Assembly (NCBI GenBank): GCA_964016885.1
Contig: OZ024748.1
Span: forward strand, 41,664,001 to 41,728,000
Direction of reading: 5' to 3'
Length of the DNA: 64,000 bases
Origin: Eledone cirrhosa
Taxonomy: Eukaryota
Shown one piece after another: positions 1-64,000 of the stretch. Within the stretch, counting starts at the first letter, position 1. Each line of letters begins with the position of its first letter. The notes below the pieces were generated by a model. It worked only from the letters and a program-made list of their open reading frames with translations, did not search any database and was not told the origin of the DNA. A program made the translations under genes and the position numbers.

Positions 1-2480
1 TTAGGTCACTGTTCTATCAAGTGGTTTGGTAAAACAAAACAGTTATACCATTAGGTCACAGTTCTATCAAGTGGTTTGGTAAGAAAACAGTTATAACATT
101 AGGTCAGTTCTATCAAGTGGTTTGGTAAGAAAACCGTTATATCATTAGATCAGTTCTATCAAGTGGTTTAGTAAAAAAAAACAGTTATACCATTAGGTCA
201 GTTCTATCAAGTAGTTTGGTGAGAAAACAGTTATAACATTAGGTAGTTCTATCAAGTGGTTTGGTAAGAAAACAGTTATATCATTAGGTCACTGTTCTAT
301 CAAGTGGTTTGGTAAAACAAAACAGTTATACCATTAGGTCACTGTTCTATCAAGTGGTTTGGTAAAACAAAACAGTTATACCATTTGGTCACAGTTCTAT
401 CAAGTGGTTTGGTAAGAAAACAGTTATATCATTAGGTCAGTTCTATCAAGTGGTTTGGTAAGAAAACAGTTATATCATTAGGTCAGTTCTATCAAGTGGT
501 TTGGTATAAAAAAAAGTTATACCATTAGGTCAGTTCTATCAAGTGGTTTGGTAAGAAAACAGTTATATCACTAGGTCACTGTTCTATCAAGTGGTTTGAT
601 AAAACAAAACAGTTATACCATTAGGTCACAGCTCTATCAAGTGGTTTGGTAAGAAAACAGTTATATCATTAGATCAGTTCTATCAAGTGGTTTGGTAAAA
701 TAAAACAGTTATACCATTAGGTCAGTTCTATCAAGTGGTTTGGTAAGAAAACAGTTATAACATTAGGTCAGTTCTATGAAGTGGTTTGGTAAGAAAACAG
801 TTATATCATTAGGTCAGTTCTATCAAGTGGTTTGGTAAGAAAACAGTTATATCATTAGATCAGTTCTATCAAGTGGTTTGGTAAAACAAAACAGTTATAC
901 CATTAGGTCGCAGGTCTATCAAGTGGTTTGGTAAGAAAACAGTTATATCATTAGGTCACTGTTCTATCAAGTGGTTTGGTAAAACAAAACAGTTATACCA
1001 TTAGGTCAGTTCTATCAAGTGGTTTGGTAAGAAAACAGTTATAACATTAGGTCAGTTCTATCAAGTGGTTTGGTAAGTAAACAGTTATATCATTAGGTCA
1101 CATTTCTATCAAGTGGTTTAGTAAAAAAAACAGTTATACCATTAGGTCACAGTTCTATCAAGTAGTTTGGTAAGTAAACAGTTATAACATTAGGTCAGTT
1201 CTATCAAGTGGTTTGGTAAGAAAACAGTTATATCATTAGGTCACTGTTCTATCAAGTGGTTTGGTAAAACAAAACAGTTATACCATTAGGTCACTGTTCT
1301 ATCAAGTGGTTTGGTAAAACAAAACAGTTATAACATTTGGTCACAGTTCTATCAAGTGGTCTGGTAAGAAAACAGTTATATCATTAGGTCAGTTCTATCA
1401 AGTGGTTTGGTAAGAAAACAGTTATATCATTAGGTCAGTTCTATCAAGTGGTTTGGTAAGAAAACAGTTATATCATTAGGTCACTGTTCTATCAAGTGGT
1501 TTGGTAAAACAAAACAGTTATACCATTAGGTCAAGTTCTATCAAGTGGTTTGGTAAGAAAACAGTTATATCATTAGGTCAGTTCTATCAAGTGGTTTGGT
1601 AAGAAAACAGTTATATCATTAGGTCAGTTCTATCAAGTGGTTTGGTAAAACAAAACAGCTATACTATTAGGTCACAGTTCTATCAAGTGGTTTGGTAAGA
1701 AAACAGTTATAACATTAGGTCAGTTCTATAGAAGTGGTTTGGTAAGAAAACAGTTATAACATTAGGTCAGTTCTATCAAGTGGTTTGGTAAGAAAACAGT
1801 TATATCATTAGGTCACAGTTCTATCAAGTGGTTTGGTAAAACAAAACAGTTATACCATTAGGTCACAGTTCTATCAAGTGGTTTGGTAAGAAAACAGTTA
1901 TATCATTAGGTCACTGTTCTATCAAGTGGTTTGGTAAAACAAAACAGTTATACCATTAGGTCACAGTTCTATCAAGTGGTTTGGTAAGAAAACAGTTATA
2001 ACATTAGGTCAGTTCTATCAAGTGGTTTGGTAAGTAAACAGTTATAACATTAGGTCAGTTCTATCAAGTGGTTTGGTAAGAAAACAGTTTTATCATTAGG
2101 TCACTGTTCTATCAAGTGGTTTGGTAAGAAAACAGTTATACCATTAGGTCAGTTCTATCAAGTGGTTTGGTAAAACAAAACAGTTATAACATTAGGTCAC
2201 AGTTCTATCAAGTGGTTTGGTAAAAAAAAACAGTTATACCATTAGGTCACAGTTCTATCAAGTTGTTTGGTAAGTAAACAGTTATAACATTAGGTCAGTT
2301 CTATCAAGTGGTTTGGTAAGAAAACAGTTATATCATTAAGACACTGTTCTATCAAGTGGTTTGGTAAAACAAAACAGTTATACCATTAGGTCACAGTTCT
2401 ATCAAGTGGTTTGGTAAGAAAACAGTTATAACATTAGGTCAGTTCTATCAAGTGGTTTGGTGAGAAAACAGTTATAACAG
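1..2480. repeat. Tandem satellite, ~42-46 bp unit (GTTCTATCAAGTGGTTTGGTAAGAAAACAGTTATA[TC/CC/AC]ATTAGGTCA[CA/CT]); runs off the window start
   Basis: Directly visible tandem copies; ends ~23 nt from the donor of the 2504-2728 exon. Confidence 0.97.
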
Positions 2481-2503
2481 TTGCCGAGGAAGATTCCACT
2501 TAC

Positions 2504-2728
2504 ATTTCTTCTGATATTCATTGAGTAGATCAAAAAAACTGCGATGTGTCGATGAATCACTCATATTGACAAAGAACTTGCGATTGTCATCAGAAGTTAC
2601 ATTCTCCTCTTCTGTTTTATTAGCGTTGACACTGGCCGATTCTTTATAAATTGGGGTGACATCATTTAGGGCTGCTCGTTGGTGGATCATTAAATTGGTG
2701 TCAAGAATGACGTCACCAAACTCAATAC
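2504..2728 (-). CDS. REXO5: REXO5-like exon, last in window: (S)IEFGDVILDTNLMIHQ...FFDLLNEYQKK
   Basis: Donor AAAT|gtaagt at 2503. Acceptor ttccttttcgag|GT at 2729-2730, with an in-frame alternative tttccag at 2756-2757. Phase 1 joins the upstream exon to give KLKN-S-IEFGDVIL, which matches the sequence I recall after ExoIII in invertebrate REXO5. Confidence 0.85.
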
Positions 2729-2804
2729 CTCGAAAAGGAAGAGAATAAAACAATGCTGGAAACATCTCTTGATGAACACATATACAGGTTAATAAACTTT
2801 CAAG

Positions 2805-3275
2805 TATACAAGTAAACTGATATATAGGTAGACTGGTATATAGGTAGACTGGTATACAGGTAGGCTGGTATATAGGTAGACTGATATATAGGTAGACTGA
2901 TATATAGGTAGACTGGTATATAGGTAGACTGATATACAGGTAGACTGGTATATAGGTAGACTGGTATATAGGCAGACTGATATATAGGCAGACTGGTATA
3001 TAGGCAGACTGGTATATAGGTAGACTGGTATATAGGCAGACTGGTATATAGGCAGACTGGTATATAGGCAGACTGGTATATAGGTAGACTGGTATATAGG
3101 TAGACTAGTATATAGGTATGCTGGTATATAGGTATACTGGTATATAGGTAGACTAGTATATAGGTAGACTGGTATATAGGTAGACTGGTATATAGGTAGA
3201 CTGATATACAGGGAGACTGGTATATAGGTAGACTGATATACAGGTAGACTGGTATACAGGTAGACTGATATATAT
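2805..3275. repeat. 16-bp minisatellite (ACTGGTATATAGGTAG), left part
   Basis: Visible tandem copies; same unit resumes at 5329 after the LINE insertion. Confidence 0.95.
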
Positions 3276-5328
3276 AAATTTCTTTATTAGCCACAAGGGC
3301 ACAAAAGAAGGGGACAAATACAAATGGGGAGTTTACATACAGGTATATGAAAATAACACTATTAATACAATATCAAATAACAATTGAAATCCCCAATAGG
3401 GGGGATGTGTTACACACGGGTTGTACACACCCCGAAAAATTGAACAACCCTCATCTCCAGGAGCCCCAAGAGTGAGTACTCCCTTCCTCTCTTTCTCTTT
3501 TTCCTCAACCTACAGGCTTATATAGAGAGAAGGCCCAACCACTCGGGCCATCTTTGCCACATTCACCCACCTTTTAAAAAATTTGCTGGGGTACAGCACC
3601 TCTCTCTCCATCCTGATTCTTCTTCCAAAATGATATTTGAAAAAACGAATCAGTTGCTCGCCGGAGAGAAATGTGTCTAACCTCAGCCCCTTCAACCTCG
3701 TCCACCATATAACCTCTTTCACCATAGCCATAACACATAGAAAAACCGCCTCTCCCTCATTTTTGAAGGAGGGTGGCGGTTTGATCATGACAATGGACTC
3801 GGTGGTCAACTGGATTGGTCCCACCCGCGATAATAGTCGTTCTACATAGCCCCACAGGTCGGTAACGCCTGGGCCGTGTACAAATGCGTGTGCGACGGTC
3901 TCCTCGTCGCTCACGCATCTCGGACAGATCTTTTTCGAAGGGTTCCTACCCAGGCGCCCGTGTCTGTAGAGCTTGTCTCGAACTGGTAGAGCTCCTCGGT
4001 AGCACTGCCAGGCCAGGTACTTTTGGAAGTTGTCCATTGGTCCCGGGCGGAAGGTCCTACCGAACAGACTGGCCAGTTCATCCTCCTCTACGCTTAGCAT
4101 TTCTCCGAGCATGTCGTCGCACTTGCTGCGGCCCAACCCTCTATAGAATGTCGAAGTGGAGTCTCCACTGATCGCCGGGTCCGTTTGCCAGAGGACTGTG
4201 AGCGCCTGAGCACATTCGATATGGCAGTCGGCCATTTTCCTCGGTCTTTGCTTGACCCAGGACTGCAGCTCGGTCAGCAAGACGTGTCGTGAGAAGGCTC
4301 GCCTCACGAACGGGACCCACACCGATTGTTTGGTGAGGAATACGTGGAGGTTCCACAGCCTGAGCGCGTGTTTGCGCATCGTCAGCCACGGCACCCCCAG
4401 CCCTCCGTTGGAAGGGTGTTGGCAGTAGATGGATCTTCTCACCAAAGGAGCCCGTTTCTTCCAAAGGAATTGGAAGAGCGCGCGCTCCATTTTGGTGAGC
4501 GTTTTGGCTGGACAAGGTACAACGGTCAAATGGTAGTAGATGACGGACGCTATAAAAGTGTTCGCCACCTCTGCTCGACCTTTCAAGGATAGTTTGCACT
4601 CGGCCCACTTCTGGGTGAGAGCAAACACCTTGGCCATCACCTCGTTCCAGTCTTCTCCACCTGGAGGTCCGGACCAAACCAGACTCCGAACAGCTTTACC
4701 GGTCCTTCCGTCCGACGACGTCATCGGAAATCATCGGTTTGCCTCTCCACGTTCCGAGTTGCAAACCGACGGATTTGTCCTGGTTCAGCTTTGCTCCTAT
4801 GAACCTTTCGTATTCCTCCAGTAAGGTCAGATCTCCCAAATTTGCGAGGTGCTCGACACCATTACTGTCACGTCATCGGCGTAGGCTGGCGCCGCATTTC
4901 GCAGTCCCGGTTCCAAAGGGATGCCCTGCAATAGCTCTAACTTCCGCAATAGTGGCTCGAGAGTCAGTACATACCAGTTCCTTTTCGGTCTTATTTCTAT
5001 CTATCACTAATTCTTTACTAAAACCTATCGAGTCTAATCTAACTGCCCTCTTGAGAGAGTACCACCATCTGTTGTTGACAATGGCCCCTGTCAAGTGCTG
5101 GTTAACTAAAGTGCTAATCCGTCTACTGTAGGCTTTGCATGTTGGTAACGACAAGCTCAGCTTCCAGTAGCCGGGTCCCTGTCTATGGGTTTTGTCAAGG
5201 TTGACTGAGCAGGTCACTAATTTGTGATCTGAATAGGCAACCATGAACATTTGTGGACAGCTTAACATGTCCCTATCATTCTTTCTAACTAGAACCCTAT
5301 CTAGGTACGATCTAGATGTTCCGCTACG
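3276..5328 (-). mobile_element. L1/Tx1-type non-LTR retrotransposon, 5'-truncated and internally deleted ORF2, inserted into the 16-bp minisatellite
   Basis: APE endonuclease C-terminal motifs (YLDRVLV, SDHKLV, GPGYWKL). RT segment YVLTLEPLLR...YADD (4872-4883). GGLGVP motif and zf-RVT-like WQCYRGALPV...CPRC..EETVAH. AATAAA at 3283-3288 (minus strand) near the 3' end. Confidence 0.9.
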
Positions 5329-6025
5329 ATATAGGTAGACTGATATATAGGTAGACTGGTATATAGGTAGACTGGTATATAGGTAGATTGATATATAGGT
5401 AGACTGATATACAGGTAGACTGGTATATAGGTAGACTGATATACAGGTAGACTGGTATATAGGTAGACTGGTATATAGGTAGACTGGTATATAGGTAGAC
5501 TGATATATAGGTAGACTGATATACAGGTAGACTGGTATATAGGTAGACTGATATACAGGTAGACTGGTATACAGGTAGACTGATATGTAGGTAAATTGGT
5601 ATACAGGTAGACATATATAGGAAGACTGGTATATAGGTAGACTGATATACAGGTAGACTGGTATATAGGTAGACTGATATGCAGGTAGACTGGTATATAG
5701 GTAGACTGGTATATAGGTAGACTGATATATAGGTAGACTGATATACAGGTAGACTGGTATATAGGTAGACTGGTATATAAGTAGACTGATATACAGGTAG
5801 ACTGGTATACAGGTAGACTGATATATAGGTAGACTGGTATACAGGTAGACTGATATGTAGGTAGATTGGTATACAGGTAGACATATATAGGAAGACTGGT
5901 ATATAGGTAGACTGATATACAGGTAGACTGGTATATAGGTAGATTGGTATACAGGTAGACTGGTATACAGGTAGACTGATATATAGGTAGACTGGTATAC
6001 AGGTAGACTAGTATATAGGTAATTG
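5329..6025. repeat. 16-bp minisatellite, right part
   Basis: Same unit as 2805-3275. Confidence 0.95.
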
Positions 6026-6035
6026 AATGTACAGC

Positions 6036-6565
6036 ATCAACACCACCACCACCACCAACAACACAACCACAACCACCACAACCACCACCAACACAACCAC
6101 CACCACCATCAACACAACCACCACCAGAATCACCACAACCACCACCACCACAACCAACACCACCAACAAAACCACCACCACCACCAACAACTACATCATC
6201 AGCAATAACACCACCACCACCAACAACAACTACACCATCAGCAATAACACCACCACCACCACCACCAGCAACACAACCACCACCAACACCACCAACAACA
6301 ACTACACCATCAGCAATAACACCACCACCACCACCAACAACAACTACACCATCAGCAATAACACCACCACCACCACCAACAACAACTACACCATCAGCAA
6401 TAACACCACCACCACCAACAACAACTACACCATCAGCAATAACACCACCACCACCAACAACAACTACACCATCAGCAATAACACCACCACCACCACCAAC
6501 AACAACAACAACTACACCATCAGCAATAACACCACTGCCACCAACACCCCCACCACCAGCAACAT
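6036..6565. repeat. (ACC/AAC)n trinucleotide tract with a ~33-39 bp higher-order unit (AACAACTACACCATCAGCAATAACACCACCACC)
   Basis: Visible; abuts the donor at 6572. Confidence 0.93.
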
Positions 6566-6572
6566 CACTTAC

Positions 6573-6661
6573 TGTTCTTCAGTTTTAGCTGCACCAATTG
6601 CAGACTGGCAGTTGCATCTTCTACTGAGTTGTGACCATTGTCTCCAGTTTGGATCTGTTTA
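6573..6661 (-). CDS. REXO5: REXO5-like exon with ExoIII motif: KQIQTGDNGHNSVEDATASLQLVQLKLKN
   Basis: Acceptor tttctgttttatttcatag|T and donor ACA|gtaagt; 89 nt, phase 2 to 1; GHxSxED is the DEDDh ExoIII motif. Confidence 0.95.
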
Positions 6662-6664
6662 CTA

Positions 6665-6830
6665 TGAAATAAAACAGAAATGAGACAGGGATAAAACAGA
6701 AATAGGATATTGATAAAACAGAAATAAGGCAGAGATAAAACAAATAAAATGGAGATAAAACTGGGATAAAGCAGGAATAAAACAGAAATAAAGCTGAGAT
6801 GAAACAGAAATAAAACAGAAATAGATGAAA
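6665..6830. repeat. Degenerate ~11-bp repeats (ATAAAACAGAA) that are copies of the exon's polypyrimidine tract (TTCTGTTTTAT on minus)
   Basis: Repeated motif contiguous with the acceptor at 6662. Confidence 0.7.
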
Positions 6831-6879
6831 GATTTCGGCAAATTTTTCAGATTTTACTTATTTATTCAAGAACTTGCTT

Positions 6880-7285
6880 ACTGAGTGTGGAGTGCTACTT
6901 TACTGAGTGTGGAGTGTTACAAGCTTCACTCTATGTGGAGTGCTACTTCACTGAGTGTGGAGTGTTACAAGCTTCACTCTATGTGGAGTACTACTTCACT
7001 GAGTGTGGAGTGTTACAAGCTTCACTCTATGTGGAGTGCTACTTCAGTGAGTGTGGAGTGCTACTTAATGAGTGTGGAGTGTTACAAGCTTCACTGTATG
7101 TGCAGTGCTACTTTACCGAGTGTGGAGTGTTACAAGCTTCACTCTATGTGGAGTGCTACTTCAGTGAGTGTGGAGTGCTTCTTAATGAGTGTGGAGTGTT
7201 ACAAGCTTCACTGTATGTGCAGTGCTACTTTACCGAGTGTGGAGTGTTAGAAGCTTCACTCTATGTGGAGTGTTACTTCACTCCA
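6880..7285. repeat. 48-bp minisatellite (CTGAGTGTGGAGTGTTACAAGCTTCACTCTATGTGGAGTGCTACTTCA)
   Basis: About 7-8 visible copies with partial internal duplications. Confidence 0.93.
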
Positions 7286-7364
7286 GGTGTGAGATCAGAT
7301 GAATGACAGGTCCACAACAAAGTTGTTTGGTGTATGAAACTAATTTCTTTTTACCTTTAAAGAG

Positions 7365-10300
7365 ATGTGGTGATGGTGATGGTGGTGATGGTGATGATGG
7401 CGATGGTGGTGATGGTGGGGTTGGTGATGATGGTGATAGTGGTGGTGATGGTGATGATGGTGGTGGTGATGGTGGTGATGGTAATGATGGTGGTGATGGT
7501 GGTGGTGGTGAAGGTGTTCATGGTGGTGTTGATGGTGGTGGTGGTGTTGATGGTGGTGGTGATGGTGTTGATGGTGGCGGTGGTGATGGTGTTGATAATG
7601 ATGGTGGTGGTAGTGATGGTGGTGATGGTGTTGATGGTGGTGGTATTGATGGTGGTGGTGGTGATGGTGATGATGTTGATGGTGATGGTGGTGATGGTAG
7701 TGATGGTAGTGATGACAGTGATGGCAGTGATGGTAGTGATGACAGTGATGGTAGTGATGGCAGTGATGACAGTGATGGCAGTGATGGTAGTGATGACAGT
7801 GATGGTAGTGATGACAGTGATGACAGTGATGGTAGTGATGGCAGTGATGGTAGTGATGACAGTGATGACAGTGATGACAGTGATGGTAGTGATGGTAGTG
7901 ATGGCAGTGATGGTAGTGATGGTAGTGATGACAGTGATGGTAGTGATGGCAGTGATGACAGTGATGGCAGTGATGGCAGTGATGGCAGTGATGTTAGTGA
8001 TGGTAGTGATGACAGTGATGACAGTGATGGCAGTGATGGCAGTGATGACAGTGATGGTAGTGATGGCAGTGATGACAGTGATGATAGTGATGGCTGTGAT
8101 GACAGTGATGGTAGTGATGACAGTGAGGGTAGTGATGAGTGATGGCAGTGATGGTAGTGATGACAGTGATGGTAGTGATGAGTGATGACAGTGATGGTAG
8201 TGATGACAGTGATGACAGTGATGGTAGTGATGGCAGTGATGACAGTGATGGTAGTGATGACAGTGATGGTAGTGATGGCAGTGATGGTAGTGAAGACAGT
8301 GATGGCAGTGATGACAGTGATGACAGTGATGGTAGTGATGGCAGTGATGACAGTGATGGTAGTGATGACAGTGATGGTAGTGATGGCAGTGACGACAGTG
8401 ATGGCAGTGATGACAGTGATGGTAGTGATGGCAGTGATGGTAGTGATGACAGTGATGGTAGTGATGACAGTGATGGTAGTGATGACAGTGATGGTAGTGA
8501 TGACTGATGACAGTGATGGTAGTGATGGCAGTGATGGTAGTGATGACAGTGATGGTAGTGATGACAGTGATGGTAGTGATGACAGTGATGGCAGTGATGG
8601 TAGTGATGGCAGTGATGGTAGTGATGGTAGTGATGGTAGTGATGGCAGTGATGGTAGTGATGACAGTGATGGCAGTGATGGTAGTGATGGTAGTGATGAC
8701 AGTGATGGTAGTGATGACAGTGATGGTAGTGATGGTAGTGATGGTAGTGATGACAGTGATGGTAGTGATGACAGTGATGGTAGTGATGGCAGTGATGGTA
8801 GTGATGACAGTGATGGCAGTGATGGCAGTGATGGCAGTGATGACAGTGATGACAGTGATGGTAGTGATGACAGTGATGGTAGTGATGACAGTGATGGTAG
8901 TGATGACAGTGATGGTAGTGATGGTAGTGATGACAGTGATGGTAGTGATGACAGTGATGGTAGTGATGGTAGTGATGACAGTGATGGTAGTGATGGTAGT
9001 GATGACAGTGATGGTAGTGATGGTAGTGATGGCAGTGATGACAGTGATGGTAGTGATGGCAGTGATGGTAGTGATGACAGTGATGGTAGTGATGGCAGTG
9101 ATGACAGTGATGGTAGTGATGGCAGTGATGGTAGTGATGACAGTGATGGTAGTGATGACAGTGATGGTAGTGATGGCAGTGATGACAGTGATGGTAGTGA
9201 TGACAGTGATGGTAGTGATAAGAGTGATGGTAGTGATGAGAGTGATGGTAGTAATGGCAGTGATGGTAGTGATGGCAGTGATGGCAGTGATGGTAGTGAT
9301 GGTAGTGATGACAGTGATGGTAGTGATGGCAGTGATGGTAGTGATGACAGTGATGGTAGTGATGGTAGTGATGACAGTGATGGTAGTGATGGCAGTGATG
9401 GTAGTGATGGTAGTGATGACAGTGATGGTAGTGATGGCAGTGATAGTAGTGATGACAGTGATGGTAGTGATGACAGTGATGGTAGTGATGGCAGTGATGG
9501 TAGTGATGGTAGTGATGGTAGTGATGACAGTGATGGCAGTGATGGTAGAGATGACAGTGATGATAGTGATGGCAGTGATGGTAGTGATGACAGTGATGGT
9601 AGTGATGGCAGTGATGGTAGTGATGGCAGTGATGGTAGTGATGGTAGTGATGACAGTGATGACAGTGATGGTAGTGATGACAGTGATGGTAGTGATGGTA
9701 GTGATGGTAGTGATGGTAGTGATGGCAGTGATGGGAGTGATGACAGTGATGGCAGTGATGGTAGTGATGACAGTGATGGTAGTGATGGTAGTGATGGCAG
9801 TGATGGGAGTGATGGGAGTGATGACAGTGATGGCAGTGATGGTAGTGATGGTAGTGATGGCAGTGGTGACAGTGATGGTAGTGATGGCAGTGATGGGAGT
9901 GATGACAGTGATGGTAGTGATGGCAGTGATGGTAGTGATGGTAGTGATGGTAGTGATGGCAGTGATGGTAGTGATGGTAGTGATGGCAGTGATGGTAGTG
10001 ATGGTAGTGATGGCAGTGATGGTAGTGATGGCAGTGGTGACAGTGATGGTAGTGATGACAGTGATGGGAGTGATGACAGTGATGGTAGTGATGGTAGTGA
10101 TGGGAGTGATGACAGTGATGGTAGTGATGGTAGTGATGGTAGTGGTGACAGTGATGGTAGTGATGGCAGTGATGGGAGTGATGACAGTGATGGTAGTGAT
10201 GGTAGTGATGGTAGTGGTGACAGTGATGGTAGTGATGGCAGTGATGGCAGTGATGAGTGATGGTAGTGATGGTAGTGATGGTAGTGATGACAGTGATGAC

Positions 10301-13300
10301 AGTGATGGTAGTGATGGTAGTGATGGCAGTGATGGTAGTGATGGCAGTGATGGTAGTGATGGTAGTGATGACAGTGATGACAGTGATGGTAGTGATGGCA
10401 GTGGTGACAGTGATGGTAGTGATGACAGTGATGGTAGTGATGGCAGTGATGGTAGTGATGACAGTGATGGTAGTGATGGTAGTGATGACAGTGATGGTAG
10501 TGATGGTAGTGATGACAGTGATGGTAGTGATGACAGTGATGGTAGTGATGACAGTGGTGACAGTGATGGTAGTGATGACAGTGATGACAGTGATGGCAGT
10601 GATGGTAGTGATGGTAGTGATGACAGTGATGGTAGTGATGGTAGTGATGGCAGTGATGGCAGTGATGGTAGTGATGGTAGTGATGGCAGTGATGGTAGTG
10701 ATGGCAGTGATGGTAGTGATGGCAGTGATGGCAGTGGTGACAGTGGTGACAGTGATGGTAGTGATGGTAGTGATGGTAGTGATGGTAGTGATGACAGTGA
10801 TGGTAGTGATGACAGTGATGGTAGTGATGGTAGTGATGACAGTGATGGTAGTGATGGTAGTGATGACAGTGATGGTAGTGATGACAGTGATGGCAGTGAT
10901 GGTAGTGATGGTAGTGATGGCAGTGATGGTAGTGATGGTAGTGATGGCAGTGATGGTAGTGATGACAGTGATGGTAGTGATGACAGTGATGGTAGTGATG
11001 GCAGTGATGGTAGTGATGGTAGTGATGACAGTGATGGTAGTGATGACAGTGATGGCAGTGATGGCAGTGATGGTAGTGATGGCAGTGATGGTAGTGATGG
11101 TAGTGATGAGTGATGGCAGTGATGGCAGTGATGGTAGTGATGGCAGTGATGGCAGTGATGGTAGTGATGACAGTGGTGACAGTGATGGTAGTGATGGCAG
11201 TGATGGTAGTGATGGCAGTGATGGCAGTGATGACAGTGATGACAGTGATGGTAGTGATGGTAGTGATGGCAGTGGTGACAGTGATGGTAGTGATGGCAGT
11301 GATGGTAGTGATGGCAGTGATGGTAGTGATGGTAGTGATGGCAGTGATGGTAGTGATGACAGTGGTGACAGTGATGGTAGTGATGGTAGTGATGGTAGTG
11401 ATGACAGTGATGGTAGTGATGACAGTGATGACAGTGATGGTAGTGATGGCAGTGATGGTAGTGATGACAGTGATGGCAGTGATGGTAGTGATGGTAGTGA
11501 TGACAGTGGTGACAGTGATGGTAGTGATGGTAGTGATGGCAGTGATGGTAGTGATGACAGTGGTGACAGTGATGGTAGTGATGGTAGTGATGGTAGTGAT
11601 GACAGTGATGGTAGTGATGACAGTGATGACAGTGATGGTAGTGATGGTAGTGATGGTAGTGATGGCAGTGATGGTAGTGATGACAGTGATGGTAGTGATG
11701 GTAGTGATGACAGTGATGGTAGTGATGGCAGTGATGGTAGTGATGGTAGTGATGACAGTGATGGTAGTGATGGTAGTGATGGTAGTGATGGCAGTGATGG
11801 TAGTGATGACAGTGATGGTAGTGATGACAGTGATGGTAGTGATGACAGTGATGACAGTGATGGCAGTGATGGTAGTGATGGCAGTGATGGCAGTGATGGT
11901 AGTGATGGTAGTTATGGTAGTGATGGCAGTGATGGTAGTGATGACAGTGATGGTAGTGATGGTAGTGATGACAGTGATGGCAGTGATGGTAGTGATGGTA
12001 GTGATGACAGTGATGGTAGTGATGGCAGTGATGGTAGTGATGGTAGTGATGACAGTGATGGTAGTGATGGCAGTGATGAGTGATGGTAGTGATGGCAGTG
12101 ATGGCAGTGATGACAGTGATGACAGTGATGGTAGTGATGGTAGTGATGACAGTGATGGCAGTGATGACAGTGATGGCAGTGATGGTAGTGATGGCAGTGA
12201 TGGTAGTGATGGTAGTGATGACAGTGATGACAGTGATGACAGTGATGGCAGTGATGGTAGTGATGGTAGTGATGGTAGTGATGGCAGTGATGGTAGTGAT
12301 GGTAGTGATGGTAGTGATGACAGTGATGGTAGTGATGACAGTGATGACAGTGATGGTAGTGATGGCAGTGATGGTAGTGATGGCAGTGATCGTAGTGATG
12401 GTAGTGATGGTAGTGATGACAGTGGTGACAGTGGTGACAGTGATGGTAGTGATGACAGTGATGGTAGTGATGACAGTGGTGACAGTGATGGTAGTGATGA
12501 CAGTGGTGACAGTGATGGCAGTGATGGTAGTGATGGTAGTGATGACAGTGATGGCAGTGATGACAGTGATGGTAGTGATGACAGTGGTGACAGTGATGGC
12601 AGTGATGGTAGTGATGGTAGTGATGACAGTGATGGCAGTGATGACAGTGGTGACAGTGATGGCAGTGATGGTAGTGATGGTAGTGATGACAGTGATGGCA
12701 GTGATGGTAGTGATGACAGTGATGGCAGTGATGGCAGTGATGGCAGTGATGACAGTGATGGCAGTGATGGCAGTGATGGCAGTGATGACAGTGATGGCAG
12801 TGATGACAGTGATGACAGTGATGGTAGTGATGACAGTGATGACAGTGATGACAGTGATGACAGTGATGACAGTGATGGCAGTGATGACAGTGATGGCAGT
12901 GATGGCAGTGATGACAGTGATGACAGTGATGGTAGTGATGACAGTGGTGAGTGATGGTAGTGATGACAGTGATGGCAGTGATGGTAGTGATGACAGTGAT
13001 GGCAGTGATGGTAGTGATGACAGTGATGGTAGTGATGGTAGTGATGGCAGTGATGGTAGTGATGGCAGTGATGGTAGTGATGACAGTGATGGTAGTGATG
13101 GCAGTGATGGTAGTGATGACAGTGATGGTAGTGATGACAGTGATGGTAGTGATGACAGTGATGGTAGTGATGACAGTGATGGTAGTGATGACAGTGATGG
13201 TAGTGATGACAGTGGTGACAGTGATGGTAGTGATGACAGTGATGGCAGTGATGGTAGTGATGACAGTGATGGCAGTGATGGTAGTGATGACAGTGATGGT

Positions 13301-16300
13301 AGTGATGGTAGTGATGGTAGTGATGGCAGTGATGGTAGTGATGGTAGTGATGGCAGTGATGGTAGTGATGGCAGTGATGGTAGTGATGGCAGTGATGGCA
13401 GTGGTGACAGTGGTGACAGTGATGGTAGTGATGGTAGTGATGGTAGTGATGGTAGTGATGACAGTGATGGTAGTGATGGTAGTGATGACAGTGATGGTAG
13501 TGATGGTAGTGATGACAGTGATGGTAGTGATGGTAGTGATGACAGTGATGGTAGTGATGACAGTGATGGCAGTGATGGTAGTGATGGTAGTGATGGCAGT
13601 GATGGTAGTGATGGTAGTGATGGCAGTGATGGTAGTGATGACAGTGATGGTAGTGATGACAGTGATGGTAGTGATGGCAGTGATGGTAGTGATGGTAGTG
13701 ATGACAGTGATGGTAGTGATGACAGTGATGGCAGTGATGGCAGTGATGGTAGTGATGGCAGTGATGGTAGTGATGGTAGTGATGAGTGATGGCAGTGATG
13801 GCAGTGATGGTAGTGATGGCAGTGATGGCAGTGATGGTAGTGATGACAGTGGTGACAGTGATGGTAGTGATGGCAGTGATGGTAGTGATGGCAGTGATGG
13901 TAGTGATGGCAGTGATGACAGTGATGACAGTGATGGTAGTGATGGTAGTGATGGCAGTGGTGACAGTGATGGTAGTGATGGCAGTGATGGTAGTGATGGC
14001 AGTGATGGTAGTGATGGTAGTGATGGCAGTGATGGTAGTGATGACAGTGGTGACAGTGATGGTAGTGATGGTAGTGATGGTAGTGATGACAGTGATGGTA
14101 GTGATGACAGTGATGACAGTGATGGTAGTGATGGCAGTGATGGTAGTGATGACAGTGATGGCAGTGATGGTAGTGATGGTAGTGATGACAGTGGTGACAG
14201 TGATGGTAGTGATGGTAGTGATGGCAGTGATGGTAGTGATGACAGTGGTGACAGTGATGGTAGTGATGGTAGTGATGGTAGTGATGACAGTGATGGTAGT
14301 GATGACAGTGATGACAGTGATGGTAGTGATGGTAGTGATGGTAGTGATGGCAGTGATGGTAGTGATGACAGTGATGGCAGTGATGGTAGTGATGGTAGTG
14401 ATGGTAGTGATGACAGTGGTGACAGTGATGGTAGTGATGGTAGTGATGGTAGTGATGGTAGTGATGGTAGTGATGGCAGTGATGGCAGTGGTGACAGTGA
14501 TGGTAGTGATGGTAGTGATGGTAGTGATGGCAGTGGTGACAGTGATGGTAGTGATGGTAGTGATGGTAGTGATGGCAGTGATGACAGTGATGGTAGTGAT
14601 GGCAGTGGTGACAGTGATGGTAGTGATGGCAGTGATGGTAGTGATGGCAGTGATGGTAGTGATGGCAGTGATGGTAGTGATGGTAGTGATGGCAGTGATG
14701 GTAGTGATGACAGTGATGGTAGTGATGACAGTGATGGCAGTGATGGCAGTGATGACAGTGATGGTAGTGAAGGCAGTGATGACAGTGATGGTAGTGATGG
14801 CAGTGGTGACAGTGATGGTAGTGATGGCAGTGATGGTAGTGATGGCAGTGATGGTAGTGATGGTAGTGATGGCAGTGATGGTAGTGATGGTAGTGATGGC
14901 AGTGATGGTAGTGATGGTAGTGATGGTAGTGATGACAGTGGTGACAGTGATGGCAGTGATGGCAGTGATGGCAGTGATGGCAGTGATGGTAGTGATGACA
15001 GTGATGGCAGTGATGGTAGTGATGGCAGTGATGGCAGTGATGGCAGTGATGGTAGTGATGACAGTGGTGACAGTGATGGCAGTGATGGCAGTGATGGTAG
15101 TGATGGCAGTGATGGTAGTGATGACAGTGATGGCAGTGATGGTAGTGATGGTAGTGATGGCAGTGATGGTAGTGATGGCAGTGATGGCAGTGATGGTAGT
15201 CATGGCAGTGATGGTAGTGATGGCAGTGATGGCAGTGATGGTAGTGATGGTAGTGATGACAGTGATGGCAGTGATGGTAGTGATGGTAGTGATGGCAGTG
15301 ATGGTAGTGATGGCAGTGATGACAGTGATGGTAGTGATGGCAGTGATGGTAGTGATGGCAGTGATGGTAGTGATGGTAGTGATGACAGTGATGGTAGTGA
15401 TGGCAGTGATGGTAGTGATGGCAGTGATGACAGTGATGGTAGTGATGGCAGTGATGGTAGTGATGACAGTGATGGTAGTGATGGCAGTGATGACAGTGAT
15501 GACAGTGATGGTAGTGATGACAGTGATGACAGTGATGACAGTGATGGTAGTGATGACAGTGATGGCAGTGATGACAGTGATGGTAGTGATGGTAGTGATG
15601 ACAGTGGTGACAGTGATGGTAGTGATGACAGTGATGGTAGTGATGGTAGTGATGACAGTGATGGTAGTGATGACAGTGATGGTAGTGATGACAGTGATGG
15701 TAGTGATGGTAGTGAAGACAGTGGTGACAGTGATGGTAGTGATGGCAGTGATGGTAGTGATGGTAGTGATGGCAGTGATGGTAGTGATGGCAGTGATGAC
15801 AGTGGTGACAGTGATGGTAGTGATGGCAGTGATGGTAGTGATGGCAGTGATGACAGTGGTGACAGTGATGGTAGTGATGGCAGTGATGGTAGTGATGGTA
15901 GTGATGGCAGTGATGGTAGTGATGACAGTGATGGTAGTGATGGCAGTGATGGTAGTGATGGCAGTGATGGCAGTGATGGTAGTGATGGTAGTGATGGTAG
16001 TGATGGTAGTGATGGCAGTGATGGCAGTGATGGTAGTGATGGCAGTGATGGTAGTGATGGTAGTGATGACAGTGATGGTAGTGATGGCAGTGATGGTAGT
16101 GATGGTAGTGATGACAGTGATGACAGTGATGGTAGTGATGGCAGTGATGGTAGTGATGGTAGTGATGACAGTGATGACAGTGATGGTAGTGATGGCAGTG
16201 ATGACAGTGGTGACAGTGATGGTAGTGATGGTAGTGATGGTAGTGATGGTAGTGATGGCAGTGATGACAGTGATGGTAGTGATGACAGTGATGGTAGTGA

Positions 16301-19300
16301 TGGCAGTGATGGTAGTGATGGTAGTGATGGCAGTGATGGTAGTGATGGTAGTGATGGTAGTGATGGTAGTGATGGCAGTGATGGTAGTGATGGCAGTGAT
16401 GGTAGTGATGGTAGTGATGGCAGTGATGGTAGTGATGACAGTGATGGTAGTGATGGCAGTGATGGTAGTGATGGCAGTGATGGTAGTGGTGGCAGTGATG
16501 GCAGTGATGGTAGTGATGGTAGTGATGGTAGTGATGGTAGTGATGGCAGTGGTGACAGTGATGGTAGTGATGGTAGTGATGGTAGTGATGGTAGTGATGG
16601 CAGTGATGGTAGTGATGGTAGTGATGGTAGTGATGGCAGTGATGGTAGTGATGACAGTGATGGCAGTGATGGTAGTGATGACAGTGATGGTAGTGATGGT
16701 AGTGATGACAGTGATGGCAGTGATGGTAGTGATGGCAGTGATGGTAGTGATGGTAGTGATGGTAGTGATGGCAGTGATGGTAGTGATGACAGTGATGGCA
16801 GTGATGGTAGTGATGACAGTGATGGTAGTGATGGTAGTGATGACAGTGATGGTAGTGATGACAGTGATGGTAGTGATGACAGTGATGGTAGTGATGGTAG
16901 TGATGACAGTGATGGTAGTGATGACAGTGATGGTAGTGATGGCAGTGATGGTAGTGATGACAGTGATGGCAGTGATGGCAGTGATGACAGTGATGGTAGT
17001 GATGACAGTGATGGTAGTGATGACAGTGATGGTAGTGATGACAGTGATGACAGTGATGGTAGTGATGGTAGTGATGACAGTGATGGTAGTGATGACAGTG
17101 ATGGTAGTGATGACAGTGATGGTAGTGATGGTAGTGATGACAGTGATGGTAGTGATGGCAGTGATGACAGTGATGGTAGTGATGGCAGTGATGGTAGTGA
17201 TGACAGTGATGGTAGTGATGGCAGTGATGACAGTGATGGTAGTGATGGCAGTGATGGTAGTGATGACAGTGATGGTAGTGATGACAGTGATGGTAGTGAT
17301 GGCAGTGATGACAGTGATGGTAGTGATGACAGTGATGGTAGTGATAAGAGTGATGGTAGTGATGAGAGTGATGGTAGTAATGGCAGTGATGGTAGGGATG
17401 GCAGTGATGGCAGTGATGGTAGTGATGACAGTGATGGTAGTGATGGCAGTGATGGTAGTGATGGTAGTGATGGTAGTGATGACAGTGATGGTAGTGATGG
17501 CAGTGATGGTAGTGATGGTAGTGATGACAGTGATGGTAGTGATGGTAGTGATGGTAGTGATGGCAGTGATGGTAGTGATGACAGTGATGGTAGTGATGAC
17601 AGTGATGGTAGTGATGGCAGTGATGGTAGTGATGGTAGTGATGGTAGTGATGGCAGTGATGGTAGAGATGACAGTGATGGTAGTGATGGCAGTGATGGTA
17701 GTGATGACAGTGATGGTAGTGATGGCAGTGATGGTAGTGATGGCAGTGATGGTAGTGATGACAGTGATGACAGTGATGGTAGTGATGACAGTGATGGTAG
17801 TGATGACAGTGATGGTAGTGATGGTAGTGATGGTAGTGATGGCAGTGATGGGAGTGATGACAGTGATGGCAGTGATGGTAGTGATGACAGTGATGGTAGT
17901 GATGGTAGTGATGGCAGTGATGGCAGTGATGGGAGTGATGACAGTGATGGCAGTGATGGTAGTGATGGTAGTGATGGTAGTGATGGCAGTGATGGTAGTG
18001 ATGGTAGTGATGGCAGTGATGGTAGTGATGGTAGTGATGGCAGTGATGGTAGTGATGGCAGTGGTGACAGTGATGGTAGTGATGACAGTGATGGGAGTGA
18101 TGACAGTGATGGTAGTGATGGTAGTGATGGGAGTGATGACAGTGATGGTAGTGATGGTAGTGATGGTAGTGGTGACAGTGATGGTAGTGATGGCAGTGAT
18201 GGGAGTGATGACAGTGATGGTAGTGATGGTAGTGATGGTAGTGGTGACAGTGATGGTAGTGATGGGAGTGATGAGTGATGGTAGTGATGGTAGTGATGGT
18301 AGTGATGACAGTGATGGTAGTGATGGTAGTGATGGCAGTGATGGTAGTGATGGCAGTGATGGTAGTGATGGTAGTGATGGTAGTGATGACAGTGATGACA
18401 GTGATGGTAGTGATGGCAGTGGTGACAGTGATGGTAGTGATGACAGTGATGGTAGTGATGGCAGTGATGGTAGTGATGACAGTGATGGTAGTGATGGTAG
18501 TGATGACAGTGATGGTAGTGATGGTAGTGATGACAGTGATGGTAGTGATGACAGTGATGGTAGTGATGACAGTGGTGACAGTGATGGTAGTGATGACAGT
18601 GATGACAGTGATGGCAGTGATGGTAGTGATGGTAGTGATGACAGTGATGGTAGTGATGGTAGTGATGGCAGTGGTGACAGTGATGGCAGTGATGGGAGTG
18701 ATGGTAGTGATGGTAGTGATGGCAGCGATGGCAGTGATGACAGTGATGACAGTGATGGTAGTGATGACAGTGATGGTAGTGATGACAGTGATGACAGTGA
18801 TGGTAGTGATGGCAGTGATGGTAGTGATGGTAGTGATGACAGTGGTGACAGTGATGGTAGTGATGACAGTGGTGGTAGTGATGGTAGTGATGACAGTGAT
18901 GGTAGTGATGGTAGTGATGGCAGTGATGGTAGTGATGACAGTGATGACAGTGATGGTAGTGATGACAGTGATGACAGTGATGACAGTGATGGTAGTGATG
19001 GTAGTGATGACAGTGATGACAGTGATGACAGTGATGGTAGTGATGGCAGTGATGGTAGTGATGACAGTGATGGTAGTGATGGTAGTGATGGTAGTGATGG
19101 CAGTGATGGTAGTGATGGCAGTGATGGTAGTGATGACAGTGATGGTAGTGATGACAGTGATGGTAGTGATGGTAGTGATGACAGTGATGGTAGTGATGAC
19201 AGTGATGGTAGTGATGACAGTGATGGTAGTGATGACAGTGATGGTAGTGGTGGGAGTGATGACAGTGATGGTAGTGCTGACGGTGATGGTAGTGATGGCA

Positions 19301-21368
19301 GTGATGGTAGTGATGGCAGTGATGGTAGTGATGGCAGTGATGGTCGTGATGGTAGTGATGACAGTGATGGTAGTGATGACAGTGATGGTAGTGATGACAG
19401 TGATGGTAGTGATGGTAGTGATGACAGTGATGGTAGTGATGACAGTGATGGTAGTGATGGCAGTGATGGTAGTGATGACAGTGATGGTAGTGATGGTAGT
19501 GATGACAGTGATGGTAGTGATGACAGTGATGGTAGTGATGGCAGTGATGGTAGTGATGACAGTGATGGTAGTGATGACAGTGATGGTAGTGATGGTAGTG
19601 ATGAGTGATGACAGTGATGGCAGTGATGGTAGTGATGACAGTGATGGTAGTGATGACAGTGATGGTAGTGATGACAGTGATGGTAGTGATGACAGTGATG
19701 GAAGTGGTGGGAATGATGACAGTGATGGTAGTGCTGACGGTGATGGTAGTGATGGCAGTGATGGTAGTGATGACAGTGATGGTAGTGATGGTAGTGATGG
19801 TAGTGATGACAGTGATGGTAGTGATGACAGTGATGGTAGTGATGACAGTGATGGTAGTGATGACAGTGATGGTAGTGATGGTAGTGATGACAGTGATGAC
19901 AGTGATGGTAGTGATGACAGTGATGACAGTGATGGTAGTGATGGTAGTGATGGTAGTGATGACAGTGATGACAGTGATGACAGTGATGACAGTGATGGTA
20001 GTGATGGTAGTGATGGCAGTGATGGTAGTGATGACAGTGATGGTAGTGATGGTAGTGATGGCAGTGATGGTAGTGATGACAGTGATGACAGTGATGACAG
20101 TGATGGTAGTGATGACAGTGATGGCAGTGATGGTAGTGATGACAGTGATGGTAGTGATGACAGTGATGGTAGTGATGGTAGTGATGGTAGTGATGGCAGT
20201 GATGGTAGTGATGGCAGTGATGGTAGTGATGACAGTGATGGTAGTGGTGGGAGTGATGACAGTGATGGTAGTGATGACAGTGAGGGTAGTGGTGGGAGTG
20301 ATGACAGTGATGGTAGTGATGACAGTGATGGTAGTGGTGGGAGTGATGACAGTGATGGTAGTGATGGCAGTGATGGTAGTGATGACAGTGATGACAGTGA
20401 TGGTAGTGATGGCAGTGATGGTAGTGATGACAGTGATGGTAGTGGTGGGCGTGATGACAGTGATGGTAGTGATGACAGTGAGGGTAGTGGTGGTGGTGAT
20501 GACAGTGATGGTAGTGATGACAGTGATGGTAGTGGTGGTAGTGATGGCAGTGATGGTAGTGGTGGTAGTGATGACAGTGATGGTAGTGATGACAGTGATG
20601 GTAGTGATGGTAGTGGTGGGAGTGATGACAGTGATGGTAGTGATGACAGTGATGGTAGTGGTGGTAGTGATGACAGTGATGGTAGTGATGACAGTGATGG
20701 TAGTGATGACAGTGATGGTAGTGATGGTAGTGATGGTAGTGGTGGGAGTGATGACAGTGATGGTAGTGATGACAGTGATGGTAGTGATGGTAGTGGTGGG
20801 AGTGATGACAGTGATGGTAGTGATGACAGTGATGGTAGTGGTGGTAGTGATGACAGTGATGGTAGTGGTGGTAGTGATGACAGTGATGGTAGTGATGGTA
20901 GTGATGGTAGTGGTGGGAGTGATGACAGTGATGGTAGTGATGACAGTGATGACAGTGAGGGTAGTGGTGGTAGTGATGACAGTGATGGTAGTGATGACAG
21001 TGATGGCAGTGATGGTAGTGATGAGTGATGGCAGTGATGACAGTGATGGTAGTGATGACAGTGGTGGTAGTGATGACAGTGAGGGTAGTGGTGGTAGTGA
21101 TGACAGTGATGGTAGTGATGGTAGTGATGACAGTGATGAGTGATGGCAGTGATGACAGTGATGGTAGTGATGACAGTGGTGGTAGTGATGACAGTGAGGG
21201 TAGTGGTGGTAGTGATGACAGTGATGGTAGTGATGACAGTGATGGTAGTGGTGGTAGTGATTGTAGTGGTGGTAGTGATGGTAGTGATGGTAGTGATGAC
21301 AGTGATGGTAGTGATGACAGTGAGGGTAGTGGTGGTAGTGAGGGTAGTGGTGGTAGTGGTGGTAGTGA
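7365..21368. repeat. ~14 kb 9-bp satellite AGTGAT(GGT/GGC/GAC); grades into (GGT/GAT)n at the left end and AGTGGTGGT units at the right end
   Basis: About 1500 visible units in three main variants; sporadic 7-bp units shift the frame. Confidence 0.98.
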
Positions 21369-21416
21369 TTATGATGAATATAATTGCAACCGTTGAAGTG
21401 GTGAGGTGGAACTTAC

Positions 21417-21517
21417 CCAAGGAAATATTCAGTCAATTTCTTCAGTTTACTCTTTTGATATTTGAATCCAGAAAGGTTGTAAATGGTACTGGTGTCGATA
21501 ACATAGGGGTGGAACAT
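21417..21517 (-). CDS. REXO5: REXO5-like exon: MFHPYVIDTSTIYNLSGFKYQKSKLKKLTEYFLG
   Basis: Acceptor gtcttctacctgtag|ATG and donor TGG|gtaagt; 101 nt, phase 0 to 2; HPYVIDTS and xLKxL...LG are conserved in REXO1/REXO5 exonuclease domains. Confidence 0.95.
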
Positions 21518-23600
21518 CTACAGGTAGAAGACAGGTAATAACATAGGGGTGGAACATCTACAGGTAGAAGACAGGTAATAACATAGGGGTGGGACATCTA
21601 CAGGTAGAAGACAGGTAATAACATAGGGGTGGGACATCTACAGGTAGAAGACAGGTAATAACATAGGAGTGGAACATCTACAGGTAGAAGACAGCTAATA
21701 ACATAGGGGTGTGACATCTCCAGGTAGAAGACAGGTAATAACAAACATGTAGGACATCTACAGGTAGAAGACAGGTAATAACATAGGAGTGGGACATCTA
21801 CAGGTAGAAGACGGGTAATAACATAGGGGTGTGACATCTATAGGTAGAAGACAGGTAATAACATAGGGGTGGGACATCTACAGGTAGTAACATAGGGGTG
21901 GAACATCTACAGGTAAAAGACAGGTAATAACATAGGGGTGGAACATCTACAGGTAGAAGACAGGTAGTAACATAGGGGTGGAACATCTACAGGTAAAACA
22001 CAAGTAATAACATAGGGGTGGAACATCTACAGGTAGAAGACAGGTAATGACATAGGAGTGGGACATCTACAGGTAGAAGACAGGTAATGACATAGGAGTG
22101 GGACATCTACAGGTAGAAGACGGGTATTAACATAGGAGTGGGACATCTACAGGTAGAAGACGGGTATTAACATAGGAGTGGGACATCTACAGGTAGAAGA
22201 CGGGTATTAACATAGGAGTGGGACATCTACAGGTAGAAGACAGGTAATAACATAGGAGTGTGACATCTATAGGGAGAAGACAGGTAATAATATAGGAGTG
22301 GGACATCTACAGGTAGAAGACAGGTAATAACATAGGAGTGTGACATCTATAGGGAGAAGACAGCTAATAACATAGGAGTGGGACATCTACAGGTAGAAGA
22401 CAGGTAATAACATAGGAGTGTGACATCTATAGGGAGAAGACAGGTAATAACATAGGGGTGGGACATCTACAGGTAGAAGACAGGTAATAACATAGGGGTG
22501 GAACATCTACAGGTAGAAGACAGGTAATAACATAGGAGTGGGACATATATAGGGAGAAGACAGGTAATAACATAGGAGTGGGACATCTACAGGTAGAAGA
22601 CAGGTAATAACATAGGAGTGTGACATCTATAGGGAGAAGACAGGTAATAACATAGGGGTGGGACATCTACAGGTAGAAGACAGGTAATAACATAGGGGTG
22701 GAACATCTACAGGTAGAAGACAGGTAATAACATAGGAGTGGGACATCTACAGGTAGAAGACAGGTAATAACATAGGAGTGGGACATCTACAGGTAGAAGA
22801 CAGGTAATAACATAGGGGTGGGACATCTACAGGTAGAAGACAGGTAATAACATAGGGGTGGGACATCTACAGGTAGAAGACAGCTAATAACATAGGGGTG
22901 GGACATCTACAGGTAGAAGACAGGTAATAACAACAGGTAGGACATTGACAGGTAGAAGACAGGTAATAACATAGGAGTGGGACATCTACAGGTAGAAGAC
23001 AGGTAATAACATAGGGGTGGAACATCTACAGGTAGAAGACAGGTAATAACATAGGGGTGGAACATCTACAGGTAGAAGACAGGTAATAACAAACATGTAG
23101 GACATCTACAGGTAGAAGATACGTAATAACATAGGAGTGGGACATCTACAGGTAGAAGACGGGTATTAACATAGGGGTGGGGCATCCACAGGTAGAAGAC
23201 AGGTAATAACATAGGGGTGGGACATCTACAGGTAGAAGACAGCTAATAACATAGGGGTGGGGCATCCACAGGTAGAAGACAGGTAATAACATAGGGCTGG
23301 GGCATCCACAGGTAGAAGACAGGTAATAACATAGGGGTGGGACATCTACAGGTAGAAGACCGGTAATAACAAACATGTAGGACATCTACAGGTAGAAGAT
23401 ACGTAATAACATAGGAGTGGGACATCTACAGGTAGAAGACAGGTAATAACATAGGGGTGGGACATCTACAGGTAGAAGACAGGTAATAACATAGGGGTGG
23501 GACATCTACAGGTAGAAGACAGCTAATAATATAGGGGTGGGGCATCCACAGGTAGAAGACAGGTAATAACAAACATGTAGGACATCTAAAGGTAGAAGAC
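21498..23600 (-). repeat. 40-bp minisatellite made of the REXO5 3' splice site plus exon start (minus: ATGTTCCACCCCTATGTTATTACCTGTCTTCTACCTGTAG), ~52 copies
   Basis: The first 20 nt of the unit equal the first 20 nt of the exon (21517-21498) and the unit ends in the acceptor TAG. Confidence 0.96.
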
Positions 23601-23826
23601 TTAGACAGACAATTTTTCATATTAAATTGCTCAGGTAACTTTTAGTCTTTCATTTTCCTTCTCCCACCTTTGTTTCTACCTCAAATATCTCAAAATTTCT
23701 TTCTGACTTGTTACCTTGGTAATCTAACCCCCCTGGATTGTACGGCTCTCTAAACACACGTACCCACTTTTCAGTTTCATCTCCCACATTGCTTCAAGCA
23801 AACTATCACACCTTATTATATATATA

Positions 23827-24192
23827 TATAGTAAAATAAAATAAAACAAGGACGAATGGTTACTCCTTCATTACGTTTATTGATTGGTGTCTCACGTTTC
23901 GCCACTGATCAGCTCATGGTTCGATCTGTATCGATCTAGCCCGACTCTGTAATCCACGGCATATCAGACCCCTTACAATGTAAGGGGTCTGACATGATCG
24001 ATACAGATCGAAGCTTGAGCTGATCAGTGGCGACACGCGCGTCTCCCATCAATAAACGTAATTAAGGAGTAACCAATCGTCCTTGTTTTATTTTATTTTA
24101 CTATAATACACTGTCTAGCTCAACTGAAGTGAACCTAAACATCGAGTGCTCACCCGGGCGAACCTACAGTAACTCCAAGTTACACTCCCTGG
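23827..24192. mobile_element. Fold-back element inside (TA)n; probably inverted Penelope-like pseudo-LTR copies with degenerate hammerhead cores (MITE is an alternative)
   Basis: ~110-bp imperfect inverted arms (23827-23936 and 23996-24105), a perfect 14-bp central hairpin (23964-23992), GGCGA[A/C]AC...AATAAA in each arm, and TA-repeat flanks. Confidence 0.6.
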
Positions 24193-24608
24193 ATATATAT
24201 ATATTGTGCCTAAATCAGAAACCCTTATAACTACAAACATTTTAAGGCCAATTTCCCTTGCAAGAGCCCATGACAAACTTCACCCATCATGGGGTCTCTT
24301 CTGAGACAATGTTTTACAGCAGATATCCTTTCTAACACAAGTCATTTAATCATGTCTTATGAGACACAGTGATACAATCTACCAACTATAAAACAGATAT
24401 AGTGTGTTTATTATGTTCAAAGATTTAGATAAAAATTTATTATAAGGAATTATAATAGAAATAGAAATTAGAATTTAAAAAGACATTTAAACCGGCCATA
24501 TCCAGTCAGAATTTTCTCACCTCTTTTTGTTCAAACTGGTTGTAACTGGCCATTCATACTAATGTTAAGGTATTCTCAAAATAAATAATATCAAAATCTC
24601 ATAGATTC

Positions 24609-25602
24609 GATATTATGTGAGATAAAGCCTTTACCATGAAAATACAATAGTATATATAGAGTAATGTAAATGTTATGTGAAATATTATGTGAGGTAAAGC
24701 CTTTACTGTGAAAATATAATAGTATATATAGAGTAATGTAAATGTTATGTGAGATATTATGTGAGGTAAATCCTTTACTGTGAAAATACAATAGTATATA
24801 TAGAGTAATGTAAATGTTATGTGAGATATTATGTGAGATAAAGCCTTTACTGTGAAAATACAATAGTATATATAGAGAGTAATGTAAATGTTATGTGAGA
24901 TATTATGTGAGGTAAAGCCTTTACTGTGAAAATACAATAGTATATATAGAGAGTAATGTAAATGTTATGTGAGATATTATGTGAGGTAAAGCCTTTACTG
25001 TGAAAAAATAATAGTATATATAGAGTAATGTAAATGTTATGTGAGATATTATGTGAGGTAAAGCCTTTACTGTGAAAATACAATAGTATATATAGAGTAA
25101 TGTAAATGTTATGTGAGATATTACGTGAGATAAAGCCTTTACTGTGAAAATACAATAGTATATATAGAGAGTAATGTAAATGTTATGTGAGATATTATGT
25201 GAGGTAAAGCCTTTACTGTGAAAATACAATAGTATATATAGAGAGTAATGTAAATGTTATGTGAGATATTATGTGAGGTAAAGCTTTTACTGTGAAAATA
25301 TAATAGTATATATAGAGTAATGTAAATGTTATGTGAGATATTATGTGAGGTAAAGCCTTTACTGTGAAAATACAATAGTATATATAGAGTAATGTAAATG
25401 TTATGTGAGATATTATGTGAGGTAAAGCCTTTACTGTGAAAATACAATAGTATATATATAGAGTAATGTAAATGTTATGTGAGATATTATGTGAGATAAA
25501 GCCTTTACTGTGAAAATACAACAGTATATATAGAGAGTAATGTAAATGTTATGTGAGATATTATGTGAGGTAAAGCCTTTACTGTGAAAATACAATAGTA
25601 TA
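24609..25602. repeat. 72/74-bp satellite (TTTACTGTGAAAATACAATAGTATATATAGAGTAATGTAAATGTTATGTGAGATATTATGTGAGGTAAAGCC), left part
   Basis: Visible tandem copies. Confidence 0.96.
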
Positions 25603-27247
25603 TCATCATCACCGTTTTACGTCCGTTCTTCCACACTAGCATGGGTTAGACGGGTTGTCCTGTTGTGGGCAGTGTCTGGTCGGCTGACCATGCCTTGCTC
25701 ATACAGGAACTGATTTGGCTTGATTTCTACAGCTGGATGCCCTTCCTAACACCAACCTCATTTACAGTGAGTGCTGGGTGCTTTTTCGTGGCGCCTACAC
25801 GTCCACTTTACAGTGTGGGCTGGGTGCTTTTTTGCCGTGGCACCTCCACGGCCACCTTGCGGTGGGGGGTGTGGGGGCATATTGTCTATATCCTTCAGCT
25901 TGTACCCATGGGAGGTCGGGTACTTTGTATTACTGCGTGACGCCAGAAGTCACGGTCGTGTGTCATTGTCTTTGAGAGGTGTAATTGGGTAAGGTCGGCT
26001 TTTATCACCTCATCCCAGGTCATCTTGGGTCTCCCCACTCCGCGGTTTCCATCAACTTCTAGTGCTCTGCACCTTTTTATGCAGCTGTCATCCTTCATAC
26101 GCATCACATGTCCATACCAGCGCAACCGCCTCTCCTGCACACAGCATTTGATTCCTCTTATGCTCAGTCTCTCTCTCAATTCATTTATGCTTTGTCATTC
26201 ACGTATATTATTGTTACACATCCATCGGAGCATGCAGGCTTCGTTTCTCTCTAATCTACGTAAGTCTTCCACCTTCAGCGCCCAGGTCTCACTACCATGC
26301 AACATCGCTGTTCGGATACACGCATCATACAGTCTGCCTTTCATTCTGAGGGAGAAGCCTTTTGCAGCTAGCAGTGGTAGTAGTTCCCTAAACTTCTTCC
26401 ATCCCGTTCTTACCCTAGTTATTGCACTTTCTGAACACCCACCTCCGTTGCTAATTCGGTCACCTAGGTAGCAGAAGCTGTCTACTGTTTCTACAGGGCC
26501 CTCCCAGAGATTGGTGGTACTTGTTTCCTGTGGCTGTTTGCTGTCTCAGCACAGCTGCTGCATGTGAATCCTACATTCTTAATTAAGCTTCCTGAGATCC
26601 CGCTACATCTCTTGTGTACCCATTGTTTGCATTTGGGGCAGAGAATGGAGTTCCTACCTACACCTTTCCTACATACTGAGCAAGGCCATTTCCCTGAGGG
26701 GATCTGGGTTCTGTTTTCTCGTCTACTTACAAGGACCTTAGTCTTTGTCATGTTGACTTTGAGACCCTTTCTTTCTAGTCCCTGCTTCCAGGTTTGGAAT
26801 TTATTCTCTAGTTCTACCATAGATTCAGCTATGAGTGCGAGGTCATCAGCATACAGGAGTTCCCATGGGCATCCGGTCTTAAACTCCTCCGTTATTGCCT
26901 GCAGAACTATGATGAACAGGAGAGGGCTAAGAACAGAGCCCTGGTGGACCCCAACCTGTACGCTAAATTCCTCGCTATACTCATTGCTAATCCTAACTTT
27001 GCTGACTGCTCCCCTATACATGGCTTGTACCGCTTTCACAAGCCATTCATCTATTCCTAGTTTTCTAAGAGCCCACCAGATTACAGCACGTGGAACTCTG
27101 TCAAAGGCTTTCTCAAGGTCGACAAATGCCAAGTAGAGTGGCTTACTTTTAGCTAGGTACTTTTCCTGTAATTGCCTCACAAGGAAGAGGGCATCAGTGG
27201 TGCCTCTTCCTGGTACAAACCCAAATTGCATCTCGTCTATTTTCATA
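25603..27247 (-). mobile_element. RTE-clade LINE, 5'-truncated, inserted into the 72-bp satellite
   Basis: RT motifs (QFGFVPGRGTTDA, AFVDLEKAFD, GVHQGSVLSP, LLYADD), Cys-rich WPCSVC...WVHKRC, RRLRWYGHV, a 3' UTR and a (GAT)n tail. Confidence 0.95.
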
Positions 27248-27275
27248 AAATGTAAATTTTGAGAAAATGTAAATA

Positions 27276-28010
27276 TTATATATAGAGAGTAATGTAAATG
27301 TTATGTGAGATATTATGTGAGGTAAAGCCTTTACTGTGAAAATATAATAGTATATATAGAGTAATGTAAATGTTATGTGAGATATTATGTGAGGTAAAGC
27401 CCTTACTGTGAAAATACAATAGTGTATATAGAGTAATATAAATGTTATGTGAGATATTATGTGAGGTAAAGCCTTTACTGTGAAAATATAATAGTATATA
27501 TAGAGTAATGTAAATGTTATGTGAGATATTATGTGAGGTACTGTGAAAATACAATAGTATATATAGAGTAATGTAAATGTTATGTGAGATATTATGTGAG
27601 GTAAAGCCCTTACTGTGAAAATACAATAGTATATATAGAGTAATGTAAATGTTATGTGAGATATTATGTGAGGTATAGCCTTTACTGTGAAAATATAATA
27701 GTATATATAGAGTAATGTAAATGTTATGCGAGATATTATGTGAGGTAAAGCCTTTACTGTGAAAATACAATAGTATATATAGAGTAATGTAAATGTTATG
27801 TGAGATATTATGTGAGGTAAAGCCTTTACTGTGAAAATACAATAGTATATATAAAGTAATGTAAATGTTATGTGAGATATTATGTGAGGTAAAGCCTTTA
27901 CTGTGAAAATACAATAGTATATATAGAGTAATATAAATGTTATATAAGATATTATGTGAGGTAAAGCCTTTACTGTGAAAATATAATAGTATATATAGAG
28001 TAATGTAAAT
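27276..28010. repeat. 72-bp satellite, right part
   Basis: Same unit; ends ~36 nt from the donor at 28046. Confidence 0.96.
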
Positions 28011-28046
28011 GCTAAAGGGTTAAAGAATATGTAGAAGAAGACTGAC

Positions 28047-28185
28047 CTTTAAGCTGTCTAAGTCGAAGTTTAGAGAGTGACCACATAGGATAGCATCTTT
28101 AGGAAGGAGAGTCCGGAACTTGTTCTGAACATCTTTCAATGTAGTACACACCGGCCTCATCATCTCTTCATTGATACCACTGTAT
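28047..28185 (-). CDS. REXO5: REXO5-like exon with ExoII motif: YSGINEEMMRPVCTTLKDVQNKFRTLLPKDAILCGHSLNFDLDSLK
   Basis: Acceptor gctatatttctag|A and donor AAG|gtcagt; 139 nt, phase 2 to 0; GHSLxxDL motif. Confidence 0.96.
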
Positions 28186-28270
28186 CTAGAAATATAGCAA
28201 AAAATAAACAGATATTAATGTGTCTGTGTGTAGATATGTAGGGGTGTATATATATATATCAATGCCTAAG

Positions 28271-31200
28271 TTATCATCATCGTTTAACGTCCATATTCCA
28301 CGCTTGCATGGGTTTGAACGGGAGTTTTCCCACTTGAGGCAAGATTGGTCGTCTCGCTCTCATAGGACTGTCTGGCGGGTTTTCTACAGCTGGATGCCCT
28401 TCCTAACACCAACCACATTTACAGTGTGGAACTGGGAGGTTTTTACCGTGTTACCTACACGGCCACATTACAGCGTGGACTGTGTGTTTTTTTGTCGTGA
28501 CACCTACACGACCTCATTTGTTTCGGGATGGATGTTGTGGTACCAACATAACTTTACATTGAAAGGGGTGGTGTGGATGGGGTGGGAGTAGTGGGACGGG
28601 GGTGTATTTTGTTAGAGGTGCCTACTGACTGTAGTAGGTTTCACTTTGTACTTAGGTAAGGCGGGTCTTCTCTATTACTGTGTAGCGCCAAAGATCTCGG
28701 TCCAGTGACATTGTCTTGGAGAGGTGTAAGTGTGTGAGGTCGGAATTTATCAAGTCGTCCCAGGTTTTTCTGGGTCTGCCTACTCCGTGGCTACCGTCTA
28801 TTTTTATTGCCCTGCACTTTTTTATACAGCTGTCGTCTTTCATGCGCATCACGTGACCATACCAACGTAGTCTTCTCTCGAGTAAACAGCATCTGATCCC
28901 TCTTATTTCTAATTTTTCCCTTAGTTCGTTTATGCTTTGCCGTTCACGTATATTACTATTACACATCCAGCGGAGCATGCAAGCTTCGTTCCTCTCCAGT
29001 CTGCATATATCCTCTGCACACAATGCCCAGGTCTCACTGCCATGCAACATTGCTGTTTGTATGCAGGCATCATACAGCCTGCCTTTCATTTTTAGGGAGA
29101 ACCCTTTAGCAGCTAATATTGGTATAAGCTCTCTGAACTTTTTCCATCCAGTTCTGACTCTAGCTACTGTACTTTCAGAGCACCCTCCCCCACTGCTGAT
29201 TTTGTCACCCAGGAACGGAAGCTGTCCACTATTTCTATAGAACCATCTGTGCAATGGAATGAGCTAGTATTCTGTGGGCACTTGCTGCTACTTATTGCAC
29301 CCGAGCACCGGCCACATATAAAATCTATGTTCTTAGTTAGCTTACCTGTGATCCCACTACATCTTTTATGCACCCATACTTTGCATTTGGGACATAAAAT
29401 GGAGTTTCTACCTACTCCGTTCCTACACACTGAGCATGGCCATTTCCCGGATGGGACCGGCGCCCTATTTTCCTTCCTACAAACTAGAACTTTAGTCTTA
29501 GACAGGTTAATTTTAAGGCCTTTTGCTTCTAGGCCATGCTTCCATGTTTGGAATTTCTTCTCTAGTTCGGCCATTGATTCAGCTATGAGCGTTAGATCAT
29601 CTGTGTATAGGAGTTCCCATGGGCAGCCGGTCTTGAACTCCACTGTTATAGCCTGAAGGGCAATAATAAATAGTAGGGGGCTAAGAACGGAGCCCTGATG
29701 AACAACTTTTACGCTAAACTCTTCATTATATTCGTTGTTAATTCTAACCTTGCTGACTGTTTCTTTATACATGGCTTGTACAGCTCTCACAAGCCATTCA
29801 TCAACACCTAGTTTTCTAAGAGCCCACCAGATAATGGAACGGGGGACTCTGTCGAAGGCTTTCTCCAAGTCGACAAAAGCTAAGTATAGGGGTTTACTTT
29901 TAGCTAGGTACTTCTCCTGTAGTTGTCGTACAATGAAAAGAGCGTCTGTGGTACTTTTACCTGACACAGACCCGAACTGCATTTCATCTAGATCAATTCT
30001 CTCTCTGATTAGTTGTGCTATTACTTTTTCTGTGACCTTCATGACCTTGTAGCAGTTAATGATGATGTTGCTACGCCAGTCCTTCGGAACAACCCCATTC
30101 TGTATGACTTGGTTTACTATCCGGGAGACCATGGTGTGTCCCACCTTTCCAGAAGCTTTCAGCATTTCAGCAACTATTTCCGAAGGCCCAGCCGCCATAC
30201 CCGTCTTCATATCTTTGATTGCCTTACTTATTATACTACCTTCGACTAATACTGCTGGTCCCTCTATTGGGTCGATGTGGGGGAGACTGTCTTTCTCCCA
30301 TTTATTCTCCTCATTTAGTAGCCTTTCGTAGTGACACTTCCAAGCTACCTTCTTATCAGCGTCAGTGATGGCAAGTACACCATCATCATTAAGGACACAC
30401 TTCTCCCCGACAATATCACGGTTTTCCTTGCCACATTGCCTAGCAATCCTGAACACCTCACGTTTTGGGTCCTCGCGTTGTAGAACATGCTTGAACTTTC
30501 TTTCCTCTGCTTCCCTTCTTGCGAAGTACACTTGTCTCCTAGCTTCCCTCCTGGCCACTTGATAGTCTTCTCTACTTCCCCCATCCCGCCATACTTTCCA
30601 AGCCTGCTTTTTGGCCTTAATTGACTCCTCCACCTTACTGTTCCACTACCATGTTACTCTCCTCCTGCCTATAGGCCTGCTCCAGCCACAGACTTCGTCT
30701 GCCGCCATCAGCAGGTTTGCTTTCAGGAATTCCCACTGTTCCTTTATATTGTACGACTCTAAATGCTCTTCCTTACTGTCGAAAGCCTCAAGTAATATGC
30801 TTTTAAATTTATTTCTGGCTGTGGGGTCCTTTAGCTTCCATATTTTCTTCGTGAGGATAGTCCTCTTCTGCTGTCGAGTACGTCTCGTCCTGACTATGAG
30901 GTCACTAATTATCAGTCTATGTTGGGAGGTGCATTCTTCATGGGGGAGGGATTTAGTGTTTACAACAGACACTCTGTCACGTCTTCTGGTAAGGATATAA
31001 TCTACCTGGCTGGTATGTTCTCCTGATCTGTAGGTGATCAAGTGATTGTCTCGTTTTTTGAAGTTAGTGTTACAGATAGTTAGGTTATTTGCGTCACAGA
31101 ATTCCAGGATTCTGGAGCCTTCCTCATTTCTAGTACCAAACCCATAGCCTCCATGGATTCCGTCATAACCGTCACAATGTTGTCAACGTGACCATTTAGG

Positions 31201-31740
31201 TCGCCAGCAATAATTATATAGTCACTGTCGGTTATTTGGGAGGTAGTGAGCATCAGTGTCTCATAGAATCTGTCTTTTATAGTGCCGGGCAGTCCGGATT
31301 GGGGCACGTACGCAGATATTACTGTCACAGTAGTTCTATTTAGAACAAGTCTTATTTTAATTATTCTGTCATTCACTCTATTTACGTCTATTATCTTATC
31401 CACCCATTTTTCTGCTAACATGATTCCTACCCCGCCCAGCCCATTGTCATTTCCCACCCAGAAAAGCTTATAGCATCGTTTTTTACCCACAATGAATCTA
31501 GCAGACCCGCCCCTCCACCTGGTCTCTTGGATACAGCAAACATCAACCTCCTTACGTTCAAGCATTTCTACAACCTCGTTAGAGCAGCCTTTTAAGGTGC
31601 CTACATTCATAGTACCAACTGTGAAGTTTTGGATTGCGTTTGGTGGGTGGGGCGCAGGGAGGGGTGAGGGGGATAGGGTTGGGGTTATGTTGGCCATCCG
31701 CGGCCGCAACAAAGAGGAGGGGGCCTTGCCCTTTCAAGTA
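28271..31740 (-). mobile_element. Near full-length decayed RTE LINE (APE endonuclease + RT)
   Basis: GTMNVGTL, CCIQETRW, AGDLNGHV, SQVDYIL and SQHRL motifs; RT with YTDD in place of YADD; frameshifts and a deletion at NCYK|VMKV; (GAT)n tail at 28271-28281. Confidence 0.95.
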
Positions 31741-31844
31741 TCTGTATGTATGTGAAGTGGATAATCTATTGAGATAAGTTTAAGTTTATTATTATTATTA
31801 TTCGTATCTCCAAATTTTCCGGTTTGCACGAGATTTGTACATAT

Positions 31845-31893
31845 TTATATATATATATATGTGTGTGTATGTATGTGACATGTATGGATGTAT

Positions 31894-31981
<88 letters not shown>

Positions 31982-31995
31982 ATGTATATGTGATG
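31845..31995. repeat. (TA)n/(TG)n microsatellite
   Basis: Visible. Confidence 0.95.
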
Positions 31996-32119
31996 TGAAT
32001 GTTAATATGTAAATGTGTGCGTATAGCCATATTTCCTTCTCATTTCCCACCCACCCTACCTCCTCCACGTTTGGTATACTTGCCCAACGCTGTACAATAA
32101 CCACTCTCTTGTGAATATA

Positions 32120-35100
32120 TTATCGAGCAGACAAGGGGTGGACAGAGGCTCCGTAAGCCGTAATGTAGGCAACCCATCTAGGAGAGCTACCACTCCGAAT
32201 AAATTGGTACGGGGTAGAGAAATCCTCTAAGTCCAATAAGACAACTTCCCTAGTGCTGGTGGCACAAATAAAAGCACCCAGTCCATGCTGTAAAGTGGTG
32301 CTGGTGTTAGGAAGGGCATCCAACCAGTATATATACTAGTGCCAAACACAATGAACACAACGAATTAAATTTGCAACAACTGTGTAAACAGCAATAACAC
32401 TAACCCTGTTAGGGCTGCGTGTGGTAGTGGGGTGGCTGGTGCGGCCATGTGCGAGAATCTCCCGACCGTCATCAAGCAATCGCACAAAAACAACTGCGTA
32501 AACAGCAATAACACTAACCATGTTAGGGCTGCGCAAGGTAGTGGGGTGGCCAGTGAGGCCATGTGTGAGAACTCCACGACCGTCATCAAGCAATCGCACA
32601 ACAGGAAAAAGAACAAGACGTCGCATCTCAGAGTTTCCACACTTAATGTTGGCACTCTAACAGGTAGTTCTGGTGAGATAGCAGAGATGCTGGAGAGACG
32701 GTATGTGGATGTGTGCTGTGTGCAATAAGTGAGATGGAGAGGTGCCTCTGTGAGACTAATCGCAGGCAAACATTGTAGTTATCAGCTTTTCTGGGTGGGT
32801 AATGATGATGGGTTAGGTGGGGGTGAGCATATTACTGGCTGAGAGATGGATCAATAAGACAATAGAGGTAGTTAGAGTCAGTGATAGAATAATTAAACTT
32901 AGATTAGTTGTAGGCAAGAGACTACTGACAATCATCTCTGCCTATGTTCCCCAGGCAGGCCTAGGTAAAGAAGAGAAAGACTGCTTTTATGAGCAACTTT
33001 TACAAATAGCCTCAATGACAGAGACATCGTTATGCTAGCAAGGGACTTCAATCGTCATGTTGGACAGCTCCAGGATGGTTACACTGGGGTACATGGTGGG
33101 CACGGTTACGGCTCAAGAAATGAAGGAGTGAGGCTTCATGAATTTTGTGATGCAAATGTACTAACCATTTGCAACACTAACTTCCAGAAGCCTACCAACC
33201 ACCTAATAACCTACAAATCAGGCTAGCACATAAGCCAGATTGACTTCCTGCTAGTTAGACAGCGAGACAGACAGATGGTGTCAAATACTAAGGCATACTC
33301 TGGGAAAAAATGTACCTCACAGCATAGGTTAGTCATTAGTGATATCTCAGTAAGCAAGAGATGGAATGAGACATACAGGAAGGTGTGGAAAAGAAAGGTC
33401 TGGAAGCTAAAAGACCTTTCATTAAAATATAAATTTAGCAAAGCCCTTCAAGACGTGTATGACGAAAAAGAAGACGATTTAGAGTTGTATGACATAGATG
33501 ATAACTGGAATATCTTACGTGACAACTTACTGCAGGCTACTGAAGAAACTTGTGGTTGGGGCAGAGCTTCAACCAGACAGAGAGTGACCTGGTGGTGGAA
33601 CAGCACAGTAGATAGGGCCATTAGAGACAAAAGACTGGCATGGAAGGCTTGGAAAAATGGTGGGAGTAGGGAAGGATACACAGCCACTAAGAGAGAAGCT
33701 AGACGTCAGTTGTACTTAGCACGCAGGGAGGCTGAGAGTAGGAGATTTGCCAATGTTCTGCAACGGGAAGATCAGAGACGTGCGGTGTTCCACATTGCAA
33801 GGCAGTGTGTCAGTGCAAATCAGGATGTTGTTTGAGATAAGTGTGTCCGAAATAATGCTGGTGTACTTAGTGTCCCGAATGATCAAAAAAAGAAGACCTG
33901 GAAATGTCACTATGAGAGACCCTTGAATGTAGAGAATGAATGGGACAGAGAGGAATTACCCCCAGTAGACCCAACAGAGGGACCAGCTATTGAATTTGAT
34001 GAATATAGGGTACAAGAGGCAATTAAAGAAATGAAGAATGGTAAGGCTGCTGGACCGTCGGCGATAGTTGCTGAGATGCTGAAGGCATCAGGTGAAGTAA
34101 GCATTAAACTGGTTGCACGCATCATCTATCAGGCTTTATATGGCGGTGTCATACCCAAAGACTGGTGCAGCAGTATTCTCATAAATTGTTACAAAGGTAA
34201 AAGGGATGCTCTAGAGAGGAGCAATTATAGGGGCATAAAGCTGATGGATCAGGTTATAAAAGTGGCAGAGAGAATATTAGCGCAACTGATTAGAGAAAGG
34301 GTCAAATTAGATGAGATGCAGTTTGGTTTTGTGCCTGGGAAAAGTACAACAGATGCCCTCTTCATAGTGAGGCAACTACAAGAGAGGTTCTTAGAGAAGA
34401 ATAAGCCACTATACTTAGCTTTTGTTGACCTAGAGAAGGCCTTTGATATGGTACCCCAATCTGGAAACTAGGTGTAGAGGAATGGCTTGTGAGGACAGTG
34501 CAAGCTATGTACAGAGGTGCTGTCAGTAAAGTGAGAGTAGGTATGGAGTTTAGTGAGGAATTCCAGATACAAGTAGGAGTACACCAGGGTTCGATCCTCA
34601 GCCCGCTCTTGTTCATTATCGTCCTCCAAGCCATAACAGAGGAGTTTAAGACTGGCTGTCCATGGGAACTTCTCTATGCTGACGATCTGGTTCTTATAGC
34701 AGAATCAGTAGAGGAGCTGGAGAATAAATTCTGGCTATGGAAACAGCAGTTGGAATCAAGAGGACTGAGAGTGAACATAAGTAAGACAAAAGTGTTGATA
34801 AGTAGAAGATAATACTCCGATTCCATCAGGGAAATGGCCATGTTCAATATGTAAGAAAGGAACTGGCATAAATTCCATAAAATGTACGCAATGCAGATAT
34901 TGGGTACACAAGAGATGTAGTGGGATAGCAGGCAAACTAACAGGTAGGGAAAACTACGTATGCAGTAGATGTACAAGGAAAGTTGGCAGTAGTAATCACA
35001 GTGATAGACACATTTTTCCAATGCAGGTGGGTTCTATAGAAGTGGTTGATAGCTTCCGGTACCTAGGTGATCAAATTAGCATGGGAGGGGGGTGTTCCGA

Positions 35101-35643
35101 GGCCATAGTATCTAGAATAAGGACGGGTTGGAAGAAGTTTAGGGAGCTGCTTCCTTTGTTGACAAAGAAGGGTTTCTCCCTGCGTACGAAATGACAGTTA
35201 TATGATGCTTGTGTGAGATACATGATGCTGCATGGTAGTGAGACATGGGCAGCAACTGCAGAGGATATGCGACGGCTGGAGAGAAATGAAGCAAGTATGC
35301 TCCGTTGAATGTGCAATGTCAATGTGTGTGAACAACCAAGCATAGACGAGTTGAGAAAGAAACTGGGTATAAGAGGGATAAGTTGTGGTGTGCAAGAGAG
35401 AAGGCTGAGATGGTATGGACATGTGATGTGCATGGAAGATGACCGCTGGGTGAAGTGGAGGGAAGACGCAGTAGAGGTAGACCACGTAAAACATGGGCGG
35501 AGGTGGTGAGAGCAGACCTCAGATCGCTGAAACTCACCGCGGAGATGACGAAGGACCGTGACAAGTGGAGAGATGCTGTGCTGAATAGAACCCGTCCCAC
35601 CCTTGCAAGCAGGGAAAAGCAGAGATAAAATGATGATGATGAT
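32120..35643 (+). mobile_element. Near full-length decayed RTE LINE of a second subfamily
   Basis: STLNVGTL, DVCCVQ, DFNRHVG, SQHRL, QFGFVPGKSTTDA, LLYADD and RRLRWYGHV motifs; several stops and frameshifts; (GAT)n tail at ~35631-35643; 5' boundary approximate. Confidence 0.93.
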
Positions 35644-35808
35644 ATATATATATCAATGTCTATGTATATACACATACATATATGTTTACATATACATATA
35701 TACACACGTTTATAAACATATGTGTATATACACATACATATTTATACACAAACATGTTTATATATATACATACATATTTATACACACACATCATCATCAT
35801 ATATATAT

Positions 35809-35888
<80 letters not shown>

Positions 35889-35930
35889 AACGTTTATACA
35901 CACATATATACATATATATATATACATACA
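35644..35930. repeat. (TA)n/(CA)n microsatellite mix
   Basis: Visible. Confidence 0.9.
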
Positions 35931-36030
35931 ACATTAAAACAAGAAAATATAAGATTCAAAACAATTCTCAATAAAAAAAATCAAAAGAAAGACTTTTTAA
36001 ATCCAATCAAATCAATAGTTGCTATCTTAC

Positions 36031-36149
36031 CGAAAGAGATAATCAATGATTTTATGTTTTGGTTTTACCAGAGTATCATAGACAGTTTCCAGCTTCTCAT
36101 TAACTAAAGATACACGCGTTAACGAGTACACACCATCAGAGGTTTTACA
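36031..36149 (-). CDS. REXO5: REXO5-like exon: CKTSDGVYSLTRVSLVNEKLETVYDTLVKPKHKIIDYLFR
   Basis: Acceptor gtttcaatttcag|TGT and donor TCG|gtaaga; 119 nt, phase 0 to 2; LTRVS...YDTLVKP...DY is typical of REX1-family domains. Confidence 0.95.
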
Positions 36150-36193
36150 CTGAAATTGAAACAACAGATTTAGTTCTCTACATAGACATATTT

Positions 36194-36845
36194 ATCATCA
36201 TCATCATCATCATTTAACGTCTATCTTCCATGCTAGCATGGGTTTAGACGGGAATTGTCCCACGTGAGGCAAGATTGGTTGTCTTGCTCGTATAGGACTG
36301 TCTGGTGGGTTTTCTACGGCTGGATGCCCTTCCTAACACCAATCACGTTTACAGTGTGAACTGGGAGGTTTTTACCGTGTTACCTACACGGCCACATTAC
36401 AGCGTGGACTGTGTTTTTTTTGTCGTGACACCTACACGACCTCATTTATTTAGGACTGGATGTTGTGGTACCAACATAACTTTACAGAGAAAAGGGTGGT
36501 GTAGATAGGGGTGGGGGTAGTGGTAGTGGGATGGGGGTGTATTTTTGGTTAGGAGGTGCCTACTGACTGTAGGTTTCGCTTTGTACTTAGGCAAGGCGAG
36601 TCTTCTGTATGACTGTGTAGCGCCAAAGATCTCGGTCCAGTGACATTGTCTTGGAGAGGTATAACTGTGTAAGGTCGAAATTTATCAAATCGTCCCAAGT
36701 ATTTCTGGGTCTGCCTACTCCGTAGCTTCCATCTATTTTGATCACCCTGCACTTTTTTATACAGCTGTCGTCTTTCATGCACATCACGTGACCATACCAA
36801 CGTAGTCTTCTCTCGAGTAAACAGCATCTGATCCCCCTTATTGCT
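36194..36845 (-). mobile_element. 3' fragment of an RTE LINE, same subfamily as 28271-31740
   Basis: Closely similar to ~28271-28910; (GAT)n tail; KKCRVIKIDG...GRPR motif. Confidence 0.92.
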
Positions 36846-36940
36846 AGTTTCTCACTTATGCTTTGCCTAATTTTTATCTAAAGACATTTTTTCCAATTCC
36901 AACCCGCCCGTCCCCTCAATCTATCTTATTTCTCATTCTT

Positions 36941-36976
36941 TCTTCTGATGAAGGACTAGCGTCCGAAACGTTAAGA
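36941..36976 (+). ncRNA. Minimal type I hammerhead ribozyme motif in a Penelope-like pLTR fragment (~36860-37005)
   Basis: TCTT-CTGATGA-A-GGAC(TAGC)GTCC-GAAA-CG-TT-AAGA: core CUGANGA and GAAA, 4-bp helix II, palindromic ACGT helix III, TCTT/AAGA helix I. Confidence 0.65.
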
Positions 36977-37218
36977 CCCTCTTCCTGCTATATCAAGTGT
37001 TAACCTAATATATCCCTTCCATATACAGTACTAATTGTGTTGTTATTTGTTTACATACATATATATATGTGTGTATATATATACTTACAGACACACACAC
37101 ATATATATATAAAGAGAGAGATATATACACATTCATACATATATATATATATGTATATAAATATATATATACATATATATATACATACACATACACACAC
37201 ATATATACATTATATATA

Positions 37219-37613
37219 CGAGGGTAATCCCAAAAGTAAGGACTCCAAAGCGATGGGGACGCAGAGAGACAGTTTGTACGGCTGTTGGCAACACTGTTGT
37301 GATTGGTGCTTCCTTCACTCCCAAACAAGCATGCGCGCGCTTTGCTGGGATGCTCAGTCTTGGCTTGGCAGCCGTTGAGAATGGCTCCCCTTGAACGCTA
37401 CCGCAGCCAAGTGCGAATTTCACGCAGTTATTATATACGAGGGCAATCCCAAAAGTAAGGTCTCCTTCCGAGGAAAACATGTGTACAGATCGGCGGATCA
37501 CTCTGGATGCTCTCTGCACTTTGGTTCCTGAGGTTTCCCGAAGCACCATCCACAGGATTTTAACGGAGAAGTTGCAATATCGGAATTGGACCTTACTTTT
37601 GGGATTGCCCTCA
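37219..37613 (+). mobile_element. Mariner remnant with two left TIRs and one right TIR
   Basis: TA|CGAGGGTAATCCCAAAAGTAAGG at 37219, TA|CGAGGGCAATCCCAAAAGTAAGG at 37438, inverted copy at 37591-37613|TA; transposase fragments AKCEFHAVI and DRRITLDAL...VSRSTIHRILTEKLQYR. Confidence 0.88.
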
Positions 37614-37808
37614 TATATATACATATATATACACACACAATACACAGCTTGTACACATCTCAGTTTACCTGACAATACAACAGTACCACATCAACACAAA
37701 AGCCAAAAGCTAGCTGACAATGAAGAAGACCAAATTACATGTTATCTTCAGATGGTTCTAATTAGTTAACGAACCTATCAAATATCTGTCACTTTAATGA
37801 GCACTCAC

Positions 37809-37894
37809 CATTTCACAGTCCAGACCAAAAATGGGGCTTTTATCGGTAACTTTTTCATAGCTCTCTTTGGAAAAAATATAATCATTGTAAAAGC
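37809..37894 (-). CDS. REXO5: REXO5-like exon with ExoI motif: FYNDYIFSKESYEKVTDKSPIFGLDCEM
   Basis: Acceptor tctttcaatatttcag|GC and donor ATG|gtgagt; 86 nt, phase 1 to 0; SPxFGLDCEM is the REXO5 ExoI signature as I recall it. Confidence 0.96.
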
Positions 37895-37979
37895 CTGAAA
37901 TATTGAAAGATTGAAATACAATTTCTCAGAATTAAACAAATATACAAATATTTAAATAAAACAAATAAAGAAGAAACAA

Positions 37980-39685
37980 AAATATATAAAATATACTTGT
38001 TCTAAACTAAACCAAATATATATTATACATTATAAAATATATATTATATATTATAAAATATATATTATACATTATTATTATACATAACAAAATATATATA
38101 CATTGCAATATATATATTATATATTACAAAATATTATATTACAGGGTGTGGACGATATTTGTTCGCAATATTCACCTGGTAATTTTATGCAAATTTTTTT
38201 AACTTTTGTTGTCACTCTTGTCTTCAATAAAACAGTGACTATATTTCCATTATTTATTTTCAGAATAATTGATTATGAATAATTTTTAACCTCCAAATTT
38301 GTGGAAGAAACAGGGAATTCTTCTTGGAATCCGCGCCGGGAGGACAAATAAGGACCAGAAGATCAACTCCCAGAACAACAGGTGGCTCGCTGCCTCATCC
38401 AAAGACGTGCCCAGAGTCATGCAGACAAAGTTTCCAGCGACAACATTGGTCTTAGGTGTCGTCAGCAGTCAAGGTGATGTCATGCCACCTCACTTCTCCC
38501 TGAGGGCCTCAAGCTGAACACCGATGGCTACATCCGCGTTCTGAGTGAGGTAGTACAGCCCTGGATCGACCAGGTAGCTGCAGGTAGGCCGTATGTGTGG
38601 CAGCAAGACTCAGCGCCCTGCCATACCAGCTGAAAGACCCAAGCCTGGCTGTCAGAGAACTTCGTCGACCACACTTCACCTGACATCTGGCCTCTCAGCT
38701 CGCCTGACTGCAACCCCCTCGACTTCTTTGTGTGGGGCGCAGTGGAACGAGACACCAACAGATCTAGCTGCAATACGAAAGACGATCTGAAGGCCAGGAT
38801 CACAAGTGCCTTTAGGGGCCTAAGTCGGGGGACAGTGACGAAGGCCTGTAGCCGGTTCCGAGGCCGCCGTGAGGCTGTCATCAAAGCCAATGGCGGGTTT
38901 ATCGAGTGAGATCGAAAGAACAAGTCATGAAGACAAACTGACCCAAGTTTGATAAATATATCTCAGAAAATAAAACTACTGTGTTTTTTTTTTCCTAGAC
39001 AGTAATCTTGCGAAAAAATATCGTCTGCACCCTGTATACATATCAAAATATATATTATATATTACAAATCAAAATATATATTATACATTAGAAAATATAT
39101 ATATATATACATTACATATATCAAAATATATATTATATATTACTATATACATTACAATATATATATTATATATTACAAAATATTATATTATACATATCAA
39201 AATATATATTATATATTACAATATACATTACAATATATATATTATATATTACAAAATATTATATTAAAACATATCAAAATATATATTATATATTACAATA
39301 TACATTACAATATATATATTATATATTACAATATACATTACAATATATATATTATATATTACAAAATATTATATTATACATATCAAAATATATATTATAT
39401 ATTACAATATACATTACAATATATATATATACATTATAATATATATATTATATATTACAAAATATTATATTATACATATCAAAATATATATTATATATTA
39501 CAATATACATTACAATATATATACATTACAATATATATATTATATATTACAATATACATTACAATATATATATTATATATTACAATATACATTACAATAT
39601 ATATATTATATATTACAAAATACATTACAATATATATATTATATATTACAATATACATTACAATATATATATTATATATTACAAA
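37980..39685. repeat. AT-rich ~30-bp minisatellite (ATATATTATATATTACAATATACATTACA), interrupted by the maT element
   Basis: Visible on both sides of 38142-39034. Confidence 0.88.
38142..39034 (+). mobile_element. Internally deleted DD37D (maT) Tc1/mariner element
   Basis: TA|CAGGGTGTGGACGATATTTGTTCGCAA ... TTGCGAAAAAATATCGTCTGCACCCTG|TA TIRs; WQQD-x37-D (SPDCNPLD) counted by hand; internal TGA and a frameshift; HTH and first catalytic D deleted. Confidence 0.9.
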
Positions 39686-39985
39686 TAAAAGTTTATCTGA
39701 ACAATATTCCCCCTACACGGATATTGTTAATGTGTTCTCATTCAGCCAACAACAACAAGAAACATTTAAAGGATATTTCCCAGATAAAATAGGAATTAAC
39801 ATTGTGGGGATATCATTTTGGGGTCATTGCTTTACAACCAAACCCTGTCCCTGGTGCCAAGCCTTTCAGCTGACCCTTAAGACCGACACACCCCAATACC
39901 TATTCTAAACCAGATACACATGATACTATACACAAAAACAACTATGACAACAACAACAAGAACAACAAACACCTCAAATACATAC

Positions 39986-40144
39986 CCCACTTGCTTTTGA
40001 TTGGCAAGGGGTAGTTTTCTCTAGCCATTTGTAGAAGGTTTAACAGTAGTAGTGTACGTGGGAAGGCATCTAGTGTGTTTGGACTTACAGATGAAACCTT
40101 GTTCAGTATAGCCTTTTGAAACATATTTTTTTGGTGTTTTTTTG
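39986..40144 (-). CDS. REXO5: REXO5-like exon: KKHQKNMFQKAILNKVSSVSPNTLDAFPRTLLLLNLLQMARENYPLPIKSKW
   Basis: Acceptor ttttttctaattacag|CA and donor TGGG|gtatgt; 159 nt, phase 1 to 1; FPRTxLLL...QM..E.YPxP precedes the nuclease domain in invertebrate REXO5 as I recall it. Confidence 0.9.
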
Positions 40145-40207
40145 CTGTAATTAGAAAAAAAGAATTTCATTCAAAATATAATATAGAATATATAATATAA
40201 TTAAATC

Positions 40208-40236
<29 letters not shown>

Positions 40237-40238
<2 letters not shown>

Positions 40239-40440
40239 GTAGGATAAAGACCCCCTTTGGTCACGAATGACCATGGGATTTGCACCTAGAAAGTTCACCT
40301 GCAAGGCACAAGTTCAGGCAAGGTTGTTTGTGGAAGACCAGCAGTCACCCATACATACCAGTCACCCCTCTCAACGCCACCGATGTTGAGAAAGTGAAAG
40401 GTGATGACTGATACAGCTTGGCACCTGTGACGTCACAACA
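40237..40440 (-). mobile_element. SINE 3' portion, same family as 40815-41010
   Basis: Shares GATACAGCTTG.CACC.GTGACGTC with 40842-40866; sits next to (TA)n. Confidence 0.6.
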
Positions 40441-40457
40441 TTTATACATATATATTA

Positions 40458-40800
40458 TGGCACATGGCTTAGTGGTGAGAGCATTGGCCTTGCAATCGAA
40501 AGGTTGTGAGTTCAATTCTCAGACCGGATTATGTGTTGTTTCCTTGAGCAAGACACTTTATTTCACATAGCTCCAGTTTACTCAGCTGTAGAAATGAGAT
40601 GATAGGGACTGGGGTCCCTATCATTCCACTGTAAAGTGGTCGTGGAGGTGCCACGGCAAAAAAGCACCCAGCACTCACTGTAAATGAGGTTGGTGTTAGG
40701 AAGGGCATCCAGCTGTAGAAATCAAGCCAGAATCAGTTCCCGTCCCACCCTTGCAAGCAGGGAAAAGCGGACATAAAATGAAATGAAAATGAATGAAATG
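40458..40800 (+). mobile_element. tRNA-derived SINE with an RTE-derived 3' tail
   Basis: A box TGGCTTAGTGG, B box GAGTTCAATTC and core CCTTGAGCAAGACACTT; 40628-40740 matches the RTE 3' UTR at ~25705-25850 (reverse complement); end matches 35591-35630; (AAATG)n tail. Confidence 0.85.
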
Positions 40801-40814
40801 AATATACACTATAT

Positions 40815-41010
40815 ATGTTGTCCAAGGGAAAGGCAAAGGCTGATACAGCTTGACACCGGTGACGTCGCAACTGATTTCTACAGCAGAGTGAACTGGAGCA
40901 ACGTGAAATAAAGTGTCTTGCTCAAGGACACAACGCATCACCAGGTCCGAGAATCGAACTCACAACCTCCCGATTGCAAGCCCAATGTTCCAACCAATAA
41001 GCTCTGCCCG
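40815..41010 (-). mobile_element. tRNA-derived SINE head and core, inverted relative to 40458-40600
   Basis: Reverse complement shows GCTTATTGG, GAGTTCGATTCTC and GTGTCCTTGAGCAAGACACTTTATTTCAC. Confidence 0.85.
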
Positions 41011-41083
41011 TCTAACCCAGGACAATAGTAATGAAAGATTTAAAGTGGTAAAAATAAAGGTGAGAAGTATAAGTGTCACGTAC

Positions 41084-41180
41084 AGCCATACTTGAAGAAG
41101 TGAATGCTGTTGATTTGGACCTTGAAAAATTCACTTTCTGTACTAACTCCAAATTGGGCAGAACTTATTACTTCTGTAGC
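41084..41180 (-). CDS. REXO5: REXO5-like exon, most upstream in window: ATEVISSAQFGVSTESEFFKVQINSIHFFKYG
   Basis: Acceptor tttctcaaatcttcttccag|GCT and donor GCT|gtacgt; 97 nt open frame, phase 0 to 1, compatible with the next exon; little recognisable homology. Confidence 0.75.
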
Positions 41181-41239
41181 CTGGAAGAAGATTTGAGAAA
41201 GGAGACATTTGAAACAATTTCAACAAAGTCATAAATACA

Positions 41240-44200
41240 TGAAAGAGAGACAGACTAGGACAATTATAAACAGGTGGGGGGAATGTCAGGTGAGCAGAGA
41301 CAGACAGAAAGACGTGAGAGAAACACTACGAAAATTATAGACATGTGAGGGGAATGTCAGGTGAGCAGAGACAGACAGACAGCCGTGAGTGAGGCACAAG
41401 GACAATTATAGACAGGTGGGAGGAATGTCAGGTGAGCAGAGACAGACAGTCATGAGTGAGGCACTAGGACAATTATAGACAGGTGGGGGGGAATTTCAGG
41501 TGAGCAGAGACAGACAGACATGAGAGAGACACTAGGACAATTATAGACAGGTGGGGGGAATGTCAGTTGAGCAGAGACAGAAGTGAGAGACAGACTAGGA
41601 AAATTATGGAGAAGTGGGGAGAATGTCAGGTGAGCAGAGACAGACGTGAGAGAGACACTAGGACAATTATAGACAGGTGGGAGGAATGTCAGGTGAGCAG
41701 AGACAGACAGACGAGAGAGAGAGACATTAGGACAATTATAGACAGGGAGAGGGCATGTCAGGTGAACAGAGACAGACGTGAGAGAGACACTAGGACAATT
41801 ATAGACAGGTAGAGGGAATATCAGGTGAGCAGAGACAGACAGACGTGAGAGACAGACGAGGACAATTATAGACAGGTGGGGGGAATGTCATATGAGTAGA
41901 GACAGACAGACGTCAGTGAGGCACTAGGACAATTATAGACAGGTGGGGGGAATGTCAGGTGAGCAGAGACAGACAGACAGACGTGAGAGAAACACTAGGA
42001 CAATTATAGACAGGTGAGGGTAATGTCAGGTGAGCAGAGACAGACAGACAGACGTGAGAGAAACACTAGGACAATTATAGACAGGTGGGGGGAATGTCAG
42101 GTGAGCAGAGACAGACAGACAGATGTAAAAGAAACACTAGGAAAATTATAGACATGTGAGGGGAATGTCAGGTGAGCAGAGACAGACAGACAGACATGAG
42201 AGAGACACTAGGACAATTATAGACAGGTGAAGGAGAATCTCAGGTGAGCAGAGACAGACAGACAGACGTCAGAGAGACAAAAGGACAATTATACACAGGT
42301 TGGGTTAATGTTAGGTGAGCAGAGACAGACAGACAGATGTGAGAGAGACACTAGGACAATTATAGACAGGTGGGGGGGAATCTCAGGTGAGCAGAGACAG
42401 GCAGACGAGAGAGAGACACTAGGTCAATTATAGACAGGTGAGGGGGAATCTCAGGTGAGCAGAGACAGACAGAGAGACGTGAGAGAATCACTAGGACAAT
42501 AATAGACAGGTGGGGGAATGTCAGGTGAGCAGAGAAAGACAGACGTGAGAGACGGACTAGGACAATTATAGACAGGTGGGGAGAATCTCAGGTGAGAAGA
42601 GACAGACAGACAGACGTGAGAGACAGACTAGGACAATTATAGACAGGTGGAGGGAATGCCAGTTGAGCAGAGACAGACTAGGACAATTATAGACAAGTGG
42701 GGGGAATGTGAGGTGAGCAGAGACAGACGTGAGAGAGACACTAGGATAATTATAGACAGGTGAGAGGCATTATCAGGTGAGCAGAGACAGACAGACAGAC
42801 GTGACAGACAGAGTAGGAAAATTATAGACAGGTGGGAGGAATGTCAGGTGAGCAGAGACAGACAGACAGACATGAGAGAGGCACTAGGACAATTAGTGGG
42901 GGTAATGTCAGGTGAGCAGAGACAGACAGACAGACGTGAGAGAGACACTAGGACAATTATAGACAGGTAGAGGGAATGTCAGGTGAACAGAGACAGACAG
43001 ACGAGAGAGAGACACTAGGACAATTATAGACAGGTGAGGGGAATGTCAGGTGAGCAGAGACAGACAGAACAACGTGAGAGAGACACTCGTACAATTATAG
43101 ACAGGTGGGCGGAATATCAGGTGAGCAGAGACAGACATGAGAGAGACACTAGGATAATTATAGACAGGTGAGGGGCAATCTCAGGTGAGCAGAGACAGAC
43201 AGACAGATGTGAGAGACAGACTAGGACAATTATAGACAGGTGGCGGGAATGTCAGGTGATCAGAGAGAGACAGACATGAGAGAGACACTAGGACAATTAT
43301 AAACAGGTGAAGGAGAATCTCAGGTGAGCAGAGACAGACAGACAGACGTGAGAGCGACACAAGGACAATTATAGACAGGTGGGAGGAATTTCAGGTGAAC
43401 AGAGACAGACAGACGAGAGAGAGTGATACTAGGACAATTATAGACAGGTAGAGGGAATGTCAGGTGAACAGAGACAGATAGACAGACGTGAGAGACAGAC
43501 TAGGACAATTATAGACAGGTGGGGGAATGTCAGGTGAGCAGAGACAGACAGACATGAGAGAGACACTAGGACAATTATAGACAGGTGAAGGAGAATCTCA
43601 GGTGAGCAGAGACAGACAGACAGACATCAGAGAGACAAAAGGACAATTATAGACAGGTGGGGTTAATGTCAGGTGAGCAGAGACAGACAGACAGATGTGA
43701 GAGAGACACTAGGACAATTATAGACAGGTGGAGGGGAATCTCAGGTGAGCAAAGACAGACAGACATGAGAGACAGACTAGGACAATTATAGACAGGTGGG
43801 GAGAATCTCAGGTGAGGAGAGACAGACAGACGTGAGAGACAGAATAGGACAATTATAGACAGGTGGGGTGAATGTCAGGTGAGCAGAGACAGACAGACGT
43901 GAGAGAAAAACTAGGACAATTATAGACAGGTGAGGGGGAATCTCAGGTGAGCAAAAACAGACAGACAGACGTGAGAGCGACACTAGGACAATTATAGACG
44001 GGTGGGAGGAATGTCAGGTGAACAGAGACAGACAGACGAGAGAGAGAGACACTAGGACAATTATAGAGAGGTAGAGGGAATATCAGGTGAGCAAAGACAT
44101 ACAGACATGAGAGACAGGTCGGGGGAATGTCAGACGAGCAGAGACAGACAGACAGACGCGAGAGAAACACTAGGACAATTATAGACAGGTGACGGTAATG

Positions 44201-47200
44201 TCAGGTGAACAGAGACAGGCAGACAGACGTGAGAGAAGCACTAGGACAATTATAGACAAGTGAGGGTAATGTCAGGTGAGTCGAGACAGACAGACGTGAG
44301 AGAGACACTAGGATAATTATAGACAGGTGGGGAAAATGTCAGGTGAAGAGAGACAGACGTGAGAGAGACACTAGGATAATTCTAGACAGGTGAGGGGAAT
44401 GTCAGGTGAGCAGAGACATACAGACATGAGGGAGACACTAGGACAATTATAGACAGGTGAGGGGGAATCTCAGGTGAGCAGAGACAGACAGACATGAGAG
44501 AGACACTAGGACAATTATAGACAGGTGGGGGAATGTCAGGTGAGCAGAGACAGACAGACAGACGTGAGGGAGGCACTAGGACAATTATAGACAGGACAAT
44601 TATAGACTAGGACAATTATAGACAGGTGGGGGAATGTCAGGTGTGCGAAGACAGACGTGAGAGTGACACTAGGACAATTATAGACAGGTAGAGGGAATGC
44701 CAGGTGAACAGAGACAGACAGACGAGATAGAGACACTAGGACAATTATAGACAGGTGGGGGGAATGTCAAATGAGCAGAGACAGACATCAGACGTGAGAG
44801 AGACACTAGGATAATTATAGACAGGTGAGGGGCAATTTTAGGTGAGCAGAGACAGACAGACAGACAGACGTGAGAGAAACACTAGGAAAATTATAGACAT
44901 GTGAAGGGAATGTCAGGTGAGCAGAGATAGACAGACAGACGTGAGAGAGACATTAGTACAATTATAGACAGGTGGGAGGAATGTCAGGTGAGACAGACAG
45001 ACAGACAGACAGACAGACGTGAGAGAGACACTAGGACAATTATAGACAGTGTGGGGAATGTCAGGTGAGCAGAGACAGACAGACGTGAAAGAGACACTAG
45101 GACAATTATAGACAGTTGTGGGGAATGTCAGGTGAGCAGAAAGAGACAAACAGATGTGAGAGACACTAAGACAATTATAGACAGGTGGGGGGAATGTCAG
45201 GTGAGCAGAGACAGACAGACAGACGTGAGAGACAGACAGACAGACGAGAGAGAGACAGAGTAGGATAATTATAGACAGGTGAGGTGCAGTCTCAGGTGAG
45301 CAGTGACAGACAGACAGACAGACGTGAGAGACAGACTAGGACAATTAGAGACAGGTGGGGGGAATGTCAGGTGAGCAGAGACAGACAGAAGTGAGAGACA
45401 GACTAGGAAAATTATAGACAGGTGGGGGAAGGTCAGGTGAGCAGAGACAGACATGAGAGAGACACTAGGACAATTATAGATAGGTGGGGGGAATGTTAGG
45501 TTAGCAGAGACAGACAGACATGAGGGAGACACTAGGACAATTATAGACAGGTAGAGGGAATATCAGGTGAGCAGAGACAAACAGACGTGAGAGACAGACT
45601 AGGAAAATTATAGACAGGTGGGGGAAGGTCAGGTGAGCAGAGACAGACATGAGAGAGACACTAGGACAATTATAGATAGGTGGGGGGAATGTTAGGTTAG
45701 CAGAGACAGACAGACATGAGGGAGACACTAGGACAATTATAGACAGGTAGAGGGAATATCAGGTGAGCAGAGACAAACAGACGTGAGAGACAGACTAGGA
45801 CAATTATAGACAGGGGGAGGAATATGAGGTGAGCAGAGACAGTCAGACGTCAGAGAGACACTAGGACAATTAGACAGGTGGGGGGAATGTCAGGTGAGCA
45901 GAGACACACAGACAGACGTGAGAGAGAAACTAGGATAATTATAGACAGGTGGAGGCAATGTCAGGTGAGCAGAGACAGACAGACGTGAGAGAGACACTAG
46001 GACAATTAGACAGGTGAGGGAATGTCAGGTGGGCAGAAAGAGACAGATAGATGTGAGAGACACTAGGACAATTATAGACAGGTCGGGGGAATGTCAGGTG
46101 AGCAGAAAGAGACAGACAGACGTGAGAGAGACACTAGGATAATTATAGACAGGTGGGGGGAATGTCAGGTGAGCAGAGACAGACAGACGTGAGAGACAGA
46201 CGAGGAGAATTATAGACAGGTAGAGGGAATGTCAGGTGAGACAGACAGACAGACGTGAGTGAGGCACTAGGAGAATTATAGACAGGTGGGGGAATGTCAG
46301 GTGAGCAGAGACAGACAGACAGATATGAGAGTGACACTAGGAAAATTATAGACAGGTGGGGGAATGTCAGGTGAGTAGAGACAGACATGAGAGAGACACT
46401 AGGATAATTATAGACAGGTGGGGGAAATGTCAGGTGAGCAGAGACAGACAGACAGATATGAGAGAGACACTAGGAAAATTATAGACAGGTGGGGGAATGT
46501 CAGGTGAGCAGAGACAGACAGACATGAGAGAGACAGTAGGACAATTATAGACAGGTAAGGGGGAATCTCAGGTGAGCAGACACAGACAGACAGACGTGAG
46601 AGAGACACGAGGATAATTATAGACAGGTGGGAGGAATGTCAGGTGAACAGAGACAGACGTGAGAGAGACACTAGGATAATTATAGACAGGTGAGGGGCTA
46701 TCTCAGGTGAGCAGAGACAGACGTGAGAGACAGACTAGGACAATTATAGACAGGTGGGGGGAATGTCAGGTGAACAGAGACAGATAGACAGACGTCAGAG
46801 ACAGACTAGGACAATTATAGACAGGTAGAAGGAATGTCAGGTAAGCCGAGACAGACAGACAGACGTGAGAGAAACACTAGGACAATTATAGACAGGTGAG
46901 GGTAATGTCAGGTGAGCAGAGACAGACAGACAGACGTGAGAGAAACACTAGGAAAATTATAGACATGTGAGGGGAATGTTAGGTGAGCAGAGACAGACAG
47001 ACAGACGTGAGAGACAGACAAGGACAATTATAGACAGGTGGGGGGAATGTCAGGTGAGTGGAGACAGACAGACAGAAGTGAGAGACAGACTATGAAAATT
47101 ATAGACAGGTGGGGGAATGTCAGGTGAGCAGAGACAGATAGACAGACGTCAGAGACAGACTAGGACAATTATAGACAGGTAGAGGGAATGTCAGGTGAGC

Positions 47201-50200
47201 AGAGACAGACAGACGTGAGTGAGGCACTAGGAGAATTATAGACAGGTGGGGGGAATGTCAGGTGAGCAGAAACAGACAGACAGACGTAAGAGAAACACTA
47301 GGACAATTATAGACAGGTGAGGGTAATGTCAGGTGAGGAGAGACAGACAGACAGACATGAGAGAAACACTAGGACAATTATAGACAGGTGAGAGTAATGT
47401 CAGGTGAGCAGAGACACTAGTTCAATTATAGACAAGCGGGGGGAATGTCAGGTGAACAGAGACAGACGTGAGAGAGACACTAGGATAATTATAGACAGGT
47501 GAGGAACAATCTCAGGTGAGCAGAGACAGACAGACACACGTGAGAGACAGACTAGGACAATTATAGACAGGTGGGGGGAATGTCAGGTGAGCAGAGACAG
47601 ACAGACAGATATGAGAGTGACACTAGGAAAATTATAGACAGGTGGGGGAATGTCAGGTGAGTAGAGACAGACATGAGAGAGACACTAGGATAATTATAGA
47701 CAGGTGAGGGGCAATCTCAGGTGAGCAGAGACACACTTGAGAGACAGACTAGGACAATTATAGACAGGTGGGGGGAATGTCAGGTGAACAGAGACAGATA
47801 GACAGACGTCAGAGACAGACTAGGACAATTATAGACAGGTAGAGGGAATGTCAGGTAAGCCGAGACAGACAGACAGACGTGAGAGAAACACTAGGACAAT
47901 TATAGACAGGTGAGGGTAATGTCAGGTGAGCAGAGACAGACAGACAGACGTGAGAGAAACACTAGGAAAATTATAGACATGTGAGGGGAATGTTAGGTGA
48001 GCAGAGACAGACAGACAGAAGTGAGAGACAGACTATGAAAATTATAGACAGGTGGGGGAATGTCAGGTGAGCAGAGACAGATAGACAGACGTCAGAGACA
48101 GACTTGGACAATTATAGACAGGTAGAGGGAATGTCAGGTGAGCAGAGACAGACATGAAAGAGACACTAGGACAATTATAGAGAGGTGGGGGGAATGTCAG
48201 GTGAGCAGAGACAGACAGATGTGAGAGAGACACTAGCACAATTATAGACAGGTGGGAGGAATGTATTATGAGCAGAGACAGACAGACGAGAGAGAGACAC
48301 CAGGTCAATTATAGACAGGTGAGCACAGACAGACAGACATGAGAGAGACAATAGGAGAATTACAGACAAGTGGGGGTATGTCAGGTGAGCAGAGACAGAC
48401 AGCCAGATGTGAGAGAGACACTACGACAATTATAGACGGGTGAGGGGAATCTCAGGTGAGCAGAGACAGACAGAGAGAGGTGAGAGAGTCACTAGGACAA
48501 TAATAGACAGGTGGAGGGAATGTCAGGTGAGCAGAGACAGACAGACGTGAGAGACAGACGAGGACAATTATAGACAGGTGTGGGGAATGTCAGGTAAGCA
48601 GAGACAGACAGACAGACGTGATTGAGACACTAGTACAATTATAGACAGGTGAGGGTAATGTCAGGTGAGCAGAGACAGACAGACATGAGAGAGACACTAG
48701 GACAATTATAGACAGGTGAGGAGGAATCTCAGGTGAACAGACACAGACAGACAGACGTGAGGGAGGCACTATGACAATTATAGACAGGTAGAGGGAATAT
48801 CAGGTGAGCAGAGACAGACAGACAGACGTAAGAGAAACACTAGTACAATTATAGACAGGTGGGAGGAATCTCAGGTGAGCAGAGACAGACAGAGGTGAGT
48901 GAGACACTAGTACAATTATAGACAGGTGGGGGGGAATGTCAGGTGAGCAGAGACAGACAGAGGAGGACAATTATAGACAGGTGGGGGGAATCTCAGGTGA
49001 GCAGAGACAGACAGACGTGAGGGAGGCACTAGGACAATTATAGACAGGTGAGGGGAATGTCAGGTGAGCAGAGACAGACGTAAGAGAAACACTAGGACAA
49101 ATATAGATAGGTGAGCAGAGACAGACAGACAGATGTGAGAGACAGACGAGGACAATTCTAGACAGGTGGGGGGGAATGTCAGGTGAGCAGAGACAGACGT
49201 AAGAGAAACACTAGGACAAATATAGATAGGTGAGGGTAATGTCAGGTGAGCAGAGACAGACAGACAGATGTGAGAGAAACACTGGGACAATTATAGACAG
49301 GTGAGGGATTGGCAGGTGAGCAGAGACAGAGAGACAGACGGGAGAGCGACACATTGGTCAATTGTGGACAGGTGGGGGAATGTCAGGTGAGCAGAGACAG
49401 AGAGACAGACGGGAGAGCGACACATTGGTCAATTATGGACAGGTGGGGGAATGTCAGGTGAGCAGAGACAGACAGACAGAAGTGAGACAGACTAGGAAAA
49501 TTATAGACAGGTGGGGGGAATGTCAGGTGAGCAGAGACAGATAGAAAGATGTGAGAGACAGACTACGACAATTATAGACAGGTAGAGGGAATGTCAGGTG
49601 AGCAGAGACTGAGAGACATGAGAGAGACACTAGGATAATTATAGAGTGGTGAGGGGGAATCTCAGGTGAGCAGAGATAGACAGACATGAGAGACAGACTA
49701 GGACAAATATAGACAGGTGAGGGGAATATCAGGTGAGCAGAGACAGACAGACAGACGTGAGAGATAGACTAGGACAATTATAGACAGGTAGAGGGAATGT
49801 CAGGTGAGCAGAGAGAGACATGAGAGTGACATTAGGACAATTATAGACAGGTGGGGGGAATCTCAGGTGAGCAGACACAGACAGACGTGAGGGAGGCACT
49901 AGGACAATTATAGACAGGTAGAGGGAATATCAGGTGAGCAGAGACAGACAGACGTGAGTGAGAGACGAGGTCAATTATAGACAGGTGGGGGTAATGTCAG
50001 GTGAGCAGAGACATGAGAGTGATACTAGGACAATTATAGACAGGTGGGGGGAATGTCAGGCGAGCAGAGACAGACAGACATGAGAGACAGACGAGGACAA
50101 TTATAGACAGGTGGGGGGAATGTCAGGTAAGCAGAGCCAGAGAGACAGACGAGGACAACTATAGATAGGTGGAGGGAATGTTAGGTAAGCAGAGACAGAC

Positions 50201-53200
50201 AGACAGATGTGAGTGAGGTACAGGAGAATTATAGACAGGTGGGGGGATGTCAGGTGAGCAGAGACAGAGAGACAGACAGGAGAGCGACACATTGGTCAAT
50301 TATGGACAGGTGGGGGAATGTCAGGTGAGCAGTGACAGGGAGACATGAGAGAGACACTAAGACAATTATAGACAGGTGATGGGGAATCTCAGGTGAGCAG
50401 AGACAGATAGACAGACGTGAGAGACAGACTAGGACAATTATAGACAGGTGGGGGGAATGTCAGGTGAGCAGAGACAGACACACAGACGTGAGAGAGAAAC
50501 TAGGACAATTATAGACAGGTGGGGGAATGTCATGTGAGCAAAGACAGACAGACAGATGTGAGAGAGACACTAGGACAATTATAGACAGGTGGGGGAATGT
50601 CAGGTGAGCAGAGACAGACAGACGTGAGAGAGAAACTAGGACAATTATAGACAGGTGGGGGGAATCTCAGGTGAGCAGAGACAGACAGACAGACATGAGA
50701 GTGACACTAGGACAATTATAGACAGGTGACGGGGAATCTCCGGTAAGCAGAGACAAACAGACGTGAGAGAGACGCTCGGACAATTATAGACAGGTGGGGG
50801 TAATGTCAGCTGAGCAGAGACGGCCAGAAAGACATGACAGAGACACTAGGACAATTATAGACAGGTGGGGGGAATGTCAGGTGAGCAGAGACAGACACAC
50901 AGACGTGAGAGAGAAACTAGGACAATTATAGACAGGTGGGGCAATGTCAAGTGAGCAGAGACAGACAGACGTGAGAGAGAAACTAGGATAATTATAGACA
51001 TGTGGGGGGAATGTTAGGTGAGCAGAGACAGACAGACGAGAGAGGGAGAAACTAGGACAATTATAGACAGGTGGGGCAATGTCAAGTGAGCAGACACAGA
51101 CAGACGTGAGAGAGAAACTAGGATAATTATAGACATGTGGGGGGAATATCAGGTGAGCAGAGACAGACAGACGTGAGAGATAGACTAGGACAATTATAGA
51201 CAGGCGGGGGGAATGTCAGGTGAGCAGAGTAAGACAAACCGAAGTGAGAGACAGACTAGGACAATTATAGACAGGTAGAGGGAATGTCAAGTGAGCAGAG
51301 ACAAACAGACATGAGAGACACTAGGATAATTATAGACAGGTGGGGGAATGTCAGGTGAGCAGAGACAGACAGACAGATGTGAGAGAGACACTAGGACAAT
51401 TATAGACAGGTGGGGGGAATGTCAGGTGAGCAGAGACAGACACACGAGAGAGAGACACTAAGGACAATTATAGACAGGTGAGGAGGAATCTCAGGTGAGC
51501 AGACTCAGACAGACAGATGTGAGAGAGGCACTGGGACAATTATAGACAGGTAGAGGGAATGTCAGGTGAGAAGAGACAGCCAGACAAGAGAGAGAGACAC
51601 TAGGACAATTATATACAGGTGGGGGAATATCAGGTGAGCAGAGACAGACAGACGTGAGAGAGAAACTAGGATAATTATAGACAGGTGGGGGGAATGTTAG
51701 GTGAGCAGAAAGAGACAAGCAGACGTGAGAGACACTAGGATAATTATAGACAAGTGGGGGGCAATCTCAGGTGAGCAGAGACAGACAGACAGACGTGAGA
51801 GACAGACTAGGACAATTATAGACAGGTGGGGGGAATGTCAGATGAGCAGAGACAGACATGAGAGAGACACTAGGATAATTATAGACAGGTGAGGGGCAAT
51901 CTCAGGTGAGCTGAGACAGACAGACATGAGAGACAGACTAGGGCAATTATAGACAGGTGGGGGGGAATCTCAGAAAAGACAGACAGACAGACGTGAGAGA
52001 GACACTAGGACGATTATAGAAAGGTGGGGGGATTGTCAGGTGAGTAGAGACAGATAGACGAGAGAGAGACACTAGGACAATTATAGACAGGTGAGGGGGA
52101 ATCTCAGGTGAGCAGAGACAGACAGACGTGAGGGAGACAATAGGACAATTAAAGACAGGTGGAGGGAATGTCAGGTGAGCAGAGACAGATAGACAGATGT
52201 GAGAGACAGAGTAGGACAATTATAGACAGGTGGGGGGAATGTCAGGTGAGCAGACACAGACGTGAGAGAGACACTAGGATAATTATAGAGGTGAGGGGCA
52301 ATCTCAGGTGAGCAGAGACAGACAGACAGATGTGAGAGACAGACTAGGACAATTATAAACAGGTGGAGGGAATGTCAGGTGAGCAGAGACAGATAGACGA
52401 GAGACAGACACTACGACAATTATAGACAGGTGAGGGGGAATCTCAGGTGAGCAGAGATAGACAGACGTGAGAGACAGACTAGGACTATTATAGACAGGTG
52501 GGGGGAATGTCAGGTGAGCAGAGACAGACACACAGACGTGAGACAGAAACTAGGACAATTATAGACAGGTGGGGGAATGTCAGGTGAGCAGAGACTGGCA
52601 TGAGAGAGACACTAGGACAATTATAGACAGGTGGAGGGAATGTCAGGTGAGCAGGGACAGACAGACATGAGGGAGACACTAGGACAATTATAGACAGGTG
52701 ACGGGGAATCTCAGGTAAGCAGAGACAGACACACGTGAGAGAGACACTCGGACAATTATAGACAGGTGGGGGAATATCAGGTGAGCAGAGACAGACAGAC
52801 GTGAGAGAGAAATTAGGACAATTATAGACAGGTGGGGGAATGTCAGGTGAGCAGAGACAGACAGACGTGAGAGAGAAATTAGGGTAATTATAGACAGGTG
52901 AGGGGGAATCTCAGGTGAGCAGAGATAGACAGACGTGAGAGACAGACTAGGACAATTATAGACAGGTGGGGGGAATGTCAGGTGAGCAGAAAGAGACAGA
53001 CAGACGTGAGAGACACTAGGAGAATTATAGACAGGTGGGGGGAATGTCAGGTGAGCAGAGACAGACATTAGAGAGACACTAGGACAATTATAGACAGGTG
53101 GCGGGGAATCTCAGGTAAGCAGAGACAGACACACGTGAGAGAGACACTCGGACAATTATAGACAGGTGGGGTAATGTCAGGTGAGCAGAGACAGACAGAC

Positions 53201-56200
53201 AGACGTGAGAGAGACACTAGGACAGTTATAGACAGGTGGGAGGAATGTCAGGTGAGCAGAAACAGACAGACAGACGTGAGAGACACTAGGACAATTATAG
53301 ACATGTGGGGGGAATGTCAGGTGAGCAGAGACAGACAGACAGACGTGAGAGAGACACTAGGACAATTATAGACAGGTGAGGGGCAATCTCAGGTGAGCAG
53401 AGACAGACAGACAGACAGACGTGAGAGAGACACAAGGACAATTATAGACAGGTGGGGGGAATGTCAGGTGAGCAGAGACAGACAGACGAGAGAGAGACAC
53501 TAGGACAATTATAGACAGGTGAGGAGGAATCTCAGGTGAGCAGACTCAGACAGACAGATGTGAGAGAGGCACTAGGACAATTATAGACAGGTGGAAGGAA
53601 TGTCAGGTGAGCGGAGACAGCTAGACGAGAGAGAGAGAGACTAGGACAATTATATACAGGTGGGGGAATATCAGGTGAGCAGAGACAGAAAGACGTGAGA
53701 GAAAAACTAGGACAATTATAGACAGGTGGGGGAATGTCAGGTGAGCGAAGACAGACAGACAGATGTGAGAGAGACACTAGGACAATTATAGACAGGTCGG
53801 GGAATGTCAGGTGAGCAGAGACAGGCAGACAGACGTGAGAGAGACACTAGGACAATTATAGACAGCTGGGGGGAATGTCAGGTGAGCAGAGACAGACATG
53901 AGAGACACTAGGATAATTATAGACAGGTGAGGGGCATTCTCAGGTGAGCAGAGACAGACAGACAGACGTGAGAGACCGACTAGGACAATTATAGACAGGT
54001 GGGGGGAATCTCAGGTGAGGACAGACAGACAGACGTTAGAGAGACACTAGGACAATTATAGACAGGTGGGGGGAATGTCAGGTAAGCAGAGACAGATAGA
54101 CGAGAGAGAGACACTAGGACAATTATAGACAGGTGAGGGGGAATCTCAGGTGAGCAGAGACAGATAGACAGATGTGAGAGACAGACTAGGACAATTATAG
54201 ACAGGTGGAGGGAATGTCAGGTGAGCAGAGACAGATAGACGAGAGACAGACACTAGGACAATTATAGACAGGTGAGGGGGAATCTCAGGTGAGCAGAGAT
54301 AGACAGACGTGAGAGACAGACTAGGACTATTATAGACAGGTGGGGGGAATGTCAGGTGAGCAGAGACAGACACACAGACGTGAGACAGAAACTAGGACAA
54401 TTATAGACAGGTGGGGGAATGTCAGGTGAGGAGAGACAGGCATGAGAGAGACACTAGGACAATTATAGACAGGTGGAGGGAATGTCAGGTGAGCAGGGAC
54501 AGACAGACATGAGGGAGACACTAGGACAATTATAGACAGGTGACGGGGAATCTCAGGTAAGCAGAGACAGACACACGTGAGAGAGACACTCGGACAATTA
54601 TAGACAGGTGGGGGAATATCAGGTGAGCAGAGACAGACAGACGTGAGAGAGAAAATAGGACAATTATAGACAGGTGGGGGAATGTCAGGTGAGCAAAGAC
54701 AGACAGACAGATGTGAGAGAGAGACTAGGACAATTATGGACAGGTGGGGGAATGTCAGGTGAGCAGAGACAGACAGACGTGAGAGAGAAATTAGGATAAT
54801 TATAGACAGGTGAGGGGGAATCTCAGGTGAGCAGAGATAGACAGACGTGAGAGACAGACTAGGACAATTATAGACAGGTGGGGGGAATGTCAGGTGAGCA
54901 GAAAGAGACAGACAGACGTGAGAGACACTAGGAGAATTATAGACAGGTGGGGGGAATGTCAGGTGAGCAGAGACAGACATGAGAGAGACACTAGGACAAT
55001 TATAGACAGGTGACGGGGAATCTCAGGTAAGCAGAGACAGACACACGTGAGAGAGACTAGGACAATTATATACAGGTGGGGGAATATCAGGTGAGCAGAG
55101 ACAGAAAGACGTGAGAGAAAAACTAGGACAATTATAGACAGGTGGGGGAATGTCAGGTGAGCAAAGACAGACAGACAGATGTGAGAGAGACACTAGGACA
55201 ATTATAGACAGGTGGGGGAATGTCAGGTGAGCAGAGACAGACAGACGTGAGAGAGAAACTAGGATGATTATAGACAGGTGGGTGGAATGTCAGGTGAGCA
55301 GAAAGAGACAGACAGACGTGAGAGACACTAGGACAATTATAGACAGGTGGGGGGAATGTCAGGTGAGCAGGGACAGACATGAGAGAGACACTAGGACAAT
55401 TATAGACAGGTGGGGGGAATGTCAGGTGAGCAGGGACAGACATGAGAGAGACACTAGGACAATTATAAACAGGTGGGGGGAATGTCAGGTGAGCAGAGAC
55501 AGACACACAGACGTGAGAGAGAAACTAGGACAATTATAGACAGGTGGGGGTAATGTCAGGTGAGCAGAGACGGCCACAAAGACGTGAGAGAGAAACTAGG
55601 ATAATTATAGACATGTGGGGGGAATGTTAGGTGAGCAGAGACAGACAGACGAGAGAGGGAGACACTAGGACAATTATAGACAGGTAGAGGGAATATCAGG
55701 TGAGCAGAGACAGACAGACGTGAGAGATAGACTAGGACAATTATAGACAGGCGGGGGGAATGTCAGGTGAGCAGAGTAAGACAGACCGAAGTGAGAGACA
55801 GACTAGGACAATTATAGACAGGTAGAGGGAATGTCAAGTGAGCAGAGACAAACAGACATGAGAGACACTAGGATAATTATAGACAGGTGGGGGAATGTCA
55901 GGTGAGCAGAGACAGACAGACAGATGTGAGAGAGACACTAGGACAATTATAGACAGGTGGGGGGAATGTCAGGTGAGCAGAGACAGACACACGAGAGAGA
56001 GACACGAAGGACAATTATACACAGGTGAGGAGGAATCTCAGGTGAGCAGACTCAGACAGACAGATGTGAGAGAGGCACTAGGACAATTATAGACAGGTAG
56101 AGGGAATGTCAGGTGAGCGGAGACAGCCAGACAAGAGAGAGAGACACTAGGACAATTATATACAGGTGGGGGAATATCAGGTGAGCAGAGACAGACAGAC

Positions 56201-59200
56201 GTGAGAGAGAAACTAGGATAATTATAGACAGGTGGGGGGAATGTTAGGTGAGCAGAAAGAGACAAGCAGACGTGAGAGACACTAGGATAATTATAGACAA
56301 GTGGGGGGCAATCTCAGGTGAGCAGAGACAGACAGACAGACGTGAGAGACAGACTAGGACAATTATAGACAGGTGGGGGGAATGTCAGATGGGTAGAGAC
56401 AGACATGAGAGAGACACTAGGATAATTATAGACAGGTGAGGGGCAATCTCAGGTGAGCTGAGAGAGACAGACGTGAGAGACAGACTAGGACAATTATAGA
56501 CAGGTGGGGGGAATGTCAGGTGAGCAGAAAGAGACAGACAGACGTGAGAGACACTAGGAGAATTATAGACAGGTGGGGGGAATGTCAGGTGAGCAGAGAC
56601 AGACATGAGAGAGACACTAGGACAATTATAGACAGGTGACGGGGAATCTCAGGTAAGCAGAGACAGACACACGTGAGAGAGAGAGACTAGGACAATTATA
56701 TACAGGTGGGGGAATATCAGGTGAGCAGAGACAGAAAGACGTGAGAGAAAAACTAGGACAATTATAGACAGGTGGGGGGATTGTCAGGTGAGTAGAGACA
56801 GATAGACGAGAGAGAGACACTAGGACAATTATAGACAGGTGAGGGGGAATCTCAGGTGAGCAGAGACAGACAGACGTGAGGGAGACAATAGGACAATTAA
56901 AGACAGGTGGAGGGAATGTCAGGTGAGCAGAGACAGACAGACAGATGTGAGAGACAGACTAGGACAATTATAAACAGGTGGAGGGAATGTCAGGTGAGCA
57001 GAGACAGATAGACGAGAGAGAGACACTAGGACAATTATAGACAGGTGAGTGGGAATCTCAGGTGAGCAGAGATAGACAGACGTGAGAGACAGACTAGGAC
57101 TATTATAGACAGGTGGGGGGAATGTCAGGTGAGCAGAGACAGACACACAGACGTGAGACAGAAACTAGGACAATTATAGACAGGTGGGGGAATGTCAGGT
57201 GAGCAGAGACAGACATGAGAGAGACACTAGGACAATTATAGACAGGTGGAGGGAATGTCAGGTGAGCAGGGACAGACAGACATGAGGGAGACACTAGGAC
57301 AATTATAGACAGGTGACGGGGAATCTCAGGTAAGCAGAGACAGACACACGTGAGAGAGACACTCGGACAATTATAGACAGGTGGGGTAATGTCAGGTGAG
57401 CAGAGACAGACAGACAGACGTGAGAGAGACACTAGGACAATTATATACAGGTGGGGGAATATCAGGTGAGCAGAGACAGACAGACGTGAGAGAGAAATTA
57501 GGACAATTATAGACAGGTGGGGGAATGTCAGGTGAGCAAAGACAGACAGACAGATGTGAGAGAGAGACTAGGACAATTATAGACAGGTGGGGGAATGTCA
57601 GGTGAGCAGAGACAGACAGACGTGAGAGAGAAATTAGGATAATTATAGACAGGTGAGGGGGAATCTCAGGTGAGCAGAGATAGACAGACGTGAGAGACAG
57701 ACTAGGACAATTATAGACAGGTGGGGGGAATGTCAGGTGAGCAGAAAGAGACAGACAGACGTGAGAGACACTAGGAGAATTATAGACAGGTGGGGGGAAT
57801 GTCAGGTGAGCAGAGACAGACATGAGAGAGACACTAGGACAATTATAGACAGGTGACGGGGAATCTCAGGTAAGCAGAGACAGACACACGTGAGAGAGAG
57901 AGACTAGGACAATTATATACAGGTGGGGGAATATCAGGTGAGCAGAGACAGAAAGACGTGAGAGAAAAACTAGGACAATTATAGACAGGTGGGGGAATGT
58001 CAGGTGAGCAAAGACAGACAGACAGATGTGAGAGAGACACTAGGACAATTATAGACAGGTCGGGGAATGTCAGGTGAGCAGAGACAGACAGACGTGAGAG
58101 AGACACTAGGACAATTATAGACAGGTGGGGGGAATGTCAGGTGAGCAGAGACAGACATGAGAGACACTAGGATAATTATAGACAGGTGAGGGGCATTCTC
58201 AGGTGAGCAGAGACAGACAGACAGACGTGAGAGACCGACTAGGACAATTATAGACAGGTGGGGGGAATCTCAGGTGAGCACAGACAGACAGACGTGAGAG
58301 AGACACTAGGACAATTATAGACAGGTGAGGGGGAAAGTCAGGTGAGCAGAGAAAGACAGACAGACGTGAGAGAGACACTAGGACAATTATAGACAGGTAG
58401 AGGGAATGTCAGGTGAGCAGAGACAGACAGACGTGAGAGAGACACTAGGACAATTATAGACAGGTGAGAGGGAATGTCAGGTGAGCAGAGACAGACAGAC
58501 AGACGTGAGAGACACTAGGACAATTATAGACAGGTGGGGAGAATGTCAGGTGAGCAGAGACAGACAGACGTGAGAGACAGACTAGGACAATTATAGACAG
58601 GTGGGGAGAATGTCAGGTGAGCAGAGACAGACAGACATGAGGGAGACACTAGGACGATTATAGAAAGGTGACGGGGAATCTCAGGTGAGCAGAGACAGAC
58701 AGACGTGAGAGAGACACTAGGACAATTATAGACAGATGGGGGGAATGTCAGGTGAACAGAGAGAGACAGACAGACGTGAGAGACAGACCAGGACAATTAT
58801 AGACAGGTGAGGGGGAATGTCAGGTGAGCAGAGACAGACAGACGTGAGAGAGACACTAGGACAATTTTAGACAGGTGGGGGGAATGTCAGGTGAGCACAA
58901 ACAAACAGACGTGAGAGGCAGACTAGGACATTTATAGACAGGTGGGGAGAATGTCAGGTGAGCAGAGACAGAGAGACATGAGGGAGACACTAGGACAATT
59001 ATAGACAGGTGACGGGGAATCTCAGGTGAGCAGAGACAGACAGACATGAGAGAGTCACTAGGACAATTATAGACAGGTGGGGAGAATGTCAAGTGAGCAG
59101 AGACAGACAGACAGACGTGAGGGAGACACTAGGATAATTATAGACAGGTGGGGGGAATGTCAGTTTAGCAGAGACAGACAGACAGAGGAGAGAGAGACAC

Positions 59201-62200
59201 TAGGACAATTATAGACAGGTGGGGGGAATGTCAGGTGATCAGACACACACAGACAGATGTGAGAGAGCCACTAGGACAATTATAGACAGGTGAGGGTGAA
59301 TCTCAGGTGAGCATAAAAAGACAGACAGACGTGAGAGAATCTAGGACAATTATAGACAGGTGAGGGGAATGTCAGGTGTGCAGAGACAGACAGACAGATG
59401 TGAGAGACAGACCAGGACAATTATAGACAGGTGAGGGGGAATATCAGATGAGCAGTGACAGACAGACGTGAGAGAGACACTAGGACAATTATAGACAGGT
59501 GGGGGAATGTCAGGTGAGCAGAGACAGACAGACAGACGTGAGAGAGAAACTAGGATAATTATAGCCAGGTGGGGGGAATGTCAGGTGAGCAGAGACAGAC
59601 AGACAGACGTGAGAGAGACACTAGGACAATTATAGTCAGTGGAGGGAATGTCAGGTGAGCAGAGACACACAGACAGACATGAGAGACAGACCAGGACAAT
59701 TATAGACAGGTGAGGGGGAATATCAGATGAGCAGTGACAGACAGACGTGAGAGAGACACTAGGACAATTATAGACAGGTTGAGGTAATGTCAGGTGAGCA
59801 GAGACAGACACAGACGTGAGAGAGACACTAGGACAATTATAGACAGGTGGGGTAAATGTCAGGTGAACAGAGACAGACAGACAGACGTGAGAGACAGACC
59901 AGGACAATTATAGACAGGTGGGGCGAATGTCAGGTGAGCAGAGACAGACAGACATGAGGGAGATACTAGGATAATTATAAACAGGTGAGGGGGATTGTCA
60001 GGTAAGGAGAGACAGACAGACGTGAGAGAGATACTAGGACAAATATAGACAGGTGGAAGGAATGTCAGGTGAGCAGGGACAGACAGACATGAGAGACAGA
60101 CTAGGACAATTATAGACAGGTGGGGAGAATGTCAGGTGAACAGAGACAGACAGACGTGAGAGAGACACTAGGACAATTATAGACAGGTGAGAGAAATGTC
60201 AGGTGAGCAGAGACAGACAGACAGACGTGAGAGAGACACTAGGACAATTATAGACAGGTAGAGGGAATGTCAGGTAAGCAGAGACAGACAGACGTGAGAG
60301 AGACACTAGGACAACTATAGACAGGTGGGAGAATGTCAGGTGAGCAGAGACAGACAGACAGACATGAGAGAGACACTAGGCCAATTATAGACAGGTGGGA
60401 GGAATGTCAGGTGAGCAGAGACAAACAGACAGACATGAGAGAGACACTATGACAATTATAGACATGTGAGGGGAATGTCAGGTGAACAGAGACAGACAGA
60501 CGTGAGAGAGATACTAGGACAATTATAGACAGGTGGGGGAATGTCAGGTGAGCAGAGACAGACAAACGTGAGAGAGAAACTAGGATAATTATAGACAGGT
60601 GGGGGGAATGTCAGGTGAGCAGAGACAGACAGACGTGACAACGACACTAGGACAATTATAGACAGGTGGGAGGAATGTCAGGTGAGCGGAGACAGACAGA
60701 CGTGAGTGAGACACTAGGACAATTATAGACAGGTGGGAGGAATGTCAGGTGAGCAGAGACAGACAGACAGACGTGAGAGAGACACTAGGACAATTATAGT
60801 CAGGTGGAGGGAATGTCAGGTGAGCAGAGACAGACAGACAGATGTGAGAGAGACACTAGGACAATTATAGACAGGTGGGGGGAATATCAGGTGATCAGAC
60901 ACACACAGACACAAGTGAGAGAGCCACTAGGACAATTATAGACAGGTGAGGCTGAATCTCAGGTGAGCAGAGACAGACAGACGTGAAAGAGACACTAGGA
61001 CAATTATAGACAGGTGGGGGAATGTCAGGTGAGCAGAGACAGACTGACAGACGTGAGAGAGAAACTAGGATAATTATAGACAGGTGGGGGCAATGTCAGG
61101 TGAGCAGACAGACAGACAGACGTGAGAGAGACACTAGGACAATTATAGTCAGTGGAGGGAATGTCAGGTGAGCAGAGACACACAGACAGATGTGAGAGAC
61201 AGACCAGGACAATTATAGACAGGTGAGAGGGAATATCAGATGAGCAGAGACAGACAGACGTGAGAGAGACACTAGGACAATTATAGACAGGTTGAGGTAA
61301 TGTCAGGTGAGCAGAGACAGACACACAGATGTGAGAGAGACACTAGGACAATTATAGACAGGTGGGGGAATGTCAGGTGAAAAGAGACAGACAGACAGAC
61401 GTGAGAGACAGACCAGTACAATTATAGACAGGTGGGGGGAATGTCAGGTGAGCAGAGACAGACAGACATGAGGGAGATACTAGGATAATTATAGACAAGT
61501 GAGGGGGATTGTCAGGTAAGCAGAGACAGACAGACGTGAGAAAGACACTAGGACAAATATAGACAGCCGGAAGGAATGTCAGGTGAGCAGGGACAGACAG
61601 ACGTGAGAGACAGACTAGGACAATTATAGACAGGTGGGGAGAATGTCAGGTGAGCAGAGACAGACAGACGTGAGAGAGACACTAGGACAATTATAGACAG
61701 GTGAGGGGGAATGTCAGGTGAGCAGAGACAGACAGACGTGAGAGAGACACTAGGACAATTATAGACAGGTGTGAGAAATGTCAGATGAGCAGAGACAGAC
61801 AGACAGACGTGAGAGAGACACTAGGACATTTATAGACAGGTGAGGGGGAAAGTCAGGTGAGCAAAGAAAGACAGACAGACATGAGAGAGACACTAGGACA
61901 ATTATAGACAGGTGAGGGGGAATGTCAGGTGACCAGAGACAGCCAGACCTGAGAGAGACACTAGGACAATTATAGACAGGTAGAGGGAATGTCAGGTGAC
62001 CAGAGACAGACAGACGTGAGAAAGACACTAGGACAATTATAGACAGGCGAGAGGGAATGTCAGGTGAGCAGAGACAGACAGACAGACGTGAGAGACACTA
62101 GGACAATTAAAGACAAGTGGGGGGAATGTCAGGTGAGCAGAGACAGACAGACGTGAGAGACAGAGTACGACAATTATAGACAGGTGGGGAGAATGTCAGG

Positions 62201-64000
62201 TGAGCAGAGACAGACAGACATGAGGGAGACACTAGGACAATTATAGACAGGTGACGGGGAATCTCAGGTGAGCAGAGACAGACAGACGTGAGAGAGACAC
62301 TAGGACAATTATAGACAGGTGGGGGGAATGTCAGGTGAACAGAGAGAGACAGAAAGACGTGAGAGACAGACCAGGACAATTATAGACAGGTGAGGGGAAA
62401 TGTCAGGTGAGCAGAGACAGACAGACGTGAGAGAGACACTAGAACAATTTTAGACAGGTGGGGGGAATGTCAGGTGAGCACAGACAAACAGACGTGAGAG
62501 ACACTAGGACAATTAAAGACAAGTGGGGGGAATGTCAGGTAAGCAGAGACAGACAGACGTGAGAGACAGACTAGGACATTTATAGACAGGTGGGGAGAAT
62601 GTCAGGTGAGCAGAGACAGAGAGACATGAGGGAGACACTAGGACAATTATAGACAGGTGGGGAGAATGTCAGGTGAGCAGAGACAGACAGACAGACGTGA
62701 GGGAGACACTAGGATAATTATAGACAGGTGGGGGGAATGTCAGTTTAGCAGAGACAGACAGAGGAGAGAGAGACACTAGGACAATTATAGAGAGGTGGGG
62801 GGAATGTCAGGTGATCAGACACACACAGACAGATGTGAGAGAGCCACTAGGACAATTATAGACAGGTGAGGGTGAATCTCAGGTGAGCAGAAACAGACAG
62901 ACAGACGTGAGAGAATCTAGGACAATTATAGACAGGTGAGGGGAATGTCAGGTGTGCAGAGACAGACAGACAGACGTGAGAGAGACACTAGGACAATTAT
63001 AGTCAGTGGAGGGAATGTCAGGTGAGCAGAGACACACAGACAGACATGAGAGACAGACCAGGACAATTATAGACAGGTGAGGGGGAATATCAGATGAGCA
63101 GTGACAGACAGACGTGAGAGAGACACTAGGACAATTATAGACAGGTTGAGGTAATGTCAGGTGAGCAGAGACAGACACAGACGTGAGAGAGACACTAGGA
63201 CAATTATAGACAGGTGGGGTAAATGTCAGGTGAACAGAGACAGACAGACAGACGTGAGAGACAGACCAGGACAATTATAGACAGGTGGGGCGAATGTCAG
63301 GTGAGCAGAGACAGACAGACATGAGGGAGATACTAGGATAATTATAAACAGGTGAGGGGGATTGTCAGGTAAGGAGAGACAGACAGACGTGAGAGAGATA
63401 CTAGGACAAATATAGACAGGTGGAAGGAATGTCAGGTGAGCAGGGACAGACAGACATGAGAGACAGACTAGGACAATTATAGACAGGTGGGGAGAATGTC
63501 AGGTGAACAGAGACAGACAGACGTGAGAGAGACACTAGGACAATTATAGACAGGTGAGAGAAATGTCAGGTGAGCAGAGACAGACAGACAGACGTGAGAG
63601 AGACACTAGGACAATTATAGACAGGTAGAGGGAATGTCAGGTAAGCAGAGACAGACAGACGTGAGAGAGACACTAGGACAACTATAGACAGGTGGGAGAA
63701 TGTCAGGTGAGCAGAGACAGACAGACAGACATGAGAGAGACACTAGGCCAATTATAGACAGGTGGGAGGAATGTCAGGTGAGCAGAGACAAACAGACAGA
63801 CATGAGAGAGACACTATGACAATTATAGACATGTGAGGGGAATGTCAGGTGAACAGAGACAGACAGACGTGAGAGAGATACTAGGACAATTATAGACAGG
63901 TGGGGGAATGTCAGGTGAGCAGAGACAGACAAATGTGAGAGAGAAACTAGGATAATTATAGACAGGTGGGGGGAATGTCAGGTGAGCAGAGACAGACAGA
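41240..64000. repeat. >22.7 kb satellite with a ~56-68 bp unit (GAGAGAGACACTAGGACAATTATAGACAGGTGGGGGGAATGTCAGGTGAGCAGA(GACA)nGACGT); runs off the window end
   Basis: Hundreds of visible copies; unit length varies through an internal (GACA)n/(GA)n; kb-scale higher-order duplications. Confidence 0.98.

What the first reader, a model, noticed from the sequence alone, without database searches (positions are those of the whole stretch)
2504..41180. Intact REXO5 exonuclease gene hidden in ~98% repeat, with its introns inflated by different local satellites
Seen: 8 phase-compatible exons with the DEDDh residues intact (LDCE, GHSLNFD, GHNSVED). Introns measure 0.9, 2.1, 1.7, 7.8, 6.5, 14.8 and 3.8 kb, plus >22.8 kb upstream and >2.5 kb downstream. 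Most introns carry their own unrelated array, and the arrays stop about 0-85 nt from the splice sites (donors 2503, 6572, 21416, 28046; acceptors 2729, 6662, 21518, 37895, 41181). Inference: local intron sequence was amplified in situ rather than filled by a genome-wide satellite. This resembles the satellite-filled giant introns of Drosophila Y-linked fertility genes; mammalian REXO5 is reported as testis-enriched.
Basis: partly seen in the sequence, partly recalled or inferred. Interest (0 to 1): 0.72.

Follow-up and report, generated by a model that had tools for sequence, protein, structure and literature searches.

The report
Stuttering introns in octopus Rexo5 gene
An ordinary octopus RNA-trimming gene has several introns filled with repeats that appear to have grown on the spot, one of them about fifty copies of the gene's own splice junction; this pattern is already known from bird dot chromosomes and lancelets, and is seen here in a new animal group.

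Summary
The gene is real. Eight minus-strand exons give 338 open codons, 91% identical and gap-free to Octopus vulgaris RNA exonuclease 5, residues 153-490 of 603. The species is another octopod. '~98% repeat' is wrong: 98.4% is non-coding, 73% tandem repeat and about 21% transposon. Arrays fill 5 of 9 introns; introns 1-4 are mostly transposon. Forty-five copies keep the AG, and using any of them gives a stop codon. This shows local origin for that array; for the others it is inferred, because no genome is held. The match is to avian 'sequence stuttering' and amphioxus 'mirages', not Drosophila Y-loop gigantism: complete introns here average 5.4 kb, normal for octopods. Unlike in birds, the coding sequence is AT-rich, G4-poor and transposon-rich. 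Splicing and length polymorphism are untested in this species. Verdict: new member of a known kind.

The parts
41084..41180 (-). Rexo5 exon 1 of 8 in window (97 nt)
39986..40144 (-). exon 2 (159 nt)
37809..37894 (-). exon 3 (86 nt), ends with the Exo I motif DCEM
36031..36149 (-). exon 4 (119 nt); an O. bimaculoides fragment (P0008) ends exactly at this exon's end
28047..28185 (-). exon 5 (139 nt), Exo II aspartate
21417..21517 (-). exon 6 (101 nt); its first 20 nt are part of the 40-bp repeat unit
6573..6661 (-). exon 7 (89 nt), Exo III H and D
2504..2728 (-). exon 8 (225 nt), GAG acceptor
21498..23605 (-). 40-bp 'mirage' / exon-stuttering array. Unit = last 20 nt of intron 5 (21537-21518) plus first 20 nt of exon 6 (21517-21498). 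51 upstream copies, 7 identical at 40/40, mean identity 92.5%; 45 keep AG, 44 keep YAG
1..2476 (.). 46-bp array (52 copies in window, runs off the window end), 26 nt from the exon 8 donor
2816..6021 (.). 16-bp array in two halves (2816-3274, 5329-6021) split by a LINE fragment (about 3275-5328; zf-RVT E 6e-06, just under the Pfam cut-off; 'Tx1/L1-like' is my recalled label)
6038..6535 (.). (CAC)n-derived 39-42-bp array, 36 nt from the exon 7 donor; resembles the donor-side flank
6669..6823 (-). 11/22-bp pyrimidine-tract repeat running to 6 nt from the exon 7 acceptor
6880..7282 (.). 48/117-bp array
7367..21369 (.). GTG/GAT microsatellite grading into a 13.7-kb 9-bp array (about 1500 units, three main variants, kilobase-scale internal duplications)
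24609..28011 (.). 72-bp array in two halves (24609-25603, 27279-28011) split by a 5'-truncated LINE (about 25604-27240; RVT_1 E 3.5e-28); 34 nt from the exon 5 donor
28186..36030 (.). intron 4: two LINE copies in opposite orientation (endonuclease, RVT_1, PHD; 'RTE' is my recalled label); no large array
36150..41083 (.). introns 1-3: LINE 3' end, mariner/Tc1-like remnants (label recalled, no Pfam hit), AT-rich low-complexity repeat 39037-39682, tRNA-derived SINE-like copies
41244..64000 (.). 67-71-bp array, more than 22.7 kb (about 330 copies, runs off the window end), 62 nt from the exon 1 acceptor; each unit looks like a weak acceptor on the transcript strand

Best explanation
A conserved, probably functional octopod Rexo5 gene (Rex1-clade DEDDh 3'-5' exoribonuclease; likely job: 3' trimming of stable RNAs, as for fly Rexo5 and yeast Rex1) lies in a region undergoing intron and exon 'sequence stuttering'. 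Step 1 (shown for the 40-bp array, inferred for the rest): a short local stretch is duplicated in tandem; in intron 5 the stretch straddled the acceptor of exon 6. Step 2 (inferred from internal structure): slippage and unequal exchange or gene conversion expand each seed independently, giving kilobase-scale sub-duplications. Step 3 (inferred from shared units on both sides): LINEs land in AT-rich spots and split two arrays; introns 1-4 grew mainly by transposons. Step 4 (inferred): selection on the mRNA keeps exons and true splice sites unchanged. Only the exon-proximal acceptor of the 52 gives a full frame, so the cell probably picks it by exon definition from the exon 6 donor and exon bases 21-101, and any decoy use is lost to nonsense-mediated decay. 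The arrays are most likely tolerated junk. They sit near splice sites because the introns were short before they expanded.
For: Exon 6 bases 1-20 hit only the adjacent intron 5: 29 hits of 20 nt or more, 40.1 bits, against a maximum of 24.3 in 20 shuffles; no other exon hits any of the 9 introns at that length. 51 copies, 7 identical at 40/40. The coded motif M[MF]HPY[VI]I or a variant occurs in 122 of 136 fetched proteins, so the exon is older than the repeat. The array consensus has drifted to a Ser codon (41 of 51 copies lack the Phe codon), while the true exon keeps Phe as in O. vulgaris, Argonauta and Sepia; Ser is absent at that position in all 122 motifs. All 45 AG-keeping decoys give a stop inside the extended exon, before the Exo III residues. 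The arrays share no 14-mers apart from split halves and microsatellite-like units. Exact internal duplications: 476 bp at 2685-bp offset (9-bp array), 978 bp at 3367 (67-bp array), 182 bp at 200 (40-bp array). Non-array, non-TE remainder is 140 nt in intron 7 and 194 nt in intron 6. The protein is 91% identical and gap-free to O. vulgaris. The O. vulgaris model has the DEDDh domain inserted in an AlkP fold (iPGM Z 14.9, rmsd 2.7, 174 aligned, model 118-603), the Rex1/Rexo5 hallmark. Same anatomy as chicken stuttering and amphioxus mirages.
Against: Only 1 of 9 tested arrays contains exon sequence. One more resembles its flank (low-complexity, weak control) and 7 of 9 show no seed in the neighbouring unique sequence. 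No genome is held, so the other units could be dispersed families. Orthologous introns could not be fetched, so 'short ancestral introns' rests on the residue budget, whose TE borders I set by hand. Intraspecies length variation, a defining feature of stuttering, is untested. The context differs from birds: CDS GC 0.38, GC3 0.40, 2 canonical G4 motifs in 64 kb, and about 21% TE-like sequence, whereas dot-chromosome euchromatin lacks interspersed repeats. The 20-nt exon hits (40.1 bits) fall below the 42.1-bit threshold of the chicken screen. About 265 residues lie outside the window.
Confidence: 0.8

Rival explanations
1. The non-exonic arrays (46, 16, 72, 67-71 and 9 bp) are dispersed satellite families or TE-borne repeats that inserted into these introns; only the 40-bp array is local.
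For: No seed found in the flanks for 7 of 9 arrays. The 9-bp and CAC arrays are microsatellite-like and share 14-mers. Simple repeats are 14.7% of the O. minor genome. Two arrays directly adjoin LINE fragments.
Against: No unit recurs in another intron of this 64-kb window. The same unit lies on both sides of each LINE, including an identical 72-bp unit, so the LINE came into the array. The 40-bp array shows that local seeding operates in this gene.
Confidence: 0.12
2. A germline gigantic-intron programme like Drosophila kl-3/kl-5, in which transcribed intronic satellites regulate testis expression of REXO5.
For: Satellite-filled introns exist here. Mammalian REXO5 is testis-specific. The upstream intron exceeds 22.8 kb and its end is not seen.
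Against: Complete introns are 0.9-14.8 kb, normal for octopods, against megabases. Units are locus-specific minisatellites. The protein has no RRM in Pfam and is of the fly/yeast rRNA-processing type. The orthologues sit on 80-Mb and 59-Mb contigs in O. vulgaris and O. sinensis; sex linkage is not tested.
Confidence: 0.03
3. The locus is a decaying copy, or the arrays are inflated by misassembly.
For: 45 AG-bearing decoys compete with one acceptor; the nearest matches the true site at 79 of 80 bases. A 978-bp exact duplication lies in the 67-bp array. The O. bimaculoides orthologue is annotated in two pieces split at intron 4.
Against: No stop, no gap and all catalytic residues in 338 codons; exons 4 and 5 are 100% identical in protein to O. 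vulgaris. Units vary in ordered patterns rather than being identical.
Confidence: 0.05

Closest known systems
Avian 'sequence stuttering' (intron and exon stuttering; Hron et al., PMC12954441; passages and whole Discussion read)
   Same: Separate local repeat blocks per intron, bounded by intact exons; occasional units that copy an exon edge plus its splice site (20-187 exon bases, 1-44 copies, spans 112-23,555 bp in chicken).
   Different: There: GC-rich, G4-prone, TE-free dot-chromosome euchromatin with proven length polymorphism. Here: an octopod, CDS GC 0.38, 2 G4 motifs, about 21% TE-like, 51 copies; polymorphism untested.
Amphioxus 'mirage' minisatellites (Adh3, globins BflGb6 and BflGb9; PMC3087553, passages read)
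   Same: BflGb6 repeats the 3' end of an intron plus the 5' part of the next exon, exactly as here; splice signals are kept in many copies; the boundary copy escapes homogenisation; splicing reported as normal.
   Different: BflGb6 has 3-6 units of 150-160 bp. Here 52 units of 40 bp, among multi-kilobase non-exonic arrays.
Human F7 intron 7 37-bp VNTR (PMC1557585, abstract only) and CBS 31-bp VNTR (PMC2630376, passages; its splicing effect is recalled)
   Same: Minisatellite whose end unit spans an exon-intron boundary and leaves silent pseudo-sites.
   Different: Those are donor-side, where the true site is transcribed first. Here 51 acceptor copies are transcribed before the true one.
Drosophila Y-loop genes kl-3 and kl-5 (PMC6508621, passages)
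   Same: Conserved exons separated by tandem-repeat introns.
   Different: Megabase introns, simple satellites, Y linkage and a spermatocyte programme. The first two are not met in the complete introns; the last two are untested.
Rex1/Rexo5/Sdn5 clade of DEDDh exoribonucleases (PMC12129344, passages)
   Same: Central DEDDh domain inserted in a discontinuous AlkP fold; DCEM, DL and IQ motifs.
   Different: No RRM pair, unlike vertebrate REXO5.

Membership tests
Rex1/Rexo5 clade | DEDDh residues and DCEM / DL / IQ motifs | tested here: met
   Present in the window's exons 3, 5 and 7; D263, E265, D347, H396, D401 invariant in 73 homologues
Rex1/Rexo5 clade | Central catalytic domain inside a discontinuous AlkP domain | tested here: met
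   Tested on the O. vulgaris orthologue P0001, not on the partial window protein: RNase_T at 262-408 of 603; model pLDDT 84; iPGM Z 14.9, rmsd 2.7, 174 aligned over 118-603
vertebrate REXO5/NEF-sp | Twin RRM domains | tested here: not met
   Pfam finds only RNase_T in P0001, P0006 and P0012
vertebrate REXO5/NEF-sp | Testis-specific expression | not testable with these tools
   No expression data obtained for this species
sequence stuttering (Hron et al.) | Intron repetitiveness as separate local blocks that leave exons intact | tested here: met
   5 of 9 introns have 43-100% TRF cover; units unshared
sequence stuttering (Hron et al.) | Occasional copying of an exon edge into the adjacent intron | tested here: met
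   1 of 8 exons; 29 hits of 20 nt or more, all proximal; 40.1 bits against a shuffled maximum of 24.3, though below the paper's own 42.1 threshold
sequence stuttering (Hron et al.) | Extensive intraspecies intron-length variation | not testable with these tools
   One assembly only; no reads could be laid
sequence stuttering (Hron et al.) | Associated context (not one of the paper's three main features): GC-rich, G4-rich, TE-free small chromosome | tested here: not met
   CDS GC 0.38, GC3 0.40, 2 G4 motifs; about 21% TE-like; chromosome of this window unknown
mirage minisatellite | Tandem unit spans an exon-intron boundary of the host gene | tested here: met
   20 nt intron + 20 nt exon 6, 51 copies
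mirage minisatellite | Many copies keep the splice signal | tested here: met
   45 of 51 keep AG, 44 keep YAG
mirage minisatellite | Normal splicing at the authentic site; length instability | not testable with these tools
   Junction inferred from colinearity with relatives' annotated proteins
Drosophila Y-loop intron gigantism | Megabase-sized introns | tested here: not met
   Seven complete introns 0.9-14.8 kb; the two flanking introns are not seen to their ends
Drosophila Y-loop intron gigantism | Simple satellites such as (AATAT)n and (AAGAC)n | tested here: not met
   Units of 9-72 bp, different in each intron
Drosophila Y-loop intron gigantism | Y linkage and spermatocyte-specific transcription | not testable with these tools
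   No genome, no expression data

The most novel reading that the evidence does not exclude
Octopod genomes have whole stuttering domains that arise without high GC or G4, and splicing acts as a one-way sieve on which arrays survive. Arrays persist only in the orientation that is pyrimidine-rich and free of strong donors on the transcript strand: 9 strong donor-like sites against 681 on the other strand, and 411 acceptor-like sites against 4, while TE-filled intron shows no such bias (29 vs 35; 90 vs 116). The 52-acceptor array could then tune Rexo5 output by copy number through decoy use and nonsense-mediated decay, and is a natural assay of 3' splice-site choice. Caveats: only 4 independent arrays carry the donor signal (4 of 4, one-sided p = 1/16), the two biases are one compositional feature, and a local pyrimidine-rich seed predicts the same.
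Probability: 0.2. Interest if true: 0.62.

Novelty: new member of a known kind. Interest (0 to 1): 0.38.

Why it matters
Sequence stuttering was described as avian and tied to GC-rich dot chromosomes (PMC12954441). A clear case in an AT-rich, transposon-rich octopod gene argues that GC content and G4 are not required, and links it to amphioxus mirages as one general process. Locally born minisatellites could be an under-counted part of cephalopod intron size and of broken annotations (the O. bimaculoides orthologue is in two pieces). The 40-bp array gives a testable case of one true acceptor chosen against 45 near-identical upstream ones. The interest is moderate: the phenomenon is in print, earlier notes of this scan report it in other invertebrates, and no function is shown.

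Tried and rejected
Genome-wide copy search: no genome held. Expression: no RNA holder listed (4 runs from 1 study, possibly the window's own source). Pfam on the 8 single exons found no exonuclease domain (too short; one sub-threshold ribosomal hit). A possible extra mini-exon near 24520 was rejected: the model is gap-free against relatives without it. Arrays as chains of complete introns or micro-exons were rejected: strong donors are absent on the transcript strand in 9 of 10 array blocks scored (the 2816-3274 half and the AT-rich repeat were not scored). A seed search in flanking unique sequence was negative for 7 of 9 arrays. A shared 'ACAGGT'-like motif among three arrays gave no shared 14-mers. 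ARAGORN found no tRNA gene in 36000-41300; Rfam there gave only sub-threshold hits on AT/AC repeats and one tRNA-like SINE head. Earlier scan notes: none for this genome or protein or for octopus word searches. Literature: searches for octopus/cephalopod with tandem repeats and introns, 'sequence stuttering' (4 papers, 3 listed, all avian) and 'mirage' (2 papers, both involving amphioxus) showed no cephalopod report; one search found nothing. Keyword passages of PMC9068888, PMC13652810, PMC10700109 and PMC6279123, and parts 1-2 of 3 of PMC13282606, do not describe it. The library lacks most subscription papers and I read no supplements, where octopus repeat tables could bear on this.

Full report
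The observation. The window holds eight minus-strand exons (41180-41084, 40144-39986, 37894-37809, 36149-36031, 28185-28047, 21517-21417, 6661-6573, 2728-2504). All donors are GT and all acceptors AG. Together they give 338 codons without a stop, against 25 and 31 stops in the other frames. The product is 308/338 identical and gap-free to Octopus vulgaris RNA exonuclease 5 residues 153-490, 83% to Argonauta and 57% to a cuttlefish-cluster protein. The O. vulgaris and O. sinensis proteins are nearly identical to each other and the O. bimaculoides fragment also differs from the window, so this is another octopod; I did not try to name it. About 265 residues lie outside the window.

What was overstated. 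The window is 98.4% non-coding, not 98% repeat. TRF covers 72.8%. A hand budget gives arrays 72%, transposon-like 21%, exon 1.6% and other 6% (TE borders set by me). Arrays dominate 5 of 9 introns. Introns 1, 3 and 4 have 3-6% TRF cover and hold LINE pieces (RVT_1, endonuclease and PHD hits), SINE-like copies and mariner-like remnants (family labels recalled). Eight of 16 splice sites lie 0-86 nt from an array; the other eight do not.

The protein. Catalytic D263, E265, D347, H396 and D401 are invariant in 73 aligned homologues (73 of the 136 proteins held) and present in the window. Most named top hits are called Rexo5, NEF-sp or SDN5-like. An AlphaFold model of the O. vulgaris orthologue (pLDDT 84) shows the nuclease domain inside an alkaline-phosphatase fold (iPGM Z 14.9, rmsd 2.7, 174 aligned). 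That is the mark of the Rex1/Rexo5/Sdn5 clade; vertebrate members add two RRMs, and fly Rexo5 does the rRNA processing of yeast Rex1 (PMC12129344, passages). Pfam finds no RRM. Mammalian REXO5 is testis-specific but its mouse knockout is fertile (PMC5558908, passages). A housekeeping role is the better inference.

The key new fact. The 40-bp array in intron 5 is built from the gene's own acceptor: the last 20 intron bases (21537-21518) plus the first 20 bases of exon 6 (21517-21498). There are 51 upstream copies, 7 identical at all 40 bases, mean identity 92.5%; 45 keep the AG. In an exon-versus-intron BLAST modelled on the chicken screen, only exon 6 against intron 5 gives hits of 20 nt or more (29 hits, 40.1 bits; shuffled maximum 24.3 in 20 replicates). 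The peptide coded by those bases is conserved in 122 of 136 fetched proteins, so the repeat came from the exon. Most copies have drifted away from the Phe codon (10 of 51 keep it), while the true exon keeps Phe as in relatives. The nearest decoy matches the true site at 79 of 80 bases, and all 45 AG-bearing decoys give a stop inside the lengthened exon. One acceptor of 46 is therefore productive.

The other arrays. They share no 14-mers except between split halves and among CAC/GTG microsatellite-like units, and none recurs in another intron. Kilobase-scale exact sub-duplications point to unequal exchange. The 16-bp and 72-bp arrays are each split by a LINE with the same unit on both sides. 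Removing arrays and TEs leaves 140 nt of intron 7, 194 nt of intron 6 and 1081 nt of intron 5. This explains why arrays lie near splice sites if the introns were once short (inference). Against this, no seed was found in the flanks for 7 of 9 arrays, and with no genome dispersal is untested.

Strand bias. On the transcript strand 7 of 10 array types are more than 50% pyrimidine. With a recalled generic consensus, strong donor-like sites number 9 on that strand and 681 on the other, and acceptor-like sites 411 and 4; TE-filled intron is unbiased (29 vs 35; 90 vs 116) (two array blocks not scored). Counted as independent arrays this is only 4 of 4 (one-sided p = 1/16), and 5 of the 8 true donors reach the threshold used. 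It is a lead, not a result.

Mechanism. Shown: an open reading frame over eight exons with canonical splice dinucleotides; the exon-derived unit; unproductive decoys; separate arrays. Inferred: local seeding of the other arrays; expansion by slippage and unequal exchange; later LINE insertion; choice of the exon-proximal acceptor by exon definition, with decay of mis-spliced RNA. Confidence 0.8. Rivals: dispersed satellites for the non-exonic arrays (0.12), decaying gene or misassembly (0.05), Y-loop-like germline programme (0.03). Splicing in this species is inferred from colinearity with annotated relatives.

Comparison with what is known. Chicken 'sequence stuttering' has the same anatomy: separate repeat blocks per intron, intact exons, and sometimes an exon edge with its splice site copied 1-44 times. 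Its authors tie it to GC-rich, TE-free dot chromosomes (PMC12954441, passages and Discussion; zebra finch data in two preprints, passages). Amphioxus 'mirages' include an acceptor-side case, BflGb6, with normal splicing (PMC3087553, passages). Human F7 (abstract) and CBS (passages) VNTRs are donor-side cases. This locus meets two of the three stuttering features, the third being untestable, but not the GC/G4 context: CDS GC 0.38, GC3 0.40, 2 G4 motifs. Drosophila Y-loop genes have megabase introns of simple satellite (PMC6508621, passages). The complete introns here average 5.4 kb, like O. minor's 5.4-kb mean, with a median of 3.8 kb against 2.5 kb in O. vulgaris.

Novelty and verdict. I found no cephalopod report in searches, within a library that lacks most subscription papers; no supplements were read. 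Unchecked notes from this scan describe the same thing in other invertebrates, which lowers novelty. New member of a known kind; interest 0.38. The boldest reading not excluded is a GC-independent stuttering domain filtered by splicing, with a tunable acceptor array (probability 0.2, interest 0.62).

Noticed in passing
window 23820-24110: A 291-bp near-perfect palindrome flanked by TA runs in intron 5 (RNA fold -186 kcal/mol, z -24). Probably a MITE; it would form a long double-stranded hairpin in the pre-mRNA, a possible ADAR editing substrate (inference).
   Followed up: partly
window 25604-27240, 28273-31760, 32369-35650, 36195-36877: Several LINE copies of related families (66-90% identical to each other) whose ORF carries a PHD finger after the reverse transcriptase domain. 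The 28273-31760 copy looks near full length but is broken into several frames.
   Followed up: partly
window 2729-2731: The exon 8 acceptor is GAG rather than YAG; the exon boundary is still supported by colinearity with relatives.
   Followed up: no
window 41244-64000: Each 67-71-bp unit reads on the transcript strand as a branch-like motif, a pyrimidine stretch and YAG, giving 288 acceptor-like sites upstream of the true exon 1 acceptor, though the unit does not match that acceptor.
   Followed up: partly
proteins P0008, P0010, P0011: The O. bimaculoides orthologue is annotated as two fragments split at intron 4, and an O. sinensis isoform begins with a Thr/Asn run that looks like a translated microsatellite. 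This hints that the locus is repeat-laden in relatives too.
   Followed up: no
window 40465-40522 and 40868-41002: Two oppositely oriented SINE-like copies (85% alike), one with a tRNA-like head (Rfam tRNA E 0.01), inside the 939-nt intron 1.
   Followed up: no
window 37202-37631: An element with inverted termini (48 bp, 88% complementary) and an internal copy of one end; MITE or deleted mariner-like (label recalled).
   Followed up: no

Follow-up and report, generated by a model that had tools for sequence, protein, structure and literature searches.

The window, a 64,000-nt stretch of the Eledone cirrhosa genome, carries part of the gene for RNA exonuclease 5 (REXO5) on its minus strand. When the RNA exonuclease 5 of Octopus vulgaris was used in a tblastn search, ten exon matches were obtained, in order, over the window and the neighbouring stretch, with identities ranging from 56% (a match padded with intron) to 100%. 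The exon that precedes the repeat array described below is 100% identical to its O. vulgaris counterpart. The gene product belongs to the DEDDh exonucleases: PF00929 covers 262-408 of P0001, and the string GHNSVEDA, which we take to be the His/Asp motif of the ExoIII domain, is found at 395. Single exons of the gene fall below Pfam significance when tested alone. The coordinates of the exons and repeats are listed in Table 1.

Table 1. Features of the REXO5 locus (window positions) and junction-spanning repeats at control loci (L numbers).
Feature	Position	Strand	Remarks
REXO5 exon, 101 nt, MFHPYVIDTSTIYNLSGFKYQKSKLKKLTEYFLG	21417..21517	-	strong donor GTAAGT at 21416, score 10.2
Upstream REXO5 exon, 139 nt	28047..28185	-	ends in phase 0; HSLNFD inside; donor GT at 28046
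Next REXO5 exon	6573..6661	-	GHNSVEDA inside
40-bp minisatellite	21498..23600	-	TRF: period 40, 52.9 copies, 90% matches
Most upstream unit of the array	23566..23608	-	intronic half unlike last unit at 5/20 positions; adjoins unique intron
Productive acceptor (intronic half of last unit)	21518..21537	-	matrix score 6.9, ~5th percentile of called acceptors
72-bp intronic array, first block	24609..25603	-	acceptor-like TTTTCACAG
72-bp intronic array, second block	27279..28011	-	the two blocks flank a LINE-like fragment
Acceptor-spanning array, L074	5356-5657 (G000:C15:13221855-13222150)	-	7 upstream copies before kinase exon
Donor-spanning repeat, L186	5014	-	the four donor-spanning repeats: 2-4 extra copies, WD40/kinase genes
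Donor-spanning repeat, L132	4231	-
Donor-spanning repeat, L203	5011	-
Donor-spanning repeat, L118	3085	+

The locus is rich in tandem repeats. Minisatellites cover 72% of the window, compared with about 10% of the sampled control loci, and most introns of the REXO5 gene carry arrays. One of these, which has 67-71-bp units and exceeds 112 kb, lies in a REXO5 intron and extends from window positions 41245-64000 to at least G000:C8 41818000. A 14-kb low-complexity array of GTGATG type (7376-21369) starts 47 nt past the donor of the 101-nt exon, and this exon, with the 40-bp array upstream of it, is therefore hemmed by arrays on both sides. The two blocks of the 72-bp array contain 23 acceptor-like motifs of the TTTTCACAG type, the best of which scores 6.8. 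A LINE-like fragment (about 25600-27240) splits this array (24609-28011) and was therefore likely inserted after the array had arisen; more copies resembling LINEs are present at about 28250-31700 and 33000-35600. In addition, a stretch of 11 nt immediately upstream of the first 40-bp unit (23598-23608) is exactly complementary to the upstream exon at its 3′ end (28054-28064). The duplex would have about -18 kcal/mol, and chance alone would yield about 0.05 matches of this kind across the intron; as a signal, this complementarity is weak.

Structure and origin of the 40-bp array

The array is composed of 53 head-to-tail minisatellite units, one productive and 52 upstream, and lies in a REXO5 intron of 6.5 kb. 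It runs across the authentic intron-exon boundary and has the true exon at its edge. Each unit comprises the last 20 nt of the intron and the first 20 nt of the exon, and the intronic half contains a branch-like TNAY at -19/-22, a pyrimidine tract, and TAG. The 53 acceptor positions run from 23585 to 21517 on the minus strand with a spacing of 40 throughout, except for one 39-nt and one 29-nt unit. The AG is kept in 47 of the 53 units (46 upstream units and the productive one), and the six units without it start at 23545, 23305, 23265, 23185, 22945, and 22546. Only the last unit runs on as exon (MFHPYVIDTS..., 21517-21417). An earlier note on this DNA had described about 52 copies of a 40-bp unit, a handful of AG-less copies, and exon continuation from the most downstream copy alone; the array, with 52.9 copies by TRF and 53 acceptor positions, agrees with this description, and the six AG-less units are the very ones that had been named.

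There are 28 distinct variants of the 40-nt unit. Seven of the 52 upstream units, the neighbour at 21557 among them, match the last unit at each of the 40 nt, so the exon-side end unit is the same as seven others, and few units diverge more than the one at the intron-side end. This intron-side unit likely represents the original intron end. Neighbouring units are closer to each other than in shuffled arrays (adjacent distance 3.15 vs 3.55, p 0.015), as expected from local (concerted) turnover of units, and divergence shows no gradient from one end to the other (Spearman -0.07, p 0.6).

The gene gave rise to the array and not vice versa. The protein junction encoded at the boundary (...LDSLK/MFHPYVIDTS...) is unchanged in all of the 13 proteins aligned (Octopus, Argonauta, and cuttlefish-type sequences), so the exon head is ancestral. 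A 26-nt core pattern is matched exactly at 34 places in the 3.0-Gb assembly, every one of them inside the array, and the reversed 26-nt control at none. Because the head of the unit is conserved protein sequence and the unit is unique to the locus, the array came from the gene; a dispersed-satellite origin is ruled out by the conserved exon head together with the confinement of all core matches to the locus.

Choice of the acceptor and fate of the upstream copies

A contig of run X4 (2267 nt, depth 13.1) lies on 21417-21519 without mismatches, as judged over the stretch 21370-21580. The loose ends each have a unique mapping, to 28049-28078 and 6632-6661, from which it follows that the contig joins 28047 to 21517 and 21417 to 6661; the two extra bases are the AG common to the acceptor and the upstream exon end. 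X4 is one of four runs from a single study that cover the 3′ end of the gene, none of which is recorded as RNA, and its kind is unrecorded; it was taken as transcript-derived only because the contig is spliced across two introns. A spliced molecule uses the last copy, and the productive junction from 28047 to 21517, which had been claimed earlier, exists, on the evidence of this one contig. Contigs report presence only and rare isoforms drop out of them, so a single X4 contig cannot gauge minor isoforms. Likewise, the lack of an X4 contig over 21522-21580, where only the last two acceptor units lie, is a gap that proves nothing.

To score splice sites, matrices were derived from splice sites called in the same genome (267 acceptors and 315 donors), whose selection by seed score makes the percentiles lean high. 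By this measure, the score of the productive acceptor (6.9) is equalled or exceeded by 31 of the array's 54 AGs (the productive one counted) and by none of the 274 AGs elsewhere in the intron. Predicted RNA folding is alike in the last nine units, in each of which the AG is paired (unpaired 0.02-0.09). Since so many AGs score as well and the folding is alike, neither sequence nor predicted RNA fold sets the true site apart from its neighbours, and the weakness of the productive acceptor among so many equals makes real competition plausible. What is peculiar to the last copy is its context, namely the remaining 81 bases of the exon and the donor (10.2) located 101 nt away. The last copy would win by position, through the rest of the exon and this strong donor. 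Exon definition is likely the mechanism that picks it, as the earlier note had guessed, and the use of 21517 in the spliced contig agrees with this.

The consequences of using any other copy are uniform. The donor at 28046 is in phase 0, and with each of the 46 upstream AGs, 13 of them in frame and 33 shifted, translation would meet a stop within the extended exon and ahead of the ExoIII His/Asp motif, which confirms an earlier claim that every upstream acceptor would shift the frame or meet a stop before these residues. Further junctions lie downstream of the stops, and the products would therefore be substrates for NMD; a premature stop before later junctions in the alternative form, one requirement of AS-NMD, is present in 46 of 46 cases. 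Extended exons of at most 341 nt arise only from the six nearest AG copies. The rule that only the last copy makes protein is generic to such arrays, as the seven upstream copies of a second acceptor-spanning array (L074, below) all lead to stops too.

Junction-spanning repeats elsewhere in the genome

A control sample of 309 loci (1.76 Mb) was taken around kinase, WD40, Ras, RRM, and mitochondrial-carrier exons. In this sample, 328 acceptors and 330 donors were called automatically with our own HMMs, some of them wrongly (L113, L145, L199), and each junction was tested for two or more copies of itself in the adjacent intron. At least two copies were found at one of 328 acceptors (L074) and four of 330 donors (L118, L132, L186, and L203), compared with 0/978 and 0/989, respectively, in a shuffled null. 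A fifth donor match, at L199, was dropped on inspection as a low-complexity miscall. The combined rate in these five protein families is 5/658 called boundaries (0.76%, 95% interval 0.25-1.8%), which would correspond to roughly a thousand or more junction-spanning repeats genome-wide if the number of boundaries is assumed to be about 10^5. Single-copy matches, which are outside the array count, were found at two acceptors and six donors (null 6/978 and 4/989). TRF alone flagged 1/328 acceptors and 2/330 donors in the final control set, and a first pass by TRF proximity over 128 kinase matches gave no spanning array; the cases emerged only with our own HMMs and the junction-copy test.

The upstream copies at L074 consist of acceptor plus exon head at a spacing of 37-38 nt. 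With regard to the scan for acceptor-spanning repeats that had been suggested earlier, the sample shows that such repeats recur, at the one acceptor in 328; none is near 53 copies, the control arrays having about 3-8.

Some other repeats were encountered in the course of this survey. One near-perfect copy of exon end plus donor was observed 299 nt on from the junction at L205 (-,4950), and a degenerate copy of exon end plus donor at L321 (-,7400). A purely intronic 22-27-bp array at L120:2375-2863 (+) contains 18 sites with a pyrimidine tract plus AG and ends about 40 nt before a kinase acceptor; its sites score at most 8.4 vs 14.2 for the true site. In addition, a 35-bp array of about 378 copies (L011:2838-10000 and L139:1-6027; G000:C1:291.31-291.33 Mb) is the sole outside match to the REXO5 unit, to which it is 73-74% alike. 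No exon is evident at either end of this array, and its likeness to the REXO5 unit may reflect chance or distant derivation.

Interpretation and comparison with known systems

The array is, with considerable confidence, best read as a tolerated minisatellite of the "mirage" type across the 3′ splice site of REXO5, in which the last acceptor is dominant. It would have been born by local duplication across the junction, and the duplicated unit would then have expanded like the other intronic repeats of the gene. The spliced message seen takes the last copy, the 52 upstream copies are likely silent decoys that are removed with the intron, and whatever splicing reached the nearest copies would amount to minor noise, its products being cleared by NMD.

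Selection on the copies bears on the alternatives. Mismatches in the AG columns number 4 and 1 vs a mean of 2.6 per column, so these columns vary as the rest do. All six AG-less units lie at least 1029 nt from the exon, and the 25 exon-nearest units all keep the AG; this distal placing has a p of 0.015 when counted as six events and of 0.13 when counted as three alleles. There is no sign of a purging of competitors near the exon, as AG-less units do not adjoin the exon where they would be expected. The absence of purging fits harmless decoys or a young array, and there is no firm sign that the upstream AGs are actively kept.

It is improbable that the array is a harmful by-product, with splicing going astray to proximal copies, or the exon being skipped, in a sizeable share of transcripts, without regulation and under weak selection. 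The weak acceptor and its many equal competitors would favour such leakage, as would the human CBS and IFI6 genes, in which leakage to the two nearest pseudo-sites is described in the relevant part of PMC1557585. However, a full-length-sized, correctly spliced contig assembles, and AG loss near the exon is not seen.

A copy-number rheostat is unlikely and has no positive evidence. Here, proximal decoys would take a regulated or allele-dependent share of splicing into NMD, and the number of copies would tune REXO5 output. The premature stops ahead of later junctions from all 46 upstream AGs, the intact AGs of the 25 exon-nearest units, and a productive acceptor that is weak and the same as its neighbour are compatible with it, and tandem repeat length in humans can shift splicing, according to the portion of PMC10078293 consulted. 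On the other hand, stops are automatic for such units, as at L074; the distal placing of AG-less units loses its force when they are counted as three alleles; like structures occur in unrelated kinase and WD40 genes; and exon definition would limit competition to the nearest copies, so that added copies should saturate. A wider form of the idea appears just as doubtful, namely that the nearest decoys take a real share of splicing into NMD, that the minisatellite, being unstable, sets REXO5 dosage in a heritable and possibly somatically variable manner, and that junction-spanning repeats in octopods are an unrecognised layer of expression tuning.

An assembly artefact or an inflated copy number is very unlikely. 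Tandem arrays are hard to assemble and the count of 53 comes from one assembly, but the 28 distinct unit variants are locally clustered, and short contigs of runs X1-X3 (depth 12-110) contain the unit, though possibly from the assembly's own sample. Recursive splicing, for which the earlier note had considered the copies as landing sites, is scarcely credible and is not supported: recursive splice sites need AG/GT, and beyond the presence of many acceptors nothing favours it, as ATG follows the acceptor position in 53/53 units so that splicing there would not recreate a donor, GTs inside the array reach 2.5 at best vs 4.8 for the 5th percentile of called donors, and the intron is merely 6.5 kb. 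Micro-exons inside the array were also ruled out, there being no usable donor (best GT 2.5).

As a tolerated mirage repeat, the REXO5 array is well suited as a natural test of acceptor choice, with one site to be selected among 47 that are nearly identical, and junction-spanning repeats in general matter for gene annotation, splice-site choice, and studies of intron gain. The REXO5 array would matter more only if its copy number alters expression.

The closest known systems are the "mirage" minisatellites of amphioxus, which were reported in Adh3, the globins BflGb6 and BflGb9, troponin C, and PGBD5, the last two having been added in the second report (PMC3087553 and PMC3902484, as far as the parts consulted go). 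The mirage of BflGb6 is acceptor-side, with an intron 3′ end plus exon start in 6 and 3 units (from the part of PMC3087553 on this gene). The earlier statement that no acceptor-side precedent was known is thus wrong in kind. According to the same part of that source, many but not all mirage units keep AG/GT, regular splicing is undisturbed, and length is unstable. The REXO5 array resembles the mirages, as described there, in its tandem units across an intron-exon boundary, most with a splice signal, and in its normal mRNA; concerted evolution in amphioxus has its counterpart in the local turnover of REXO5 units, and the 40-bp unit is inside the 10-72 bp quoted for Adh3. It differs from them in its cephalopod host and in its 53 units vs the 3-6 quoted for BflGb6 and 2-7 for PGBD5. 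No cephalopod mirage or larger acceptor array was found in the literature searched, which does not prove absence from print.

In humans, donor-side VNTRs are described in the part of PMC1557585 consulted for F7 IVS7 (37 bp, 5-9 copies), CBS intron 13 (15-20 units), LMNB2, PDGF, and IFI6/6-16 (25 pseudo-sites). It was reported there that the authentic site alone is used in F7, LMNB2, and PDGF, and that two pseudo-sites are used besides the authentic one in CBS and IFI6. In these cases, as at REXO5, an authentic splice site is reiterated into the intron, and the exon-proximal site dominates in the human examples described; unlike them, the REXO5 array is acceptor-side and has about twice the largest human count quoted. 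Boundary internal tandem repeats in human paralogues were also proposed as a route of intron gain (the Rogers model, in the part of PMC2812944 consulted). The REXO5 array is similar to this model, as set out there, in that duplication over a splice signal produces redundant copies, which splicing removes, but it differs in that no new intron or exon arises, its units having no usable donor and the protein junction matching that of cuttlefish. The REXO5 array is a mirage-class repeat, of a kind already known and unusual in size, which extends mirages to cephalopods with the largest count among the systems compared.
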